Part shown: positions 1-64,000 of the stretch, in pieces
How the letters are laid out: each line of letters opens with the position of its first letter
Position numbering within the stretch: the stretch's first letter is position 1
Assembly: GCA_977017575.1 (NCBI GenBank)
Contig: CDRNVI010000164.1
Location: 62,001 to 126,000 of the forward strand
Reading direction: 5' to 3'
DNA: 64,000 nt
From: Paramoeba atlantica
Taxonomy: Eukaryota > Protista > Discosea
The notes under the pieces: model-generated
The model's input: only the letters and a program-made list of their open reading frames with translations
What the model was told of the DNA's origin: nothing
The model's database searches: none
Program-made: the position numbers and the translations under genes

Positions 1-660
1 CACATCACATCAGGTGCTTATCTGAGAAAAATAGGCTTCTTTGGAGAGAGTAAATCACAAGGGAATAAGACGATAGTATTTTCAATGATAAAGAACAGTT
101 TCTGAAAGAAAAAACAATAAAAAAAAGTAATTAGTTATTGTTTAAAAAAATATCGAAAAAAAGAAACTGAACCCCTCACATCACATCAAGTGTTTTATTT
201 GAGAAAAATAGGCTTCTTTGGATACAGTAAATCACAAGGAATAAGATGATATCATTTTCAATAATAAAGAATAGTTTCTGAAGGAAAAAACAATAAAAAA
301 AAGTAATTAGTTATTGTTTAAAAAAATACCGAAAAAAGAAACTGAACCCCTCATATCACATCAGGTGCTTTATCTGAGAAAAATAGGCTTCTTTGGATAC
401 AGTAAATCACAAGGAATAAGACGATATTATTTTCAATGATAAAGAACAGTTTCTGAAGGAAAAAACATTAAAACTTTAATTATTTAAATATTGTTTAAAA
501 AAATGTTGGAAAAAAGAAACTGAACCTCTAACCCATCACATCACATTGTGCTTTATCTGAGAGAAAAATAGGATTCTTTGGATACAGTAAATCACAGGAA
601 ATAAGATGATGTCATTTTCAATGATAAAAAACATTCTCTGAAGAAAAAAAACAATTAAAA
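1..660 (-). repeat. Tandem ~178-bp repeat (about 3.5 copies), each a ~105-110-nt exon-like block plus a ~70-nt GT..AG intron-like spacer on the minus strand; degenerate
   Basis: CACATCACATCAGGTGC...GAGAAAAATAGGCTTCTTTGGA...GTAAATCACAAGG recurs near 1, 178, 355 and 536. Minus-strand spacers start GTTTC/GTTCAG and end TTTCAG, with a CTAAT branch-like motif in two copies. Stops occur in all frames in the copies I translated. Confidence 0.75.
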
Positions 661-989
661 TAAAAAAAAATAAAACAAAAAAAATTCCGAATATCAACAA
701 AAAGATTAAAACTCAAAAAGAAACAACAAAAAACAAACTTTCATATTTTTAAGCTTTCAAAACCCTGAAATAAAAAAGAAATAAAAAAAAACAAAAAGAA
801 AAAAAAAAGAAGAAAATGAGAGAAAAAGAAAAAAAGAAATCAAAAAAGAAATCAAAAAACCATTGAAAAAAAAGAAATCCTGTTCCCACTCAACACAAAA
901 GAAAATGAATCCCTTTTGATTTTTTTTATTTTGTTCATTCTGAGAATAAAAAGAATTAGTTTTTCATTTTTCTAAATCTTTTCAAAAAA

Positions 990-1105
990 GAAAAAGAAAA
1001 AGAGAAAAAGAAAAAAGAGAAAAAGAAAAAAGAGAAAAAGAAAAAAGAGAAAAAGAAAAAAGAGAAAAAGAAAAAAGAGAAAAAGAAAAAAGAGAAAAAG
1101 AAAAA
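990..1105. repeat. 15-bp purine minisatellite (GAGAAAAAGAAAAAA)n
   Basis: Directly visible tandem array; it explains ORFs 956..1261 and 982..1248. Confidence 0.85.
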
Positions 1106-2289
1106 AAAAAACAATTTTGTGTGAAAAAAAGTAAAAAAGAAAAAGAGATGAAGGAAAAAGAAGAAAAAAGAAACAAAAAAGAAAAAGAGAAAAAGAAAAA
1201 AAGAAACAAGAAAAAGAAGAGGAAAAAAGAAAAGAAAGAAAACCTCAAAGAATTGGATCACCGGATAAATCTTGTGAATTCTCTTATCTTTCTCACTTTG
1301 AGAAAAATAGATTGGTTTTTCATTTCTCTTTCTTAATATAAAAGTGATACATTGAAAAAACCAAAAATCTCTTGATTTCTAAAAGTCTATTTTTCTCATC
1401 TTTCAAAAAACAAAAACCAAACACAAAAATCAAACAAAAACAAAAAACAAAAAAGAAAAACTTTTTTGCCGAAAAACCGATTTTTATTTTGGGTGCGATT
1501 TTTTTTCTTGAAATTTGGCAAGGAGGTGAAAAAGAATTCAAATGTTCTTGTTTTTTCTTAGTTGTTCAAGCTTCCATCAAGATAGGACCAATACAAATTC
1601 AATTCTTTTTCTTTTTTTCTTCTTTAATCTTATTTTTGGTTTGCATTTGGATCTTTTCAATCAATTTTGGTCATACAATCCTTTTTCTTTGTTTTTTTTT
1701 GTTTTTTTCTCTTTTTTGTTGAATCTTTCTCTTTCTCTTTCTTTTTCTTTTTTTCTTTCTTTTTCACAAACAAAAAAGAAAAAAAAAACTGTTCGAAACA
1801 AAAAACCAAAAAAAAAACCAAAAAAAGAAAAAGAAAATGGCTGATGTGGCAACATTTGATTGGGAATTGGATTTTTTTTTCTTTTTCAGAAAAGAAAGTG
1901 GCGGATGAGAAAAAAAAAGAAAAATAGAAAGAGAAAAGAAAGAAATTGAAAGAAAAGAAGAGTTGAAAGGTTTGGAAAGATACATGATAGATTGTTTGAT
2001 TTACCAATGAACTTTTTTATTCCATATTTCAAGTGAATGTTTTAGTTTGTTATTCTTTTTTTTTTTCTTTATTCACAAACTATTAAAAACAACACCACCG
2101 GATCAATCATTTCACTTTTCCACACACAATCAAAAGAAAGAATTGAGAAAATCAAAGAAAAACAAAAGGTTTCTTTTTTAGCACACCTTATGCTTCGACG
2201 TTTTTCGTCTCTTTTGGATAGAATCGTCACCTTAATCGATTCAATTCATAAATCTTTCGAAAAAATTCGTTAGTTTTTTGCAATGTATA

Positions 2290-2584
2290 GGGAACAACAG
2301 ATGATGTCAACACAAATAAATTCACGGGCTGAAAGATCAGAATATGGAAAATAAACTATACAATCAAATTGGGTCTGAAATAAAGCAAAGGTATTTTTGA
2401 TGGCACAATTCAATGATTGATCAATATTTCGGTGTGTAGTTGTCAGATTCAGATGGAACTAGCACCATTCGAAAGAGGAAGATGAGGCGCTTCAGGATAG
2501 CACAACTCGTGATCATAGAATTCACAAATAATGTTCTCCATTAAGTCAAACATTCTTCAAACTAAGAATACTGATATTCTAACA
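2290..2584 (-). repeat. 3' LTR of the copia element (only the proximal 295 bp remain)
   Basis: 280/295 identical to 8836-9130 by hand alignment. Begins TGTTAG on the minus strand directly after the PPT. Homology stops near 2290. Confidence 0.9.
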
Positions 2585-2593
2585 CTCCCTTTC
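2585..2593 (-). other. Polypurine tract of the copia element (GAAAGGGAG)
   Basis: Purine run immediately 5' of the 3' LTR start, just after the pol stop codon at 2603. Confidence 0.8.
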
Positions 2594-2602
2594 ATCATGA
2601 AG

Positions 2603-5600
2603 TTAATTTGCAGAGCAATAGGGACGAATAAGATTATTCTGGTGAGGTGTAAACACATTGGGTCCAAGGGGTTTTGTAAAAATATCAGTAAGGTTATCTT
2701 TAGTGGGTACATAATCCAATTCAATCAAGCCATCTTGCAATGCTTTTCTTGTGTAATGATTAAAGGCTTCAATTTGCTTAGTTCTTTGGTTTATATGGGG
2801 AATCTTTGTAATAGCCATCGCAGGTTCAGAATCGGATTGAAGTAAAAAAGGTCTTTTGTACAGGATGCACAACTTAGAGAGAATGTTATCAACAAATTTC
2901 AATTCATGGGATGCTTCAGCAAGGGTGTGGTATTCAGATTCACAACTAAACCAACAAACTTGAGGAGATTTCTTGGAATGCCAGGAAATGGGGGAACTAT
3001 TTGCAAAAATAGCAAAACTATAAGATGAGGATCTGTCTTCTGTAACATCTTGATGGCTTGAGTCAGTTTGGGCAGAAATCACAAGTTCTTTAGTCTCAAA
3101 TTTGGATTTGAGAAACACCAATTTATAATTAGGATATTTGGCAAGATAACCGAGAATTTGCAGAGCAGCTTTGTTATGATTTTCAGTGTGGGTATTCAAG
3201 AAGTGAAAGCATTGGGAAACAGCATATGAAATATCAGAGTGAGTTTTCGTCAACCAAATTAGAGAATCAACAAGGCTTGCATAGGGAAAATCAGTGGGAG
3301 GTTCATCAGGCTTAGGCATAGGCAGAACTTTACTCACGGCAGGAGTATCACTCTTTCTTATTTTGTGGCAGTCAAAACTCTCCAATAAATTGTTGAGGAA
3401 GGCATGCTGATTGAGAGAAATTTCTTTGTAATTTTGTTTCACACCACAACCAAGGAACCAAGAGCATTTTCCACTAGACTTCTACTTGAATCTTTCAATC
3501 AGTTTGGAGTAAATCTCTTCACGGAGCTTTGAACAAGTACAAACATCCAAATTATCATCAACAATGGTTGGGAATAAACAGAAGTTTCCGTCAGGTTCAA
3601 CACGAATGTAGAGATTGAAATCAGCAATCAGACAATGGAATTGCAGTTCTTCAATAAGAAATTTTCAAAAAGTTAGATTCCAACATTATCCAGCAATTGG
3701 CACACCATAGAGAGCTTTGTTCAATCGACAGAGATATTCGGGATGTTCAGGATCTTCAAAACCTTCAGGTTGAGTGACATAATAAACAATATCACCATCA
3801 GGAATGTCAGCTTGGATATAGGCACTTGGGACATCTCCAGAATTCACATCAAGGTCAAACATAGCGGCAATAGCAAATGTTAAATTGAAAGATTCAGTGG
3901 TTGCAGTTCCAGCATAATTATCTTCTTGGTCAAAATTGTGATCTTTTACAAGACTATGTTTTACACGAGAACCGTTTGCACAAAATCGAGCTTTGAACTT
4001 AGATATTACACCATTTTTGGTCTTAATTCGAAATCGCCACAGGCCTTGCATAATAATGTATTTCTTTCCATCCTTGGGGAACTTCAGGGGAGGAGGCACC
4101 AATTCCCAAGTCTTATTTTCAATATGAACATCATATTTTCTTTTGCAAGCTTGTTTCCATTCTTTTTTTTCATTTGAGCGAGCGACTTGCTTGTAGGATC
4201 AAGGGGTAACTTTATCATTAACAACTTGGTCAGCATGGAAGGCATAGTCAAGGAAATCAAGATCTTTGTAACCACGGCTAGGTTCACCAAACGTATTCCA
4301 AGGTATTTTCAGAGCACTGAACACTTTTCCAATAGCACTATGTTGGTAGTCAGGGTCTTGGAAGCGAGCAGAGTGTCTTACTTCTTCAGCTGCATCATCA
4401 GATTCATTTGGTTCAGAGATGTTAATTTCATCATCAGGTTGAGATTGAGTAACAAAATTGAAATCAACTTCAGAATCAGTTTCAGAGTTGTATGTAGAGG
4501 AAGAGTAAGGAGATGCAGATTGGTCTGCAGGGTCATAAGGATCAGAATCATGATCATCTGGTGGGTAATTGAACATTTCATAATTATCGAGGTCAATCGG
4601 CAATTCAGGTTCATTTTCATCAGCAGAGTCATAATCAGTTCCTTCACTTTCTTCATCTTTCATATCTAATTCTGTCATTTGAGGGAGAATTTCAGAATCA
4701 AGGGCTGCAGCAGCTTGAGCAGGATCAACAATTGGAGAAGAAGAGGAACTAGAAGAGGAACAAGAGGAACAAGAGGAAGATGTAGGTGTGTAAGAATCAT
4801 CACTCTAAGTAAAATCGGGAGGAGGCATACTAAAAAGCACCATCTCATCATCATCATCATCACTGTACACATTTGTACTGTAGGTTTTCTCATTCAAAGC
4901 AGTATGTTTTGAATATAAGTTTACAGAAGCAGGAGTGGAATGGCCTATTCTGTTCTCCCTTTCAACATCAACAGGGTAATCATTATCAATTACAATTTCA
5001 GCAGAATCATCAGGATTCTCATGTACACAATCCATGGGATTTGTGTTCATACTCAGAATGTCGTCACGGTCTGATAATTTCGAAAAATCAACGAATTTTT
5101 CATTCAAATAAGTGTTAAAATAGTGTGGGATATTCCCTCTATCAATATGCTTCAACAGGTTCGAAACACCAAAGACATATTCATCAAATACCACACTTGA
5201 ACTTTCAAAAATAGTTTTCTTTACAGGGTCATACAAAATATAACCATTAATTTTTTCTGAGGGGCCAAGATAGATCGCAGGGCGTGCTTTAGGCATCAGT
5301 TTGGTTCTGTTCTTTCGGGGAATGTGCACAAAAGCATGGCAAATAAAAGGGCGAATCAACTCAATATTGGGTTTGCAACCATACAGCTTCTGGAAGGGGG
5401 AAATCTCTTCACCTTCTTTCACAATGTAGGAGCTCACAACACTTGCAAGTTTTTCAACATAATCCCAAAATTGTTCAGACAATCCAGCGTGGATTTGAAT
5501 CGCTTGAGCAGTGTTCCATCGAGTCTCATTTGCACGTTCAGCAACACCATTTTCAGCAGAATCATCTCTACTAGAAAATCTGATATGAATTCCTTTCTCA

Positions 5601-8250
5601 GCGCAATATTGTCCAATTTTCGTTGCAGGACCGACAAATTCCTGAGCGCCATCGCATTGAATGATTTTGACCTTCACATCTAATTGTCTTTGAAGCTTTG
5701 CAATCAGGTTGATCAGCACTTCACCAGCATCACTCTTTTTCTTGAGGAATTCAGATAAATCCATCTTGGAGTAGTTTTCAACAACTGAGAGAGAGTATTT
5801 GTTCTTCCGATAAGAAAGTACATTTTTCTCATGGTTGTCAATGTGCAACATTTCACCAAGTTTTCGTTTTGTTCTTGTACCAGGGGTATGACTCTTCTTT
5901 TTCACTTTGGCCAACTCACAAGCAGTACAAACATTTTGATCCATTCTCAATCTGTGATATTGCAGGGACAAACTGTCAACCACATAAGCATTAATAGTCC
6001 TTTTCAAACCAGAAAAATGACACAATCTATTATGCCAATATTTCCATTCTTTCTCGTGGGTAGGACGGAGGGTTCTACAGATTCTTTTCTTGCGGAGAGG
6101 TTGAGATGAAGAAGCATCCTCAGGGGTTTCATTTTTTGGGTGAGTAACTTCTTCAGCAATATAAGATTGTTGATGGTTGGTTTGACTGGGTAAAGCCAAA
6201 TAATACAAGCTATTGTTCTGTGGACCACTCAAAATCGTCTGGGAATTGCTCAAATTAATCTTCTTTTTCGTCACACGAATTTGGTTAGAATCCAAAATAA
6301 CAGAAGCGTCCCAAGTTTCACACATGTGAGCCACAGAGAGAAGATTCATTTCACAATTGGAGACTACAGAGATGTCTTGAAGAGGTGGCAAATTAGGATG
6401 AATTGCCAAGTCACCTTGCATTGTAACAGGAATCAGATTGCCATTCGCTTGCTTGATGCTTATGGACATTGTGGGTGGAGTGTTTCTTGTTGTGAGATTT
6501 GGATCATTCACAATTGTGTTTGAACAAGCTGAATCAGCAAGAGCAGTTGCTCTATTTGATTGTTTTGCAACAAAAGCAGATTGAATCGAAGATTGAGAAG
6601 AAGAAATGAGAGCAGAAACGCAACAAGAGTAAATAGGAATATTGATTTTATTCATTTTCATCTTCCAAGCATTGATCTTTTGAACAAAAGCATCGAAATT
6701 CACCTTGGCTTGTTGTCCCACAGCACTTTGGTTTGCTGGGTTTGTGTTGCAACCTTTCACAATGTGACTGGTGGCACCACAACAAAAACAGGCTTTAGCC
6801 GGAGGGGTGGGAGGATCTTCCCATCTAGGGTAATTTCAAAACTGGTTGCATGTTAGAGGAGAAGGAATTAGGGGACTATGGCGAGGAGGGCCATTTCCTT
6901 GTCTTCCTTGGCGAGGAGGGGTGACATTTCCTTGTTGATTAGGATTGGCAGCAGAGTTATTCTTCTTCCGAAAAGCAACATAAGCAGTGGCATTCTCCTT
7001 TGTCTTCAAGGCTTGTTTCTTCTTATTGGCACTTGAGCGACTGCCTTCGATTTCTTTTAACTCCAAGAAAGCACTCTCCACTGTCCACTCTCCCACTCTA
7101 AGCAGTCCTCGAAAGGTTTCCCAATGTTGTTGTGGCATGGAATCTCGAATGTAACCCAATTTCTTGTTCATTGGAATCAGCTTCCCTTTTAATGCTTCAA
7201 TGTGAAGAAATAACTTTTTTTTTTTTTTTTCTTTTTTGAGGCAGACTTTATTCAATTAGTAGTTCTTAATCTAAGCCATTTGAATTACATTAAATTATGT
7301 TTGTTTTTAACCTCTAACGAGAGGTGAAGTTTTAAACTTCAGCTTAGTTCAGTCGGTCTTTATGCTGAACTTTAGAACTTCTGCAAGTTCAGGCTGGAGG
7401 ATGCACATCAGAAGGGAGAATAATCCAAAGCTCCTTCCAAGGGAATTTATCCTCAACTTTTTAGCAGACAGGGCTGAGATGTAACCTGTTCCGATTTTCA
7501 CACTTCTTCAAGAGCTCCTCACTCCAATCAAATCACTCTACAGCACCAGAAAAATTTTCTATAATATCGAAAAACTGGGATTTGAACTCGCCCCCCCAGG
7601 GTTGGACATAGTCGAATTTACGACTAAACTACGGGTGCCAACCCTACATGAAGAAATAACTCCTTCAGTCTCAACTCAAAACTAGAGATCGTCTCATTTT
7701 CTCCGATACAACAATCCTCTAACTTACTTTTCACTTCCTTTACATTGTGAGCAATCACAGTACTCAGGTTTAAGGTCAATGTGTCCCAAATAAGTTTTGG
7801 TGTTCTTCTCTTCAAATCACTAAGATACTCCTTCGCTCAACCAATGCAAGTCTTATTCAATAAGTTTGTAAGATTCATTTGATTGTCCATACGGTCATCG
7901 AAACGTCTTTGGTTGATTTGCTGCTTGTACTCCAATTTCTCTTTGTGTCTCACCTCCAACTCCTTTCTTTCTACCAAGAATCTTTTCTTCTCAGCTTCTT
8001 CCATTTTTTCTGTAACCTCCTCCAGCTCCTCCTCAAACTTGATCAGGACAGGTTCACCTGTAGGAACTTTGTCGAGGAATAGATGATGAACAAGATTTTG
8101 GGTGCTGAGCCGAATGAGTGTCTCTTTTCACCAGAGCATGAATTCAATGGTGGATTCACCTTTGAGTTCATTAATCTCAAGTGCACCCTTCCACGTCTTG
8201 TTCTTTGGTTCAAATTCTGGCCAATCTACTACTCTGTAATCATCTTCCAT
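2603..8250 (-). pseudogene. copia gag-pol polyprotein; single frame broken by at least 7 nonsense codons and one insertion
   Basis: ORF fragments 7624-7815, 6836-, 4805-6760, 4199-4678, 3686-4102 and 2603-3442 share one frame once the 446-bp insert plus TSD is removed. ATG at 8250. Stops at 8128, 7837, 6836, 4805, 4199, 3686 and 3482. Confidence 0.9.
7216..7648 (-). mobile_element. SINE-like non-LTR retroposon (433 bp) inserted in copia gag
   Basis: 13-bp TSD TGAAGAAATAACT at 7203-7215 and 7649-7661. Minus-strand AATAAA is followed by a poly(A) tail. The head has A-box-like TAGTTTAGTCG and B-box-like GAGTTCAAATCC. Excision restores gag LKELFLH-IEALKG. Confidence 0.85.
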
Positions 8251-8588
8251 AGTTGAGGATGTGGCGAACATAAAAGAGCGAGAGAGAAAAATGAGAAATG
8301 GTGACAGGAGAAGACGGGCAAGAAAAACCAAGAAAACCACACAAAATCGTGAAAACACACAATTAAAACAAACAGAAAGACAGGCAAAAGGAACAAGAGA
8401 GCAAGAGCAATAAAAAGAAATCGAGTGAAGTTGTTGAACGAATGAGAGAACAGGCACAAGCGAGTGAAAACAAAAACAAAAACGAAAAACAAAAAAACAG
8501 AAAATAAAACGAAAATAAAACAAAAAAATAAAACAAAGAAAGGTGTAGAACACTGAAGTTCTACTGATGACAAGATCAGGCAGAGAGC

Positions 8589-8602
8589 CTAGACTCTTAA
8601 TC
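8589..8602 (-). other. Primer-binding site GATTAAGAGTCTAG, complementary to tRNA-Lys(CUU) positions ~27-40
   Basis: Abuts the LTR end (...TGTCA|GATTAAGAG). Its complement CTAGA-CTCTTAA-TC is an anticodon arm with anticodon CTT. Confidence 0.75.
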
Positions 8603-9130
8603 TGACAAGTGGCAGGGTTTGGTGGAAGAAGATTGCTGAGAAAAGAAAAGAAAGGTGCAAACTTCATTCCATGGTGAGAGCCGGGAATGTGAAAGAAAAC
8701 AAAGTCTCTCATGCGTTTATTTACAAACAGGTTTCAATCACATATTTGTCAATGTGACACCAAGTGCAAAAGCAGAGAAACACACACAAATAAAAGCACA
8801 CATAAGAGACATAAAAACACAACAAGTTTAAGGAAGGGAACAACAGATGACGTCAGCACAAATAAATTCACAGGCTGAAAGATCAGAATATGGAGAATAA
8901 ACTATGCAATCAAATTGGGTCTGAAATAGGGCAAAGGTATTCTTGAAGGCACAATTCAATGATTGATCAATATCTTGGTGTGTAGTTGTCAGATTCAGAT
9001 GGGACTAGCACCATTCGAAAGAGGAAGATGAGGCGCTTCAGGATAGCATAACTCGTGATCATAGAATTCACAAATGATGTTCTCCATTAAGTCAAACATT
9101 CTTCAAACCAAGAATACTGATATTCTAACA
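8603..9130 (-). repeat. 5' LTR of the copia element (528 bp, TG...CA)
   Basis: The minus strand begins TGTTAG (9130) and ends TGTCA (8603) next to the PBS. The first 295 bp match the 3' LTR. The remaining 233 bp are inferred from the PBS position. Confidence 0.8.
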
Positions 9131-9522
9131 CAATTGGATCACAAGTCTGAAGATTCACTGAATTCCTTATAATGAACAATGTTGATTCACTCCTTTTTGA
9201 CATTCACACTTTCACTAATCTTTCACTGAAATTTCAATACTGCCATCACATTGCAATTGTTGTTGCAATGTCTCTTGAATACAAACAATAAATTATTCTT
9301 ATTTCCCTTTAATTCATTTGGTCTTAAAGAATCAAGAATTAGAAGTTAACCTTCTGCATTTCATTTATTATGAAGATTAACAAGTCATAAACAAAAATAA
9401 GTCACTTCCAAAGTTCAAACCTGATTGTTAATTCCAATGCCAAAATAGCATTTGCATGTCCCTCCCAAATATCAGAAGAATCTATATTCACCAAATTAAC
9501 TCCCTCAGATTGCATAAATTCT
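9131..9522 (-). pseudogene. Calponin-homology (alpha-actinin/filamin-type actin-binding) gene remnant
   Basis: An AG..GT-bounded block at ~9422-9522 reads FMQSEGVNLVNIDSSDIWEGHANAILALELTI, resembling the CH1 C-terminal helix. Downstream blocks contain stops, and no in-frame upstream exon was found. Confidence 0.4.
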
Positions 9523-9895
9523 AAACAAAGTGAGAGAGAAGAGAGAGAAGGGAGAGAGGAAGAGAAAGGATGAAGAAAAGAAGAGGGATTGGTTTTTAAG
9601 AAGGAGAGAGAGGGAAGAGAGATCCTAAAAAAGGTGAGGAAAGAGAAAAAACCTCTTGGATTTTTGTGGTGTTGATTTCTTTCTTGGAAATTCTATCCTT
9701 TCTTCTCTCTTTTCTTCTGCCTTTTCCTCTTTCTTTTCTTCTTTCTTTTTCTTTTCTTTCTTTTCGTCTTTCTTTTCTTCTTTCTTCACTCCCTTCCCCT
9801 CCTTCTTGTCCCCCTTCTTTTCATCGTCTTTCTCCTTCTCTTTTCTTCCCTCTTTTCTTTCTTCTCTTTGTCTTGATGTTTTCAGAAATTTCTTT

Positions 9896-11049
9896 TTAGG
9901 AGCTTTTGGCTGGTTTAATATCCACTCCCTTTTGTGAAATAAAAATAAAAAGTTTGAATAACATTTCAAGAAAATTGAAAAAGAAAATACATCAAAAGGA
10001 AAATAAGAGAAGAAAAGAGGGGAAAAAGTTCAAAGCAAACCCTTTCTTGAAATGTGGTGATCAATTCAACCACCTTTTGCTGGCCAGAAACTTTTGCAAT
10101 ATCCAAGGCTGTTCGACCACACTAGTAAAGAAAGTTCAAAAAAATGACCACATTACACACACTCCCCTCCAACAACAATAACAATTAAACAAGTCTAAAA
10201 AACTGCTCACAATAAAGTAACATCAAAGAAAATCAAAACTACTGTAAGATCAATGTTGGCTCCATGTTCAAGAAGAATTTCCACAATTTCTTCAAAACCA
10301 TTGTTAGCAGCAAATTGAAGAGCAGTCCATCCTTCCTTCACAAAAAGAAACAAAACAACAAATTATCACAACCAAAAATGAGAAAACAAATAAAAAAAGA
10401 AAAGAAAATCAACATCTTCTTGAAGATCAACATTGGATCCATGTTCAATCAGAATTTTGACAATTTCTTCATAACCTTCCAGAGTTGCAAAGTGAAGAGG
10501 AGTCCATCCATACTGATCAAAAGAAATTTTACAAAAGAACAAAATTATCGCATCACCTTCCTCCCACAACAACAGAACAATATCACAAATAACAAATGAG
10601 AAAACAAATATTAAAAAGAAAATCAAAACTTTATCTTGAAGATTTACATTGGGTCCATGTTCAATCAGAATTTTCACAGTTTCTACAAAACCTTTGGAGG
10701 CAGCATTGTGAAGAGCAGTCTGTTCAACTTTTTCTCTCCATGTTTGGCTCTCCTCCTGAACAAAAGAAGAAGTTATTATCATCCACAGAAATAAATCACA
10801 AAATTAAAAAACAAAGGAATGCAAAGAAAAATCAACTTCAAAAAAACAAAAAGAAAAAGAGGAGAGAAGAAGAAAAACAAAAGAAGAAAGAAGAAAGAAA
10901 GAAAAAAAACAATTTTTGAAAACCTTGTGTTTGAAGTCAATATCAAGTTGCTTGGATTGAAGAAGAACTTTGACAAGTTCTTCATCTCCTCTCTCAACAG
11001 CATCATAAAGTTTCTTGTTTTCTGATCTCTTCTCTTCTTCTTCTTCCAT
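9896..11049 (-). CDS. Ankyrin-repeat protein A (6 exons), ends GVDIKPAKSS*
   Basis: Exons read TALHNAASKG, YGWTPLHFA, EGWTALQFAANNG and CGRTALDIA. Phase-0 introns. Terminal exon 9896-9928. Confidence 0.85.
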
Positions 11050-11231
11050 CTTCTTTTTTTGTTTTCTTGATGATTTTGTGTTGGGGTGAGACAGAGAGAA
11101 AGAGCAAAAAGAGAAACAAAAACTAATTTCCTTTTTTAGTATTTCCTTTTGAGAAAAATTCCTTTTTTGTTCTAAACTTTTCTTTTTGGGTTTTTGGAGG
11201 AAGAGAGAGGAGAGGGAAGAGAGAGAGAGAG

Positions 11232-13487
11232 ATGCGTGTTTTCAGTGTGGTTGTTGTGGGAACACTCCTAATAACATTGGCCTCTTCAGATTTTGCTGAT
11301 TATCTCAACAATATAAGAAACTCAGCAAATGTCAATTCTCCCACGCTCGCAGAGTGTGGGGTGCTCTCCCACACCTTCGATGGACAAGAAGGTGGTGGTC
11401 TTGGACCTTGGACACTCAACAATCGCTCTCATGACCATATCTCATGTGCCTTGTGTAATCGAGTGAATGTTCCTTTTGGTGGTAATTCTGCTGGCATCAT
11501 TTTGAACGTGAAAAACAATCATTTCTTCTGTTACTATTCAGATGATGGGGGCACTGGGAATGCCAACTGGTGTCATCCTCCTGGACCAAGTTCCACTTGC
11601 GTCCCTGGATGCTCGACAATGATTGGAGAGAATTTCTGGCACCCAACATGGTGCACTGGATCGTGTTTTGGACATGGCCCATATTATCCAGATGACCTCC
11701 ACCGTTTCATGGAGGCAAATCTCCAAAGTATGAACAGTGAACTAATCATGGATCCAACTGTTTACATGGAAAATCTGTACAAACCAGCGCGAGAGAGCAG
11801 CCTTCTAGCTTTGTCGAATTGTAACCATGATTTGTGGCGAAAAGTAGAAGCTGATCTGGGCAGGAAAGTCCCATTAGTTAAATATGATAAGGAGAGAGGA
11901 GACCACCCATACAGCTGTATTGAGTGTCCAGAAGAATTTGATAATTTTGGAGAAGAGGAAGAAGAGGAAGAGGACGAGGACGAGGAAGAGGAAGAAGGAG
12001 AAACGCTCCCAACACTTTTGGGTCCGCTTGCGTTCGAAGAATGTAATTTCTCAGGGAGTGTGGTTCTTGATATGGAGGAAGTCCCTCTATTTTATACAAG
12101 TGCTTCTTGTTCTTGCTCTCTCTTTCTCTCTCATCTTGAAATGAGCGAACACACTGAGATGAGAGAACCGCCCTCTCAAATTGAAAATTGTTTAGTGTCA
12201 TTTCAGTTCATTTTTCTCTCTCTTTTCTCTCTTTTCACAAAATTCTTTTTTAACTCTTCAAAAATAGGGGTGAGAATGTTGAGACAACGAGTGTGATTTT
12301 TCCTACTGACGAACCTGTGATTCAAAGTAGTTGTTTGGGACTCCTTCAAGTTCTTTCTCTTTTTTTCTTCTTTCTTTTATTCTTTTCATTTTTTTCATTT
12401 TTTGAAATGTTGAAAAAAAAAGGAGAATGGTGTTGTGACAGGGTTTTGGTATTATGAGACTGCTTCAAAATGGGACATTCTCATTCAAACATATGAAAAC
12501 AACAAATTTTCCAAGCAACTTGAGTTTCACTCACTCTTTGACAACTTTTTGTCATTCAATTTTTATTCTCTTGCAGGTCTTTATTTTCCTTTCTTTCTTT
12601 TTGATTTGATTGATTTGTATGGTCTTTCAATTTTGAGATTAATTTAGTTTTTTCAAAACAGAGAACACAGACGGAAAAAAGAGTGCGCTGGTTTTCGGAA
12701 GTATCACCCATTTTAAGATTTGTCTCTCATTGGAAGCGAATGAGATGTTCACATTGGCAGCTTTTCAAGAAAACGATGGTGTTCAAAGCTTTCAAATGAA
12801 AAGTTATGAAAACCCTGTAATTCTTGCAGACGGTTCTCCACAACAAATAGTCGCTTTTTCTGTTCCCACAGGAGTACCTTATGCTCTCTCATGGAAACTC
12901 GATCCAGTGCAAAATTTCCCATCTCCTGCAGAAAGCGGGTTTGGTTTCTTTTTTATTATTTTTTTATTTCAAACCAACCCAACATCAAAATAGAAGAACA
13001 AGATAAAAAATGATTTACTTTTTTGATGTTTTTTAGATATAAAATGCAATCGATGGTATTTGGAATTGAGAATCAGGAAAAATATTTTTGTTTGGAAAGT
13101 AACACCCAAAAGAAAGGGAAAGTACAGTTGTTCTGGCCAGGAAATTCTGTTGCTGATGAAGTCTTTAATTTTTCTGGGAGTATGTTAAGTTTGACTACAA
13201 TAAGTGAAGGAGTTCGTTTGGTTTATCAAAGAGGGTCTTCGATTTGGTGTGTTGACTTGCCAGTTGCGTTTTTCGAGAAAACCAAGAATCCTATTCCAGT
13301 TCGATTGATAGCGAAAGTCAAAAAAAGTTTGAATGTAGTAACCACCCCAATTACCCAAAGCGAAGAGGGACTCATTGTGGTTCAATACAACGAGAAAGAA
13401 TATGGAGCAAAAGTTACCTCTTTTCAATCGTTACCACTCCAACCAGGAAAAGATCTCCCATCACCATCACCACCGCCGCGGGGGTAA
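11232..13487 (+). CDS. Secreted multi-domain protein, copy 1: signal peptide, Cys-rich N-domain, poly-Glu linker, beta-rich C-domain, Pro/Ser tail
   Basis: Signal-like MRVFSVVVVGTLLITLASS. ORFs 11232, 12435, 12730 and 13023 can be joined by GT-AG introns. Three conserved paralogues. Confidence 0.85.
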
Positions 13488-13679
13488 ATTCGAAAATACC
13501 GAAATCGCTCACTACAAACCGCCAACCACATGATTTCATTGAGAAAAAAAGCAACCAATGAGTGTTGTCAGAGCAAACAATAAATAATCAACAAAGGATT
13601 GATTTCAACTTTATTCTCTACATAATCTCAACATTCAATTTTCTTCTCAACCTCTCACTCTCTCTAGAGAGTTAAGTTT

Positions 13680-14987
13680 TCATTTTTTTTGAGCTGGTTT
13701 GATATTTTTGCCCTACAAAAATATTAAAAAAAAACAGTTAGGAGAAAGATTCAATCTTTTTTTTCAGTTTCTAAATTAAAATGAAGAGAAGAAAAAAGAA
13801 ATCAAACCCTTTCTTGAAATGTGTTGATTAACTCAACAATTCTTTTATCTCTTGTTGTTTCCAAGACTGTGTGACCACTCTAACAAAAAAGAAGTTCAAA
13901 AAAAAAAGAACTGCCCGCTCTCAGAACATATTCACACAAAAAAAATGAAAAAAAATGAAAAACAAGATTTCGGAGATGAATGTTTGGTCCATATTCAAGA
14001 AGAATTTTCACATCAGAACCATTCTTAATAGCAAGGTGAAGAGGAGTCTCTCCCCACTGAACAAAAAGTATTTTTCAATAAAAAGATAAAACAAATCACA
14101 CACAACCCATTGCAATCAACAAAAATAAGAAAAAATAAGAAAGAAAAACCAACAGAAAAGAAAAAAAATAGAAAACAAAGAAAGAAAAGAAAATCAAAAC
14201 TTCATCTTGAAGATCAATGTCAGATCCAGATTTAAGCAGAATTTTCAGAATTTCTTCAAAACCACTGTAAGCAGCAAAGTGAAGAGCAGTCTTCCCATAC
14301 TTTAACATAATGAATTTTTTTAAAAAAAAGGAAGAAAACAAATAGTTCCCATCTCAATAATTACAAAAACAAAAACTGAAAGAAAAACAAGCAAAAAAAA
14401 AAGAAAATCAAAACTACGTTTTGAAGATTAACATTGGATCCATATTCAACAAGAATTTGCACAATTTCTTGAAAACCTTCCAAAGCAGCGTTCTGAAGAG
14501 GAGTCCATCCACACTTAACAAAAAGAAGTTAAAAAAAAAGAACAAATCATCACATTATCTTCCCACAACAACAGAACAAGAACAAATAAAAATGAGAAAA
14601 CAAATATTAAAAGAGAATCAAAACTCTATCTTGAAGATTTACATTGGATCCATGTTCAATCAGAATTTTCACAACTTCTTCAAAACCTTTGGAAGCAGCT
14701 TTGTGAAGAGCAGTCTGTTCGTTCTGAACAAAAGAAGAAGTTATTATCACACACAACCATCAATCAATAAAAATAAAAAATGAAAAAACAATGAAAAATC
14801 AACTTCAAAAAAACAAAAGAAGAAGAAAGAGAAAAAGAAAAAAAACCAAGCCGCAGCCCTTGTGTTTGAAGTCAATATCAAGTTGCTTGGATTGAAGAAG
14901 AACTTTGACAAGTTCTTCATCTCCTCTCTCAACAGCATCGTAAAGTTTCTTGTTTTCTGATCTCTTCTCTTTTTCTTCTTCTTCCAT
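13680..14987 (-). CDS. Ankyrin-repeat protein B (7 exons), ends GKNIKPAQKK*
   Basis: Exons read EQTALHKAASKG, CGWTPLQNAA, YGKTALHFAA, SGETPLHLAI and SGHTVLET. Terminal exon 13680-13712. Confidence 0.85.
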
Positions 14988-15191
14988 CTTCTTTTTTTGT
15001 TTTCTTGATGATTTTGTGTTGTGGTGAGACAGAGAGAAAGAGCAAAAAGAGAAACAAAAAACTAATTTCCTTTTTTAGTATTTTCGTGATTCTTTTTTAG
15101 GAAAAATTCCTTTTTTGTTCTAAACTTTTCTTTTTGGGTTTTTGGAGTTTATCCCTCTCGAAGAGGAAGAGAGAGGAGAGGGAAGAGAGAG

Positions 15192-17494
15192 ATGCGTGTT
15201 TTCGAGGTGGTTGTTGTGGGAACACTCCTAATAACATTGGCCTCTTCAGATTTTGCTAATTATCTCAACAAAATAAGAAACTCAGCAAGTGTCAATTCTC
15301 CCACACTCACAGACGCTGGAGTCCTCACCCACACCTTCGATGGACAAGAAAATGGTGGCCATAAACCTTGGACAGTCAACAATCTCACAAATGACCATAT
15401 CTCATGTGCCTTGTGTAATCGAGTGAATGTTCCTTTTGGTGGCGGTTCTGCTGGCTTCATTTTGAACGTGAAAAACAATCATTTCTTCTGTTACTATGCC
15501 GATGATGGAGGAACTGGTTCTGACAACTGGTGTCATCCTCCTGGCCCAAGCTCTACTTGCATCCCTGGATGCTCGACATTAATGGGAAATAACGTGTGGT
15601 ACCCAGCATGGTGCACTGGATCATGTCAATCCAGAGGACCTTACAAACCAAAAGACCTCCGCCATTTCATGAAGGTAAATCTCCGTAGCATGAACAGTGA
15701 ACTGATCATGGATCCAACTGTGTACATGGAAAATCTGTACAAACCAGCGCGAGAGAGCAGCCTTCTAGCTTTGTCAAACTGTGACCGTAATTTGTGGCGA
15801 AAAGCAGAAGCTGATCTGGGCAGGAAAATCCCATTAGTTAGATACAATGGTGGAGACCACCCATACAGCTGTATTGAGTGTCCAAAAGAATTTGATAATT
15901 TTGGAGAAGAGGAAGAAGAAGAGGAAGAAGAAGAGGAAGAGGAAGAGGAAGAGGAAGAAGGAGAAACGCTCCCAACATTTTTGGGTCCGCTTGCGTTCGG
16001 AGAATGTAATTTCTCAGGGAGTGTCGTTCTTGATATGGAGGAAGTTCCTCTATTTTATACAAGTGCTTCTTGTTCTTGCTCCCTCTTTCTCTCTCATCTT
16101 GAAGTGAGCGAACACACTGAAACAAGAGAACCTTCCTCTCAAATTGAAAATTGTTTAGTGTCATTTCAGTTCATTTTTCTCTCTCTTTTCTCTCTTTTCT
16201 CCCTTTTCTCAAAATCGTTTTTTAATCTTCACAAACCTTTTTAACTCTTCAAAAATAGGGGTGAGAATGTTGAGACAACGAGTGTGATTTTTCCTACTGA
16301 CGAACCTGTGATTCAAAGCAGTTGTTTGGGACTCCTTCAAGTTCTTTTATTCTTTTTCTTCTTTCTTTTATTCTTTTTTTTGAAATGTTGAAAAAGGAGA
16401 ATGGTGTTGTGACAGGGTTTTGGTATTACGAGACTCCTTCAAAATGGGACATTCTCATTCAAACGTACGAAAACAACAAATTTTCCAAGCAACTTGAGTT
16501 TCACTCACTCTTCGACAACTTTTTGTCATTCAATTTTTATTCTCTTGCAGGTCTTTATTTTCCTTTCTTTCTTTTTTGATTTGATTGATTTGTATGGTCT
16601 TTCAATTTTGAGATTAATTTAGTTTTTCAAAACAGAGAACGCGGATGGGAAAAAGAGTGCACTGATTTTCGGAAACATCACTCATTTTAAAATTTGTCTC
16701 TCATTGGAAGCGAATGAGATGTTCACATTGGCAGCTTTTCAAGAAAACGATGGTGTTCAAAGCTTTCAAATGAAAAGTTATGAAAAATCTATCATTCTTG
16801 CAGACGGTTCTCCACAACAAATAGTCGCTTTTTCTGTTCCCAAAGGAATACTTCATGCTCTCTCATGGAAACTAGATCCAGTGCAAAATTTCTCATCTCC
16901 CACTGAAAGCGGGTTTGGTTTCTTTTTATTATTTTTTTGACAAAAATTTCAAACCAACCCAACATCAAAATAGAAGAAGAACAAGATAAAAAATGATTTA
17001 CTTTTTTGATGTTTTTTAGATATAAAATGCAATCGATGGTATTTGGAATTGAGAATCAGGAAAAATATTTTTGTTTGGAAAGTAACACCCAAAAGAAAGG
17101 GAAAGTGCAGTTGTTCTGGCCAAGAAATTCTGTTGCTGATGAAGTCTTTAATTTTTCTGGGAGTATGTTAAGTTTGACTGCAATAAGGGAAGGAGTTCGT
17201 TTGGTTTATCAAAGAGGGTATTCGATTTGGTGTGTTGACTTGCCAGTTGCGTTTTTCGAGAAAACCAAGAATCCTATTCCTGTTCGATTGATAGCGAAAG
17301 TCAAAAAAAGTTTGAATGTAGTAACCACCCCAATTACCCAAAATGAAGAAGAGGGATTCATTGTGGTTCAATACAACGAGAAAGAATATGGAGCAAAAGT
17401 TACCTCTTTTCAATCGTTACCACTCCAACCAGGAAAAAATCCCCCACCTTCACCATCACCATCACCATCACCATCACCATCACTGCTTGGGTAA
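15192..17494 (+). CDS. Secreted multi-domain protein, copy 2
   Basis: Paralogue of 11232..13487 with the same exon structure. Confidence 0.85.
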
Positions 17495-17743
17495 ATTCGA
17501 AAATACCGAAATCGCTCACTACAAACCGCCAACCACACGATTTCATTGAGAAAAAAAGCAAACAATGAGTGTTGTCAGAGCAAACAATAAATAATCAACA
17601 AAGGATTGATTTCAACTTTATTCTCTACATAATCTCAATGTTCAATTTTCTTTTTTTTTTTGATTCTTTTTATTGTTTGTGTACCCTCTTAATGCTCTGA
17701 AAGTTCTTTCCTCAACTCTCACTCTCTCCAGAGAGTTGAGTTT

Positions 17744-19121
17744 TCATTTTTTTTGAGCTGGTTTGATATTTTTGCCCTGCAAAAAAAATGGTAAAAAAAA
17801 AATAGGAGAAATTCAATCTTTTTTTTCTGGTTTCTAAATTAAAATGAAGAGAAGAAGAAAGAAATCAAACCCTTTCTTGAAATGTGTTGATTAATTCAGC
17901 AATTCTTTTATCTCTTTTCAGATCCAAGACTGTGTCACCACTCTAACAAAAAAGAAGTTCAAAAAAAAAGAACTACCCCCTCTCAAAACATATTCACACA
18001 AAAAAAAAATGAAAAAAAATGAAAAACCTGATTTTGGAGATGAATGTTTGGTCCATATTCAAGAAGAATTTTCATATTTTCTTCAAAACCATTCTTAATA
18101 GCAAGGTGAAGAGGAGTCTCTCCCCACTGAACAAAAAGTATTTTTCAATAAAAGGATAAAACAAATCACACACAACCCATTACAATCAACAAAAATAAGA
18201 AAAAATAAGAAAGAAAAACCAACAGCAAAGAAAAAATAGAAAACAAAGAAAGAAAAGAAAAGAAAACTTTATCTTGAAGATCAATGTCAGATCCAGATTC
18301 AATCAGAATTTTCAGAATTTCTTCAAAACCAGAGTAAGCAGCAAGGTGAAGAGCAGTCTTCCCATACTTAACAAAATGAAGTTTTAAAAAAAGAATAAAA
18401 CAAATCACACACAACCATCTCCCCATCACAATTAGAAAAACAAAAATTGAAAGAAAAACAAGCAAAAAGAAAGGAAAATCAAAAAACTTGGGTTAGAAGG
18501 TGAATGTTGGATCCATGTTCAAGAAGGATTTTCACAACTTCTTTTCTCCCTTTGTAAACAGCTCCGTGAAGAGGGGTCCATCCATACTAAATAAAATGAA
18601 GTTTTAAAAAAGAACAAATAACACACACATAACCATCTCTCTCTCTCACCCTCTCCATCACATGAGAAAATAAATAATAAAAAAAAGAAAATCAAAACTT
18701 GATTTTGAAGATCAACATTGGATCCATGTTCAATCAGAATTTTCACAATTTGTTCAAAACCTTTGGAGGCAGCATTGTGAAGAGCAGTCTGTTCAACTTT
18801 TTCTCTCCATGTTTGGCTCTCCTCCTGAACAAAAGAAGAAGTTATTATCACCCACAGAAATAAATCACAAAATAAAAAAACAAAGGAGTGCAATGAAAAA
18901 TCAACTTCAAAAAAACAAAAAGAAAAAGAGGAGAGAAGAAGAAAAACAAAAGAAGAAAGAAGAAGAAAGAAAAAAAAACAATTTTTGAAAACCTTGTGTT
19001 CGAAGTCACTATTAAGTTGCTTGGAGTGAAGAAGAACTTTGACAAGTTCTTCATCTCCTCTCTCAACAGCATCATAAAGTTTCTCATTTTCTGATCTCTT
19101 CTCTTCTTCTTCTTCTTCCAT
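17744..19121 (-). CDS. Ankyrin-repeat protein C (7 exons), ends GKNIKPAQKK*
   Basis: Exons read EQTALHNAASKG, YGWTPLHGAVYKG, YGKTALHLAA, SGETPLHLAI and SGDTVLDL. Terminal exon 17744-17776. Confidence 0.85.
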
Positions 19122-19330
19122 CTTCTTTTCTTGTTTTCTTGATGATTGTGTGTTGTGGTGAGACAGAGAGAAAGAGCAAAAAGAGAAACAAAAACTAATT
19201 TCCTTTTTTAGTATTTCCTTTTGAGAAAAATTCCTTTTTTGTCAAAAACTTTTCTTTTTGGGTTTCTGGTTTTTTGGGTTTTTGGAGCCCATCAGACAAG
19301 GAAGAGAGAGGAGAGGGAAGAGAGAGAGGG

Positions 19331-20053
19331 ATGCGTGTTTTCAGTGTGGTTGTTGTGGGAACACTCCTAATAACATTGGCCTCTTCAGATTTTGCTAATT
19401 ATCTCAACAAAATAAGAAACTCAGCAAGTGTCAATTCTCCCACACTCACAGACGCTGGAGTCCTCACCCACACCTTCGATGGACAAGAAAATAGTGGCCG
19501 TAAAGCATGGACAGTCAACAATCTCTCAAATGACCATATCTCATGTGCCCTGAGCAATCGAGTGAATATCCCTTTTGGTTACAATTCTCCTGGTTTTATT
19601 TTGAACGTGAAAAACAATCATTTCTTCTGTTACTATGCCGATGATGGAGGAACTGGTTCTGGGAACTGGTGTCATCCTCCCGGACCAAGCTCTACTTGCG
19701 TCCCTGGATGCTCAACATTAATGGGAAATAACGTGTGGTACCCAGCATGGTGCACTGGATCATGTCATTCCAAAGGACCTTACAAACCTAAAGACCTCCA
19801 CCGTTTCCTGAAGGTCAATTTCAAAAGTATTCCCAGCGAACTGATCATGGATCCAACTGTGTACATGGAAAATCTGTACAAACCAGCGCGAGAGAGCAGC
19901 CTTCTAGCTTTGTCAAACTGTGACCGTAATTTGTGGCGAAAAGCAGAAGCTGATCTGGGCAGGAAACTCCCTTTAGTTCGATATGATGGGGGGAATGCAA
20001 ACCGCCCATACAGCTGTATTGAGTGTCCAAAAGAATTTGATAATTTTGGAGAA

Positions 20054-20088
<35 letters not shown>

Positions 20089-21606
20089 GGAAGAGGAAGA
20101 GGAAGAGGAAGAAGGAGAAACGTTACCAACACTTTTGGGTCCGCTCGCGTTGGGGGAATGTAATTTCTCAGGGAGTGTGGTGATTGATCAGGAGGAAGTT
20201 CCTCTATTTTATACAAGTGCTTCTTGTTCTTGCTCTCTCTTTCTCTCTCATCTTGAAGTGAGCGAACACACTGAAACAAGAGAACCTTCCTCTCAAATTG
20301 AAAATTGTTTAGTGTCATTTCAGTTCATTTTTCTCTCTCTTTTCTCTCTTTTCACAAAATTCTTTTTTAACTCTTCAAAAATAGGGGTGAGAATGTTGAG
20401 ACAGCGAGTGTGATTTTTCCTACTGACGAACCTGTGATTCAAAGTAGTTGTTTGGGACTCCTTCAAGTTCTTTCTCTTTTTTTCTTCTTTCTTTTATTCT
20501 TTTCATTTTTTTCATTTTTTGAAATGTTGAAAAAAAAAGGAGAATGGTGTTGTGACAGGGTTTTGGTATTATGAGACTGCTTCAAAATGGGACATTCTCA
20601 TTCAAACATATGAAAACAACAAATTTTCCAAGCAACTTGAGTTTCACTCACTCTTTGACAACTTTTTGTCATTCAATTTTTATTCTCTTGCAGGTCTTTA
20701 TTTTCCTTTCTTTCTTTTTGATTTGATTGATTTGTATGGTCTTTCAATTTTGAGATTAATTTAGTTTTTTCAAAACAGAGAACGCGGATGGGAAAAAGAG
20801 TGCACTGATTTTCGGAAGTATCACCCATTTTAAAATTTGTCTCTCATTGGAAGCGAATGAGATGTTCACATTGGCAGCTTTTCAAGAAAACGATGGTGTT
20901 CAAAGCTTTCAAATGAAAAGTTATGAAAACCCTGTAATTCTTGCAGACGGTTCTCCACAACAAATAGTCGCTTTTTCTGTTCCCAAAGGAATACTTCATG
21001 CTCTCTCATGGAAACTAGATCCAGTGCAAAATTTCCCATCTCCTGCGGAAAGCGGGTTTTGTTTCTTTTTATTATTTTTTTTTATTGCAAGCCTAGAGAA
21101 GAAGAACAAAAAAATGATTTACTTTTTTGATGTTTTTTAGATATAAAATGCAATCGATGGTATTTGGAATTGAGAATCAGGAAAAATATTTTTGTTTGGA
21201 AAGTAACACCCAAAAGAAAGGGAAAGTGCAGTTGTTCTGGCCAGGAAATTCTGTTGCTGATGAAGTCTTTAATTTTTCTGGGAGTATGTTAAGTTTGACT
21301 GCAATAAGTGAAGGAGTTCGTTTGGTTTATCAAAGAGGGTATTCAATTTGGTGTGTTGACTTGCCAGTTGCGTTTTTCGAGAAAACCAAGAATCCTCTTC
21401 CCATTCGATTGATAGCGAAAGTCAAAAAAAGTTTGAATGTAGTAACCACCCCAATTACCCAAAACGAAGAGGGATTCATTGTGGTTCAGTACAAGAATGA
21501 ACATGGAGCAAAAGTTACCTCTTTTCAATTGTTACCACTCCAACCAGGAAAAAATCCCCCATCTCCAAGTCCACCATCACCTTCATCACCATCACTGCTT
21601 GGGTAA
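19331..21606 (+). CDS. Secreted multi-domain protein, copy 3
   Basis: Paralogue; ATG at 19331 within ORF 19274..20413. Confidence 0.85.
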
Positions 21607-21839
21607 ATTCGAAAATACCAAAATCGCTCACCACAACCACCTACTTCGTTGAGAAAAAAGCAACAAGAATATTGTTCTCATTGTGGCAATAAATTAACCA
21701 AATAATTAACAAATCATTGGTCAGAATAAAATCCAAACATGTTGAAAAGAGAGGAGATGAGGAAATAACGAAAAGTAAAACTGATTTCTCCAGAAAAAAA
21801 AATAATTTGGAACTTTTCCTTTATTTGAAATGATGATAT

Positions 21840-24829
21840 TTAAAAATTTGTATGCCAAACCACAATTTGAAATGGAATTTGAGAGATCATGGAATAAGAA
21901 TTTCCATAAACACCAATGATAACTTCATTATCTATCCCAATAATTTTTAGAAGAAAAAAAAAAGAGAGAAAGTGAATTTTTGTTTTTAGAAAACCTGAGT
22001 ACTCTCCTTGAAGATCAATTTGATGAACTGCAGATTGATTTCGATCAACAACCTCAAAAGTACTCAAAGTTGGAATCTCTTTCATTCCCAAAAAAACCCA
22101 TAAAAACCCTTCAGTATCTCTTTCTTTCACTGCAACTGAAAATCCAACAGCTTTAGGAATGTAGACACGAAAATAAGACCATTCATTGCGCATCACATTT
22201 TGAGTTGAGATTCTCCCACTAAGAGAAAAAAAAGATCAACAATGATATTCAAAACAAAAAGAAAATCAGAACTCTCAAAAAACCTTGTTAAAGGATGAAG
22301 AGGTGACTTACAACCAGCACCCACCCACCCATCATCACAAATACAACTTTTTGAATTTCCAGAACAAGAACCTTTTGCTCCGTGTGGACAAGAACAACTA
22401 TTATCAAAGGCAATTGAAATTTCATATTCACAAGCAGAGTAACCATAAACACCAATGTGCCTTTTGAAAAAAAAAAAAAAAAAGAGAGAAGTTAAAAAAA
22501 ATAGAAAGAAAAATGAAAACAAAAAGAAGTTTTTTTTCAAAACCATTCAGAAGACCCAGGAGAAGGAATAGTCAACTGCAATTCAGATTCAGTGGAAAAA
22601 TCATGCAGATCAAAATTTACAAAGTTTGGAAGAAAGGTTTCTTTCACATACAAATCACAATCAGCATCCTCCTCCTTCTGCAAAAGTGAAAAAATGAGTA
22701 AATCAACACAAACTGAAATTGGCGAAAATATCTTCTCCTCTGAAGATCTTCAAAAAACAAATTTAAAACACAACAAAAGTTGATTTACCTGAACAACGTG
22801 GATTGAAATTTGATTCTGTGTATCTAATTTCAAATAATAGAAATTCCATGCCCCTTTATCAACATACCTAAATCAAAAAAAAAGAAGAGAAAAAAAATGT
22901 GAGAGGGAGAAATAAAAAATATCTTCAAACAATTTCACAAAAGAAAAAGAAAAAAGAACCCTTCAGTTAACTCTCCAACGGGAAAGGGGGTCCTCATTGT
23001 TTCACAAGAAAGACCAGAAAAATGCTTGATACATTCACAGCCACCATCAGAACAGAACCCTTTTTTTAGAAAAGACAACAAAATTAAGATGATAAAATAA
23101 TAATGAATTGGAGAGAAGAAATGAGAGGAAAAGGGAAGAGAAGAACCATGAGAAGAACAGTGGTTAATACATTCCCCTGTGTGAGCTGGATACTCAGTTG
23201 CCCCAACAGAATAAGTGGAAGACTCTCGACTGTGCACACTAAAGAAGTAAATTGTATCTGCAAGCGGCTTTTTTTGGAAAACAAAAAGAAAAAAAAAAGA
23301 ATATTTAATTTTTAATTAAACTCTTCTCTCAGATTCAAAAAAAGGATTTGTTGAAAAAAGACATTTCAAAAAAAGGGATTTTACCTGCGCAACAACAATA
23401 TCCAACACTGTTTCCTCCACATTCAAAGGGGTCACATAATCATAATCATACAAGGAAGGAAGCCTTCCAGTCGCAACATAGAGATCAGATTCGTGTGTAT
23501 CATCTCCATTTCCAGATAACATCAACTCAAATTTGACACGGTAAGGATTACTACTTGTTAACAAACCAAAATGTTCCCTTTTTTTAATTTGTGCAAAAAA
23601 AAAAAAGATTAGAAAAATCATTTTTTTGAACTCTTTTGTGTGGCAGAAAAAAGAGAAATCAGAAAAAAAAATTGTGTACCATCCTTTTGCATGAAATTTA
23701 CTTCGACGATCTCCAGATTGAACCAAATCATACCGTTTGTCACAATTCACACCAGCAAACCCATTATAACACTAAAAAGAATAACAAAATTAGAAACAAG
23801 AAAGGAGAGAAGAAATGTGAGAGAAAAAGGAAACCAACCTGACATAAATTTGCATGTGCAACACACTCCCCATTTTGACACATTCCACAAACAGTTGAAA
23901 GTTCATAAGAGAAAGTAAAATCACATCCTTTGTATCCATAAATTCCAAAATAATATGTTCCAACTTCCAAAAGAAAAAGTCAGAGAGAAAGAAAAAGAAA
24001 AATCAGAGAAGAAAGAAAGAAAGAAAGAGAGAGAAGAGAAAAAAAAATTACAAGCATTTGGGACATCCAAATAAGATATTGTTTCACTTTCAACATCACG
24101 AGCAAGATAGCTATTGTTTCAAAAAAAAATTCATCTCCTGCCTCTTTCTCTCTCTTCTTCTCTTTTCGCTTTTTGTTCTCATCTGAATTGTTCAGATCCT
24201 TATTTGACTTCTTTGGATTCTTTTCTTCTCTCTCTTCTTCTCTCTTTCTCTCTCTTTCAATTAAAAATCAAGAAAATATCTATTTCATGGTTCATCTCTG
24301 ACCTTTCTCTCTCTCTTTCAATTCAAAAGAACAGAAAAAAAAACCTTGCACGATTTGGATATCCACTCTTTTGAACATAAATGTCAACATCACAAACCGC
24401 AGCATCTGAACTTGCTTGTGTAACAGTTGCAATTACAGAAAGAAGGCCTGAGAAGCAAAAAAGAAAGAGATGATTTATGTTGAGAGAAAAAAGAGACAAA
24501 ACCAACAACAAAGAAAGACAACAAAAGAGATCATTTTTTTCTTTTTCAAAAAAAGAAAAAAAAAGAAAGAAAAGGAAAGAAAAGAAAAAGAAAAAGAGAA
24601 TAAAACTTGTCACTTCAACTGGGAAGATTTTCCATCTTCCAGAAGGGACATAAGTTGAATATTCTTTCTCTGGAACAACTTGTTGATCAAAAAGAAGACA
24701 ATTCTCCCCTTCCCACCCCCGCTCGCACTCTTCCTCCTCAAACTGCAATTGAGATTGTGCTTGCCCAATGAACAAAGCAAAGAGGAAGAGGAAAAACAAT
24801 TTCCCTCTCAAAGAAGAAAGAAAGACCAT
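21840..24829 (-). CDS. Secreted EGF-like (tenascin-type) repeat protein with intervening beta-sandwich (PPC-like) modules
   Basis: Signal peptide MVFLSSLRGKLFFLFLFALFIGQAQS. EGF motifs CERGWEGENC, CINHCSSHG-FCSDGGCEC and CICDDGWVGAGC. Repeated 'DLYV..G..P' modules. Multi-exon. Confidence 0.8.
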
Positions 24830-25090
24830 TCTTCTTTTGTTCTTTCTCTCTTTCTCTTCTCTCTTTCCCAAAAGCAAAACACAAAAAAAACAGAGACGGT
24901 CAAAAAGCGTTTCTCGAAAAAAAAAAATAGGACTCTAAAATAAATAAAAGTTTCTAAATCAATTTCTAACTCTTTTGCATTTTTCCAAAAGGACGAAGAA
25001 CGAATTTGATTTTCTTCGAATATTTGAGTTTCGCTTTTTCCGCTTCTTTTCTTTCTGTTTGGTTTTTCTTTTGGTTTTTTTGGTTTGAGG

Positions 25091-25802
25091 ATGGAAGATC
25101 AAGAAAAGAGCAAATTTCGAAAAAATGTTTGGCCAAGAATCCGAAATTTCATTGGAGGTTACTTCAGTGGAATGGCACTTGTGATGGCTGGCCATCCCTT
25201 TGACACAATCAAAGTCCGTCTCCAAACAGAAGGAAAAGGTGGCAAGTTTTCTGGACCATTAAATTGTCTTCGAGTTACAATCCAAAAAGAAGGACTTCGA
25301 GGTCTTTATAAAGGAGTTACTCCACCACTTTTGGCGACAGGAGTTGTCAACAGTTGTCTTTTTGGTTTACAAGGGCTTTCCATCCACCATCTTAAAAAGA
25401 TTCGAGGGAGAGAGAATGAAGTGACGCAGGTTCAAGAAGTTGCTGTGAGCGCTGTCTTTACAGGGTTCTTGATTTCTTTTCTTGTCACTCCAATGGAAGG
25501 AATCAAAGCTCGACTCCAGGTTTTTCCCCCCTCCCTCCCCTCAAAACTCAACAACTGCTGAAAACACTTTCTTCTCCACATTTCTAATTTCTTCTTTCTA
25601 CTCAAAAAAAAAACAAAAAAAGGTTCAATACAACGCGAAAGGAGACGTCGCCAAATTCAAAGGCCCAATCGATTGTATCAAAAAGGTTGTCAAAGAACTC
25701 GGAATCCAAAGAGGGCTCTACCGCGGCTGGGTCCCCACAACTCTCTGCCGAATGTCAAACTACAGCTATTTTGGAACATATGAAATGATGAGAAGATATT
25801 TG

Positions 25803-25833
<31 letters not shown>

Positions 25834-26265
25834 CTTCTTCTCCCAAATTGACTCTTGGGGCAAGTCTTGTTGCTGGGGGGACTGCTGGTGTTGCTTATTG
25901 GTTCAGTTGTTATCCTCTTGATGTTGTCAAAAATCGAATCATGGCAGGTTTTTTAACATTTTTTTGTTCTCAAATTTTATCATTTTTTGTTTGTTGTTGG
26001 TTTTTTTTTGGAATAATATCTTTTGAGTTGTTTTCTTTGATCTTGAAAATAAATGTCTTTCTTTTCTTCTCTCTCTCTCTCGGCAGCTCCAGATACAAAT
26101 CCACCAAAATATCGAGGAGTGTTTCATACTTCTTCTGTGATTTACCGAGAAAATGGAATGAAAGGTTTCTTTGTTGGATTTACTCCCGCTTTGTTACGAT
26201 CAGTCCCTGCGAATGCTGCTTGTTTTCTTGCTTATGAAGTTGTCATGCATTTGCTCCCTGAATGA
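25091..26265 (+). CDS. Mitochondrial carrier (SLC25), carnitine/acylcarnitine- or YMC-like
   Basis: Three PX[DE]XX[KR]X[KR] motifs: HPFDTIKVR, TPMEGIKAR, YPLDVVKNR. C-terminus RSVPANAACFLAYE. 2 introns. Confidence 0.92.
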
Positions 26266-26577
26266 TCAGAAGTCGAAACAACAAAAAATCCTATTTGCTC
26301 TTCTTTATTTTTTAGGAGAGAGCCTCTCTCCTTGCTCCTTTCATCTTTTTATGCATTGAAAACCGCTGCACAAAGAAGAGAAGCAACATTCCCCCAACTC
26401 CCATGCTCTTTTCCCAAAAAAAAAACAGATCAAGGAATCTCTGTTGACAGCAGAGAGCCTTGTCCAATTTCTAAAAACCAAAAATAAACCAAACTCAAAA
26501 AAAAAAAACTCAAATCATTTTTTTTGTTTCCAATTCTTCTATCATTATTCCTTCAGTTTCTTGTTTGTTTTGTTGTT

Positions 26578-29267
26578 CTATTGTTCTCGTTCTAGATCTT
26601 TTTGTGCAATTTGTTTGTCCCAAGTTGGAAGTGGGGGTGGGAGATTTGAAGAGGATTCTCCACTTTCTTTCTTCTCCTCTTTCTCCTCTTCTTCTCTTTC
26701 TTTCTCCTCCTCTTCTCTTTCTTTCTCCTCTTCTTCTTTCACTTGATTTTCCACTCCCTCATCTTCTTTCTTCTCCTCCATCCTGTTTTCTGTCTCTTCT
26801 TCTTGTATATCCGACTCCTCTTCTCTTCTCACTAGATCTTCCTCATCTTCAAATTGATCCATTTCCATAATACTGCTCTCATCATCTTGTTTGCGATTTG
26901 ATCGTGATGGAGAAAGAGAAGGAAAGGAGAGTAATGAGGAAGAAGAACGTTCTTCTTCTTCATCTCCTTTCTCAGTTTCCTCTTTTTTCTCTATTTGAAC
27001 CTTTTCCACACACATTTTCAAACTTTGAAAAGAAAACCTCAAAAACTTCTCTGACTCACTTGCAAAACAAAATTCTTCACTTTTCTCATTTCCCATTCGA
27101 ACCACAAAACAAAATTTCCCTTCTTGGTCTTTCTCATTCGGTCTCCGCCCTTCTCCCTCTCCTCCTTTCTTCTCTTTCGTGCTTCCCTCTTCCTCCTTTT
27201 CTCCCTTTTGATCCCCATCTTTCTCTTTCTTTTCCCCACCCCCTTCTCCCACAATCCAAATTTTCTCCACTTCTCGACACACAAACTTTTCAACCTCCCT
27301 CTTCCTCTCAATCCCAAAATAAGTACTCACATTTTCACAGACAATCAATTCTCCTTCAACTCTCAAATGTACAGGAACCCAATCTTGTAAGAGAACCCCT
27401 CTCTCCCAGAAAAAGAGGGAGGGATGTTTCTCTCCTTTCTCTTTCTGGTATTGATGAAAGAGATAGGAACTGATTATCTCGACCGAACTTCTCCTCTTTT
27501 GATTAGGAGATCTAATTTCTCCATTTCCTCCTTCTTCCTCTCCTCTTCTCTCCTCTCTTTCTTTTTCTTTTTCTTTTTCTCCATTACCAGCCCCCTTTTC
27601 TTCTTTCTTTTGATTCTCAATCTTCCTCCACAGCTCATACAACCACTTGTCTCTCTTTCCCTCAGAAGGGCTCCCAAAATAATACTCTCTCTCCTCTTCT
27701 CCCTCCCTTTCTTTCTCTCTATCTTTGAGAAAAACCACGAAACCATAAATTGACTCGAGATCCTGAAGAGAAGGTTGTTCTGTTGAAGAGAGAGACGAAA
27801 AAAGAGACGAGAAAGGGTTGGAAAAAGAGAGAGAAGAAGAAGAAGAATTTTCAAACAAAGAGGAAAATGGGTTTCTTAAAATCGCCGTTTGGGGCTCTGC
27901 CAATTTGTTCAATCAAAAAATCATTCAATAAAAAGAAAAGAGAAAAAGGAAAGAGAAAAGAAAAGAACAAACCACTCTCTTGGAGAGTTTCATCATGTAA
28001 ACGAATCCCAGGGAAATTTGTTCCATCAACTTGGGGAATAGAAACTGAACTTGCAGAATCAGATGATGATTGGGAAGAAGAAGAAGAAGAAGAGAGAGAG
28101 CTTGCAGTGGAAGATGAAGATGAAGAAGAAGAAGAAGAAGAAGAAGAAGAAGAGGGAGAGCTTGCAGTGGAAGAAGAAGAAGAAGAAGAAGAAGAAGAAG
28201 AAGATCCAGATGAAGAAGTGGAACTGGAAGTGGAAGAAGAAGAAGAAGAAGAAGGGAGAGGAGAGAGCGGGAAAATAGCACCAATATCCTGAAAATAGAG
28301 TCTCTTTTTTGAATCAACTCCAAAAGTTTGTTGAATTGACCATTCAATTCCTAAAGAAGAAGAAAAATCAAAATTTGAAAGAAAAGAAGAAGAAATCATT
28401 TTAAAACAAAAGAAGAAATCATTTTAAAACAAAAGAAGAAATCATTTTAAAACAAGAAGAAAGAAAGAAAAGAAAACCATCTTCGATCAGAGAGATTGTA
28501 CAAGGCCGCCAAGCGTGAGAAAGAAGACGACTTGTTTCCCAAAAGAAAAGAGAATTTTCTTTGTTTGTTTCGACACTTTGTTCCTCAATTTTTTCTTCAC
28601 AACTGATCAAAATGAAAAAGAGAGAAAATTTTTTTTTAAAATTAAAAAAAATATTTTAAAAAATTATTTTGAAAACAGAAAAAGAAAAGAGAAAAAACCT
28701 TAAGACAATACAATCTTCTTTCTTTTTTTCTCCCCTTTCAACTCTTTCTAAAATTCTCTTCAAAACCTTCTCCTCCTCTCCCTTCTTCTCTCCTTTCTCC
28801 TCTCCTTTCTCCTCTCCATTCTCCTCTCCATTCTCCTCTCCTCTCTCCTCTCTCTTTTCCTCTCTCTTTTCCTCTCTCTTCTCCTCTCTCTTCTCCTCTC
28901 CTTTCTCTCTTATCTTCTCTATCTCATTCAAAACCAAAACATCAGAAATTAAAACAATTTTCTCTTCAGAAACGCGGATAAGAAGAGTCTCTCTCTCTGT
29001 ATAAAACCACACTCCGAGAGAGAGTTGCTTGAGAGAGAAACAAACTGATCCTTGTTCTCTTTCTTTGTCTTTTTTTTTTGAAAAGAAGAGGAAAGAGAGA
29101 AAGAAAAGAGAAAGAGAAAGGAGAAGAAAGAGATGAGCAAATGAAAGAGAAAAGAAAAGTAAAACAAAAAAACAAAAACCTCGAAACAGAAGAACTCCTT
29201 GTTGAGAGAGAGAAGACTGATTCTCCAACTCATTCACATCACATCGAAAACCAACTCTCCTTTCCAT
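26578..29267 (-). CDS. Large low-complexity (Glu/Ser-rich) protein with probable PH-like domains; 5' end uncertain
   Basis: ORF 26578..27912 contains YYFGSPSEGKRDKWLYEL and FCFVVRMGNEKSEEFCFASES, resembling PH-domain C-terminal strand-helix. Upstream exons lie at ~27930-29260. Confidence 0.5.
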
Positions 29268-29700
29268 TCTCTCTCTTTTCCTTCTCTTGATTTCTTTTCT
29301 CTCCTCTTTCTTTCTCTTTCTCTTTCTCTTTCTCTTTCTCTTTCTCTTCCGATCCCTTTCCTTTTCCTTGTCTCTTTCAGTAAAAAAACAAAAATAAAAA
29401 GCACAAGAATTCGAAGAAAAATTCTCCTTTTTTCAGAATCGAACTCACGACCTCTTTTTTCTCCTTTTTTCAAAGGACTTTGAAAAATGGCTTTGTGGAA
29501 AATGGTTTTTTATTTGGGAATATTTACGCGTAAAAAAAGACCATTTTACAAGTCAAAAAGAAAAAGACAAGAATAATTTTTCAAAAATGAAAATATTTTT
29601 TTTGTCAAAAAAAAAAATTGGATGTTTCCCAAGATCAAAAAGTTCTGGGTTTCTAAAATTCTGTTCCAAAAACGATTTGGTTTCTTTTCTTTCCAATCTT

Positions 29701-32700
29701 TCAGCAACCACCACCAACATAAGGTTTTCGGGCTTTCAAACGGAATTCCTTTGGATCAAAACCACGCTCTTCTGCTCCATAGATTGCCCAGGGAGGAGTT
29801 GGTTTCATGTAATCAACAGCAGAAAAGGGTTTTCCTTCCTTGATCAGTTCCTAAGAAAAAATGGAAAATTGAGAGAGGGAAAAAAGAAAAAGAGAGAGAA
29901 AAAGGGCACAACAGGAAAAGAAAAAAAGAAAAAAAAGAGAGAGAAAAGGGCACAACAAAAAAAAAAGAAAAGAAGAAAAAAAAACTTGAAAACGAGCGTA
30001 ATCAATCCAGGTATGCCATTTCCCGTCAATCAAAAAAGTGTCCTTTCTTGCCAACAAGACACAACATGAATGTTCATGTTCAGCAGCAATTTCATATTCA
30101 CCTTTTTTTCCAAGAGAAAAGATAAAGAGAAAAAAAGAGAAAAGAGAAAAGAGAAAAGAGAAAAGAGAAAAGAGAAAAAAAAAGAACAGAGAGAATTGTT
30201 TCAGTAAAACTTATCAAATTGAAGAAAAAAAGAGTAAAAGAACCTCCCAATTGTTTTTCCAACTCTTTACAAAATAAGACAACCTTTTGAAAATAATTTG
30301 AACAATTTGAAAAAAAAAAAAATTCAAAGATCCTTTTCTTTTCTCTATTTTTTCCTTTTTTCTTTTCTATTTTTCTTTTCTTTTCATAATTTAATTTAAA
30401 ATAAAATCAACCTCTTCATGCCAAGGAACATTTTTCATTCCAATCGGAGGTTTTTTTCCACCACAAAAAGTCACACCTTTTACTTCAACAAATCCAGGAG
30501 TACCTCGTTGAATTAACTTCACATAACCAGGAAGATCACCGATATTGTATTCTATTTAAAAGAATGTGAGCGAAAAGGAGGGGGAACAAAAAGAGGATAA
30601 AAGAGAGAGGAAAAACAATATTTATATTCAAAGAAAAAGAAAAAGAAAAAACAACAACAAAAATATCATCTCTCTTCAACTAAAATTAAAAAATAAATAA
30701 TAAATAATAAAATAATAAAATAATAAAATAATAAAATAATAAAATAATAAAATAATAAAATAATAAAATAAACCTTTAATAAGAGTCATTCTAAAAACAG
30801 TTCTCTGTTTATTTTCCCGAAGAGCATCAATAGAACCCAAAAATCTTTCCCAAAAATCATCAAAAAGAGGCCGATCTACCTTTTTTAGTTCTTCTGGGTT
30901 TGCTGCATCAACACTACCAAAGAAGAAAAGTTTTAGAAAAAGAAACTTTGAAATTTGAAAAAAAATTTAAAATTTTTTAAATTTTAACATTCGAAAAGAC
31001 AAAAATGGGTCTTTTTGTTGTCCTCTTTCAATAAATCCTCTCAAAATTCCACAACAAATTTCTTCTCATTTTTCTTCTTCCATCAAATTTAAATTTAAAA
31101 CAAAACCAAATTACCTAATATACATTTGTGTCACAGGACGAAGAGTCCTCATCTGCTCAGGAAACTGCGCATTCGTCACCAAAAAAGAAGAGATATCTTT
31201 TTCATGTAAAAGATCCAAAAATCGATTTATCTCGGGGTAGATAATCGGCTCTCCGACAAGAGAGAGAGCACAATGTTTTGGGACGTATGCTTCAGCTAAT
31301 CTCTCAGGTTTTACTCCTCTTGCTCCCTGGGAAGAGAATGAAATTTATTTGAGAGAAATGAGAGAGAGAGAAAGAAAAGAGACAAAATTGATTTTTGAGG
31401 GGAGAGAAATGGAATAAAAAGACAGAGGAGAGTGTGAGGAGAGAGAGAGAGAGAAGAGAAGTTGTCTCAAACCTTAAATTCATTGATCATTTTGACATGA
31501 TTTGCAATTGCTCCATCAACAATCATTTCTGGAGGGTCCATTTTCCATCTCCATTCTCTCCCAACCTAATAAGAAAAATAAATACAACTTCAATTTGTCC
31601 CCAAAATATAAAAAGAAAAGAAAAGAAAAGAAAAGAAAAAACAAAATAGAATAATAATAAAAAATAAAAAAAAAAATAAAAAACAAACAGGATTTTTATG
31701 ATGACGCCAACAAAACACACATTTGTTCGCACAAGCAAGACTTGGTGTTGTTTCCATACAAAGATGACTTTCAATTCCATAAAAAGTGTGTTTGTAACAC
31801 CCTCCATTTCCTTTTAACATACTAAAGAAAAGTAAAAAATGAATAAAAATTGAATTCAACAACAAGATAATTCTATTCAATGTTAAATAATTATTCCAAA
31901 ATAATAAAAATAAAAAACTTATTCATAAATAAAGAAATAAAGAAAGAAATAAATAAAATAAATAAAATAAATAAAATAAATAAAATAAATAAAATAAATA
32001 AAATAAATAAAATAAATAAAATAAATAAAATAAATAAAATAAAAATAAAATAAAATAAAATAAAATAAAATAAAATAAAATAAAATAAAATAAAATAAAA
32101 ATAAAAATAAAAATAAACAACAAAAAATAAAAACACACAAAAAAAAAAAACCTTTTTGTCCAACGACACATCTTAACAGCACTATGCCCCCCAACAACTT
32201 GATATCTCTGTTTAGTCAAAATATCTCTTTGTCCCTTCGAAATCATTGTCTTTCCCGTTCTTTCTGTCTCATTTGCTTCTTCTTCATCATCTTCTTCTTC
32301 TTCTTCTTCTTCGCCTTCTTCTGTTTTTTCTTTTTTTGTTTTGTTTTGGGTGAGTGCGCTCTCATTGATGCTGGAGCCTGTGGAAAAGAAAAAGAAAACA
32401 GATTAGAGAGAAAATATGGGGGAAAATAATTGAACAAAAACAAATAAAAATAAAAAAAAATAATAAAGAAATAAAAAATAAAAAATAAAAAATAAAAAAT
32501 AAAAAATAAAAAATAAAAAATAAAAAATAAAAAATAAAAAATAAAAAATAAAAAATAAAAAATAAAAAATAAAAAATAAAAAAAAAGAAATAAAATAAAA
32601 AATAAATAAAATAAAATAAAATAAAATAAAATAAAATAAAATAATAAAATAATAAAATGAAATAAAATGAAATAAAAACCCATATCCTCAAGATCAACAA

Positions 32701-35378
32701 CAGGCTCCCCATCATCTTCTTCATCTCCATCCAAATCAACAATTGCAATTTTCTTTTTTCTTCGGCTTTCAACTCGAAGGGGTTTGTGATATTTTTCTGG
32801 AATGTCTCCTGTAATTTGGTTTGTGAGAAGAGAGGAAAGAGAGAAAGGAAAGAGAAAAGAGAAAAGAGAAAAGAGAAAAGAGAAAAGAGAAAAGAGAAAA
32901 GAGAAAAGAGAAAAGAGAAAAGAGAAAAGAGAAAAGAAAGAGAGAAAAAAGAGAAAGAAAAAGAAAAGAGAGAGGAAAGAGGAAAAAGAGAAAGAAAGAG
33001 AAAAAAACCTCTCTTTTGCATCAATCGAATTAAATTTGACTTCCATTTTTTAAAAGCTAAACCAAAAAATAAAAAAAGAGAAGAGGGCAAAAGAAGAGAA
33101 AAGAAAGAAGAGAGAAAGAAAGAAGAATTAAAGAGAAAAAGGAAAAAGAAACCAAAAAAACAAACAAAACAAACAAAAGAAACAAAGAAAAAAGAAAAAG
33201 AAAAAAAAGAAAAAAAAAAGAAAAAGAAAAGAAAAAGATAAAAAAAAAAGAAAAAAAAAGAAAAAAAAAACCAGAAAAAAGATCGGCACTCTCATCACCT
33301 TCCCCTCGCCCAACAATCCTTTCGGCTCCCATTTGATAAAAAGCACTAACAAAAAAAATAAGAAAAACAATATTTACATAATTTTGAACAAAGAAACAAG
33401 AAAAACCAAAAATTAAATTTAAAAAGATAAAAAAAAAATAAAAAACAAAAACAATAAAGAAATAAATAAAGAAATAAAGAAATAAATCAAAGAAAATAAA
33501 GAAAATAAAGAAAATAAATAAAATAAATAAAATAAATAAAATAAATAAAATAAATAAAATAAATAAAATAAATAAAATAAATAAAATAAATAAAATAAAT
33601 AAAATAAATAAAATAAATAAAATAAATAAAATAAATAAAATAAAATAAATAATAAATAAAAATTCGAAAACCTGTCGAGAGTTCGACTGACACGATTGTA
33701 ATATTGTTTTGGATAAAGAGTATTTCCAAGTCCAAAAACTGAAATAATACTTTGTGAGAAAAGAAAGAAGAAGAGAGAAGAGAGAAGAGAAAGAGAAGAG
33801 AAAAGAAAGAAAGAGAGTAAAGAGAAGAGAAAAAAGAAAGAGAAAAGAACAAAAAAAAAGAAAAAGAAAGAAAGAAGAGAGACAAAAAAAGAAAGAAAGA
33901 AAGAAAAAAAGAAAAGAAAGAAGAAAACCTCCAAATTTCATTTGACGAAGTAAATTTCCACTTCTTTCATTTGCAGATTCAAACGTGACCCAATCGTAGA
34001 ATTCTTTTGTGGATTCTGTCGGGCTGAGAAGAAAGAAAGAAAGAAAAGAGAGAAAGAAAAGAGAAAAGAGAAAGAAAAAAGAGAGAGAAAAGAAAAAAAA
34101 ATTCAACAATAGAAATTCAATTTCAAAAGAAAAACGAAGAGAAAAAAAAAAACAAAAGAAAATAAATTTAAAAAAATTTAAAAAATTAAAAAAAGAAAAA
34201 AGAAAAAAAGAAAAAAAAAGAAAAAAAGAAAAAAAAAAAAGAAAAAAAGAAAAAAAAAGAAAAAAAGAAAAAAAAAACCTCCCCTCAGTATAAGTAGAAA
34301 CAATCAAAAAAAGATAATGATTTGAATAAGGAAGATTTTCAGGTTCATATTCTGATAAATCTTTCACTTTGATTTTGAAATATGAGTATCCTTCTAAATC
34401 CTGTTTTTATTCATCAGAGAAGAAGAAAGAAATAAAGAAATAAAGAAAATAAAGAAAATAAAGAAAATAAAGAAAATAAAGAAAATAAAGAAAATAAAGA
34501 AAATAAAGAAAATAAAGAAAATAAAGAAATAAAGAATATAAAGAAAATAAAGAAAATAAATAAAATAAAACAAATAAAACAAATAAAACAAATAAAACAA
34601 ATAAAACAAATAAAACAAATAAAATAAAACAAATAAAAAATAAAACAAATAAAACAAAAAATAAATAAAACAAATAAAATAAAACAAATAAAAACAAACT
34701 TTTGCAAGTTCTTTTGCGAGATCTTCAGCAGTCCCAGATTGAGTTCCGTAAGCGATTACAACTGTTGGTCCAACAAGCTTGAAAGAGAAAGAGAAAGTTT
34801 TGTTTTGTTTAGAGGATGTAGTTTCGAAAGAGAGAGAGAGAAGAGAAGAGAAGAAGAGAAGAGAAGAGAAAGAGAGAAAGAGAAGAGAGAGAGAAAGAGA
34901 AGAGAAGACAATCTTTCCCTCTCTTAAAAAGAAGAAAGAAAAAGAAAAAAAAAGAAACTTGAGATTTGGCTTTAATTGGATCGGGTTTACTTTTCATTCT
35001 GTTTCCCTATTTTTAAAAAAATAAATACATAATTCTGAAAAACTCTTTCTTTTTCTTTTTTCCCCTTTCTTTCTCTTTTCTCTTTCTCTTTTCTTCTTTT
35101 TTCCTTTTCTTTTTTATCTCTTTTTGTTTCTCTTTTCAGAAAATAATCAAAAGAACCTTAATTTTCTCTCTTGATTTTTTCCCTTTCTCTCCAACAGAAG
35201 AAACATCAGCTTCATCAAAAGGAACAAGCCCCTCCAACTCTCTCTTTCTCTCTTCTTCTTCGATTCTCTCTTTCTGCTCTTTTCTTTTCCCTTTCTCTTG
35301 AAAAAAAAGGAAAAACCCAACAACAACAAAACCAATCAACCCTCCAACATACAACAACCAATCATCAACAAAAACCAT
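29701..35378 (-). CDS. TYW1: tRNA wybutosine-synthesis radical-SAM enzyme TYW1 (N-terminal TM, flavodoxin, radical SAM)
   Basis: Flavodoxin YGTQSGTAEDLAK; HSAVKMCRWTK; GCYKHTFYGIESH; CANKCVFC (CxxxCxxC); HCALSLVGEP; LVTNAQFP; GKWHTWIDY; GFDP. Many repeat-filled introns. Confidence 0.95.
31940..34700. repeat. Series of intronic A-rich microsatellites in TYW1: (AAAAT)n, (AAAATAAAT)n, (AAAAAAT)n, (GAAAAGA)n, (GAAAATAAA)n, (AAAACAAAT)n
   Basis: Directly visible arrays at ~31945-32110, 32460-32650, 32850-32930, 33510-33660 and 34430-34690. Confidence 0.85.
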
Positions 35379-35839
35379 CTCTCTCTCTCTTTTCTCTTTC
35401 TCTTTTCTCTTTCTCTTTTTTCTCTTTCTCTTTCTTTCTCTTCTTCCTTTCTCTTCCTCCTTTTCTCTTTCTCTTCCGTTTTTCTCAGATGCGCCGAAAA
35501 ACCAAAAACAAAAAAGGAGAAGAGGGACACCAACAAAAAGGTGTCCCTTTATTTTTTTTTTTTTTTTGGTGTCCTTTTCTTTTTTTGGTGTCCTTTTTTC
35601 TTTTTCTTTTTTGTTTTTTGTTTGCCGAAAGTCTCACAAGCAAAAGGTTTTCTGTTGTTTGTGGCAAACAAATCGAACGATGGTTTTCGCAAGGGGGTTG
35701 CGAGATTGTTTTCATTCGTTCTCCAAATCAAATCAAATTTTCCCGACTTGAAAGTCAATCCAAACGCAAACTTTTCTATCTGGCTGATTGATACAGATCG
35801 AACTTTTTCCCACCACACACACACAAAAAGAAAAACGAA

Positions 35840-36520
35840 ATGGAAAAAACCACAACCAACTCCCAAACCTTCGAGATTACCGACAAGCGCACAAAGAAAC
35901 TTGCCAAGATCGAAAAACGAATGAAAAATTTGGAAAGGACGAAAGCCCAGTTGCTCGAGGAAGAAGAGACTTCTTGTGTGTATTCGTTTGATCAACTCTC
36001 CACAGAAGAGCTCTCCCGAAATGATTTGAAGGACACGAAAAAAGCGTTAAAAGCTGTGCAAAAGAAAGAAAAGAAAGAAATGAAAAAAGAAAAGAAAAAA
36101 GAAAAGAAAGCTCTCAAGTTCGTTCGAAAAGAAGAAAAGATTTTGGAGAAGGAGAAGAAACGAAATGCCAAGAAGAAGACGGAGGAGGTGGTTCAACAAC
36201 GAGACGACCAAGAAGATCTTTTGACTTTTTGTGGTGACACTCTCAAGGAGTTCGAAGAGAAGAAAGAAAATGACAAAGTTTCTGAGACAAAGGAAGTGAA
36301 TGATTCGAAACTCAACAAGAAAGAAATGAAACACCAAAAGAAAGAAGCGAAAATGAAAAAGAAATGTGAGAAAAAGGAATGGAAGCTCGAAAAGAAAACG
36401 ATGAAACTCGAATATCGTCTGGATCTTTTGAGGAAAAAGGTTCAAAGGTCTCAACAGATAGAAGCAGATATTCTTGCAAAGCTTCAATTTCTTTCACTGA
36501 GGCAACCAATTTCTTGTTAA
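35840..36520 (+). CDS. Lys/Glu-rich predicted coiled-coil protein (226 aa, intronless), function unknown
   Basis: ATG-initiated ORF with non-repetitive N- and C-termini and heptad-like stretches; divergent from TYW1. Confidence 0.7.
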   Translation: MEKTTTNSQTFEITDKRTKKLAKIEKRMKNLERTKAQLLEEEETSCVYSFDQLSTEELSRNDLKDTKKALKAVQKKEKKEMKKEKKKEKKALKFVRKEEKILEKEKKRNAKKKTEEVVQQRDDQEDLLTFCGDTLKEFEEKKENDKVSETKEVNDSKLNKKEMKHQKKEAKMKKKCEKKEWKLEKKTMKLEYRLDLLRKKVQRSQQIEADILAKLQFLSLRQPISC

Positions 36521-36694
36521 ATAATTAATGACCTTTGTTTTTTCTTTTATCTTTTTGGTAAATAAATCTCTTTTTCAATTATTTTTTTAAGTTTTAATCA
36601 ATTATTTTTTTTGTGAAAACAAATCTTTATTTTATTCAAAAAAGAATAATGAAAAAAAAAAAAATTGAAAAAAGAATTTTCTCTTCTGTTCTTT

Positions 36695-37965
36695 TTAAAC
36701 AGGAACTTCACCACGACAAGTAACTCGTTGCATCCTCCTCACAGTATCAGCCCCATCACCAATGGCAATATGCTGACAAATTCTATTATCCCAAACAGCA
36801 ACAGAACCAGGCATCCATCTAAATCGACATTGTACTTCAGGTCGATTGGGCAAAGAGGTCAAATACCGAAGAAAATCAGCACTCTCAGCCTCTGTCATCC
36901 CATCAAACCGAAGAGTAAACATCTCATTCACAAAGAGAGCTTTCTTCCCAGAATAAGGATGTGTTCGAATGACTGGATGTGAATTTTCAGCATAAAGAGA
37001 TTCTGATTCCATGTACTTCATTTTGGCATCACCACTTTCAAAATTCTCGAGTCTTTGTCCCTCGACACTGTAAGCTCGAGCTGCTGAGTGAATTGCACGA
37101 AGGTTTCCCAACATTTCTTTTAATCCATCAGACATTCGATCGTAAATTAAATGCATTCCAGCCCAAACTGTATTTAAAGGTACGAGGGAGAGTTAATTTA
37201 ATGAGATGAGAAAGAGAGAACAAAAAGAAAAAGAAAATAAAAACCTGTGTCATTTCCTACAGGAGGAACTTCTCGACCCACAAGAATTGATTCCCCTGAT
37301 GGTGACGATTGGAAAGAGTTGTCACTGTGCCATACCTCTCCAAATCTTGAAAAAAGAAGAAGAAGATCAGTTTCAAACCAAGAGAAGAGAAAGGGGAGAC
37401 GGATATCCAAAAAAAAATAAAAAACCTTGTTGGTTCAGATGGTTCTTTAATGATTTCCATAACTTCTGGATTCTCTGGAAGTCCTTTTACAATTGGATGG
37501 ATTTCCTGAAGAGAGAGAGAGAAAAATTTAAGTTTGTTTGGATGGAAAACTCAAAAAAAAAAGGGTGGTTCAAACCGGTTCACCAATGAAACCAGCAAAA
37601 CGGACATGATCATCTTGAGAAAGATCTTGGTCTCGAAAAAAAATCACCCCATACCTGATTGAAAAGATTAGATCGTGAACGAACAGATTGTGTATCATTT
37701 CGGATCACAAGTGATCGACACAAAAAAAAAAGAAAAAAGAAAAAAGAAAGAGAAAAAACTGGAATAAGGCTTCGCGAATCTTCGCTGCATTAGACTCAGA
37801 AACATTCTTCAAGTCAACTCCGTGTAACTCAGCGCCAATCGAGTAAGTAAGAGGTTTCACTTCAAAAGGCCAATCGCGCGAAACAGAAAAAGATCTTCGC
37901 CCAACCAAAGAAGTTGTTGTTTTTCGAAAAAAGGTTGTTGAAACAGAAAAAGCGCTTTTTAGCAT
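36695..37965 (-). CDS. TauD/TfdA-family Fe(II)/2-oxoglutarate dioxygenase with mitochondrial-presequence-like N-terminus
   Basis: IGAELHGVDL, WHSD, HPVIRTHP..G.KALFVN, VWDNR..QH and RRMQRVT motifs; about 5 exons. Confidence 0.9.
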
Positions 37966-38493
37966 TCCTTTGTAGGCGGAGAGAGAGAGAGAGGATATAT
38001 TCGAGAAAAAGTCTGGTCGACAAAAAAGAAAAAACAAAGATCGAGTCGAGTGACAAAAAGAAAAAGAGAAAAGGAAAAAGGACGAGAAGAAGAGTTCCGC
38101 GGTTTCTCCAAAAGGAAAAAAGTCGCTCTTGTTTTTAAAAATAGCGCCCTAAATTTTGTTGAAAAAGTTTTTGACTTTTCTCTCCCTCAATACCAGAAAT
38201 ATCAGACCGGAAAAGAAAAAAGAGAAACTCAAAAAGAATCTCCAAACTTGTTCTTCTCCCTTTTTGATTTTTTTTTTTGATTTTTCTCTCCCAATCCAAC
38301 AAACAGAATTGGAAAAGAAAAGAGTTTTTTTTTTGGAGAAAACACAAAAATATTCTCCAACTCAGTCTTCTCCCTCTTTTTGATTTTTTTTGAATTTGGT
38401 CTTTTGGGATTTATTTGAATTTTTTTTTGTGTTCTTTTTTTTTGGTTGATTTGATATTTTTTTTGTGGATTTTGTGTGGGTAATATCTTAAAT

Positions 38494-40422
38494 TTAATCT
38501 TGTAGATCTGAGAGAAGTCCTCTCCAAAGATCAACTTCTCGAACAACATGATTCAAATGCATTTGCGAAAAGAGGGTCACCTTTAGAATACAAGGAATAA
38601 ATTTCTCATTTTAAAAAAAGAAGAATAAAAGAAGGGAAAGAGAAGAAAGAAAAACCTGATTTTTGATTTCCCTGATTCTCTCTGCTTCAAACCGTTGTAA
38701 TTCAACTTTAATTTTCTCAGAGCTCTTTGTAAAATTCTCTCTTGCAATATCATCTTCTTTTTGTGCTTCGTCCAAATCTCTTTTTGCTTTTGAATGGTCT
38801 GGACTGGTCATTGGAAGTCTGTCTAACTTATCTCTTCGTTGTTGAAGGGTACTAGACGTTGATTGAAATTTTGCGAGGAGTTCGAGACGATGCTCGAGGA
38901 CAGCTTTGACCTAGAAAAAAGAAAAAAAGAAAAATCAGAAAGAGTTTGTTTCTACTCAAAAAAAAACACAATGAATTTTTTTACTCTTCATTTTTTGAAG
39001 TCCCCCTCCCCCCCCAAAAAAAAACGAAAAGAAAAAAAAAGAACAAAACAAAACCTGACAAATATGACGATAAGAATCTCGAATCTCTCCCGCCCAGTGC
39101 TGCTCAAGCGAATCACCAACTTCAGTATTCAAGAGACACATTTGTGTTCCAATCTCCTGAAGTCGTTGATAACTTGTAGAAATTCGACGATCTCCACCTT
39201 CACCAACACCTCCTTCTTTAATGGATAATTGTTCACAAGTTTGTGAAAAATCCACCAACTTGGAAACTCGATCACGATAGTTGGAGACAAGAGAGGAAGA
39301 ATTATCAGCGAGGGAGAGAGTCAGAGTTTCAAGGTCCGCATAATAGCTCAGTTTCGCTTCAAACCAAACGTCAACCTCCACTGGTTTGGAGAGAACAGCG
39401 TTGCTGGCAATCGAAGAAACAGTATTCCAAAACCAACCCCCTGTCGATTGGGAAGAGGATGATGAAGAAGAAGAGGAAGAAGAAGAGTCAGATGGGAGTG
39501 ACCCAGGAGTCATAAAAGTTTTAAGAGCTGAAGAAGCAGCAAGAAGAGAGTGGCCCCCAATCCTTTGCATAAATCTCGAAAGCTCATATCTGCGGGTTTC
39601 TAGAAACCGTTCATCAAATTTACTATTTCCGACTGTTATCACCTTTTATTTTGGGAGGAAAGAGAAAGGTCAATCAGTTAATGAGAGAAAACGAGAGAGA
39701 GAGAGAGAGAGAAATTGTGAAAAAAGAGGGTGGTGTGGTGTTTTTTTAGTCAAACCATCCAAAGTAAATGAGAAAACTTACTTTTTCTGGCATGGGTGGA
39801 CGGATAGCACATGGTTCAAATTTTGCTAATTGCTGAAAGAGCCATAAAAAGTCACTAAACCTTCTTTGAACTCTGACTTCACTCCGTGTCCATCCTATTT
39901 TCTATTCCGTTCAAAAAAACATCCCCCCAGAAAAAAGGAAAGAGAAAAAAAAAAGAAAGAAGAAAAACCAAAAAAGCCAAAAAAGAAAACAAAAATGATG
40001 AAAACAAAAAATAAATGAATCAAACCAGGAGCAGTAGATTTACAAACAACTGTATAAACAGCATAAGCACTCATCCCTTCACCACTCTTCTTTGGATCAA
40101 TCACTCGAAATTCGAAATGAGATTCTTCTGGTTCTCTCAACCCCGCCATCGAAACAGGAGTCATTCCTTGATTTGCTCCGCTCTTGAATGAATCTTCTCT
40201 CTTTTGTTCAAAAGAAGAAGAAGAAGAAGGAGAAGAAGAAGAAGGAGTAGAAGAAGGAGGAGAAGAAGAAAGAGGATTTTCTGTTCCTTGTACTTCGTAT
40301 TGGTCAAGAACAGAAGGTTCTCCCCATTGGTTTTCTTCTGGAATTTCGTGCATATTCAAAATAGAATCATCGACTGTTGTAACTTCTGTTGTGAAGATGT
40401 CATCACCACCAAATGACGACAT
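38494..40422 (-). CDS. PX-BAR sorting nexin (SNX1/2-Vps5-like)
   Basis: PX motifs FRVIDPKK, AYAVYTV, VQRRFSDFLWL, RPPMPEK and FLETRRYEL. BAR helices ending ELQRFEAER, then VDLWRGLL. Confidence 0.88.
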
Positions 40423-40748
40423 TTTTGAAAGAGAGAGAGAGAGTGTTTCTTTCTTTCTTTCTTTCCTTTTCTTTTTTTTTCTTTCCCCAAAAAAAAAACA
40501 ACACCAAAACGCCAAAAAGAAAGAAAAAGAAAAGAACGGTTGATTTTTTATATTTTATCTATTATTATTTTTACTAATATAAAATAAATAAAAATGCTTT
40601 ACTACTTTTATTTAAGGGAGTAAATATTTCTTTTGCCGATTTTGATTTTTTTTTTTTGTGAGAGACTGTTTTTTTGTTTCTTTTTTGTCTTCTTTTGTTC
40701 CCAGAACATTTTTTGGATCATCTCTTCTCTTTTTCCTCTTTCCCAAGA

Positions 40749-41056
40749 ATGACTGAACAAATCGTAATCGAAGGAAAACGCTTCAATCAACCCGAACATG
40801 ATTGCCAGAAAGATAAAAATGATGGTCCTTGTATCGGAGAAGGATGTCGAAAATCTCACTTCCAAGAAGTTTGTAATGTTTGCGGAATTTCTTATGGTCA
40901 ACATAGTGGACATAAATGTCCTGTTGGAAATACAACAGGACATTTTAGTGGACGTTTGTCTTTCTTGTTCTTTTTAAGTTTTTTTTTCGATTCTTTTTCA
41001 CGAATTCTTTTTTTTGAACTTCAGATGCAAATATCAAACCAGCGAAACGAGGTTAA
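40749..41056 (+). CDS. Small (~79 aa) Cys/His-rich putative zinc-binding protein, ends HANIKPAKRG*
   Basis: ATG at 40749. HDC..C..C..H..CNVC..H..HKC pattern. Phase-1 intron to terminal exon 41025-41056. Confidence 0.65.
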
Positions 41057-41172
41057 ACGAATACCAAAGAACGCAAAGGTGAAAGGAAAAACATTCTGTT
41101 TGTTTGAAGAAACCCAACAGAATTTTCAAGAAAAACAGTTCATCCACAAAACTCTTTTATTTCAATTTTTCT

Positions 41173-43802
41173 TTAAAAAGGGGCGTACCAAGCGACAATA
41201 TCGAAAACCATCAAGTTTGATGTGGCATAAGGATTGGCAAACACTCCAAAGACAATGGTGTGATCTAAAAAAAATGTTTAGAAACAAAAAAAGAAGAAAA
41301 GAAGTGAATAAGGAAAAGTCAATTTAAAAAACAAGAAAAAGAAAAGAAAAGAAAAGAAAAGGAAGAATGAAAAAGACCAGAAAAATCAGCAGTGATATCA
41401 ATTTGATGAAGAGGAGAGTCAGCAGCTCGTTCAACAGCATCATATGAAGTCAAAGATGGAGAGTCTTTTGCACTCGCAAAGAGCCACAAACTTCCAACAG
41501 TATTTTTCTCACGAATTGCCACAGTTAAACCAATTGACTTTGGTACATCAATGGAGAAATAAGTCCAGCTGTGGATGGAAACTGCTTGATCTCTCACAAG
41601 AACACCACTGAAAAAAAAAAAAAAGGAATTGGTGAAAGATTCAAATAAACCACAAACCACAAAAAGAACACAAAGAGAAAAAAAATATAAATAACAACAA
41701 AACAAAAACAAAACAAAAAACAAACTTTTCAAGAGCCTTGATGGGGACATTACAATCATCACCACCCCATCCACTTTGACAAACACAAACACTGTTGCCT
41801 CCTATACAAGAACCATGAGAATTTGGAGTACAAGCACAATTTGCTGCTTCGCTGATTGACATGGTGTATTGACAATCTTTGAATCCGTAAACTCCAATAT
41901 GCCTTTTGAGAAAGAGAAACAGTTGGTTGGTTAGGAACATGAAAAAGAAAGAAAAAAAGAAAACCAATGGGGGTGACAAAACAAAATCGAGACAATTATT
42001 ATAAAGAAACATGAATTAAAAGTATTACCAGGTTCCTCGATCAGGAGATGGAATAGTAAGATAAGAGTTTGTAAGGTTTGAGTTATCATAATAGAGATAG
42101 TTGAAAAAGTTGGGTGGGTTCCCTTTGTTAACATACACATCACAATCTGCGTCTTCGTTCGTCTACAATAATAAAAAATGAGTTTATTCTTCTTTTTCAA
42201 AATCTAAAAGAAAAAAGAAAGGAGGAGGGATAACAAACTTGTTGAAGAGAAATTACAGCATTAGTCACGGTATCAAGATTAATAAAGTAATAGTTCCAAG
42301 CACCTTCTCCAGCAAAACTACATATCAAAAAAAAAGAGAAAGAAAAGGGTAAGAGGATCTCTTCTTTGGATATCTTCTAGAAAGAAAAAATGTACCCAGA
42401 AGTTGGATCTTCAAAAGTGAGAGCACTATCTTGATGTTCACAAGATGGCCCAGAGAAGTCGGTGTTACATGAACAAGATCCGCTTTGACATTGTCCTAAA
42501 ATCAAAAAAAAAATATTCAGTCAACCAATTGAAAGGATCAAGATTTGTGGTTATGGTTTTGTTTTGTTTTGGTGTGGGAAGGGGGAGGGGACTTCAAAAA
42601 CAAAATGATTAACCATGGTTTGAACACTGATTCGGACAATTGTCATCTGCAATAATTGTTGCGATCATCCAATAAGAGGATGTTTCACGAGCATGAATAC
42701 CAATAAAGTATTCAGTGTTTCCTCGAGGCTAAAAAAAAAAATAAACGATTTTTTAATCAAATCCATCAAAAAAGAGAGAGGGTAAACAAAAAAAAGAAAG
42801 AAAGAAAGAAAAACACAAAAAAGACAACAGAAATTCTTTCTTTTTACCTGAGAAAGAATAATTCTCATAACTGTATCCTCACCACCAGGAGGAGTGCGAT
42901 AATCATAATCACGAAGAGTAGGAATTCGACCAGCAGCAAGATACATATCAGCTTCATTGGTATCTTCACCCTCTCCATCCAAATGAAGTTCAAATCTCAG
43001 TTTATTGGGGCGATCAGTGACTTTCATACTAAAGTATTCCCACCCTTCCACATTAACTCGGAAGTTTTGTTGACCAGATGGAGTGAGTTGGTATCGAAGG
43101 GCACATCTTTCCCCAGTAAACCCCTCAAAGCAAGAGCACTCATCAGATCCACCAAGACACTCTCCACTTAAAATGCTATCACATTGGCATGCTGATCCAA
43201 CTGTGTATTGGAAAGTATAATCACAACCCATATAGCCGTGAACGCCAAAGAAATAGGATCCCTCTAACCAAAGAAAAGAATTGGTTGGTTCAAAATTCCC
43301 CAAAATCTTTTGAAAAGATTTCCGAAAAAGAAAAAAAAAAAGACAAAAAGACAAAACCAGCAGCGAATGACAATTGACTTTGGACATTCATCGAGAAATC
43401 ACGGTAAAGGTAATCTTCAAATGTTGGGAAAGTTGCTTGCCTGACATAGAAGTCCAAATCACAAAACCCCTCTCCTGCTTGTTTCAGGGTTGCGGTGAGG
43501 ATCCCAGATTCTTCAAAGAAAAAAAAAAGGTTTTAGAGATTCAACAAGGAAGAAGAAGAAGAAAAAAAAGATTTGTGAAGAAAGTTAAAATGAATTCAAA
43601 AAGATATACCAAGGATGTTGACGTAGTAGTAACGCCATTTGCCAGAATCGACGTTACCATGATAGAGTTGGTCTGGTCTTGTAAGTTGACTGAAAATTGT
43701 ACAGTCAGAACCCGTCCAATTGTCTTCACATACTTGTTGGCCGCTAAGAGTAACAGAAAACAGACAAAGAAAGAACACAAAAAGAAAACTAGTCTTCTCC
43801 AT
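41173..43802 (-). CDS. Secreted EGF-like repeat protein, paralogue of 21840..24829
   Basis: Signal MEKTSFLFVFFLCLFSVTLSG. EGF motifs CEDNWTGSDC, CSCFEGFTGERC and CVCQSGWGGDDC. Same module order and a C-terminal VAWYAPF*. Confidence 0.8.
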
Positions 43803-44111
43803 CTTCTCTTTTTTAAATGATCTTTTCTTTCCCTTCTTCTCTTCTCCTTCTTTCTCTCTTTTCCACAAAACAACAAACGAAAAAAAAAGAAAACAAGAGA
43901 CGGAGCGTTTGTTTTAATTCATATTCGAAAAGACTCAGATCGATTTTTTTGAACGTTTAATAAATATTATATTTTTGACAACAATCGGTTTTCAATATTA
44001 TATTAAAAATACATATAAATAATTATTTTATAAAAAATAAAAAAGAGGTAACTCCTTTCGAAAAAAGGTAACAAAAGGGTTTTTTTTTTTCTCTCTTTTC
44101 TCTTTTTCTTG

Positions 44112-45851
44112 ATGGCTGATGGATCTTTTGGGGAAATTGAACAACGATTGAAATCTCTCGAAACTTCATTTGAACAAATTTACCAATGTAAACCCGCCTG
44201 GATTAGTATCGCTCCTGGGAGGGTGAATTTGATTGGAGAACATATTGATTACAGTGACTTTGGGGTTCTTCCGATGGCAATTGAACATTCTTCCATGATG
44301 GCCTTCTTGGTTGTCGAGGAAAAAGAAAGTAAGGAGGAAGTCTCCTCCTCCAATTCTTTTGGGAGAAAAATCTTTATTCATAACAAAGATGATCGTTTCC
44401 CTTCAACCGAAGTCGAGATCCCATCTTCAACAACAACAACAACAACACAAACCCCATCATCAGGAGACGGAAACGACGGAAAGACAAACAATACATATGG
44501 AGTGAAGTTCAATCGCAAAAAACGATCATGGCATCAATTCTTCCTAGCTGGATATGTTGGTGTTCTCCAAAATTTGGCCCCTGAGTTGGGGAATCTTGAT
44601 CCAGCTCAAAGAGATCGATTATTATTTGGAGGGAAAGGAGAGAAGTGGTTTCTGTTTGTGGAAGGAAATGTTCCAGTTGGATCTGGTCTTGCTTCTTCCT
44701 CAGCACTTGTTTGTGCATCTTCTCTTCTGGTATGGTATTTTCTCATTTTTCATGTCCTTTTCTTTTGAAAATTTGTTCCGATTATTTGTCTCTTCTCATT
44801 TTCTGAGAAATAATAGACAATGCACGCACTTAGAACGCTGAAGAGTTGCCCTTCTTCTTGGAAAGGGTTCACAAAACTTCAGTTGGGATCGATCACAGCC
44901 AAATGCGAACAATATGTTGGTGCTGAATCTGGAGGAATGGATCAAGCGATCAGTCTTCTAGGAGAACAAGGAATAGCTAAAATGATTGAGTTTAATCCCT
45001 TGCGATCAACTGATGTGAGAATGCCTTCGTGTTCATCATTTGTCTTGGCAAACAGTTTAAAAGAACATTCAGTCGCGGATTCCCATTACAATCTTAGAGT
45101 TTTTGAATGTCGGTTGGCGGTTAATATCCTAGCAAAGTACCTCCTCCTTGCAAAAAAAGAGGAAGATCAATTGCCATCATCTTCTCCTTCTTCTCCGCCA
45201 CCATCCCGGTGGAAAACAATGCGAGAATTGGCCATTCATATGAACTTAAATACCGAAGAAGGTCTAAATGAAATGGCCAGTCTTGCATCAACTTATTTGA
45301 AGGAAGGTTCTTACAGAATTGAAGAGGCTGCAGCGGAACTGAATATGCCTATTGATTCTCTTGTGGAGACTTATTCGCCTCATTTCCACCCGGACGAAGG
45401 GGTCGAGTTAGAGTTGCGATTGCGGGCAAAACATGTCTTTTCAGAAGCTTCACGAGTTTTTCAATTTAAAAGAGCTTGTGATGAGTGTCAAAAGGGAGAG
45501 ATGAGTGAGGAAGTTTGTATGGAAAAACTTGGAGAACTCATGAAACAAAGTCATGAAAGTTGTCGTGACTTTTATGATTGTAGTTGTGATGAATTGAATC
45601 GATTAGTTGCAATTAGTGAGAGTCTTGGGGCGAGAGGAGCCAGACTTACAGGAGCTGGATGGGGAGGGTGGGGTGTTATTTTAGTTTCAGAAGAAAAAGC
45701 AAAACAATTTATCAACTCTCTCACTGATGAGTACTTGCTTCCTTCAGGTGTTTCACCTGAAGAAGTTTCAAAGAATGTTGTTTGGTCAAAGCCAAGTGCA
45801 GGTGCGCGACTCTACAATGTTCGATCTCAAGAGTGGGTTTTGTTATTATAA
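44112..45851 (+). CDS. GALK: Galactokinase / N-acetylgalactosamine kinase (GHMP family)
   Basis: APGRVNLIGEHIDY; GSGLASSSA; GGMDQAIS; HVFSEASRV; GARLTGAGWGG; one intron. Confidence 0.93.
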
Positions 45852-45939
45852 AAGAGAGATAGACGAGAAAATTGAAAAATAATAAATCACAATAAAAAAA
45901 AATTATATCATATTCTTCTCAGGCTTCAGTTAGAGAAAA

Positions 45940-47839
45940 TTAATCAGAAACACTATCAGAAGAGACAATGATCCCACCAGAATTCTGCTGTTTGGAGAGC
46001 GACTCGTGGTCCAATCCAGAACCCCCAAAAAGCCACATATTTGATGAACGTTTCTTTTCAATCTCAACATACCCATCACCTCTCCTTTTCTCTTGATGAT
46101 CCGTTATCCAAAGGATTAAAGCAGACCCTGATCCAACAATAATCACGACAGACATACACAAATGACCCAAGACAAACGATTCTGTTACTCCTGTTGAAAG
46201 AAGATCGTCTCCATCTTCTTCTTTCACTGTCAATCCATAAAGATTGGGACCAACAATTCCCCCCAGATTTCCAATTGAGATAAGAAATGCAGTGCCAACA
46301 GCACGTTCTGATGTTGGTTTCGATTTATAGGTGCTTGAAAACCATGCTAAGATTGGTGGCATACTGTTGGAATAAAAAAAAAGGAGAAGGGAAAAAGAGA
46401 ATTTTTTTTTAATAAGAAAATATGAAATTATTTTAGCAAGGACAAAAAAGAAAAGTAAACCTTGACTGAATCCCAGCATTTGCAATCATAACACTGATGA
46501 TTGACAACGTATTAATCTCATAATTCGCCGAAAAAGTGAGAGTCACAAACGCAAAACCACAAACACATGTAGTTATAAAAGTAAACATTCCATGATCTCC
46601 TGTCTTATCAGAAAAATAAGACACCACAAGAATCGCAATGGTGGTCAAAGTATAAGAAGGAACAGTCATTAAATTTGCTCCCAATTCATCAAATCCCATC
46701 TCAGTTAAGAGAGTTGGGAGATAAAATCCAAGGGAATAGGCGACTGTAACCTGACAAAAATAAAGAAAAGAAAAAGCCCAGGTTCGTTTCGAAGAAAGGA
46801 CAAGAATGAGAGCTTCTTTTGTACTACTTCCCATTTTCTCAAGGGATGGTTGCAATCTTGTTGTTGCCAACTCTTTTTCATCAGGTGAAAGCCAAGAAGA
46901 TTTCTCTGGACGATCCGGGAGAAAGAAGAAAGCTACCACTCCAACAATCATGGAAGCAACTCCTTCAATTAAGAAAAGCCATTGCCATCCATCAAGCCAC
47001 CAATCAATTCGAAGAACACCATAGGCAATTAAACCTCCAACTGCTCCTGCTACTGCTGATGCTGAGTACATGTATGCGATACGAGAAGTATATTCGCTCC
47101 CCTGAGGTTTGGAAAGTAAAAATAATGAGAAAAAAGAAGGAAAAAAGAAGTAAAAAGAAAACCCTTTTCCCCTCAAATCTTTTTGCCCTTGGTAATGAAA
47201 CAAAAGAAGATAGATTACCTTATACCAATAGTTTGTTAAATAGAAGACGAGACCAGGAAACAATCCAGCTTCTGCGACACCAAGAAAGAAACGAACAATA
47301 ATTAGATCAACAAATGATTTGACAAAGATTGTTGCAGCGGAGATTAACCCAAAGAAAAAAACCAAAGATCCAATCCACCTATTGTTTTTTTTTTTTTAAA
47401 TGGTTCAATCAAAAAAAAGTTGAAAGAAGAAGAAGAAGAAGAAGAAGAGAGAAGAGAGAAGAAATTCTCTGAAAGAACAAAAAAACTGAGGAGAGATCCC
47501 CAAAGAATTAAAAACGGACAATGAGGGGGAAAAGAGAAAAAGAAAAAGAAATATTGAATACCAGGAAGGCCTCGTCTTCTTCAAAGCAACATTCGAAGGA
47601 ATCTCCATCAAAATATAACCAACAAAAAAGATCGCAACAGCAAAAGAAAACTCCCACTCTTTCAAACCAAGAGCAGAAACCAAATCATCATGTACATTCC
47701 CAACATTAATTCGATCAAGATATGCCACAAAGTACAACACAAATGATGCTGGGATGATGTGCCGATCGATTTTGGAGAGGAGATTCTTTTCATCTGTGGG
47801 GATTGATTGGTTTTTCCCTCCTTCTTCTTCGTCTTCCAT
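45940..47839 (-). CDS. MFS transporter, allantoate/nicotinate permease (ACS) family
   Basis: KIDRHIIP, YLDRINVGN, FFVGYILMEIPSN, RFFLGVAEAGLFPG, GWQWLFLIEG and IGNLGGIVGP; multiple TM segments. Confidence 0.9.
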
Positions 47840-48116
47840 CTTTTAGAGATTCAAAAAGAAAGACGGAAAAGGAAGAAAAAGATGAAAGAAGAAGAAGAGA
47901 AGAAGAAGGGAAAAAAGAATCTCGCACCGCGAAAAAAGAAACCCAGAAAACTCTGCGAAGGAAAACAACCGTTTTTATCTATAAATAATAATTTTTATTT
48001 CGGAAACAACTGTTTTTGACTATAAATAGAAAAGAGGGTTTTTCGTTTCTTTTTTTCTGCTTTTTGTTGGTTCATTTTTTTGGGGATTAATTTTAATTTT
48101 GGAGTGAGAAAAAGAG

Positions 48117-48580
48117 ATGGATTCCATCACCGTCTCTGGAGGATTTGTGGAAAAAACTGATGATCGATATGAATCAACGTGTGATGGAGTCTATGTAATC
48201 CAAAAAGATTTATACAACAAGAAACATTACTTTCGTCGATGTGAAGAAGGAAAGATTGTTCCAGGTTCGATCTATTGCGATGATAGGACAGATAAATGTC
48301 TTTATTGGAAGATTTGGCGATCAGGAAAGGGGAAAAATGATGGAGGCTGGAATTTTAGTCAAGTTCCTGATGACCCTGATTCTCCCTTTCCTCCTTTTGG
48401 TGTCTGGGTGAAAGAGAAAGCCTCAAAGGATGATTCTCTTGGTGGAAATAACTATGAGAATTTGGAAGTCCAATTTTCGGTTCTTTCTTTCTTTTCAAAA
48501 ATTCATTCTTTTGAGTTTTCTCTCTCATGTCGAACAAAAAAACACAGGGCACGGATTTAAAACCAGCTAAAAGATCATAA
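48117..48580 (+). CDS. Small Trp/Gly-rich domain protein (~131 aa), ends GTDLKPAKRS*
   Basis: ATG at 48117. Phase-0 intron after QFS; terminal exon 48548-48580. A tandem paralogue is present. Confidence 0.7.
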
Positions 48581-48710
48581 TCAATTGTTTTTTGGTTTTT
48601 CTGGGAATGGCATGTCTGACTCTTTCCCTGTAAAGGTGGAAAACAAATTGATTTTTTTCTCTTTTTTTTGGTTTTCCAGTCGAATTCTTTTCTCTTTCTG
48701 TTGTCAAGAA

Positions 48711-49132
48711 ATGGGCGCCATCGTTGTTTCTGGAGGTTTTCTGGAAAAAAATAGTGATCCATATGAATCGACATGTGATGGAGTGTATTTCATCCAAGAA
48801 GATTTGTTGGCCAATAAACATCACTTTCGTCGATGTGAAGAAGGAAAGATTGTTCCAGGTTCAATCTATTGGGATGGCCGTCTTTATTGGAAGATTTGGT
48901 CATGAAAAGGCAATGATGGTTGGAATTTTAGTCAAGTTTCTGATGACCCTGATTCCCTTTTCCCTCCTATTGGTCAATGGGTGAAAGGGAAAGCTGTGGA
49001 TGATGAATATTTTAGTGAACATTACGATGAGATTGGTTATCCATTTTTTTTTTTTTAAATTCAATTCTTCTTTGAGTTTCTTCTCAGAGATAAAAACAGG
49101 TCACGGATGTAAAGCCAGCCAAAAAATCATAA
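48711..49132 (+). pseudogene. Tandem paralogue of 48117 with in-frame TGA (48903-48905); terminal exon VTDVKPAKKS*
   Basis: Collinear with copy 1 on both sides of the stop. The splice phase to the terminal exon does not fit cleanly. Confidence 0.6.
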
Positions 49133-49386
49133 CCGAGAACTCCCAACCCCTTCTAAATCTCCCAAACTCCAAAGGTCTCCAAGTCCTCAAGTGCGCCAAA
49201 CCTTTTGGCTTTCTGCTCAAAGGGAAAAGAAACCATTTTTAACCAAATATGTCGATTAAAAAGTTTTTCTTTTTCCGTTTTTGGTTTTTTCTGTTTTTTT
49301 CTGTTTTTTCTTTTCCAGCCAAGGCGACAAAAAGGTGGGGTGGTCTCTTTGTTTGTTTTGTTTCTTTGTGATTTATTTCTTTGAGA

Positions 49387-51983
49387 ATGGAGAGAAAAGA
49401 TGAGAAGGGTTTTTGTTGTGGAATTTGTATGATGGTTATGGAACGTGGGAGAGTGCCAAGGATGCTCCCTTGTGGTCATTCTTTTTGTTCGGATTGTTTG
49501 AAGAAAAGAAGAGAGAGAGAGTCAAATTTGCGTTGTTCAAATTGTGGAGAGGTCTTTGAAGGCGAGTTTGTTGAGTCTTTTGAAGTGAATGAATTGATTC
49601 CTAAGATGGTTGATATTCTTCTTTCTTCTCATATATTATTAGTGTCTGATCGACCAGGTTTTTTTTTCTCTCTCTCTCTCTCTCCCTTTCTTTGTCGACT
49701 TTCTTTGTCTTTGTTTCTGTTTCTCTAAAAATCTTTTGAAATGGTTAGAAGAGGCGAGTTTTTGTGCCAACTTTTCAACTTGTGGTCAAAAGACACAAAT
49801 GTTTTGTTCTCAGTGCCAACTTTTTATTTGTGATTCTTGTAACACATTCCACGAATCCACTTTCTTCACCCGAAACCATCAACGCAGAAGAAAATTCACG
49901 TCAGGACAACTCCAACAAGAAGAAAAAGGAGAAGAAGAAAAAGAACTCCAACCACAATCACCATCATCGCATCATCCTCAAGATCAACAATTTACAAAAA
50001 TGAAGAGATGTTTAAAACACAGTTCTGAAGGAGTGAGTGGGTATTGTTTCGAATGTTCTTCTTTGGTTTGTGTGCGTTGTATTCTTGGAGGTCATGTCAA
50101 TCATCAAGATAATGTTCATCCTCTTGAAGAAAGTGCTCAGAAAAGACGAAAACAAGTTTCGAAGTTTGGTGAAGAGATTGGAAAGAGAATAGAAAGAATC
50201 CAAAAAGAAAAGGAAACGAATGATGTTGAGATTCGAAATTTGGAAGAGAAATTGAAAGAGTTGAGAGAGAAATTGGTTGGGAAAGAGGGAAAGAAGAAAG
50301 AATTAGAGAGAGGTTTAAATGATTTGAGAATGAGGTTCGATACAATTAATCGGTTATCTCAAACTCCAAAAGATGAATTAATTCTTGAAGAAGAAGTTTA
50401 TTCGACACTTCTTGATGCTGCAGAAGAGATTGTTGTTGATTGTTGTGTTGGTGCTGAAAAAAGAACTGAAGAAAAAGAAAGAGAGATAAAAGAAAGAGAG
50501 GAAAGAGAGAGAGAGGAAAAACAAAAAAAAGAGGCTGTGGAAAGAAAAGGAATGGAAAAGGGAAAGAGAGAAGAGGAAAAAGAGATTGATGAATTTGAAC
50601 TGAATATTAATATTGAAGTTGAAGAAGAAGATGAAGATGAAGAATATGGTTGTATCGAAGAAATTCTTCCGGTTTTTCTCTTTTATTTCTTTCTTTTCTT
50701 TTCTTTTCTTTTCTTTTTTCTTCTTTTTTATTTATCCATTCATGCAGTCACGATCCCCACCACCAACACCAGATCAACAAAGCCAAGCCATGGCACAAAT
50801 CGAACCTGAATGTACAATGAAAGAAGGTGATCTCTGGTATTTGATTCATTCTTTTTGGTGGAACCAATGGAAAGAATATACCAAAGTTTGTCCTTTCATT
50901 TATTATTATTATTATTCCACATTCAATAACAAACAAAATATACCAATAATAAATCAATAATAAACATAATATAAAAAATAAACTAAACACTACAAAATAT
51001 TCCCTCACAACACTGATTTTTCCCCTTCTCTTTCAGGATGAAGAGGCAAAAACAAGCCCAGATCATCCTGGAGAGATAAATAATTTTCCCCTTTGTGATG
51101 AAAAAGGACAACTTCGGAGGTTATTTTTAGAATTTTGAATTGAAAGAGAGAAAGGAGAAATAGAGGAAGAGCAAGAAAGAAAAAGAAAGATTTTTTATTT
51201 ATTTCAATGAATAGAGATGTCACTCAAAAATCTGATTTCGAGTTACTTCACGAAAAACAGTGGAAACTCCTTTCTCATTGGTTTTTATTTCTTAATTCGA
51301 GGGAAGAAAGGAAAAAGGAACAAAGAAAAGGAAATGAGAGAGAGAAGAGAGAAAAGAAACAAAATTGATTTTAAACTTATTATTTAATATTTTATTCAGG
51401 TATGGAGGAGGACCAGAAATTAGTCGAAGAGTTATTCAATCAGGGTCTCATTATCGATCCCAATTTGAAGTTGAAATCTATCTTTTGCGAGTTGAATTGG
51501 TTCTAGCGAGTTCAAATGAAATTGTATGATTTTTTATTTTTATTTGAGAGAGAAAAAGAGAGAAAAGAGGGAGAAAAGAGAAAGAGAGAAGGGTGAAGGA
51601 CAAATGGGTTGATTCTGTCAGACAAAGATTTTATTTTATTTCATGAAAAGTAATTTTTAATTGAATATTTGGTTAGGTTTTTGAATCATTTTCAAGTCGA
51701 GATACTGTTCGAAAGTTGGCAGAAAAGGCAATGGAAGATTTTGGAGTGACTGAAGGAAATTTTCTTCTTTGGGATTATCATGGAGGAGCAAAGTAATTTT
51801 CTCTCTTTTTTTTTTTCTTTTTTTCTTTTTTTCTTTCCTCCAAGGTTTCTGAAAACTCTTTTTATTCCAAGAATTAAGGCCCTAGACGACTTGTCTGCGC
51901 ACTTATCTGATCACCGAATTATGGATTCACAACAAATATTGGTTGAAGAGAAAAAAGAGACAGAGAATCAATGGTCCTGGTGA
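49387..51983 (+). CDS. TRIM-like E3 (RING, 2 B-boxes, coiled coil) fused to a USP4/11/15-type DUSP-UBL module; no USP catalytic domain
   Basis: RING CGIC..PCGHSFCSDC..CSNC and two B-boxes. DUSP: GDLWYLIHSFWWNQWKEY, HPGEINN, WYGGGPEISRRVI. UBL: FSSRDTV..LLWDY..QILVEEK..QWSW*. Confidence 0.8.
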
Positions 51984-52554
51984 AGGAAGAGAGATGGAGA
52001 GATATTGTTATTTATGATATTTGGATTCAAGGAATGGAAGCGAATTTGATGTGATTTTGGAACAGACGCGCTCGACTGGAGAGTGATTGTTGATTTGGAA
52101 ATGAGAGATGTTTTCGTTTGGGGGAAATCTCAATGTTCCAAGAAATCACTTTCAGTTTTTCCAGAGGTTTTGTTTTTGTTCTGTGATTATTTTTTTGGTG
52201 ATTTTTCTGAAATGGTTCTTTTTTTAGGCGGGAATGATTTACATCAATTTACAACAAATTGAAGGGGGGAATTTCACCAATTGATTATTTATTTAATCCC
52301 ATCCCTTTTTAGGGGAGAAATAAAAAAGCAAGAATCTGGGATTGTTTCATTCCAAAATATGCGTCTCAAAACCAAAATTCAGTGAGTTTGAATCTTCTCT
52401 CAACCCCAAAACAAGAAGGGAAGATGAAAAAAAGCGACCCAAATTTAGCCTTTTTGTTTGTTTGTTGTTTGTGTTTTGTTCTGGCCTTCTTCTCGTCTTC
52501 TTTCTGTGTTTTGAAATTGTTTTTTGGTTGTGAACTGAATTATCCTGCTGAAAA

Positions 52555-54685
52555 ATGGGAGAAAAGAGGAAACGTGATGAAAACAGCGGAGAAGAAGAGT
52601 TGGAAAACAAGAGAAAGAAGGAAGAAAAGCCGATTGAAAAAGGAAAAGAAGAAGAAGAAACAGAAAGGAAAGAGTGTGAAGAAAGGAGAGGATTTGAATG
52701 TTTGATTTGTTTTGAAATGATGAGATGGGAAAGAGAACCGAGATCATTACCTTGTGGCCACTCTTTTTGCTCTGATTGTCTCAACAAACTCTTCTTCTCC
52801 TCTCAACAAACTTCAACTTCAACTTCTGAGAGTGGTGATGGTGGTGATGGTGATGATGGTGAGAGTGATGGTGGTCCCAATCTTTTTCTTTCTCCTCTTC
52901 AAGTCGATGGTTCTTCTTCTTCTTCTTCTTCTTCAAGTTCAAGTTGTTGTTTGAGTTATGGTGGGAAGAAGAAGAGATGTTGTCCAGTTTGTCGAAAAGA
53001 GATTGAAGGAGAAGGAGGAGGAAGATGTGAAACAATTGGATCATTTGATTCCAATTATTTAATTCCTGAAACAATTGATGTGATTGAATCTTCAAAGATT
53101 CCTTCTTTCTGTATTCCTCCAACTCCATGTTTTTCTTTTCTTTTGTGTTTTCAAATGAAACAATTCACCTCACTCACCCACCCACCACAAACACAAAGAA
53201 AATACCCCCTCATTAACAAAGTAAACAGATGAAACAAAAGAATGTGTGAATTTCAGAAAGTGTGGAGAGCGAACTTCAATGTATTGTTCTGACTGCAAAG
53301 TTTTCATTTGTGATTCTTGTGAACAATCTCATTCCTCCAATATTTTCTCTCAAAACCACAAACGTGAAAACCAACAACAAGAAGGAAGAAACCAACAACA
53401 TGAGAATGATGAAGGATTAGAAAGTTTGAAAAAGAAACACTGTTTAACTCACCCATCTGAGAATTTGAGTGGGTTTTGTTTTGAGTGTTCTCTTTTTGTT
53501 TGTTTGGATTGTGTTCTTGAAATTCATTGTGAACATCAACAGAATGTTTATTCGTTAGAAAAGAGTGGTTTGAGAAAGAGAAACGAGATTTTGAAGATTG
53601 GAGTTGGATTGGAAAAGAGATTGGAGTTTGTTGAAAAGGAAACAAGAAAAGTAAAACAAGAGATTCAAGAATTAGAAGAGAAATTAATGAACAAGAAAGT
53701 GATGAAGAAAGATTTAGATTTAGAGAAAGTTGATTTGAGAATGAGGTGTGATACAATTCTTAGATTGTCTCAAACTCCAACAACTGATTCTCTTTTCGAT
53801 GAAGATCTCTTTTCAACTTTTCTTCAAATTGCGAATGATCTTATTGATGAACTTGATGTTTCACTTTTGAATCGAAAAAAGAAAGGAGTGATTGGTAATC
53901 GAATGGAATTTATTTCTTCATTTTGTTGTGATGAAAAACCTTGGGGAATTGTTGAGAACATTGATGGTAACTTTATTGTTTGTCATGATAGAAGGAAGTT
54001 AGGAATTAGAAACAAAGAAGGATCTTTGATTCAAACTCTCAAAGTTGATGGGGGTTTTATTGATGTTGCAATTGGGTTGAATGATGAGATTGTATGTCTC
54101 AACCAACTACAATCGAAAGTGATGGTGTTGAACAAAGAAGGTTATTTGATAAGATCATTTGGATGTGAAGGTTCTGAACCTGGTCAATTCAACAAATCAC
54201 GTGGGATTGATGTTGATGAAGAAGGTAGAATTATTGTTGTTGACACCCTGAATCATCGAATTCAAGTGTTTAGTTATGATGGATGTTTTATTCGATGTTT
54301 TGGAACTCGTGGTTCTTCTGAAGGTCAATTTGACCATCCTTGTGGTGTAGTAGTTGATGGAGATGGTAATCTTGTTATTTCAGATAATTGGAATCATCGA
54401 ATTCAAGTGATGGGAATTGAAGGAAATTTTATTCGAACTTTTGGAGAAAGAGGATCAAAAGATTCTCAATTGGAGAATCCAACAGGTGTTGATGTTGATG
54501 GGAATGATCGAATTATTGTTGGTGAATGGGGAAATGGGAGAGTGAGTGTATTTGAGAAAGATGTAACTTTTCTTTTTTCTTTTGGATTTGGGAAGATGAA
54601 GAATCCTTTTGGGGTTGGTGTACATTCATCTGGTTCAATTTTAGTTTCAGAACCAGATCAAAACTCAGTTCAATTGTGGAAATGA
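52555..54685 (+). CDS. TRIM-NHL protein, copy 1 (RING, 2 B-boxes, coiled coil, NHL repeats)
   Basis: CLIC..PCGHSFCSDC...CPVC; B-boxes; repeated GQF..P.GI.VD..G.IIV.D..NHRIQV; one intron. Confidence 0.92.
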
Positions 54686-55368
54686 TGGTTCTTCCTGAGT
54701 TTCAAACTATCGAAGAAAATTCGTCACTAACCAAACCAAACCTTTTTTCTTTTTTTGGTTGAATTTTTCTCTCCAACTCTCACATTTCGGATGTGTGACA
54801 CCTCGGAGATGTTTTGGAGAATTATTGAGAAAGTTTTCCAAGTGAAAATATCAAGGTTGTCTTGAAAACTTTCTTTCCTTTTTTCTATTTTTTTTAATCT
54901 TACATTTGTTTGTTTTTGGTTGAGTTATTTCCTTTCTTTTGTTATTTTTTTTTCTTTTCTCTTTCTGTTGATCTTCTTTATTTTGAATTTAATTTTGAAG
55001 TTTTTTAGATTTCAAAGATAATTTAATTTCTTGGACTTGGGGGAAAAACTGGAAATACTTCTTTCTCTTTTTAGAGCAATCAGGTTTCTCTTCTTTTCTT
55101 TATTTCATCAAAAAATGATACCATTTTTTTTGAAATTTTTTCCTTTTTCTTTAGGACTGGAAAGAATCTCTTTTTTTCGAATTTGGTTCTCGTTAATTCC
55201 TCGAGACCAATTGAAATGGGAAAAATAAGAAAGATTTATTATTTGGTTTTGATCGGGTTTTCGGCGAAAGGAAATTTTCTCAGAAAGTTGTTCGGCGATC
55301 CAGAAAAGTGATTTCCGGATTCATTGTTTGTCATGGGAATATTCTGTGGAACATTCAAGACTTCAACG

Positions 55369-55380
55369 CTCCCCCTATTC
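55369..55380 (-). other. Polypurine tract GAATAGGGGGAG of the gag-only element
   Basis: Immediately precedes the 3' LTR on the minus strand. Confidence 0.8.
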
Positions 55381-56203
55381 CTGTGATTGAACAATGTGTT
55401 CGGAGTCACACGTGCGGAAGGATAATTTCGTGTTTTTATCCAGCTTAGAAATGCCACCTGGCCAGAATGGACTTCCAATATTCCTGCCTTTGTTTCCTAC
55501 ACTGGGTCGATGCCTCTATGTGCTCCATGTCAACAGGTGGCTTTGGGTCGAAATCATCCCTCCAGCCAAGGATTGGGTTTTGGTTTGAATGAGTCAGGGT
55601 TATTTGAATTCCACATTAGACTTTGGAGTTTTCGAATCGCGAGAAGTTCGAGTCGTCAAGGTTCAGTCAAAAAAAACAAAATATGGCAAAAGGGAAAAAC
55701 CACACAAGTGGAAAGCCCTTGCTTTTGAGGGAAAACCGGGACAAGCACGGCGCAAAAAACCCTCAGGTGAGAAGGAGTTGTTCAAAGATTCGAGATGGTC
55801 GAAAAGGGATAATTCTTTCGTTTGTTCGATTTTCTGTTTCGAGAGTCTGGAAACAGATTGGTTAGTCAAAAATAATGAAAGAAAGAACCTTTGTTGTGAT
55901 GAATGTTTGAGATGAGATCGAGAAGAATAAAAGAGAAGAGTTGAAGAAGAAGTAGTTGTTGTTTCTCCCCCTGCTCTGCTCTTTTGTGGTTTCGAGTCGA
56001 GAGGCATTTCGAGTTTGAAAAACGAGTCATTGTGTGAGGTAAAATCCAAATAAAGAGAAGTTTCTCCCCCATTTTCCTTATTTGTTCAAAAGAAGTTGTT
56101 GGACGTTTTTGGGTCGAACCAGCTTTTCGCCAAAAAGCAAAGAGCGAGAAGGTGGTGGGAAAGAAAAGAATGGAGAGAAAAAAAATCAAAGAGGTTTATG
56201 TGA

Positions 56204-57079
56204 TTAGTCAAACGAGAACCCATCGATATCATCATAAGCTTCTTGGATCGCATGGACTTGTTCGTCTTTCGATTCTTCTTCTTGTTTGCCTTCTGCAAGA
56301 CCCTTTTTAAACGCTTCGTCGATCCGTTTGTTGATTGTTTCCTCCATTCGAGTTCTCCATGGCGCGTCGCAGTTTGGCAAAAAAAGACCAAGTTTTTCAT
56401 CAGCAAGACGAGATTCGCATTTTGTTCGAGGATGACCGGATTGTCGACAATAATGGCAATGGAGTTTGTCCAATTTGGCTCGTTCTTTTCCACCAATTCG
56501 TAGAACAGAGTTGGAGGTTTGAGTGAAAGAGGAAGGGTATCGTCGGGCGAGTCTTCTTGCTTTGGCGATGTTGTATTCTTCACTGACAATAAGATTTTGT
56601 CGGATATCATTGAGCGATGGGGGGAATGCCTTGATAAGGCGAAGGAAGCAAATGTTGGGGGCAGGAGCTAAGCCAGCCGCACCAAGGCGGTTTACAACAT
56701 CATCGAACCGAACGAGAAAGGACTCAACATCTTCTCCTTCTTTGTGTTGAAAGTTGACAAATTCTTCGTTCAGATCAAGTTGATTAGGGAGTGTGTCATG
56801 ACGGAATTCGTCTCGTAGATGTTGCCAGAGTTCTTGTGCTTGATGGTGTCGAAAGATTCGAGCTATGCTGCTGTAGAGGTTTCCAAGAGACTTTAGCAGT
56901 TCATTAAACGCTTTTAATCGCATATCTTGTTGTTTTTGATCGTTTATAGACTCCCAATCGTTTGATTGATGGTCAATTGCACCAAAAACACCTTTGGCTT
57001 GGAGATGTCCGATCATCTTGAAGGACCAATCGTGCCAGTTGTCAGGTTGAAACTTTGGAAGGAATTCATCTTTACCCAT
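56204..57079 (-). CDS. copia-type Gag (UBN2-like domain plus CCHC zinc knuckle), 291 aa
   Basis: FQPDNWHDWSFKM N-terminal motif; ELWQHLRDEF..EGEDVESFLVRF; CHYCRQSGHPRTKC. Confidence 0.9.
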   Translation of the reverse strand: MGKDEFLPKFQPDNWHDWSFKMIGHLQAKGVFGAIDHQSNDWESINDQKQQDMRLKAFNELLKSLGNLYSSIARIFRHHQAQELWQHLRDEFRHDTLPNQLDLNEEFVNFQHKEGEDVESFLVRFDDVVNRLGAAGLAPAPNICFLRLIKAFPPSLNDIRQNLIVSEEYNIAKARRLARRYPSSFTQTSNSVLRIGGKERAKLDKLHCHYCRQSGHPRTKCESRLADEKLGLFLPNCDAPWRTRMEETINKRIDEAFKKGLAEGKQEEESKDEQVHAIQEAYDDIDGFSFD

Positions 57080-57110
57080 GACTTGTGAGACTTTGTATGA
57101 AATAAAGAAG

Positions 57111-57124
57111 GCTAACTTCTAATC
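57111..57124 (-). other. Primer-binding site GATTAGAAGTTAGC, complementary to tRNA-Arg(UCU) positions ~27-40
   Basis: Abuts the 5' LTR end. Its complement GCTAA-CTTCTAA-TC carries anticodon loop TCT; one G:U pair is needed. Confidence 0.7.
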
Positions 57125-57705
57125 CGTTAATTCCTCGAGACCAATTGAAATGGGAAAAATAAGAATGATTTATTATTTGGTTTTGATCGGGTTTTCGGCG
57201 AAAGGAAATTTTCTCAGAAAGTTGTTCGGCGATCCAGAAAAGTGATTTCCGGATTCATTGTTTGTCATGGGAATATTCTGTGGAACATTCAAGACTTCAA
57301 CGGTTCTCAAAAACGGATTTCAACAAACTTGTGAACTTTTCTCATTTGGGAATGTTTCAAACAAAGAGAGGTTGTTCATTTGATTCTCTTTTTTTGAAAA
57401 ACTTTTTTTTTCTCATTTCTTTCTTGAAGTGTGAAGTGTAAACTCCTTTTTCTTGCGAACAAAAAGAATTGGTGATTCGAAAAGAAAAAGATCAAAGAAA
57501 AGGTAATCTCTGTTTTTTGAAAAAATGAGCTTTTTGTTGAACCTAAAATTATCCAAAATGAAGGTCAACAACTGAGGGAATTTGAACAAGGAACAAAAAG
57601 GTGCCCTCCAAAAGAGAGGTTGGTTTTTAGATTGGGACCCTTCTTCACCATGAAATTAAAACACAAAAAAAAGGTTGAGTTGAGAAGAAGAAGAAAAAAA
57701 TAAGT

Positions 57706-57776
57706 TGCGCCGGCCGGGAATCGAACCCGGGCCTCCCGCGTGGCAGGCGAGAATTCTACCACTGAACCACCGGCGC
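57706..57776 (-). tRNA. tRNA-Gly(GCC)
   Basis: 71-nt cloverleaf GCGCCGG..CTCGC-CTGCCAC-GCGGG..GGTTCGATTCCC..CCGGCGC-A, followed by an oligo-T terminator. Confidence 0.95.
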
Positions 57777-58753
57777 ATTTCTTGTCAATCTTTTGCAAAG
57801 TTAGGTTGATCCGCCCAACTCCAATTCAACAACAACACTTCATTTTCTTTTTGGTTTCTTTTCTTCTTTCGATTTATTGGACAATGAGAAAAGGGGAACA
57901 TGAAGGAAAGGTGAAAAAGTTTGTTCTTTTCTCTTTCCAAAATTTCACAACTTATCTCTTCTTCCAGATCCAAATCAAGGTGTAAAAAATGAATTTTGTG
58001 GAAAAGTTGTGGGAATATTCTTCTTCACCATTCCTTACACCCATCAAGAGAGTTTTGGAGTGGATTTTTCTTGACAGAAGGGTTGAGAGACGTGATGTAA
58101 TGATTTGGATCACCAAAGGTTTTTTTCTTGTCTCTCTGAATGATCTAAGTTTTTAGGGAAAAATATTTTACTCTTTTTCTCTTTTGAAAGTCAAAACAAG
58201 GTCATTCTCATTCCTGAAGAGGATTTCCAAGACTGTGTTGAAGGAATTGATCTCCGAAAGTGGATCTATTTTGGTTGATTGTGGCTGGAAATGTTCTTCC
58301 TGAGATTCTTAGATTCGAACTGACCAAACCAATTTCTTTTTTGGTTGAAGTTTTTCGATTCAAAGAAATCTTTTCTCACATTTCTTTTCTCGGGATCAAA
58401 ATCAGTCCACTTGCAGAAATGAGAGTCAACCTGCATGAAAAGATTTGGATTCCTTTCTTATTTTATTGGTTATTCATTCTTTTTCGTGCAAACACCAGCC
58501 CCTTTGAAGTTTTGGAGAGAGTCCTGGGAAATTTTAGGTTGTGTGGTTTTCTTTCTCTTTCTTTTTTCTTATCTTTCTCTTTGATTTGATTTTCAAGAAT
58601 CATGCGATTTGGTTCTCCAAAACAACTGAGGGAATTTGAACAAGGAAAAAAAAGGTGATCTCCAAAGAGAGGTTGGTTTTCAGATTGGGACCCTTCTTCA
58701 CCATGAAATTAAAAACAAAAAAAAAGGTTGAGTTGAGAAGAAGAAAAAAAAGT

Positions 58754-58824
58754 TGCGCCGGCCGGGAATCGAACCCGGGCCCTTCGCGTGGGAGGCGAAG
58801 ATTCTACCACTGAACCACCGGCGC
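58754..58824 (-). tRNA. tRNA-Gly(CCC)
   Basis: Same body; anticodon arm TTCGC-CTCCCAC-GCGAA; oligo-T terminator. Confidence 0.95.
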
Positions 58825-60254
58825 ATTTCTTGACAATCTTTTGCCAAGTTAGGTTGATCGGCCAACTCTCATTTTCTTTTTGGTTTCTTTTCTTCTTTCA
58901 ATTTATTGGACAATGAAAAAAGGGAACATGAAGGAAAGGTGAAAGAGTTTGTTCTTTTCTCTTCCAAATTTTACAACTTATTTCTTCTTCCAGATCCAAA
59001 TCAAGGTGATTGGTCATCAATTGTCTGAAAAAAATGATAGTTTAGTCTGTGGAAAAGTTGTGGGAATATTTTACTCCACCATTCATATCAAAAATCAGTT
59101 CACTTGGGGATATGACCACGATTCTGAGAATTCCTTTCTTTATTTTATTGGTTCTTCATTCTTTTTTCTTTTCTTTGAATTTTTTTTTTGAATTTAATTT
59201 TTTAATATTTTTCTTTTCTCTTCAGGACCGCTCTTTTTTTCGAATTTGGTTCTCCAAATGGATCTCAACAAACTTGTGAACTTTTCTTGGAAAAAGGAAC
59301 AAATGTTGAACGTTTAACAAAGAGAGGTTGATATTTTATTGTTCATTTTGATAAAAAAAAACCCAAAATCTAAAATCTTTTCCAAGAAGTGTGAAGCAAA
59401 CTCCTTTTCTTTTTTAAGAAACAGAAAAACAGACACCCCTCCATCCTAAACCCCCCTCTCCAAAGACTTTAAGGTGAAGATCCCTCCGCTTCATGTATGA
59501 ATGAATTACTTTTCGGATGTGATTGAATGATCTTTTTGTCTCTTTAATCATTGTTGGCATTCCCTTCATTTTTTTGGTGCTTGTACTTCACTCTCTCCTT
59601 GGTTTGAATCATTGAGTCAATATGGAATTTCGAGGTTGACAATCGCTTTTGTTCTCCTTACTCATTTCGTTGGAGGAGACCTGGTTCAATAATAATGTCT
59701 CCCACCTCTCACCACACATCCACAAGGATTTCCTTCTCTTCTTGTCTTGACTTTGACGATCTCTCAAAACCTCTCTCTTCTTTTCCAAAAAAATTGAATC
59801 TTGGTTGACAAGGAGTCTTTGTACACCTTGGTATCTCTGCTGCCTGATAACTCTCCTTTCTCTTAAAAAACCCATCTCCCCTCAAATGTTTTTCTCTTGC
59901 TTGGTGATGGAAATATCAAATTTTAAAAACAAAAACATTGACATTGTAAAAACCATTCACTTTTTAAACATTCAAATAATTGAAGATTCAAATTGAAAGT
60001 TCTCTTTTTTTGATTTCAAATGGATCCATTTCCAGGACTCAACACACCAACATTCAGAGAATATGAATCTTCTCTCTTTCAACCCAAAATAAATGAAAGA
60101 TGAAAAAAAAGCGACCCAAATTTAGCTTTTTTGTTTGTTTGTTGTTTGTTTGTTGTTTGTGGATTTTTTGTGTTTTGGTAACCTTCTCCTCTTCTTTTTG
60201 TTTTTTTCAATTATTTTTTGTTATCGACCAAATTGGGAATTGTGTTGTGGAAAA

Positions 60255-62461
60255 ATGGGAAAGAGGAAACGAGTGAAAAAACAACAAGGAGAAGAGAAAA
60301 AGAGAAAGAAGGGAGAGAACAAGGGAGAAAAGACCAAGGAAGAGAAGTTAATTGAAAAAGGAAAAGAAAAAGAAGAAACAGAAAGGAAAGAGTGTGAAGA
60401 AAGGAGAGGATTTGAATGTTTGATTTGTTTTGAAATGATGAGATGGGAAAGAGAACCACGATCATTACCTTGTGGCCACTCTTTTTGCTCTGATTGTCTC
60501 GGCAAACTCTTCTTCTCCTCTCAACAAACTTCAACTTCAACTTCTGAGAGTGGTGATGGTGATGGTGGTGATGGTGATGGTGGTGATGATGGTGATAGTG
60601 ATGGTGGTCCCAATCTTTTTCTTTCTCCTCTTCAAGTCGATGGTTCTTCTTCTTCTTCTTCTTCTTCAAGTTCAAGTTGTTGTTTGAGTGATGGTGGGAA
60701 GAAGAAGAGATGTTGTCCAGTTTGTCGAAAAGAGATTGAAGGAGAAGGAGGAGGAAGATGTGAGACAATTGAATCATTTGATTCCAATTATTTAATTCCT
60801 GAAACAATTGATGTGATTGAATCTTCAAAGATTCCTTCTTTCTGTATTCCTCCAACTCCATGTTTTTTTTCTTCATTTTCTTTGTGTTTTCAAATGAAAC
60901 AATTCACCACACACCACAAAACAACAACAAACAACAAACAACAAACAACAAACACAAAGAAAATACCTCCTCATTAACAAAGTAAACAGATGAAACGAAA
61001 GAATGTGTGAATTTCGGAAAGTGTGGAGAACGAACTTCAATGTATTGTTCTGACTGTAAAGTTTTCATTTGTGATTCTTGTGAACAATCTCATTCCTCCA
61101 ATATTTTCTCTCGAAACCACAAACGTGAAAACCAACAAAACCAACAACAAGAAGGAAGAAGAAACCAACAACAACATGAGAATGATGAGGGATTAGAAAG
61201 TTTGAAAAAGAAACACTGTTTAACTCACCCATCTGAGAATTTGAGTGGGTTTTGTTTTGAGTGTTCTCTTTTTGTTTGTATGGATTGTGTTCTTGAAATT
61301 CATGGTGAACATCAACAGAATGTTTATTCGTTAGAAAAGAGTGTTTTGAGAAAGAGAAATGAGATTTTGAAGATTGGAGTTGGATTGGAAAAGAGATTGG
61401 AGTTTGTTGAAAAGGAAACAAGAAAAGTAGAACAAGAGATTCAAGAATTAGAAGAGAAATTAATGAACAAGAAAGTGATGAAAAAAGATTTAGATTTAGA
61501 GAAAGTTGATTTGAGAATGAGGTGTGATACAATTCTTAGATTGTCTCAAACTCCAACAACTGATTTTCTTTTTGATGAAGATCTCTTTTCAACTTTTCTT
61601 CAAATTGCAAATGATCTTATTGATGAACTTGATGTTTCACTTTTGAATCGAAAAAAGAAAGGAGTGATTGGTGATCGAATGGAATTTATTTCTTCATTTT
61701 GTTGTGATGGAAAAACTTGGGGAATTGTTGAGAACATTGATGGTAACTTTATTGTTTGTCATGATAGAAGGAAGTTGAGAGTTAGAAACAAAGAAGGATC
61801 TTTGATTCAAACTCTCAAAGTGGATGGAACTTTTATTGATGTTGCAATTGGGTTGAATGATGAGATTGTATGTCTTTACCTACTACAATCGAAAGTGATG
61901 GTGTTGAACAAAGAAGGTCATTTGATAAGATCATTTGGATGTGAAGGTTCTCAACCTGGTCAATTCAACAAACCACGTGGGATTGATGTTGATGAAGAAG
62001 GTAGAATTATTGTTGTTGACACTGGGAATAATCGAATCCAAGTGTTTAGTTATGATGGATGTTTTATTCGATGTTTTGGGATTCGTGGTTCTTCTAAAGG
62101 TCAATTTGATTCTCCTTGTTGTGTAGTAGTTGATGGAGATGGTAATCTTGTTATTTCAGATACTTTGAATCATCGAATTCAAGTGATGGGAATTGAAGGA
62201 AATTTTATTCGAATTTTTGGAGAAAGAGGATCAAAAGATTCTCAATTGGAGAATCCAACAGGTGTTGATGTTGATGGGAATGGTCGAATTATTGTTGGTG
62301 AAGGAGGAAATGAGAGAGTGAGTGTATTTGAGAAAGATGGAACTTTTCTTTTTTCTTTTGGATTTGGGAAGATGAAGGATCCTTTTGGGATTTTTGTTCA
62401 TTCATCTGGTTCAGTTTTAGTTTCAGAACTAAATCAAAAATCACTTCAATTGTGGAAGTGA
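60255..62461 (+). CDS. TRIM-NHL protein, copy 2
   Basis: Close paralogue of 52555..54685; ATG at 60255. Confidence 0.92.
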
Positions 62462-62830
62462 TTTTGAGAAAATTTGTCGCCCAACCAAACCAATTTTTTT
62501 GGTTGGATTTGGTGTTTGCACGAAATATTTTTTTCACTTCAAAGAAATCTTCTCTCACATTTCTTCTCTCTGATGAGCACTGTGTCAAAAAGAATTGGTG
62601 ATTCGAAAAGAAAAAGATCAAAGAAAAGGTAATCTCTGTTTTTTGAAAAAATGAGCTTTTTGTTGAACCTAAAATATCTAAAATGAAGGTCAACAACTGA
62701 GGGAATTTGAACAAGGAACAAAAAGGTGATCTCCAAAAGAGAGGTTGGTTTTTAGATTGGGATCCTTCTTCACCATGAAATTAAAAACAAAAAAAAAAGG
62801 TTGAGTTGAGAAGAAGAAGAAAAAAAAAGT

Positions 62831-62901
62831 TGCGCCGGCCGGGAATCGAACCCGGGCCTCCCGCGTGGCAGGCGAGAATTCTACCACTGAACCACCGGCG
62901 C
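62831..62901 (-). tRNA. tRNA-Gly(GCC)
   Basis: Same sequence as 57706..57776. Confidence 0.95.
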
Positions 62902-63479
62902 ATTTCTTGTGAATCTTTTGCAAAGTTAGGTTGATCCGCCAAATCCAATTCAACAACAACACTTCATTTTCTTTTTGGTTTCTTTTCTTCTTTCGATTGA
63001 TTGGACAATGAGAAAAGGGAACATGAAGGAAAGGTGAAAGAGTTTGTTCTCTTTCCAAAATTTCACAACTTATCTCTTCTTCCAGATCCAAATCGAGGTG
63101 TGATCGTTTATTTTGTGGAAAGTTGTGGGAATAACCCATTCAGGACTGTTTTGGAGTGGATTTTTCTTGACAGAAGGGTTGAGAGATGTGATGCACCAAA
63201 AGGTTTTTTTTCTTGTCTCTCTGAATGATTTGAGTTTTTAGGGAAAAATATTTTACTCTTTTTCTCTTTTGAAAGTCAAAACAAGGTCATTCTCATTCCT
63301 GAAGAGGATTTCCAAGACTGTGTTGAAGGAGTTTCTTCAAAGGGGCCGGTGTTTGCGATTTTCTTCTCCAAAATGGAGATCAACAACTGAGGGAACTCGA
63401 ACAAAGAACAAAAAGGTGATCTCCAAAGAGAAATTAAAACAAAAAAAAAGGTTGAGTTGAGAAGAAGGGGGAAAAAAGT

Positions 63480-63550
63480 TGCGCCGGCCGGGAATCGAAC
63501 CCGGGCCCTTCGCGTGGGAGGCGAAGATTCTACCACTGAACCACCGGCGC
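63480..63550 (-). tRNA. tRNA-Gly(CCC)
   Basis: Same sequence as 58754..58824. Confidence 0.95.
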
Positions 63551-64000
63551 ATTTCTTGTGAATCTTTTGCAAAAGTTAGGTTGATCCGCCAACTCCAATT
63601 CATCATTTTCTTTTTGGTTTCTTATCTTCTTTCGATTTATTGGACAATGAAAAAAGGAAACACGAAAAGGGAAAGTTTGTTCCTTTCTCTTTCCAAATTT
63701 TACAACTTATTTCTTCTTCCAGATCCAAATCAAGGTGATTGGCCATCCATTGTCTGAAAAAATGATAGTTTATTCCGTGGAAAAGTTGTGGGAATATTCT
63801 ACACCACCATTCAGATCAAAAATCATTTCACTTGGGGATATGACCACGATTCTGGGAATTCCTTTTTTTATTTTATTGGTTCTTCATTCTTTTTTCTTTT
63901 TTCTTTTTTCTGTTAATTTCTTTTTTTGAATTTAATTTTTTAATATTTTTTCTTTTCTCTTCAGGACTGGAGAGAATTTCTTTTTTTTCGAATTTGGTTC

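Follow-up and report, generated by a model that had tools for sequence, protein, structure and literature searches.

A short C-terminal KPA tag shared by unrelated protein families in Paramoeba atlantica

Very short, portable peptides at the extreme C-terminus of unrelated proteins are well described, among them the PTS1 (-SKL), KDEL/HDEL and dilysine signals. The C-degrons of the DesCEND pathway (-GG, -RG, R at -3, -A) are also short linear determinants in C-terminal position. Small C-terminal elements can be attached to ankyrin recognition modules as well, which they couple to a common machine. This is the case for the SOCS box of the ASB proteins and the PRANC/F-box-like element of poxvirus ankyrins, both of which are folded domains of 40-60 residues. 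The crTP of Paulinella and the C-terminal uTP of UCYN-A are lineage-specific additions to many unrelated host proteins in organisms with an endosymbiont. These extensions exceed 100 residues and are partly structured, and their targeting was shown by proteomics.

The tag described here was found in a window of 64,000 nucleotides from Paramoeba atlantica (contig CDRNVI010000164.1, positions 62,001 to 126,000). Its core consists of an aliphatic residue and K-P-A-[K/R/Q]; between this and the stop lie one to six residues, most of them basic. It is as short, terminal and portable as PTS1, KDEL/HDEL and the dilysine signal, but its sequence is another one, its register is variable, and the tagged proteins have neither a signal peptide nor a membrane span. 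Like the SOCS box and PRANC, it stands behind ankyrin modules; in contrast to them, it is a core of about five residues in a tail of about ten, shows no BC-box or F-box pattern and also occurs on non-ankyrin domains. Unlike in C-degrons, the last residues are not conserved. With crTP and uTP, it shares the addition to many unrelated proteins of a host with an endosymbiont, but it measures only about ten residues. All tags seen to date come from this amoeba lineage, and no relatives were found in metagenome scans. Tagged proteins labelled Paramoeba atlantica may be from the window's own species. Literature on the motif and on Paramoeba/Neoparamoeba ankyrins or C-termini yielded nothing relevant.

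The original prediction placed six KPA[KQ]xx-stop sites on three unrelated protein families of the window. All six were recovered in position as [ILV]KPA[KQ]xx-stop micro-exons, each with an AG acceptor immediately 5' (Table 1). The predicted exon lengths and phases also held, as the donors of A, B, C, D and E lie in the expected phase, including the shorter exon of D. For F, the phase had been called unclear, and fairly so, since splicing from the sole obvious GT donor would not keep the tag in frame. The introns before the tag exons are T-rich and 68-112 nt long. As A, B and C are paralogues of each other, and E and F likewise, the window holds three independent tagged families.

Table 1 Tagged genes and tag exons in the window, and intronless tagged copies at two further loci (positions within the respective locus)
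Feature	Position	Strand	Details
Ankyrin A gene	9896-11049	-	about six exons, about one ankyrin repeat per exon; ATG at 11049; Pfam Ank families (precomputed, protein P0003)
Ankyrin A terminal micro-exon, GVDIKPAKSS-stop	9896-9928	-	phase 0; intron 9929-10040; GT donor after exon ending 10041; predicted splice
Ankyrin B gene	13680-14987	-	
Ankyrin B terminal micro-exon, GKNIKPAQKK-stop	13680-13712	-	phase 0; intron 13713-13807; upstream exon end 13808; predicted splice
Ankyrin C gene	17744-19121	-	
Ankyrin C terminal micro-exon, GKNIKPAQKK-stop	17744-17776	-	phase 0; intron 17777-17870; upstream exon end 17871; predicted splice
Cys/His mini-protein D, exon 1	40749-40953	+	68 codons + 1 base; GT donor at 40954
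Gene D terminal micro-exon, (H)ANIKPAKRG-stop	41025-41056	+	32 nt, phase 1; predicted splice
Gene E, exon 1	48117-48479	+	121 codons; uncharacterised beta-rich domain
Gene E terminal micro-exon, GTDLKPAKRS-stop	48548-48580	+	phase 0; exon 1 end 48479; use seen in transcript protein
F, decayed paralogue of E	48711-49132	+	in-frame TGA 48903-48905; 64-aa truncated ORF (P0037)
Pseudogene F tag exon, VTDVKPAKKS-stop	49100-49132	+	still open
Intronless tagged E-family copy, locus L009	10001-10378		
Intronless tagged E-family copy, locus L010	3378-3821		
Intronless tagged E-family copy, locus L010	4163-4606		

The motif is far more frequent than expected from composition, as had been claimed. In 300 dinucleotide shuffles of the window, the strict motif was expected 0.003 times (6 observed), KPA[KQ]xx-stop 0.05 times (7 observed) and KPA[KQ] in six frames 0.74 times (7 observed). 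A chance origin of the window tags is excluded. The seventh KPAKxx-stop, absent from the original prediction, reads MKPAKRT-stop (37586-37609, + strand). It was rejected as a tag: it has no acceptor and runs antisense to a TauD-family exon, so that it is most likely a chance occurrence. The window's housekeeping genes were said to lack the tag, and no KPA close to the stop was indeed found in any other gene of the window (galactokinase, MFS transporter, TauD, TRIM-NHL and copia).

Between ankyrins B and C, the tag exon is 100% identical and the last intron 87% identical. For E and F, an identity of 85% in the micro-exon compares with 68% for the intron and 37% for the 3' flank. TRIM-like E3 genes adjoin E and F; the other E-family loci examined have no TRIM neighbour. 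For D, the protein search returned neither a homologue nor a transcript, and no Pfam family was assigned. Its predicted fold is of low confidence (pLDDT 48), and a feature search of the ESM Atlas gave weak zinc-finger-like leads only. No hydrophobic leader was found at the N-termini of A, D and E, and no transmembrane segment in the tagged proteins of the window.

That transcripts use the tag exon is proven for E at the protein level and for a paralogue at the nucleotide level. The MMETSP protein P0001 (131 aa) corresponds to exon 1 of E joined to the tag micro-exon. The paralogue lies at another genomic site, on contig L011; the cDNA L012 matches that contig at 100% identity, with a GT..AG intron of some 87 nt removed immediately upstream of GSRVKPARRIY-stop. 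Protein searches gave no transcript for ankyrins A-C; with ankyrin A, the hits were all genomic ORFs of paralogues in unspliced form.

A further 150 kb or so of this genome yielded another 18 tags. Together with those of the window, they are borne by at least four unrelated families (ankyrin repeats, the uncharacterised beta-rich domain, the Cys/His mini-protein and at least one more). Tag density and family list are biased, as these loci were chosen through ankyrin and E-family matches. In 199.6 kb, 23 of the 24 occurrences of [ILVMQ]KPA[KRQ] lie at most eight codons from a stop, a count which includes the antisense chance site; the one farther from a stop looks like a homopolymer frameshift. 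Two parts of the original description apply less widely than proposed. KPA was thought to be fixed at positions -6 to -4, which is true of the six window copies, but two to seven residues follow KPA across the copies of the genome. As a rule, the tag has a terminal micro-exon of its own, but this is no requirement, because three or more E-family copies are tagged without an intron (Table 1). The idea of a portable C-terminal tag on unrelated families was borne out.

The proposed constraint on the peptide was also corroborated. Seven E-family proteins share a mean pairwise identity of 34%, and only 15 of 105 columns are invariant. The K, P and A of the tag are among them, which at such low identity points to selection acting on the peptide. 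Where residues are replaced, the change is conservative (I/L/V; K/R/Q) and arises through first-base substitutions, while synonymous codons vary (GCT/GCC/GCG/GCA, CCA/CCT, AAA/AAG, ATT/ATC/ATA). Of 23 tags, 21 encode the proline as CCA, and some constraint may therefore also act at the nucleotide level.

The E protein gives a view of how the tag may be presented. Its AlphaFold model has an overall pLDDT of 89.7, which drops to about 70 in the tail (residues 122-131), modelled without secondary structure. Beyond the tagged set, the E domain recurs in homologues that are free of the tag, where it forms the N-terminal module of larger proteins, e.g., of one with MIB_HERC2 and ZZ. To judge from this comparison, the tag on the E domain is probably a lineage-specific addition. 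No convincing structural match to the domain was obtained with Foldseek against the PDB (E-values of at least 1) or in the wide VIA-align search (best Z 4.8), and the ESM Atlas returned only unnamed or EF-hand-containing protist proteins (TM up to 0.60).

Pattern tests on 24 tails showed that the tag fits none of PTS1, KDEL, CaaX, KKxx, PDZ, EEVD, NLS, SUMO, KEN, C-degron and 14-3-3 signals, which extends the earlier exclusion of PTS1, CaaX, KDEL and EEVD. No tail matched PTS1, either as [SAC][KRH][LM] or with the relaxed tripeptides quoted in PMC5601477. Matches were equally absent (0/24 each) for KDEL/HDEL (an -[DE]EL ending on a signal-peptide protein), CaaX (Cys at -4 with two aliphatics after it), PDZ ligands (hydrophobic last residue with [ST] or a hydrophobic at -2), the TPR-binding terminal EEVD and the SUMO consensus Psi-K-x-[DE]. 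The strict dilysine COPI signal (KKxx/KxKxx, at the C-terminus of type I membrane proteins) occurs in five tails by accident of their basic character, but in none of the window's six, and the tag core places K at -6 and -3 instead. KEN appears in three tails, all from one ankyrin subfamily. Since the distance from KPA to the end varies, the tail is not read as PTS1, KDEL or PDZ ligands are. The features of a SLiM are present, namely a preserved Phi-KPA-[KRQ] core, a flexible tail and the occurrence in at least four unrelated families.

We propose that the tag is a lineage-specific C-terminal linear motif which acts as a docking handle for one common reader, a reading that we consider about as likely to be right as wrong. 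The binding proteins that bear it are small and soluble, with a single domain, behind which the tag would hang as a flexible tail. By binding this tail, a single reader protein could connect numerous unrelated recognition modules to one shared machinery; a cytosolic adaptor or a scaffold of the ubiquitin-ligase type would be the favoured candidate. The extreme C-terminal place may owe as much to the mode of acquisition as to a need for a free carboxylate, since an added 3' terminal exon spares the domain and the register to the end varies.

The tail could instead be a basic C-terminal signal, serving either unconventional nuclear or nucleolar localisation or, through its polybasic character, the binding of nucleic acid or membrane. 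K or R make up 57% of the residues after KPA, hydrophobics are almost absent there, and the tail is exposed in the model. The invariant part is, however, Phi-K-P-A and not the basic cluster: the classical monopartite NLS pattern K[KR]x[KR] was found in just 2 of 24 tails, and the end of ankyrin A, KPAKSS, has a single basic residue past the core. This explanation thus appears unlikely. It is also rather improbable that the tag is a C-terminal degron, by which an E3 ligase would recognise the tail and confer a short half-life on fast-evolving accessory proteins, with the conserved Lys as a possible acceptor. The C-terminal position would suit such a role, as would the TRIM-like neighbours of E and F and the nature of the gene families, which are specific to the lineage, have duplicated in tandem and often decay (F and a copy at locus L002). 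Against it, the C-degron endings (-GG, -RG/-KG/-QG, R at -3, -A, -EE; patterns from general knowledge) each match at most three of the 24 tails, the register varies, and E-family loci elsewhere do without a TRIM gene.

Two further explanations seem very improbable. In the first, Phi-K-P-A would be a site for an enzyme rather than for docking, e.g., for one that methylates or acylates the Lys, hydroxylates the Pro or trims the basic tail by endoproteolysis. The invariant Lys-Pro beside an aliphatic residue resembles enzyme recognition motifs, and the variability of the post-core residues is as expected if they are dispensable; the lack of any SUMO match and of an enzyme candidate speaks against it. 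In the second, which we regard as slightly more doubtful still, the tag would be the address label of an undescribed Paramoeba delivery route to a lineage-specific compartment, such as the surface or interior of a Perkinsela-like endosymbiont. Its restriction so far to this lineage is consistent with this, and C-terminal host-to-symbiont signals are known elsewhere, such as the uTP of UCYN-A. The tag is, however, far shorter than the known symbiont-targeting extensions, and the passages of the 2017 Paramoeba pemaquidensis genome paper retrieved by search terms do not mention such a signal.

A spread DNA or RNA element with no peptide function, i.e., either an mRNA motif AAACCAGC or a mobile 3' cassette that supplies an acceptor, a stop and a polyadenylation site, can be almost entirely discounted: AAACCAGC does reach 29 occurrences in 214.5 kb, where about 4.5 would be expected, the choice of Pro codon is strongly biased and the tag exon starts exactly four codons before the K in the ankyrins and two E-family genes, but the excess of AAACCAGC is made up entirely of in-frame tags, four tags use AAACCTGC or AAGCCAGC, the replacements are those expected of a conserved peptide, and the mobile cassette was rejected on account of the intronless tagged copies and of flanks that show no similarity between families.

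New portable end-signals are rare, and PTS1, KDEL, CaaX and KKxx each led to a receptor and a pathway. Selection on the tag is clear, and the tag links families of binding domains which are unrelated and duplicate rapidly. The amoeba lineage concerned has fish pathogens among its members and harbours a eukaryotic endosymbiont. The 10-residue tag peptide offers an experimental handle for finding the reader by pull-down, and its pattern is a simple rule for listing the tagged repertoire from the proteome. Gene callers that miss 33-nt terminal exons would leave dozens of genes truncated or mis-extended in this genome. Should the tag prove to be an address label for the endosymbiont, it would be the first host-to-symbiont targeting signal in a non-plastid symbiosis of one eukaryote within another, and the tagged proteins would be a repertoire of host recognition proteins delivered to a Perkinsela-like kinetoplastid endosymbiont.

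The short C-terminal tag of the window, a core [I/L/V]-K-P-A-[K/R/Q] followed by mostly basic residues and a stop, was shown to be a selected, spliced peptide common to unrelated protein families. Its six sites were read in the sequence exactly as claimed by the original prediction (see table). Ankyrins A, B and C are paralogues with about one repeat per exon, and their phase 0 last introns (112, 95 and 94 nt, respectively) have AGG/GTTTG donors and AG acceptors. F, the neighbour and dead copy of E, lacks a donor from which the tag would be read in frame; its decay is recent, since the tag exon is still intact. The single TGA of F is present in both haplotypes, and P0037 is its 64-aa truncated ORF. 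The tagged ankyrin genes are each paired head-to-head with an ORF of ~350 aa without a Pfam family, and all three of these ORFs contain an internal YKPAR, which is not a tag.

Features in the window and in further loci (L-numbers)
Feature	Position	Strand	Remarks
Stretch within an A/G-rich low-complexity run	9829-9867		downstream of ankyrin A stop
Ankyrin A	9896-11049	minus	...TFQER, intron, GVDIKPAKSS, stop
Triplicated ankyrin/ORF pair	9896-21606
Head-to-head ORF	11232-12296
Ankyrin B	13680-14987	minus	...TFQER, intron, GKNIKPAQKK, stop
Head-to-head ORF	15192-16244
Ankyrin C	17744-19121	minus	...TFQER, intron, GKNIKPAQKK, stop
Head-to-head ORF	19274-20413
TauD/TfdA-family dioxygenase gene	36698-38100	minus	multi-exon
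Rejected site	37586-37609		MKPAKRT, stop
D (68-codon Cys/His ORF)	40749-40953	plus	GT donor, phase 1; 71-nt intron, 32-nt exon (H)ANIKPAKRG, stop
E	48117-48479	plus	then 68-nt intron, GTDLKPAKRS, stop
F	48711-49132		in-frame TGA 48903-48905; open tag exon VTDVKPAKKS, stop
LTR element	55192-57301		L001 alignment jumps 55191 to 57302
Ankyrin paralogue with lost tag	L002 ~16700-16800	plus	terminal exon GER-stop-KQLNQQKKK; siblings GRTIKPAQQTKKEN
Two tandem EF-1alpha-like genes	L005 9880-13077		480 and 456 aa, apparently intronless, adjoining tagged ankyrin genes
P0047	L009 10001-10378		continuous ORF into tag
Exon VAPNAIIKPAKK	L009 ~10680-10720	minus	after AG acceptor, into A-run; TGA one base out of frame
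P0059	L010 3378-3821		continuous ORF into tag
Neighbouring copy	L010 4163-4606		continuous ORF into tag

The predicted use of the tag exons in transcripts was borne out for E and for a paralogue outside the window. P0001, an MMETSP transcriptome protein of 131 aa, joins E exon 1 directly to GTDLKPAKRS; the one residue in which it differs from the window matches the allele of L001, which represents the E locus in a second haplotype or assembly (~99% identical). As for the paralogue, the genomic ORF P0071 (L011) reads ...EFDE, 30 intron codons and GSRVKPARRIY before the stop, and the transcript protein P0044 is P0071 minus exactly those 30 residues. The cDNA L012 aligns to L011 in two blocks, both at 100% identity, and skips a GT...AG intron of ~87 nt immediately upstream of the tag exon. 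Identity between transcriptome contigs and the genome is 99-100%. For ankyrins A-C and D, no transcript-derived match emerged from protein searches, and tag-exon use is suggested there by canonical splice sites and an open exon conserved among many paralogues. The LTR element of the window is absent from L001, which is otherwise 97-99% identical; the comparison points to an insertion that is polymorphic between haplotypes or assemblies and therefore young.

The motif is indeed commoner at C-termini than composition alone would give. From 300 dinucleotide-preserving shuffles of the 64 kb, each read in six frames, 0.74 occurrences of KPA[KQ] were expected (seven observed), 0.05 of KPA[KQ]xx-stop (seven observed) and 0.003 of the strict motif [DN][ILV]KPA[KQ]xx-stop (six observed). 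Two codons separate KPA[KQ] from the stop in all seven window occurrences. With paralogues counted once, three independent families remain, a number that chance comes nowhere near explaining. The seventh site was rejected as a coincidence: it lacks an acceptor and, read on the other strand, is the ...RFAGFIGEPV exon of the TauD/TfdA-family gene, whose conserved FAGF motif generates the spurious reading on the opposite strand.

An exhaustive HMMER search with P0001 retrieved 36 relatives of the E domain. Six are tagged, at 35-41% identity: P0040 (ending TIKPAKRK), P0041 (NVKPAKR), P0043 (FLKPAKK), P0044 (RVKPARRIY), P0047 (SVKPAKRKD) and P0059 (TVKPAKR). P0040 and P0043 may be paralogues of the same species, not orthologues from another, because both are labelled Paramoeba atlantica. 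The seven tagged E-family proteins share 34% identity on average over all pairs (range 21-50%), and only 15 of the 105 ungapped columns are invariant, among them the three that hold the tag residues K, P and A. The flanking positions change conservatively (I/L/V and K/R/Q) via first-base substitutions. The synonymous variation noted earlier extends to all four Ala codons and to AAA or AAG for Lys; Pro is CCA 21 times and CCT twice. A nucleotide-level element is one rival reading, and AAACCAGC does occur 29 times in 214.5 kb, where base composition would give ~4.5; in-frame tags account for 20 of these copies, and the nine that are left lie little above expectation. Between E and F, identity falls from 85% (micro-exon) to 68% (intron) and 37% (3' flank), and no DNA similarity was found between the flanks of tags from different families. 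Taken together, these observations support the predicted constraint on the peptide rather than on a DNA cassette.

Many unspliced ORFs retrieved in the ankyrin search belong to the ENA assembly ERZ24900291, in which the window's locus recurs at ~99% identity. Ten further loci of this assembly (~150 kb), chosen via ankyrin and E-family hits so that those families are overstated, contain 18 further tags. Eleven ankyrin genes there terminate on a micro-exon; nine read G[RQ]TIKPA[QR]... with 4-6 more residues, e.g., GRTIKPAQQTKKEN, and the other two end in STNIKPAKKKEN and GAKYQKPAKKKREN. The E-family ends are ...VSVKPAKRKD, ...VSVKPAKQKD, ...CTVKPAKR, ...CQIKPAKD and GSRVKPARRIY, and an additional family carries the micro-exon KEEEMAVIKPAKRN (L009, minus strand); a stop follows in each case. 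In any frame of 199.6 kb, [ILVMQ]KPA[KRQ] lies within eight codons of a stop in 23 of 24 occurrences, one of the 23 being the antisense site. The sole exception, the eighteenth tag (...AIIKPAKK in L009, then an A-run and an out-of-frame TGA), probably results from a wrong homopolymer length in the long-read assembly or from a frameshift of very recent origin.

These loci changed the picture of length and position. A fixed length had been proposed, and is contradicted by the 24 tails, in which 2, 3, 4, 5, 6 or 7 residues follow KPA. The -6 to -4 position of KPA applies to the six window copies and not to the other tails. Similarly, a separate terminal micro-exon is found in the ankyrins, D and E, and not in three intronless tagged copies in L009 and L010. 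The intron lies exactly four codons before Lys in all ankyrins and two E-family genes, 3 2/3 codons before it in D and eight in the L009 family. Either old exon shuffling or a preferred site of insertion ahead of a Gly codon would fit this regularity.

Attachment to unrelated families, also predicted, is seen in the ankyrins, the E domain, D and the further L009 family. Ankyrin-repeat Pfam families are present on P0003 and its paralogues. The E domain has no Pfam family; its fold is confidently predicted to be beta-rich (pLDDT 89.7, pTM 0.83), with no convincing match found among solved structures, and the ten-residue tail is modelled without secondary structure (pLDDT ~70). This domain is widespread among protists, with the consensus ...CNGxY...GAIYFDG..WKIC..G.G..E.GWNFSQ.P....PP.G.W...DYS.L (alignment A1; model m426b52c40066). 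Untagged relatives occur at the N-terminus of, or within, larger proteins, fused in other organisms to partners such as MIB_HERC2 and ZZ, HEAT repeats or ZU5-UPA-Death. D has no homologue or Pfam match and an uninformative predicted fold, and is the weakest of the three tagged families.

The tag would serve as a short linear motif through which the tagged proteins dock onto a single shared partner. A receptor that grips the free carboxylate is less likely given the variable register, and the tag may lie near the terminus simply because it was acquired as a 3' exon. A basic import signal is a rival, as K or R make up 57% of the residues after KPA; a degron, a modification or processing site, and a compartment or endosymbiont address are others. 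The 24 tails were compared with patterns for strict and relaxed PTS1, KDEL, CaaX, KKxx/KxKxx, PDZ classes I and II, EEVD, monopartite NLS, SUMO site, KEN box, C-degrons and 14-3-3 mode III, the relaxed PTS1 set being that given in PMC5601477. None matches more than six tails and most match none, in line with the earlier exclusion of PTS1, CaaX, KDEL and EEVD. No obvious signal peptide or membrane span was seen in the tagged ankyrins, E or D. No description of the motif emerged from full-text literature searches. The passages on targeting and C-terminal terms in the 2017 Paramoeba pemaquidensis genome paper contain only standard targeting predictions (PMC5601477).

For the docking motif, a putative adaptor-type role, whereby the tag would link small recognition modules with a common effector, has about an even chance of being correct.

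What the first reader, a model, noticed from the sequence alone, without database searches (positions are those of the whole stretch)
9896..21606. Triplicated head-to-head secreted-protein/ankyrin cassette: candidate eukaryotic effector-immunity pair
A ~4-kb unit is repeated three times. A cytosolic-looking ankyrin gene and a signal-peptide gene share ~180-210 bp between start codons (11049/11232, 14987/15192, 19121/19331), so they are probably co-regulated. Both partners vary between units while the linkage is kept. In bacterial polymorphic toxin systems ankyrin proteins are a known immunity class. Inference: a secreted toxin or effector with a cognate inhibitor, or a ligand/receptor allorecognition pair.
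Basis: inference. Interest (0 to 1): 0.75.

Follow-up and report, generated by a model that had tools for sequence, protein, structure and literature searches.

The report
Secreted ADP-ribosyltransferase-like genes with ankyrin neighbours
Three tandem copies of a head-to-head gene pair in an amoeba-like genome join a small ankyrin-repeat gene to a secreted protein whose head has the fold of bacterial ADP-ribosylating toxins. At the sister locus the ankyrin partner has decayed while the toxin-like genes stay intact, so the pairing looks like co-duplicated neighbours, not a toxin-antidote system.

Summary
Window 9896-21606 carries three tandem units of about 4 kb. Each unit has an intact intron-rich ankyrin-only gene (- strand) whose start codon lies 182-209 bp from that of a five-exon signal-peptide gene (+ strand).

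The secreted protein is about 640 aa. It has a signal peptide, a 217-aa Cys-rich N-domain, a poly-Glu linker and a roughly 385-aa C-terminal region of unknown fold. The N-domain matches no Pfam family and no PDB sequence. A profile search found 146 distant relatives. With them AlphaFold2 gave pLDDT 91.7, and the nine best structural matches are all ADP-ribosyltransferase-superfamily proteins (best CteC, Z 8.8). H47, S71, D105 and E170 lie in the same order as CteC's R65, S97, D134 and E220.

The genome holds only six such genes: three here and three on contig C148. On C148 all three toxin-like genes are intact, but every ankyrin partner has decayed: two are deletion relics and one has no in-frame start and an in-frame stop. 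The ankyrin belongs to a very large cassette-built family (at least 64 cap exons) whose members sit head-to-head with many unrelated genes.

Verdict: a new, uncurated family of secreted ART-fold proteins. The ankyrin linkage is best explained by co-duplication. Earlier notes of this scan had already described the ankyrin family elsewhere in this genome.

The parts
9896..11049 (-). Ankyrin gene 1. Six exons: 11049-10924, 10755-10630, 10512-10414, 10335-10243, 10121-10041 and 9928-9896. About 185 aa, with an N-cap, 3 internal repeats and a C-cap. No signal peptide.
   Evidence: Pfam Ank E 1e-18. Exons and GT..AG sites were read.
11050..11231 (.). Divergent intergenic region of 182 nt, a presumed bidirectional promoter. 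It contains the 15-mer ACAAAAAAGGAATTT at 11156-11170.
   Evidence: The 15-mer occurs 9 times in the 45.7-Mb genome, 5 of them upstream of ART-like genes.
11232..13487 (+). ART-like secreted protein gene 1. Exons: 11232-12196, 12268-12349, 12423-12576, 12662-12938 and 13037-13487. About 642 aa: signal peptide residues 1-19, ART-fold domain 20-236, poly-Glu 238-255, C-terminal region 256-642.
   Evidence: Splice sites, phases and conservation of exon lengths in six paralogues. AF2 pLDDT 91.7 for residues 20-236. ART fold matches.
13680..14987 (-). Ankyrin gene 2. Intact, with 6 repeats. Exon 1 is lengthened by 12 nt in frame.
14988..15191 (.). Divergent intergenic region of unit 2 (204 nt).
15192..17494 (+). 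ART-like secreted protein gene 2. Exons: 15192-16159, 16259-16340, 16397-16550, 16636-16912 and 17020-17494.
17744..19121 (-). Ankyrin gene 3. Intact, with 6 repeats.
19122..19330 (.). Divergent intergenic region of unit 3 (209 nt).
19331..21606 (+). ART-like secreted protein gene 3. Exons: 19331-20313, 20385-20466, 20540-20693, 20779-21055 and 21141-21606.

Best explanation
The locus is one of two tandem arrays of a six-member gene family. The family encodes secreted, disulfide-rich proteins with four parts: a signal peptide, an N-terminal ADP-ribosyltransferase (ART)-fold domain, an acidic linker, and a family-specific C-terminal region of about 385 aa.

Most likely mechanism (inferred, not shown): the protein enters the secretory pathway and the C-terminal region binds a target surface. 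The ART-fold head then uses NAD+ to ADP-ribosylate a target outside the producer's own cytosol, in prey, a competitor or a host cell, as AB-type bacterial ART toxins or ecto-ARTs do.

The ankyrin genes are members of the genome's very large family of cassette-built, surface-variable ankyrin binders. One such gene happened to lie head-to-head with the ancestral ART-like gene and was copied along with it. The linkage is co-duplication of neighbours that share a short divergent promoter, not an obligatory toxin-antidote pair.

Shown: the repeat structure, the gene models, the ART fold, the family size, and the decay of the ankyrin partners on C148. Inferred: secretion, catalysis, and a toxin or exoenzyme role.
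For: Fold and motif:
- The N-domain has no Pfam or PDB sequence match. A profile search of 1.84 billion proteins gave 146 relatives.
- With 76 of them AF2 reached pLDDT 91.7 and pTM 0.90.
- VIA-align: CteC mono-ART Z 8.8 over 163 residues, then DarT, SopF, Tpt1/KptA and CopC. The nine best rows are all ART superfamily, and OspC3, pierisin, scabin, PARP-1 and PltA appear further down among unrelated rows. Foldseek probability is 0.99 for 8ux2.
- Conserved residues sit on the expected strands. The beta-1 residue is H in 54 and R in 11 of 66 relatives; S71 is in beta-2; D105 is kept in 70/71; E170 at the start of beta-5 is kept in 64/66. This parallels CteC R65/S97/D134/E220 (PMC10810742).

Secretion:
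- Relatives carry the extracellular PAN and CBM_1 modules.
- The signal-peptide-like N-terminus and 12 conserved Cys are seen.

Family and selection:
- Only six copies exist in the genome, all with open exons and intact splice sites.
- dN/dS is 0.24-0.65, which means purifying selection.

Co-duplication:
- The C148 units keep the homologous promoter plus relics of the ankyrin gene, so the ancestral unit was the pair. The ankyrins there are dead.
- The ankyrin cap exon has at least 64 genomic matches, and Ank_2 gave 733 first-look candidates.
- Sixteen sampled family members face varied partners.
Against: - No enzymatic, expression or binding data exist.
- The window's proteins differ from the family consensus at four otherwise strongly conserved positions near the putative active site (R69H, S73A, Y168N, N169S). 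They could therefore be catalytically altered or inactive.
- Z 8.8 is only just above the background best-Z of 7-8 quoted for this aligner. The case rests on the run of ART hits plus the motif, and no residue-level superposition was available.
- The three ankyrins in the window are intact and share a conserved 180-210-bp promoter region with their partners. A functional relationship in this array, or protection in trans of the C148 genes, is therefore not excluded.
- The C-terminal region is unidentified.
Confidence: 0.6

Rival explanations
1. Toxin-antidote (effector-immunity) module. The cytosolic ankyrin binds and neutralises its neighbouring ART-like toxin, for example after mis-sorting or re-uptake. 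The pair is co-regulated from the shared promoter, and the three intact ankyrins of this array could also cover the C148 toxins in trans.
For: - The head-to-head arrangement with 182-209 bp between start codons is kept in all three units. The promoter region is 96-98% identical between units.
- The ancestral unit at both loci was the pair.
- The partner has a toxin-type fold.
- The ankyrin repeats vary most at positions 1, 3, 8, 11, 12, 14 and 33, the canonical binding face.
- Ankyrin immunity proteins exist in bacterial polymorphic toxin systems (established knowledge, not tested here).
Against: - All three C148 ART-like genes are intact while their ankyrins are deleted or carry a lost start and an in-frame stop.
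- The ankyrin family is huge and is mostly paired with unrelated genes.
- A signal-peptide protein is not exposed to the producer's cytosol.
This is a weak negative.
- There are no binding data.
Confidence: 0.12
2. Catalytically inactive ART-like module. The N-domain keeps the fold but serves as an extracellular binding or adhesion domain, for example for glycans or NAD-like ligands. The family would then be surface or matrix proteins, not enzymes or toxins.
For: - The window's proteins have lost four positions that are 80-90% conserved in distant relatives (R69H, S73A, Y168N, N169S).
- Relatives are fused to the binding modules PAN and CBM_1.
- The C-terminus is a Pro/Ser-rich tail typical of extracellular stalks.
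Against: - H47, S71, Y102, D105 and E170 are invariant in all nine close sequences. E170 and D105 are nearly invariant across the whole family.
- The substitutions are shared by all six paralogues and by the three ENA relatives, which are under purifying selection.
Confidence: 0.2
3. Allorecognition ligand-receptor pair of the Dictyostelium tgrB1/tgrC1 kind. Two polymorphic partners are expressed from one divergent promoter and recognise each other between cells.
For: Divergent promoter, multi-copy, and variation in both partners.
Against: - The ankyrin protein has no signal peptide or membrane segment by inspection, so it cannot meet a secreted ligand at the cell surface.
- The ankyrins are lost at C148.
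- The secreted partner has an enzyme or toxin fold.
Confidence: 0.03

Closest known systems
CteC, the ubiquitin-Thr66 mono-ADP-ribosyltransferase effector of Chromobacterium violaceum (PDB 8ux2, 8htf; ARTC clade, R-S-E motif)
   Same: - It is the best structural match (VIA Z 8.8, 163 aligned residues; Foldseek probability 0.99).
- The candidate catalytic residues come in the same order: beta-1 basic residue, beta-2 Ser, a mid-domain Asp, beta-5 Glu.
- Both carry an inserted subdomain between the Asp and the Glu.
   Different: - Identity is only 12% and no sequence-level relationship is detectable.
- The beta-1 residue is His, not Arg, in the window's proteins and in most relatives.
- The insertion is a Cys-rich hairpin rather than CteC's helical ubiquitin-binding domain.
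- The protein is eukaryotic, intron-bearing, signal-peptide-secreted and disulfide-rich, not delivered by a type III system.
Bacterial polymorphic toxin systems with ankyrin-type immunity proteins, and ART toxin-immunity pairs such as Tre1-Tri1
   Same: A toxin-fold domain is encoded next to a small repeat protein. There are several paralogous copies with a variable toxin-like domain and a more constant remainder.
   Different: - Here the neighbour gene is dispensable in cis: it is dead or deleted in 3 of 6 units.
- It belongs to a huge general ankyrin family.
- The genes are divergent eukaryotic genes with introns, not an operon.
- No immunity function is shown.
Vertebrate ecto-ARTs (ARTC1-5) and AB-type eukaryotic ART toxins such as pierisin
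   Same: They are secreted or extracellular, disulfide-stabilised eukaryotic ART-fold proteins. Pierisin also has an N-terminal ART head followed by a large C-terminal binding region, and it appears in the fold list.
   Different: - There is no sequence similarity and the motif differs (H-S-E with Asp, against R-S-E).
- The C-terminal region is not a recognisable lectin and matches nothing.
Cassette-built hypervariable ankyrin ('natural DARPin-like') gene family of this genome, described in earlier notes of this scan
   Same: The three ankyrin genes have the same build: a dedicated N-cap exon, one 33-aa repeat per phase-0 exon, a C-cap exon, and variation concentrated on the binding face.
   Different: These members happen to sit head-to-head with ART-like genes. 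Most family members face other genes.

Membership tests
ADP-ribosyltransferase (ART) superfamily | Split beta-sheet ART fold | tested here: met
   The AF2 model of residues 20-236 has pLDDT 91.7 and pTM 0.90. The nine best VIA-align rows are all ART-superfamily chains: CteC Z 8.8, DarT 5.6, SopF 5.1, DarT1 5.0, then DarTG, Tpt1, DarT, Tpt1 and CopC. Foldseek probability is 0.94-0.99 for CteC chains.
ADP-ribosyltransferase (ART) superfamily | Catalytic triad on beta-1 / beta-2(3) / beta-5: [H or R] - [S/T or Y] - [E/D/Q] | tested here: met
   H47 lies at the end of predicted beta-1 (H 54 and R 11 of 66 relatives). S71 lies in beta-2 (53/69). E170 is the first residue of beta-5 (64/66). D105 (70/71) parallels CteC D134. 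Placement is by predicted strands, not by residue-level superposition.
ADP-ribosyltransferase (ART) superfamily | NAD+ binding and ADP-ribosyl transfer or NADase activity | not testable with these tools
   This needs biochemistry. The window's proteins deviate from the family consensus at R69H, S73A, Y168N and N169S.
Curated ART sequence families (Pfam ART, ADPrib_exo_Tox, Tox-ART-HYD/HYE and others) | Significant match to the family HMM | tested here: not met
   No ART family matched the window's proteins at E up to 1. None matched any of the 76 aligned family members or 20 longer relatives. The profile found no PDB sequence match.
Toxin-immunity (polymorphic toxin) module | The immunity gene is kept next to every toxin gene | tested here: not met
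   Three of six ART-like genes (C148) have only relics or a pseudogene of the ankyrin, while the toxin-like genes stay intact.
Toxin-immunity (polymorphic toxin) module | The immunity protein specifically binds and neutralises its cognate toxin | not testable with these tools
   No multimer prediction or binding assay was on hand. Three pairs are too few for a co-variation test.
Ankyrin-repeat proteins | Tandem 33-residue Ank repeats matching Pfam Ank models | tested here: met
   PF00023 E 1.1e-18, PF12796 E 8e-17. Repeat exons were read.
tgrB1/tgrC1-like allorecognition pair | Both partners are surface-exposed membrane proteins | tested here: not met
   The ankyrin proteins are 185-220-aa repeat-only proteins with an acidic N-terminus and no hydrophobic segment. 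This was judged by inspection only.

The most novel reading that the evidence does not exclude
A eukaryotic counterpart of polymorphic toxin-immunity systems. Members of the amoeba's hypervariable ankyrin binder repertoire would act as cytosolic neutralisers of its own secreted ART-fold toxins. The intact C164 ankyrins would cover all six toxins in trans. The more divergent ART head and the homogenised C-terminal delivery region would mirror the variable-toxin, constant-delivery logic of bacterial systems.
Probability: 0.1. Interest if true: 0.8.

Novelty: new variant of a known kind. Interest (0 to 1): 0.42.

Why it matters
The N-domain defines a family of at least about 150 sequence clusters of extracellular ART-fold domains. 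They occur in protists, and one viral protein (BFVD G8DH01) matches the fold. No Pfam model and no solved structure covers the family by sequence, and the library of papers searched holds no report of it for Paramoeba or Neoparamoeba.

If the domain is active, it would be a eukaryotic, signal-peptide-secreted ADP-ribosylating exoenzyme with its own C-terminal module. That would make it a candidate weapon or surface-modifying enzyme of a marine amoeba.

The finding also gives a clean negative example. A conserved head-to-head 'pair' that looks like toxin and immunity is shown, by the decay of one partner at the sister locus, to be co-duplicated neighbours.

Tried and rejected
- AF2 on the 9-sequence alignment A1 failed (pLDDT 28), so that model was discarded.
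- Pfam on all exons, PDB sequence searches with a single protein and with the profile, and Pfam on 96 relatives gave nothing for the N-domain.
- ESM Atlas leads were at chance level: DUF5846 and OspC for the N-domain, LpqB propeller for exon 5. Pfam did not confirm them.
- The weak SUKH_5 and DUF2750 hits on exon 5 (E 0.03-0.06) were treated as chance.
- Positive selection was tested and not found. Pairwise dN/dS is 0.24-0.65. Sliding windows peak at about 1.0 for residues 45-74 only.
The ENA contigs carrying the relatives P0001-P0003 could therefore not be inspected for ankyrin neighbours.
- As a substitute I compared contig lengths of ENA ankyrin hits with those of the ART-bearing contigs. 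None matched, which is a weak negative.
- A JGI metagenome scan with A1 found nothing, and A2 was not usable for that tool.
- Literature searches for ARTs in Paramoeba or Neoparamoeba found nothing relevant.
It was redone from coordinates only.
- The joined spliced protein was not built or searched. The exons were searched apart by reference, so the C-terminal region (end of exon 1 plus exons 2-5) was neither folded nor searched as a whole.
- No signal-peptide or transmembrane predictor was available, so those calls were made by eye.


Full report
**Setting.** The window is contig C164:62001-126000 of a 45.7-Mb, 248-contig eukaryotic assembly. It has about 35% G+C and short GT..AG introns of about 70-170 nt. 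The nearest named relative of any protein found here is a Paramoeba atlantica transcript, a cluster mate of P0004. Earlier notes of this scan also call the organism a marine amoeba or Paramoeba. I treat that as probable, not shown. The array is flanked by a copia-like retroelement upstream and a mitochondrial-carrier gene downstream.

**Observation.** The repeat finder shows 300-nt blocks recurring three times, at spacings of 3960-3991 and 4115-4154 nt and 86-100% identity.

- Each unit holds a minus-strand ankyrin gene (Pfam Ank E 1e-18 to 3e-8) and a plus-strand gene that starts with a signal-peptide-like sequence.
- I derived the gene models by reading splice sites and comparing paralogues.
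- The ankyrin genes are 9896-11049, 13680-14987 and 17744-19121. Each has a dedicated N-cap exon, one 33-aa repeat per phase-0 exon, a C-cap exon and a 10-codon last exon.
- All three ankyrin genes are intact. They have 5, 6 and 6 repeats.
- The secreted-protein genes have five exons. Gene 1 is 11232-12196, 12268-12349, 12423-12576, 12662-12938 and 13037-13487. Genes 2 and 3 are given under 'parts'.
- The stretch after 'FYT' in exon 1, which at first looked intronic, is coding. Between the two clusters it shows mostly synonymous changes and no indels, and only the phase-2 donor at 12197 restores the frame of exon 2.
- The protein is about 642 aa: signal peptide 1-19, Cys-rich N-domain 20-236, poly-Glu 238-255, and a C-terminal region 256-642 that ends in a Pro/Ser-rich tail.
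Every search used single exons by reference, so the C-terminal region was never searched or folded as a whole.

**What the secreted protein is.**

- Pfam, the PDB sequence search and the word-index protein search left the N-domain open. The word search found only three ENA proteins of 67-73% identity from a related organism.
- I therefore used the one large HMMER search with the 9-sequence profile. It gave 146 proteins at E <= 1e-3, 14 of them at <= 1e-10.
- These relatives have no Pfam domain over the matched region. A few carry PAN or CBM_1 modules beside it, both of which are extracellular.
- AF2 with the 9-sequence alignment failed (pLDDT 28). With a 76-sequence alignment it gave pLDDT 91.7 and pTM 0.90.
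- Foldseek against the PDB placed seven CteC chains first (probability 0.82-0.99, E 0.006-0.075), with DarT at ranks 9 and 25.
- The Foldseek-independent VIA-align search gave CteC Z 8.8 (163 residues, rmsd 4.0). Then came DarT/DarTG (5.6, 5.0, 4.5, 4.1), SopF (5.1), Tpt1/KptA (4.2, 3.4) and CopC (2.9). OspC3, pierisin-1, scabin, PARP-1 and PltA appear lower, among unrelated rows.
- Z 8.8 alone is near that aligner's stated background. But the nine best rows are all ART-superfamily members, and no other fold competes for the top.
- Column statistics on the 71 distant sequences show near-invariant residues on the strands where ARTs carry their catalytic residues:
  - beta-1 ends in H47 (H 54, R 11 of 66);
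  - beta-2 carries a D-R-x-S-x-S motif (S71 in 53/69);
  - Y102 is aromatic in 71/71 and D105 is kept in 70/71;
  - beta-5 starts with Y-N-E (E170 in 64/66).
- CteC's essential residues are R65, D134 and E220, with S97 as the motif serine (PMC10810742). They come in the same order with similar spacing.
- I conclude that the N-domain is an ART-fold domain of a family not yet curated.
- The window's six paralogues and their three ENA relatives keep H47, S71, Y102, D105 and E170. They differ from the family consensus at R69H, S73A, Y168N and N169S, so activity is plausible but uncertain.
- BFVD contains one clear viral member of the family: G8DH01, E 1.7e-9, TM 0.68.
- The C-terminal region matches nothing. 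Pfam gave no hit, the ESM Atlas gave only a chance-level lead, and the word search found only the window's own proteins plus P0167. P0167 lies on a 48,702-bp ENA contig, the same length as the contig recorded for P0002, so probably the same one.

**Family size and history.**

- The genome has exactly six detectable copies of both the N-domain and the last exon. Three are here and three are on C148 at a 2.9-kb spacing.
- All six have open exons of identical length (82, 154 and 277 nt) and canonical splice sites.
- Pairwise dN/dS of the mature N-domain is 0.24-0.65. Sliding windows reach about 1.0 only around residues 45-74. Selection is therefore purifying with some relaxed patches, and diversifying selection is not demonstrated.
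- Within each array the 3' half, introns included, is 95-100% identical. Exon 1 is 81-92% identical, with dS 0.14-0.32. So the 3' halves have been homogenised, presumably by gene conversion, while the ART heads stayed distinct.
- P0001 shares the window copy 1 variant of the insertion subdomain, although its N-terminus is of the C148 type. This points to mosaic exchange, or to variants older than the split between the two organisms.

**The ankyrin partner.** Four lines of evidence bear on the proposed pair.

1. On C148 the only ankyrin signal by tblastn lies head-to-head with the first ART-like gene. That gene has no ATG in the ankyrin reading frame: the only ATG is out of frame and runs into a stop. 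It also has an in-frame TAA in the repeat exon at L009:7292-7390.
2. The 640-bp spacers upstream of the other two C148 copies keep the homologous promoter. Beyond it there are only relics. One spacer holds a decayed first exon (start codon changed to ACG) plus half a repeat exon. The other holds only a copy of the last ankyrin exon. So the ancestral unit at both loci was the pair, and the ankyrin was lost three times while the ART-like genes were kept intact.
3. The ankyrin is an ordinary member of a very large family. Its 42-aa N-cap exon has 64 matches across many contigs, and Ank_2 gave 733 first-look candidates. Sixteen sampled members lie head-to-head, 130-460 nt away, with varied partners: a few signal-peptide proteins, several cytosolic-looking proteins and other ankyrins. 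Several unlinked members are closer to the window's ankyrins in the cap exon (66-69% identity) than the C148-linked one (59%).
4. The repeats vary most at positions 1, 3, 8, 11, 12, 14 and 33, the canonical binding face. This fits the 'hypervariable binder' description in earlier notes, but it is a property of the whole family, not of this pairing.

The closest ankyrin hits from the related ENA organism sit on contigs whose lengths differ from those of the three ART-bearing ENA contigs.

**Mechanism and verdict.**

- Best reading (confidence 0.6): a small family of secreted ART-fold proteins, probably NAD+-dependent ADP-ribosylating exoenzymes or AB-like toxins. The conserved C-terminal region would serve binding or delivery.
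- The ankyrin neighbours were carried along by duplication of a compact divergent gene pair.
- The 15-mer ACAAAAAAGGAATTT occurs nine times in the genome, five of them in these promoters, including one C148 unit that has lost its ankyrin. This suggests the promoter serves the ART-like gene.
- The toxin-antidote reading keeps about 0.12, because the window's three ankyrins are intact and could act in trans.
- An inactive binding module keeps about 0.2.
- An allorecognition pair keeps about 0.03, since the ankyrin has no export signal.

**Novelty and interest.**

- The cassette as such is ordinary tandem co-duplication, and the ankyrin family has already been described by this scan on other DNA of this genome.
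- The new element is the ART-fold family itself. It is eukaryotic, secreted and disulfide-rich, has an H/R-S-(D)-E constellation, and is invisible to Pfam and to PDB sequence searches.
- Searches of the paper library found no report of ARTs in Paramoeba or Neoparamoeba.
- I rate it a new variant of a known kind, with moderate interest (0.42).

Noticed in passing
window 11232-13487, 15192-17494, 19331-21606: Within each array the 3' half of the ART-like genes, introns included, is 95-100% identical. Exon 1 is only 81-92% identical (dS 0.14-0.32). Homogenisation, presumably gene conversion, stops short of the ART head.
   Followed up: partly
window 11156-11170, 15104-15118, 19228-19242; G000:C148:322702-322716 and 328575-328589: The 15-mer ACAAAAAAGGAATTT occurs 9 times in the 45.7-Mb genome, 5 of them in the promoters of ART-like genes. 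The other 4 sites (C34, C53, C139, C140) were not inspected.
   Followed up: partly
L009:6768-8552 (G000:C148:328767-330551): This is an ankyrin pseudogene head-to-head with an intact ART-like gene. It has no ATG in the ankyrin frame and an in-frame TAA in the repeat exon at L009:7292-7390. Its first intron holds a long (CTTT)n microsatellite at L009:6920-7005.
   Followed up: yes
P0001 compared with window 11232-12098 (alignment A1): A relative from another organism (ENA) shares the window copy 1 variant of the Cys-rich insertion subdomain, although its N-terminus is of the C148 type. This suggests mosaic exchange between paralogues, or variants older than the species split.
   Followed up: no
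BFVD entry G8DH01 (fold search): A 219-aa viral protein matches the ART-fold model at E 1.7e-9 and TM 0.68 (22% identity). The family therefore has at least one viral member. Many distant relatives look like G+C-rich algal proteins.
   Followed up: no
window 4805-8712 (- strand): A copia-like retroelement lies directly upstream of the array (Pfam SH3_retrovirus E 6e-21, gag_pre-integrs).
   Followed up: no
window 25482-26237 (+ strand): A mitochondrial carrier gene fragment (Pfam Mito_carr E 2e-18) lies downstream of the array. The ORFs between 21840 and 24877 have no family match.
   Followed up: no
G000:C178:94523-94983, C179:61492-61887, C207:1188-1648: Ankyrin N-cap exons of the same family lie head-to-head with each other about 200-270 nt apart. 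Divergent pairing is thus a common layout for this family.
   Followed up: partly

Follow-up and report, generated by a model that had tools for sequence, protein, structure and literature searches.

CG...CG LTR termini in a young copia-type element of Paramoeba atlantica and in its relatives

Introduction

No cis signal of retroviral and LTR-retrotransposon integration is more conserved than the 3' CA. An earlier note on a 64,000-nt stretch of the Paramoeba atlantica contig CDRNVI010000164.1 (the whole stretch is hereafter called the window) described a young LTR element with the ends 5'-CGTT...AACG-3' and ascribed these ends to an integrase of altered specificity encoded elsewhere. The locus raises the question of whether the CG...CG ends are genuine and, if so, which machinery could have inserted an element that carries them.

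Results

Overall structure of the element

The element was found to be 2112 bp long, and its single long ORF (57079..56204) placed it on the minus strand, an orientation absent from the earlier note. The individual features are listed in Table 1. The two LTRs were identical at 177 of 178 positions (99.4%), and both started with CGTT and ended with AACG, whichever strand was read. The limits of the repeat were exact, as the bases immediately outside the LTRs differed on the inner sides. The first 30 nt of the LTR occurred twice in the window, compared with 0 expected from shuffles. With the GTTCT target site duplication (TSD), a polypurine tract (PPT) abutting the 3' LTR and a conserved 15-mer abutting the 5' LTR, the ends were confirmed as originally described.

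Table 1. Features of the element in window coordinates.
Feature	Position	Strand	Remarks
TSD, left copy, GTTCT (+ strand)	55186..55190	.	same 5-mer again at 57303-57307
3' LTR, 178 nt	55191..55368	-	reads CGTTGAAG...TTAACG on the minus strand; repeat family D1
Poly(A) site in 3' LTR	55217	-	transcript contig L001 stops there, followed by untemplated A's
AATAAA in 3' LTR	55235-55240	-	LTR position 129
Polypurine tract GGAATAGGGGGAG	55369..55381	-	directly upstream of 3' LTR
Non-coding internal region	55382..56203	-	LTR-proximal ~400 nt resembles the 3' UTR of pol-encoding relatives (blastn)
Intact gag ORF, 291 aa	56204..57079	-	copia-type Gag with CCHC knuckle; PF14223 at 6e-12
Leader, PBS to gag start codon	57080..57109	-	sequence reading; ~81% identical to the corresponding L007 stretch
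Putative primer-binding site (PBS) GATTAGAAGTTAGCC, 15 nt	57110..57124	-	abuts 5' LTR; conserved in relatives
5' LTR, 178 nt	57125..57302	-	repeat family D1
U5 of 5' LTR, 26 nt	57150..57125	-	L001 starts at 57150, one base past the equivalent of the poly(A) site
TSD, right copy, GTTCT	57303..57307	.	identical to 55186-55190

The zinc knuckle of the window Gag had the form CX2CX4HX4C. Alignment with P0010, which carries the protease motif DSGA, revealed that the gag ORF terminates where the relatives read on into the protease. No similarity to pol was found in the element by tblastn, and a PR-IN-RT-RH feature was absent from the window copy. The internal region matched positions 4138-4572 of L005 and 13355-13578 of L007 (blastn), two related elements on other contigs, and the LTR ends, PBS, leader and 3' UTR were 76-94% identical to those of L005/L007.

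Transcript contig L001 was 100% identical to the element over 1934 nt, carried an A tail and encoded the exact window Gag protein. Transcription of the element extends from one LTR to the other, with polyadenylation 18 nt past the AATAAA of the LTR. The length of U5 was taken from the poly(A) site and the start of this contig. The nearly identical LTRs, the intact gag and the transcription support the view, already held in the earlier note, that the element is young.

LTR termini of other copies

We compared the element with copies on other contigs (Table 2), of which L003, L004, L005 and L006 were reached by an exhaustive search with Gag. Two scans of metagenome_contigs, a collection without the samples in which the family occurs, recovered no relative with Gag alignments. 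L001 is a transcript assembly, L002, L006 and L007 come from a separate long-read metagenome assembly, and the distant relatives L003, L004, L009 and L010, with Gag proteins ~40% identical, come from two JGI metagenomes. Five further insertions on other contigs together supplied 9 LTRs, of which 8 had CG...CG ends. Counted over all the LTRs tabulated in the analysis, the proportion was 9/10, and the exception was L005, a CpG-decayed copy discussed below. The PPT of the window element also adjoined the LTR start in L002, L006 and L005, with a related purine run in L009 and L010. In L001, an independent transcript assembly, the U5/PBS and PPT/U3 junctions likewise showed CG ends. One copia element of another assembly, L008, is more distantly related; it was set aside, as it lies in a complex inverted-repeat context and its LTRs are undefined.

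Table 2. LTR ends and junctions in other copies (a slash marks the LTR border).
Copy	Ends or junction	TSD	Remarks
L002 insertion	CG...CG	AAAAA	PPT as in window element
L006 full copy	CG...CG	ACACC	PPT as in window element
L006 solo LTR	CG...CG	GATGG	
L007 5' LTR	CG...CG		pol-encoding relative
L005 3' LTR	TGTTGAAG...TTAACA (TG...CA)		follows a PPT identical to that of the window element
L003, L004	...ACG/PBS		distant relatives, metagenomes
L009	PPT/CGTTGAAC...CCAACG/PBS		distant relative, metagenome
L010	PPT/CGTTGAAC		distant relative, metagenome

All three further CG...CG insertions with both flanks (L002 and the full copy and solo LTR of L006) had perfect 5-bp TSDs, and the duplications of L002 and L006 were compatible only with CG...CG limits. 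In the syntenic contig L002, empty sites with a single ACACC and a single GATGG were found precisely at the L006 insertion points, and these two filled/empty-site pairs fix the limits of the insertions to the base. An rRNA gene lies beside the L006 locus. For the window copy, the duplicated TRIM-NHL/tRNA-Gly unit (60-64 kb) could not serve as an empty site, its likeness to the right flank of that copy starting 158 nt beyond the insertion. Under the standard replication scheme, a new copy derives both of its LTRs from a single RNA, and CG at all four ends of one copy implies that CG was already in the template. These results confirmed that the CG...CG ends are genuine and used in integration. 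Judged by the sequences compared, they are shared by the whole clade, pol-encoding relatives included. The earlier opinion that post-insertion decay is an unlikely source of the CG ends was thus upheld by the further insertions and by the distant relatives.

Relatives encoding pol

Pol-encoding relatives with CG ends (L007, L003, L009 and L010) were found outside the window. In L005 and L007, the pol domains were arranged in the order Pol_BBD, gag_pre-integrs, rve, SH3_retrovirus and RVT_2 (PR-IN-RT). The integrase P0157 contained H123, H128, C158 and C161 (HHCC) as well as D194, D257 and E291 (D,D,E), and it aligned to the Ty1 integrase (PDB 7z0h_W) at 2.9e-13. The catalytic motifs of the clade integrase showed no visible peculiarity. 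The coding region of L007 was interrupted by two frameshifts and by one or more in-frame stops, and that of L005 by at least four in-frame stops; none of the relatives recovered was an intact autonomous copy. The second copia element in the window (2289-9131) was rejected as a partner, as its IN and RT were ~23% identical to those of the clade and it had another LTR and no matching PBS.

The earlier note had suggested looking for a pol-encoding relative with the same ends and inspecting its integrase. L007 is such a relative, its HHCC and D,D,E residues are the usual ones, and the expectation that pol would lie elsewhere proved correct. The second part of that proposal is less firm: an altered end preference of the clade integrase may be inferred, with altered and merely relaxed specificity being inseparable by sequence alone.

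Putative primer-binding site

The position of the 15-mer beside the 5' LTR, and its identity or near-identity in six elements from three sources, led us to call it a PBS. It was conserved as GATTAGAAGT[C/T]NGCC beside the LTR in L002, L007, L003 and L004, and the copies in L006 and L009 were each one base off. The window 15-mer is no classical TGG-type PBS. Read as an anticodon arm, its complement would have a five-base stem strand, then a 7-nt loop (U second, a purine following the anticodon UCU), and finally two bases of the returning stem. The primer may be an anticodon-arm fragment of a tRNA, probably tRNA-Arg(UCU), an assignment that we hold less firmly than that of the ends.

Pairing of the PBS with 13 tRNA genes (Gly, Phe, Glu, Ser, Ile, Lys, Asp and Asn; no Arg(UCU) among them) extended over at most 6 nt. 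Prokaryote genomes were scanned for stem-forming occurrences of the PBS complement; the single hit was a chance match and no tRNA, a result that is uninformative for eukaryotes. Self-priming of the Tf1-like kind was rejected, as complementarity between PBS and LTR did not exceed 5 nt.

Alternative explanations

The copy L005 suggests a different reading, in which the functional ends are TG...CA and CG...CG is a minority variant occasionally inserted by a tolerant integrase. The earlier note had named TG...CA ends in other copies as evidence against its claim; when termini and TSDs were checked on other contigs, L005 alone had such ends, behind an identical PPT. The reading is also in line with the Ty1 integrase, which in vitro requires a terminal CA, found there to be the minimal requirement, or an A:T end (PMC8487063). 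However, L007 is 97.6% identical to L005 and retains CG...CG, and CG ends recur in the distant L003, L004, L009 and L010 and in nearly all LTRs tabulated. Of the 100 mismatches between L005 and L007, 50 were CG in L007 versus TG, CA or TA in L005, compared with 7 in the reverse direction; of the 91 CpGs retained in L007, L005 has lost 50, and the two changes at its termini both have the form expected of deamination. The CpG observed/expected ratio was 0.50 in the host, 1.01 in the young element, 0.26 in the L005 element and 0.16 in the L005 flanks. Because this DNA is heavily CpG-depleted and half of the differences from its sister are changes from CG to TG/CA, we read the TG...CA of L005 as CpG decay of CG...CG, although the same machinery may also be able to use TG...CA ends. 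The minority-variant reading is therefore improbable.

Two further explanations are weaker still. Assembly error, wrong repeat limits, or post-insertion mutation or gene conversion of a TG...CA element could each yield apparent CG ends, and such an artefact is favored by prior expectation only, given that LTR-finding programs, like curators, assume TG...CA (10.1101/137141). The same ends were recovered in the L001 transcript assembly, in the long-read metagenome assembly and in two JGI metagenomes; together with the filled/empty-site pairs and with duplications that fit no other limits, this leaves the artefact next to no probability. The insertions might alternatively have arisen by break capture or through a recombinase, without a DDE integrase, in which case the terminal bases would be uninformative on integrase, and the window element indeed encodes none. 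Against this stand four independent insertions whose 5-bp duplications are perfect, whose LTR limits are exact and whose junctions show neither microhomology nor added bases, and relatives whose Ty1-like integrase has complete HHCC and D,D,E motifs; we consider it very unlikely. DIRS/Ngaro elements, which produce no target duplication and use a tyrosine recombinase in place of an integrase, were considered in view of the unusual ends and rejected on account of the 5-bp duplications and the DDE integrase in the relatives.

Discussion

The best overall explanation, to which we assign a probability of roughly 0.85, is that the window element is a non-autonomous, gag-only member of a Ty1/copia-type clade, with genuine CG...CG ends, and is presumably mobilised in trans by autonomous relatives that share these ends. 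Following the standard replication scheme of LTR retroelements, cleavage immediately downstream of the PPT would generate the left LTR end (CG), and the junction of U5 and primer would fix the right one (...AACG). Minus-strand synthesis may start from an internal (anticodon-arm) tRNA fragment. Reverse transcriptase and integrase would be supplied in trans by relatives of the L007/L005 type, with which the element has LTR ends, PBS, PPT and 3' UTR in common, and their DDE integrase would join a 3'-terminal G, in place of A, to a target cleaved with a 5-bp stagger. In an inserted copy, both terminal CpGs would be exposed to host CpG decay, and old copies would drift to canonical-looking TG...CA. 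All ends were read from integrated copies, in which extra bases trimmed from unintegrated DNA would not show.

A more extended proposal seems to us only slightly better than an even bet. It states that a clade of Ty1/copia, autonomous members included, replaced the nearly universal reactive end ...CA-3' by ...CG-3' at both LTR ends, with an integrase co-adapted to the terminal G and an anticodon-arm fragment of tRNA-Arg(UCU) as primer, and that host CpG decay makes old copies look like TG...CA, hiding the true ends from age-blind surveys.

Integration has occurred repeatedly and recently in this clade, which shows that both ends can exchange their outermost base pair and still function. The clade also offers natural pairs of integrase and LTR end in which residues that follow the terminal nucleotide can be sought. 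The CG...CG family will escape any annotation pipeline that applies a TGCA filter or works from a fixed list of exceptions. In CpG-methylating hosts, decayed copies would be scored as canonical, and surveys of terminal motifs would be biased. No report of CG...CG LTR termini was found in a limited full-text search of the literature.

Comparison with known systems

The window element resembles Ty1/copia elements (Pseudoviridae, e.g., yeast Ty1) in its copia-type Gag with a CCHC knuckle, its 5-bp TSD and its short LTRs with abutting PPT and PBS, and its relatives share with Ty1 the order PR-IN-RT (RVT_2) and an alignable integrase (PDB 7z0h). It differs in lacking both pol and TG...CA termini. 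Between Ty1-style ends, TGTT...AACA as in the decayed L005, and CGTT...AACG, only the outermost base pair differs; it is C:G in the clade instead of T:A, and the joined 3' nucleotide would be G.

The class of the window element is, as we take it, the TR-GAG type, gag-only non-autonomous LTR elements of the plant literature. As in that type, LTRs, a PBS, a PPT and one gag ORF are present, pol is missing, the length (~2 kb) is below 4 kb, and the ends and cis signals are those of an autonomous-type relative. In contrast, its Gag is only ~38% identical to that of the relative with matching LTR ends and 3' UTR, and the element is therefore no simple recent deletion derivative.

Priming by a half-tRNA or internal tRNA fragment is known from Drosophila copia and yeast Ty5 (PMC5371799). 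The clade is similar in that its PBS has no TGG start and the complement is shaped like an anticodon arm, but the loop would bear UCU (Arg), not the initiator-Met anticodon.

Non-TGCA copia ends are known in plants, namely Tos17 (TG..GA), AtRE1 (TA..TA), TARE1 (TA..CA), TG..CT, TA..CT, TG..TA and TC..CA, and TG..TT and AA..CA in Rosaceae; the first T was invariant in a survey of 50 plant genomes (10.1101/137141; PMC5659011). These families and the clade are generally similar, being copia-type with short LTRs, 5-bp duplications and non-TG...CA ends that are missed under a TGCA filter. However, CG...CG matches none of the described motifs (TGGA, TATA, TACA, TGCT, TACT, TGTA, TCCA, TGTT and AACA). 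In the clade, unlike in the plant families, both ends are changed symmetrically into a palindromic pair of CpGs. The elements belong to a marine protist instead of a plant, and the trait is shared by lineages with Gag proteins only ~40% identical.

Structure of the window element

Reading of 54900-57600 and a repeat finder revealed two direct repeats of 178 nt (55191-55368 and 57125-57302) that differed at one base. Both started with CGTT and ended with AACG, and their limits are exact because the adjoining bases on the inner sides differ. GTTCT was present directly before the first repeat and again directly after the second, and the 30 nt at the repeat start occurred at two sites in the window, both of them the LTRs, compared with none expected from shuffles. 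The sequence reading, the repeat finder and the 30-nt count thus bore out the coordinates of the earlier note (55186-57307) and its four landmarks, namely the repeat limits, GTTCT, the primer binding site (PBS) and the polypurine tract (PPT). The sole long ORF inside the element encoded a copia-type Gag of 291 aa (6e-12) with a CX2CX4HX4C knuckle. Protease, integrase and reverse transcriptase were all absent in a similarity search inside the element, and Gag ended at exactly the point where the Gag-bearing protein of a relative (P0010) reads on into a DSGA protease motif.

Features of the window element and of further insertions on two metagenome contigs
Feature	Position	Strand	Sequence or ends	Target site duplication or neighbor	Basis
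5' LTR	57302..57125	minus			repeat finder
PBS, 15 nt	57124..57110	minus	GATTAGAAGTTAGCC	adjoins 5' LTR	
Leader, 30 nt	between PBS and gag	minus			
gag	57079..56204	minus			PF14223
Non-coding internal sequence, about 820 nt	between gag and PPT	minus			
PPT	55381..55369	minus	GGAATAGGGGGAG	adjoins 3' LTR	
3' LTR	55368..55191	minus			repeat finder
Second gag-only subfamily, identical 187-nt LTRs	L002 9767-11855		CGTTGAAG...TTAACG	AAAAA	
Copy at another site, 98.3% identical to window element	L006 9778-11885		CGTTGAAG...TTAACG	ACACC	
Solo LTR	L006 15934..15739		CGTTGAAG...TTAACG	GATGG	

Other insertions and empty sites

A word search for Gag relatives identified one protein (P0001), an exhaustive search identified more, and their contigs were then read. 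CG...CG ends with 5-bp target site duplications (TSDs) recurred in the L002 copy, the full L006 copy, whose gag contained two frameshifting indels, and the L006 solo LTR. L002 was syntenic with the reverse complement of L006 at about 95% identity, and it had a single ACACC at the position of the full copy and a single GATGG at that of the solo LTR. These two pairs of filled and empty sites fixed the insertion limits to the base: at both L006 sites, the inserted DNA has CG at its start and CG at its end, and 5 bp are duplicated.

Pol-encoding relatives and their integrase

The element on L005, which was cut by the contig end, comprised the Gag C-terminus, protease, integrase, RVT_2 reverse transcriptase and 3' UTR, followed by a PPT identical to that of the window element and an LTR of 197 nt; its 3' UTR and LTR ends were 76-94% identical to those of the window element. 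A second copy, on L007, was 97.6% identical to it over 4362 bp. The L007 5' LTR (8710-8906) read CGTTGAAG...ATCAACG, then GATTAGAAGTCAGCC, and a pol-encoding relative with the same CG...CG ends therefore exists outside the window. Neither coding region was intact: that of L007 was broken by two frameshifts and by one or more in-frame stops, and that of L005 by four or more in-frame stops.

A protein piece of these relatives (P0157, 592 aa) held a complete integrase with the Pfam domains gag_pre-integrs, rve and SH3_retrovirus, and aligned to yeast Ty1 integrase (PDB 7z0h_W) at 2.9e-13. The earlier note had implied an integrase with altered end specificity; inspection of the zinc-binding and D,D,E motifs (H123, H128, C158, C161, D194, D257 and E291) revealed no unusual feature. 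The integrase may prefer a terminal G rather than just tolerate it, and the window element would be mobilised in trans.

TG...CA ends and CpG decay

The LTR on L005 had the ends TGTTGAAG...TTAACA, that is, TG...CA. Such a copy was what the earlier note had named as evidence against CG...CG ends, but the evidence favours decay, and the CG...CG ends stand. In particular, the CpG observed/expected ratio was 0.26 in the L005 element and 0.16 in its flanks, with 0.45 in the L007 element, 1.01 in the young window element and 0.50 in the window minus its two LTR elements. Among 100 mismatches between L005 and L007, 50 were CG in L007 versus TG, CA or TA in L005, whereas 7 ran in the opposite direction. 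Additionally, 8 of the 14 conserved CpGs in the LTR and 3' UTR alignment were TG, CA or TA in L005, and its terminal differences, C to T on the left and G to A on the right, were both exactly of the deamination type. Given these ratios, the mismatch bias and the terminal changes, the L005 ends are best read as CG...CG ends that underwent CpG decay after insertion.

Host DNA combined CpG depletion (0.50; 0.16 beside L005, 4726-11148) with TpG/CpA excess, compared with 1.0 in the young element, which suggests CpG methylation in this protist.

Distant relatives

More distant relatives from two JGI metagenomes had Gag only about 40% and reverse transcriptase 51-64% identical to the window family. 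An intact Gag-PR-IN ORF of 632 aa on L003, cut at the contig end, was preceded by ...CTACG|GATTAGAAGTCAGCC, and the LTR/PBS junction on L004 read ...CCAACG|GATTAGAAGTTCGCC. On L009, the order was pol end, PPT, LTR (2354-2637; CGTTGAAC...CCAACG), PBS and gag start, and L010 contained the junction PPT|CGTTGAAC. The same junctions in all four contigs indicate that CG...CG is a property of the clade and not of one subfamily.

The single LTR between pol end and gag start on L009 (2050-3044) may represent a tandem, a one-LTR circle or a collapsed LTR in this assembly. A perfect 3533-nt inverted repeat (4481-8013 and 14733-18265) surrounded part of a remoter copia element on L008, from another metagenome assembly.

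Transcription and priming

A JGI transcript contig (L001, 1937 nt) encoded the exact Gag protein of the window element and matched 57150..55217 at 100% identity, followed by untemplated A's at the contig end. The tail started 18 nt past AATAAA at LTR position 129, which places a working poly(A) site at LTR position 152 and gives a U5 of 26 nt. The first base of the contig was the base after the 5' LTR equivalent of the poly(A) position; we infer that this start reflects R collapsed by the assembler rather than a mapped transcription start. Since the contig had the 3' LTR variant at the lone LTR mismatch, it must derive from transcription of the window copy or of one identical to it.

The 15-mer PBS was conserved, and its first bases were not TGG; the primer is therefore not a tRNA 3' end. 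Its complement had the shape of an anticodon arm, with five stem bases, a 7-nt loop and two bases opening the returning stem; the loop had U at its second position, UCU at the anticodon position and a purine next, and T/C variation within the PBS was still compatible with G:U pairing. In copia and Ty5, priming occurs from an internal tRNA fragment (PMC5371799), and by analogy a tRNA-Arg(UCU) fragment would be a candidate primer. None of the 13 available tRNA genes paired with the PBS. A scan of prokaryote genomes yielded one match, due to chance and outside any tRNA, which is uninformative for a eukaryote. Self-priming by complementarity between the PBS and the LTR was excluded.

On the plus strand, window 9337-9368 (AATTAGAAGTTAACCTTCTGCATTTCAT) resembled the PBS and leader of this family, with no recognisable LTR or gag adjoining, and may be an old remnant of it.

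Genomic surroundings

The insertions in the window, L002 and L006 were surrounded by RNA genes, mostly Pol III (window 57704-63551; all of L002 and L006). A tRNA-Gly(GCC) gene was 401 nt from the window element, with four tRNA-Gly genes within 6.3 kb; the L006 copy was 99 nt upstream of tRNA-Glu(TTC); and the L002 copy was 583 nt from an intron-containing tRNA-Leu(CAA), in flanks paralogous to DNA upstream of tRNA-Glu. The tRNA-rich region with the L006/L002 insertions also contained part of an 18S rRNA gene, together with genes for 5S rRNA and one for U1 snRNA (among L006 1-1287, 6625-6746 and 7371-7531, and L002 19901-20019). No tRNA was found near the L005 and L007 elements. The insertions near RNA genes may reflect Ty1-like targeting.

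The window element's right flank was 97% identical, from 57460 onward, to 62586-62925. A unit comprising a RING ORF, a B-box/NHL ORF, tRNA-Gly(GCC) and tRNA-Gly(CCC) was duplicated (52555-58825 and 60135-63551); the ORFs jointly resembled a TRIM-NHL-type protein, an architecture known mainly from animals and here present in a protist. Another copia-type element (2289-9131, minus strand), older than the CG-ended one and not related to it, had its coding region in about six ORFs, LTRs of 297 nt with 95% identity and a TGTTAG start after a purine run, and an ambiguous TSD and right LTR limit; its integrase and reverse transcriptase shared only ~23% identity with the CG-ended clade. Three identical 44-nt stretches spaced ~4 kb apart on the plus strand (13155, 17138 and 21259), within the ORFs 13023-13487, 17006-17494 and 21127-21606, indicate a tandem array of one gene without a Pfam match. 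Tandem repeats, about 175-185 nt long, lay at the window start (62-700), a further tandem repeat of 177-216 nt lay at 10205-10720, and a long A/G-rich 15-nt microsatellite lay at 975-1260. In a galactokinase-family gene, the second exon-like ORF, searched alone, was 100% identical to an MMETSP transcript, and the next named relatives were only about 40% identical. This match identifies the host as a marine protist in culture that lacks close named relatives, and not as an animal or crop.

Comparison with known systems

The non-canonical, copia-rich motifs described in plant surveys are TG..GA, TA..TA, TA..CA, TG..CT, TA..CT, TG..TA and TC..CA, in which the first T is invariant (10.1101/137141), and Rosaceae add TG..TT and AA..CA (PMC5659011). 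At physiological cation concentrations, Ty1 integrase requires a terminal CA (PMC8487063). We found no report of CG...CG LTR ends in the open full-text literature. The window element differs from Ty1/copia in its ends, which are not TG...CA, but by its Gag and TSD, and by the Pol order and integrase read in its relatives, it works like Ty1/copia and belongs to it.
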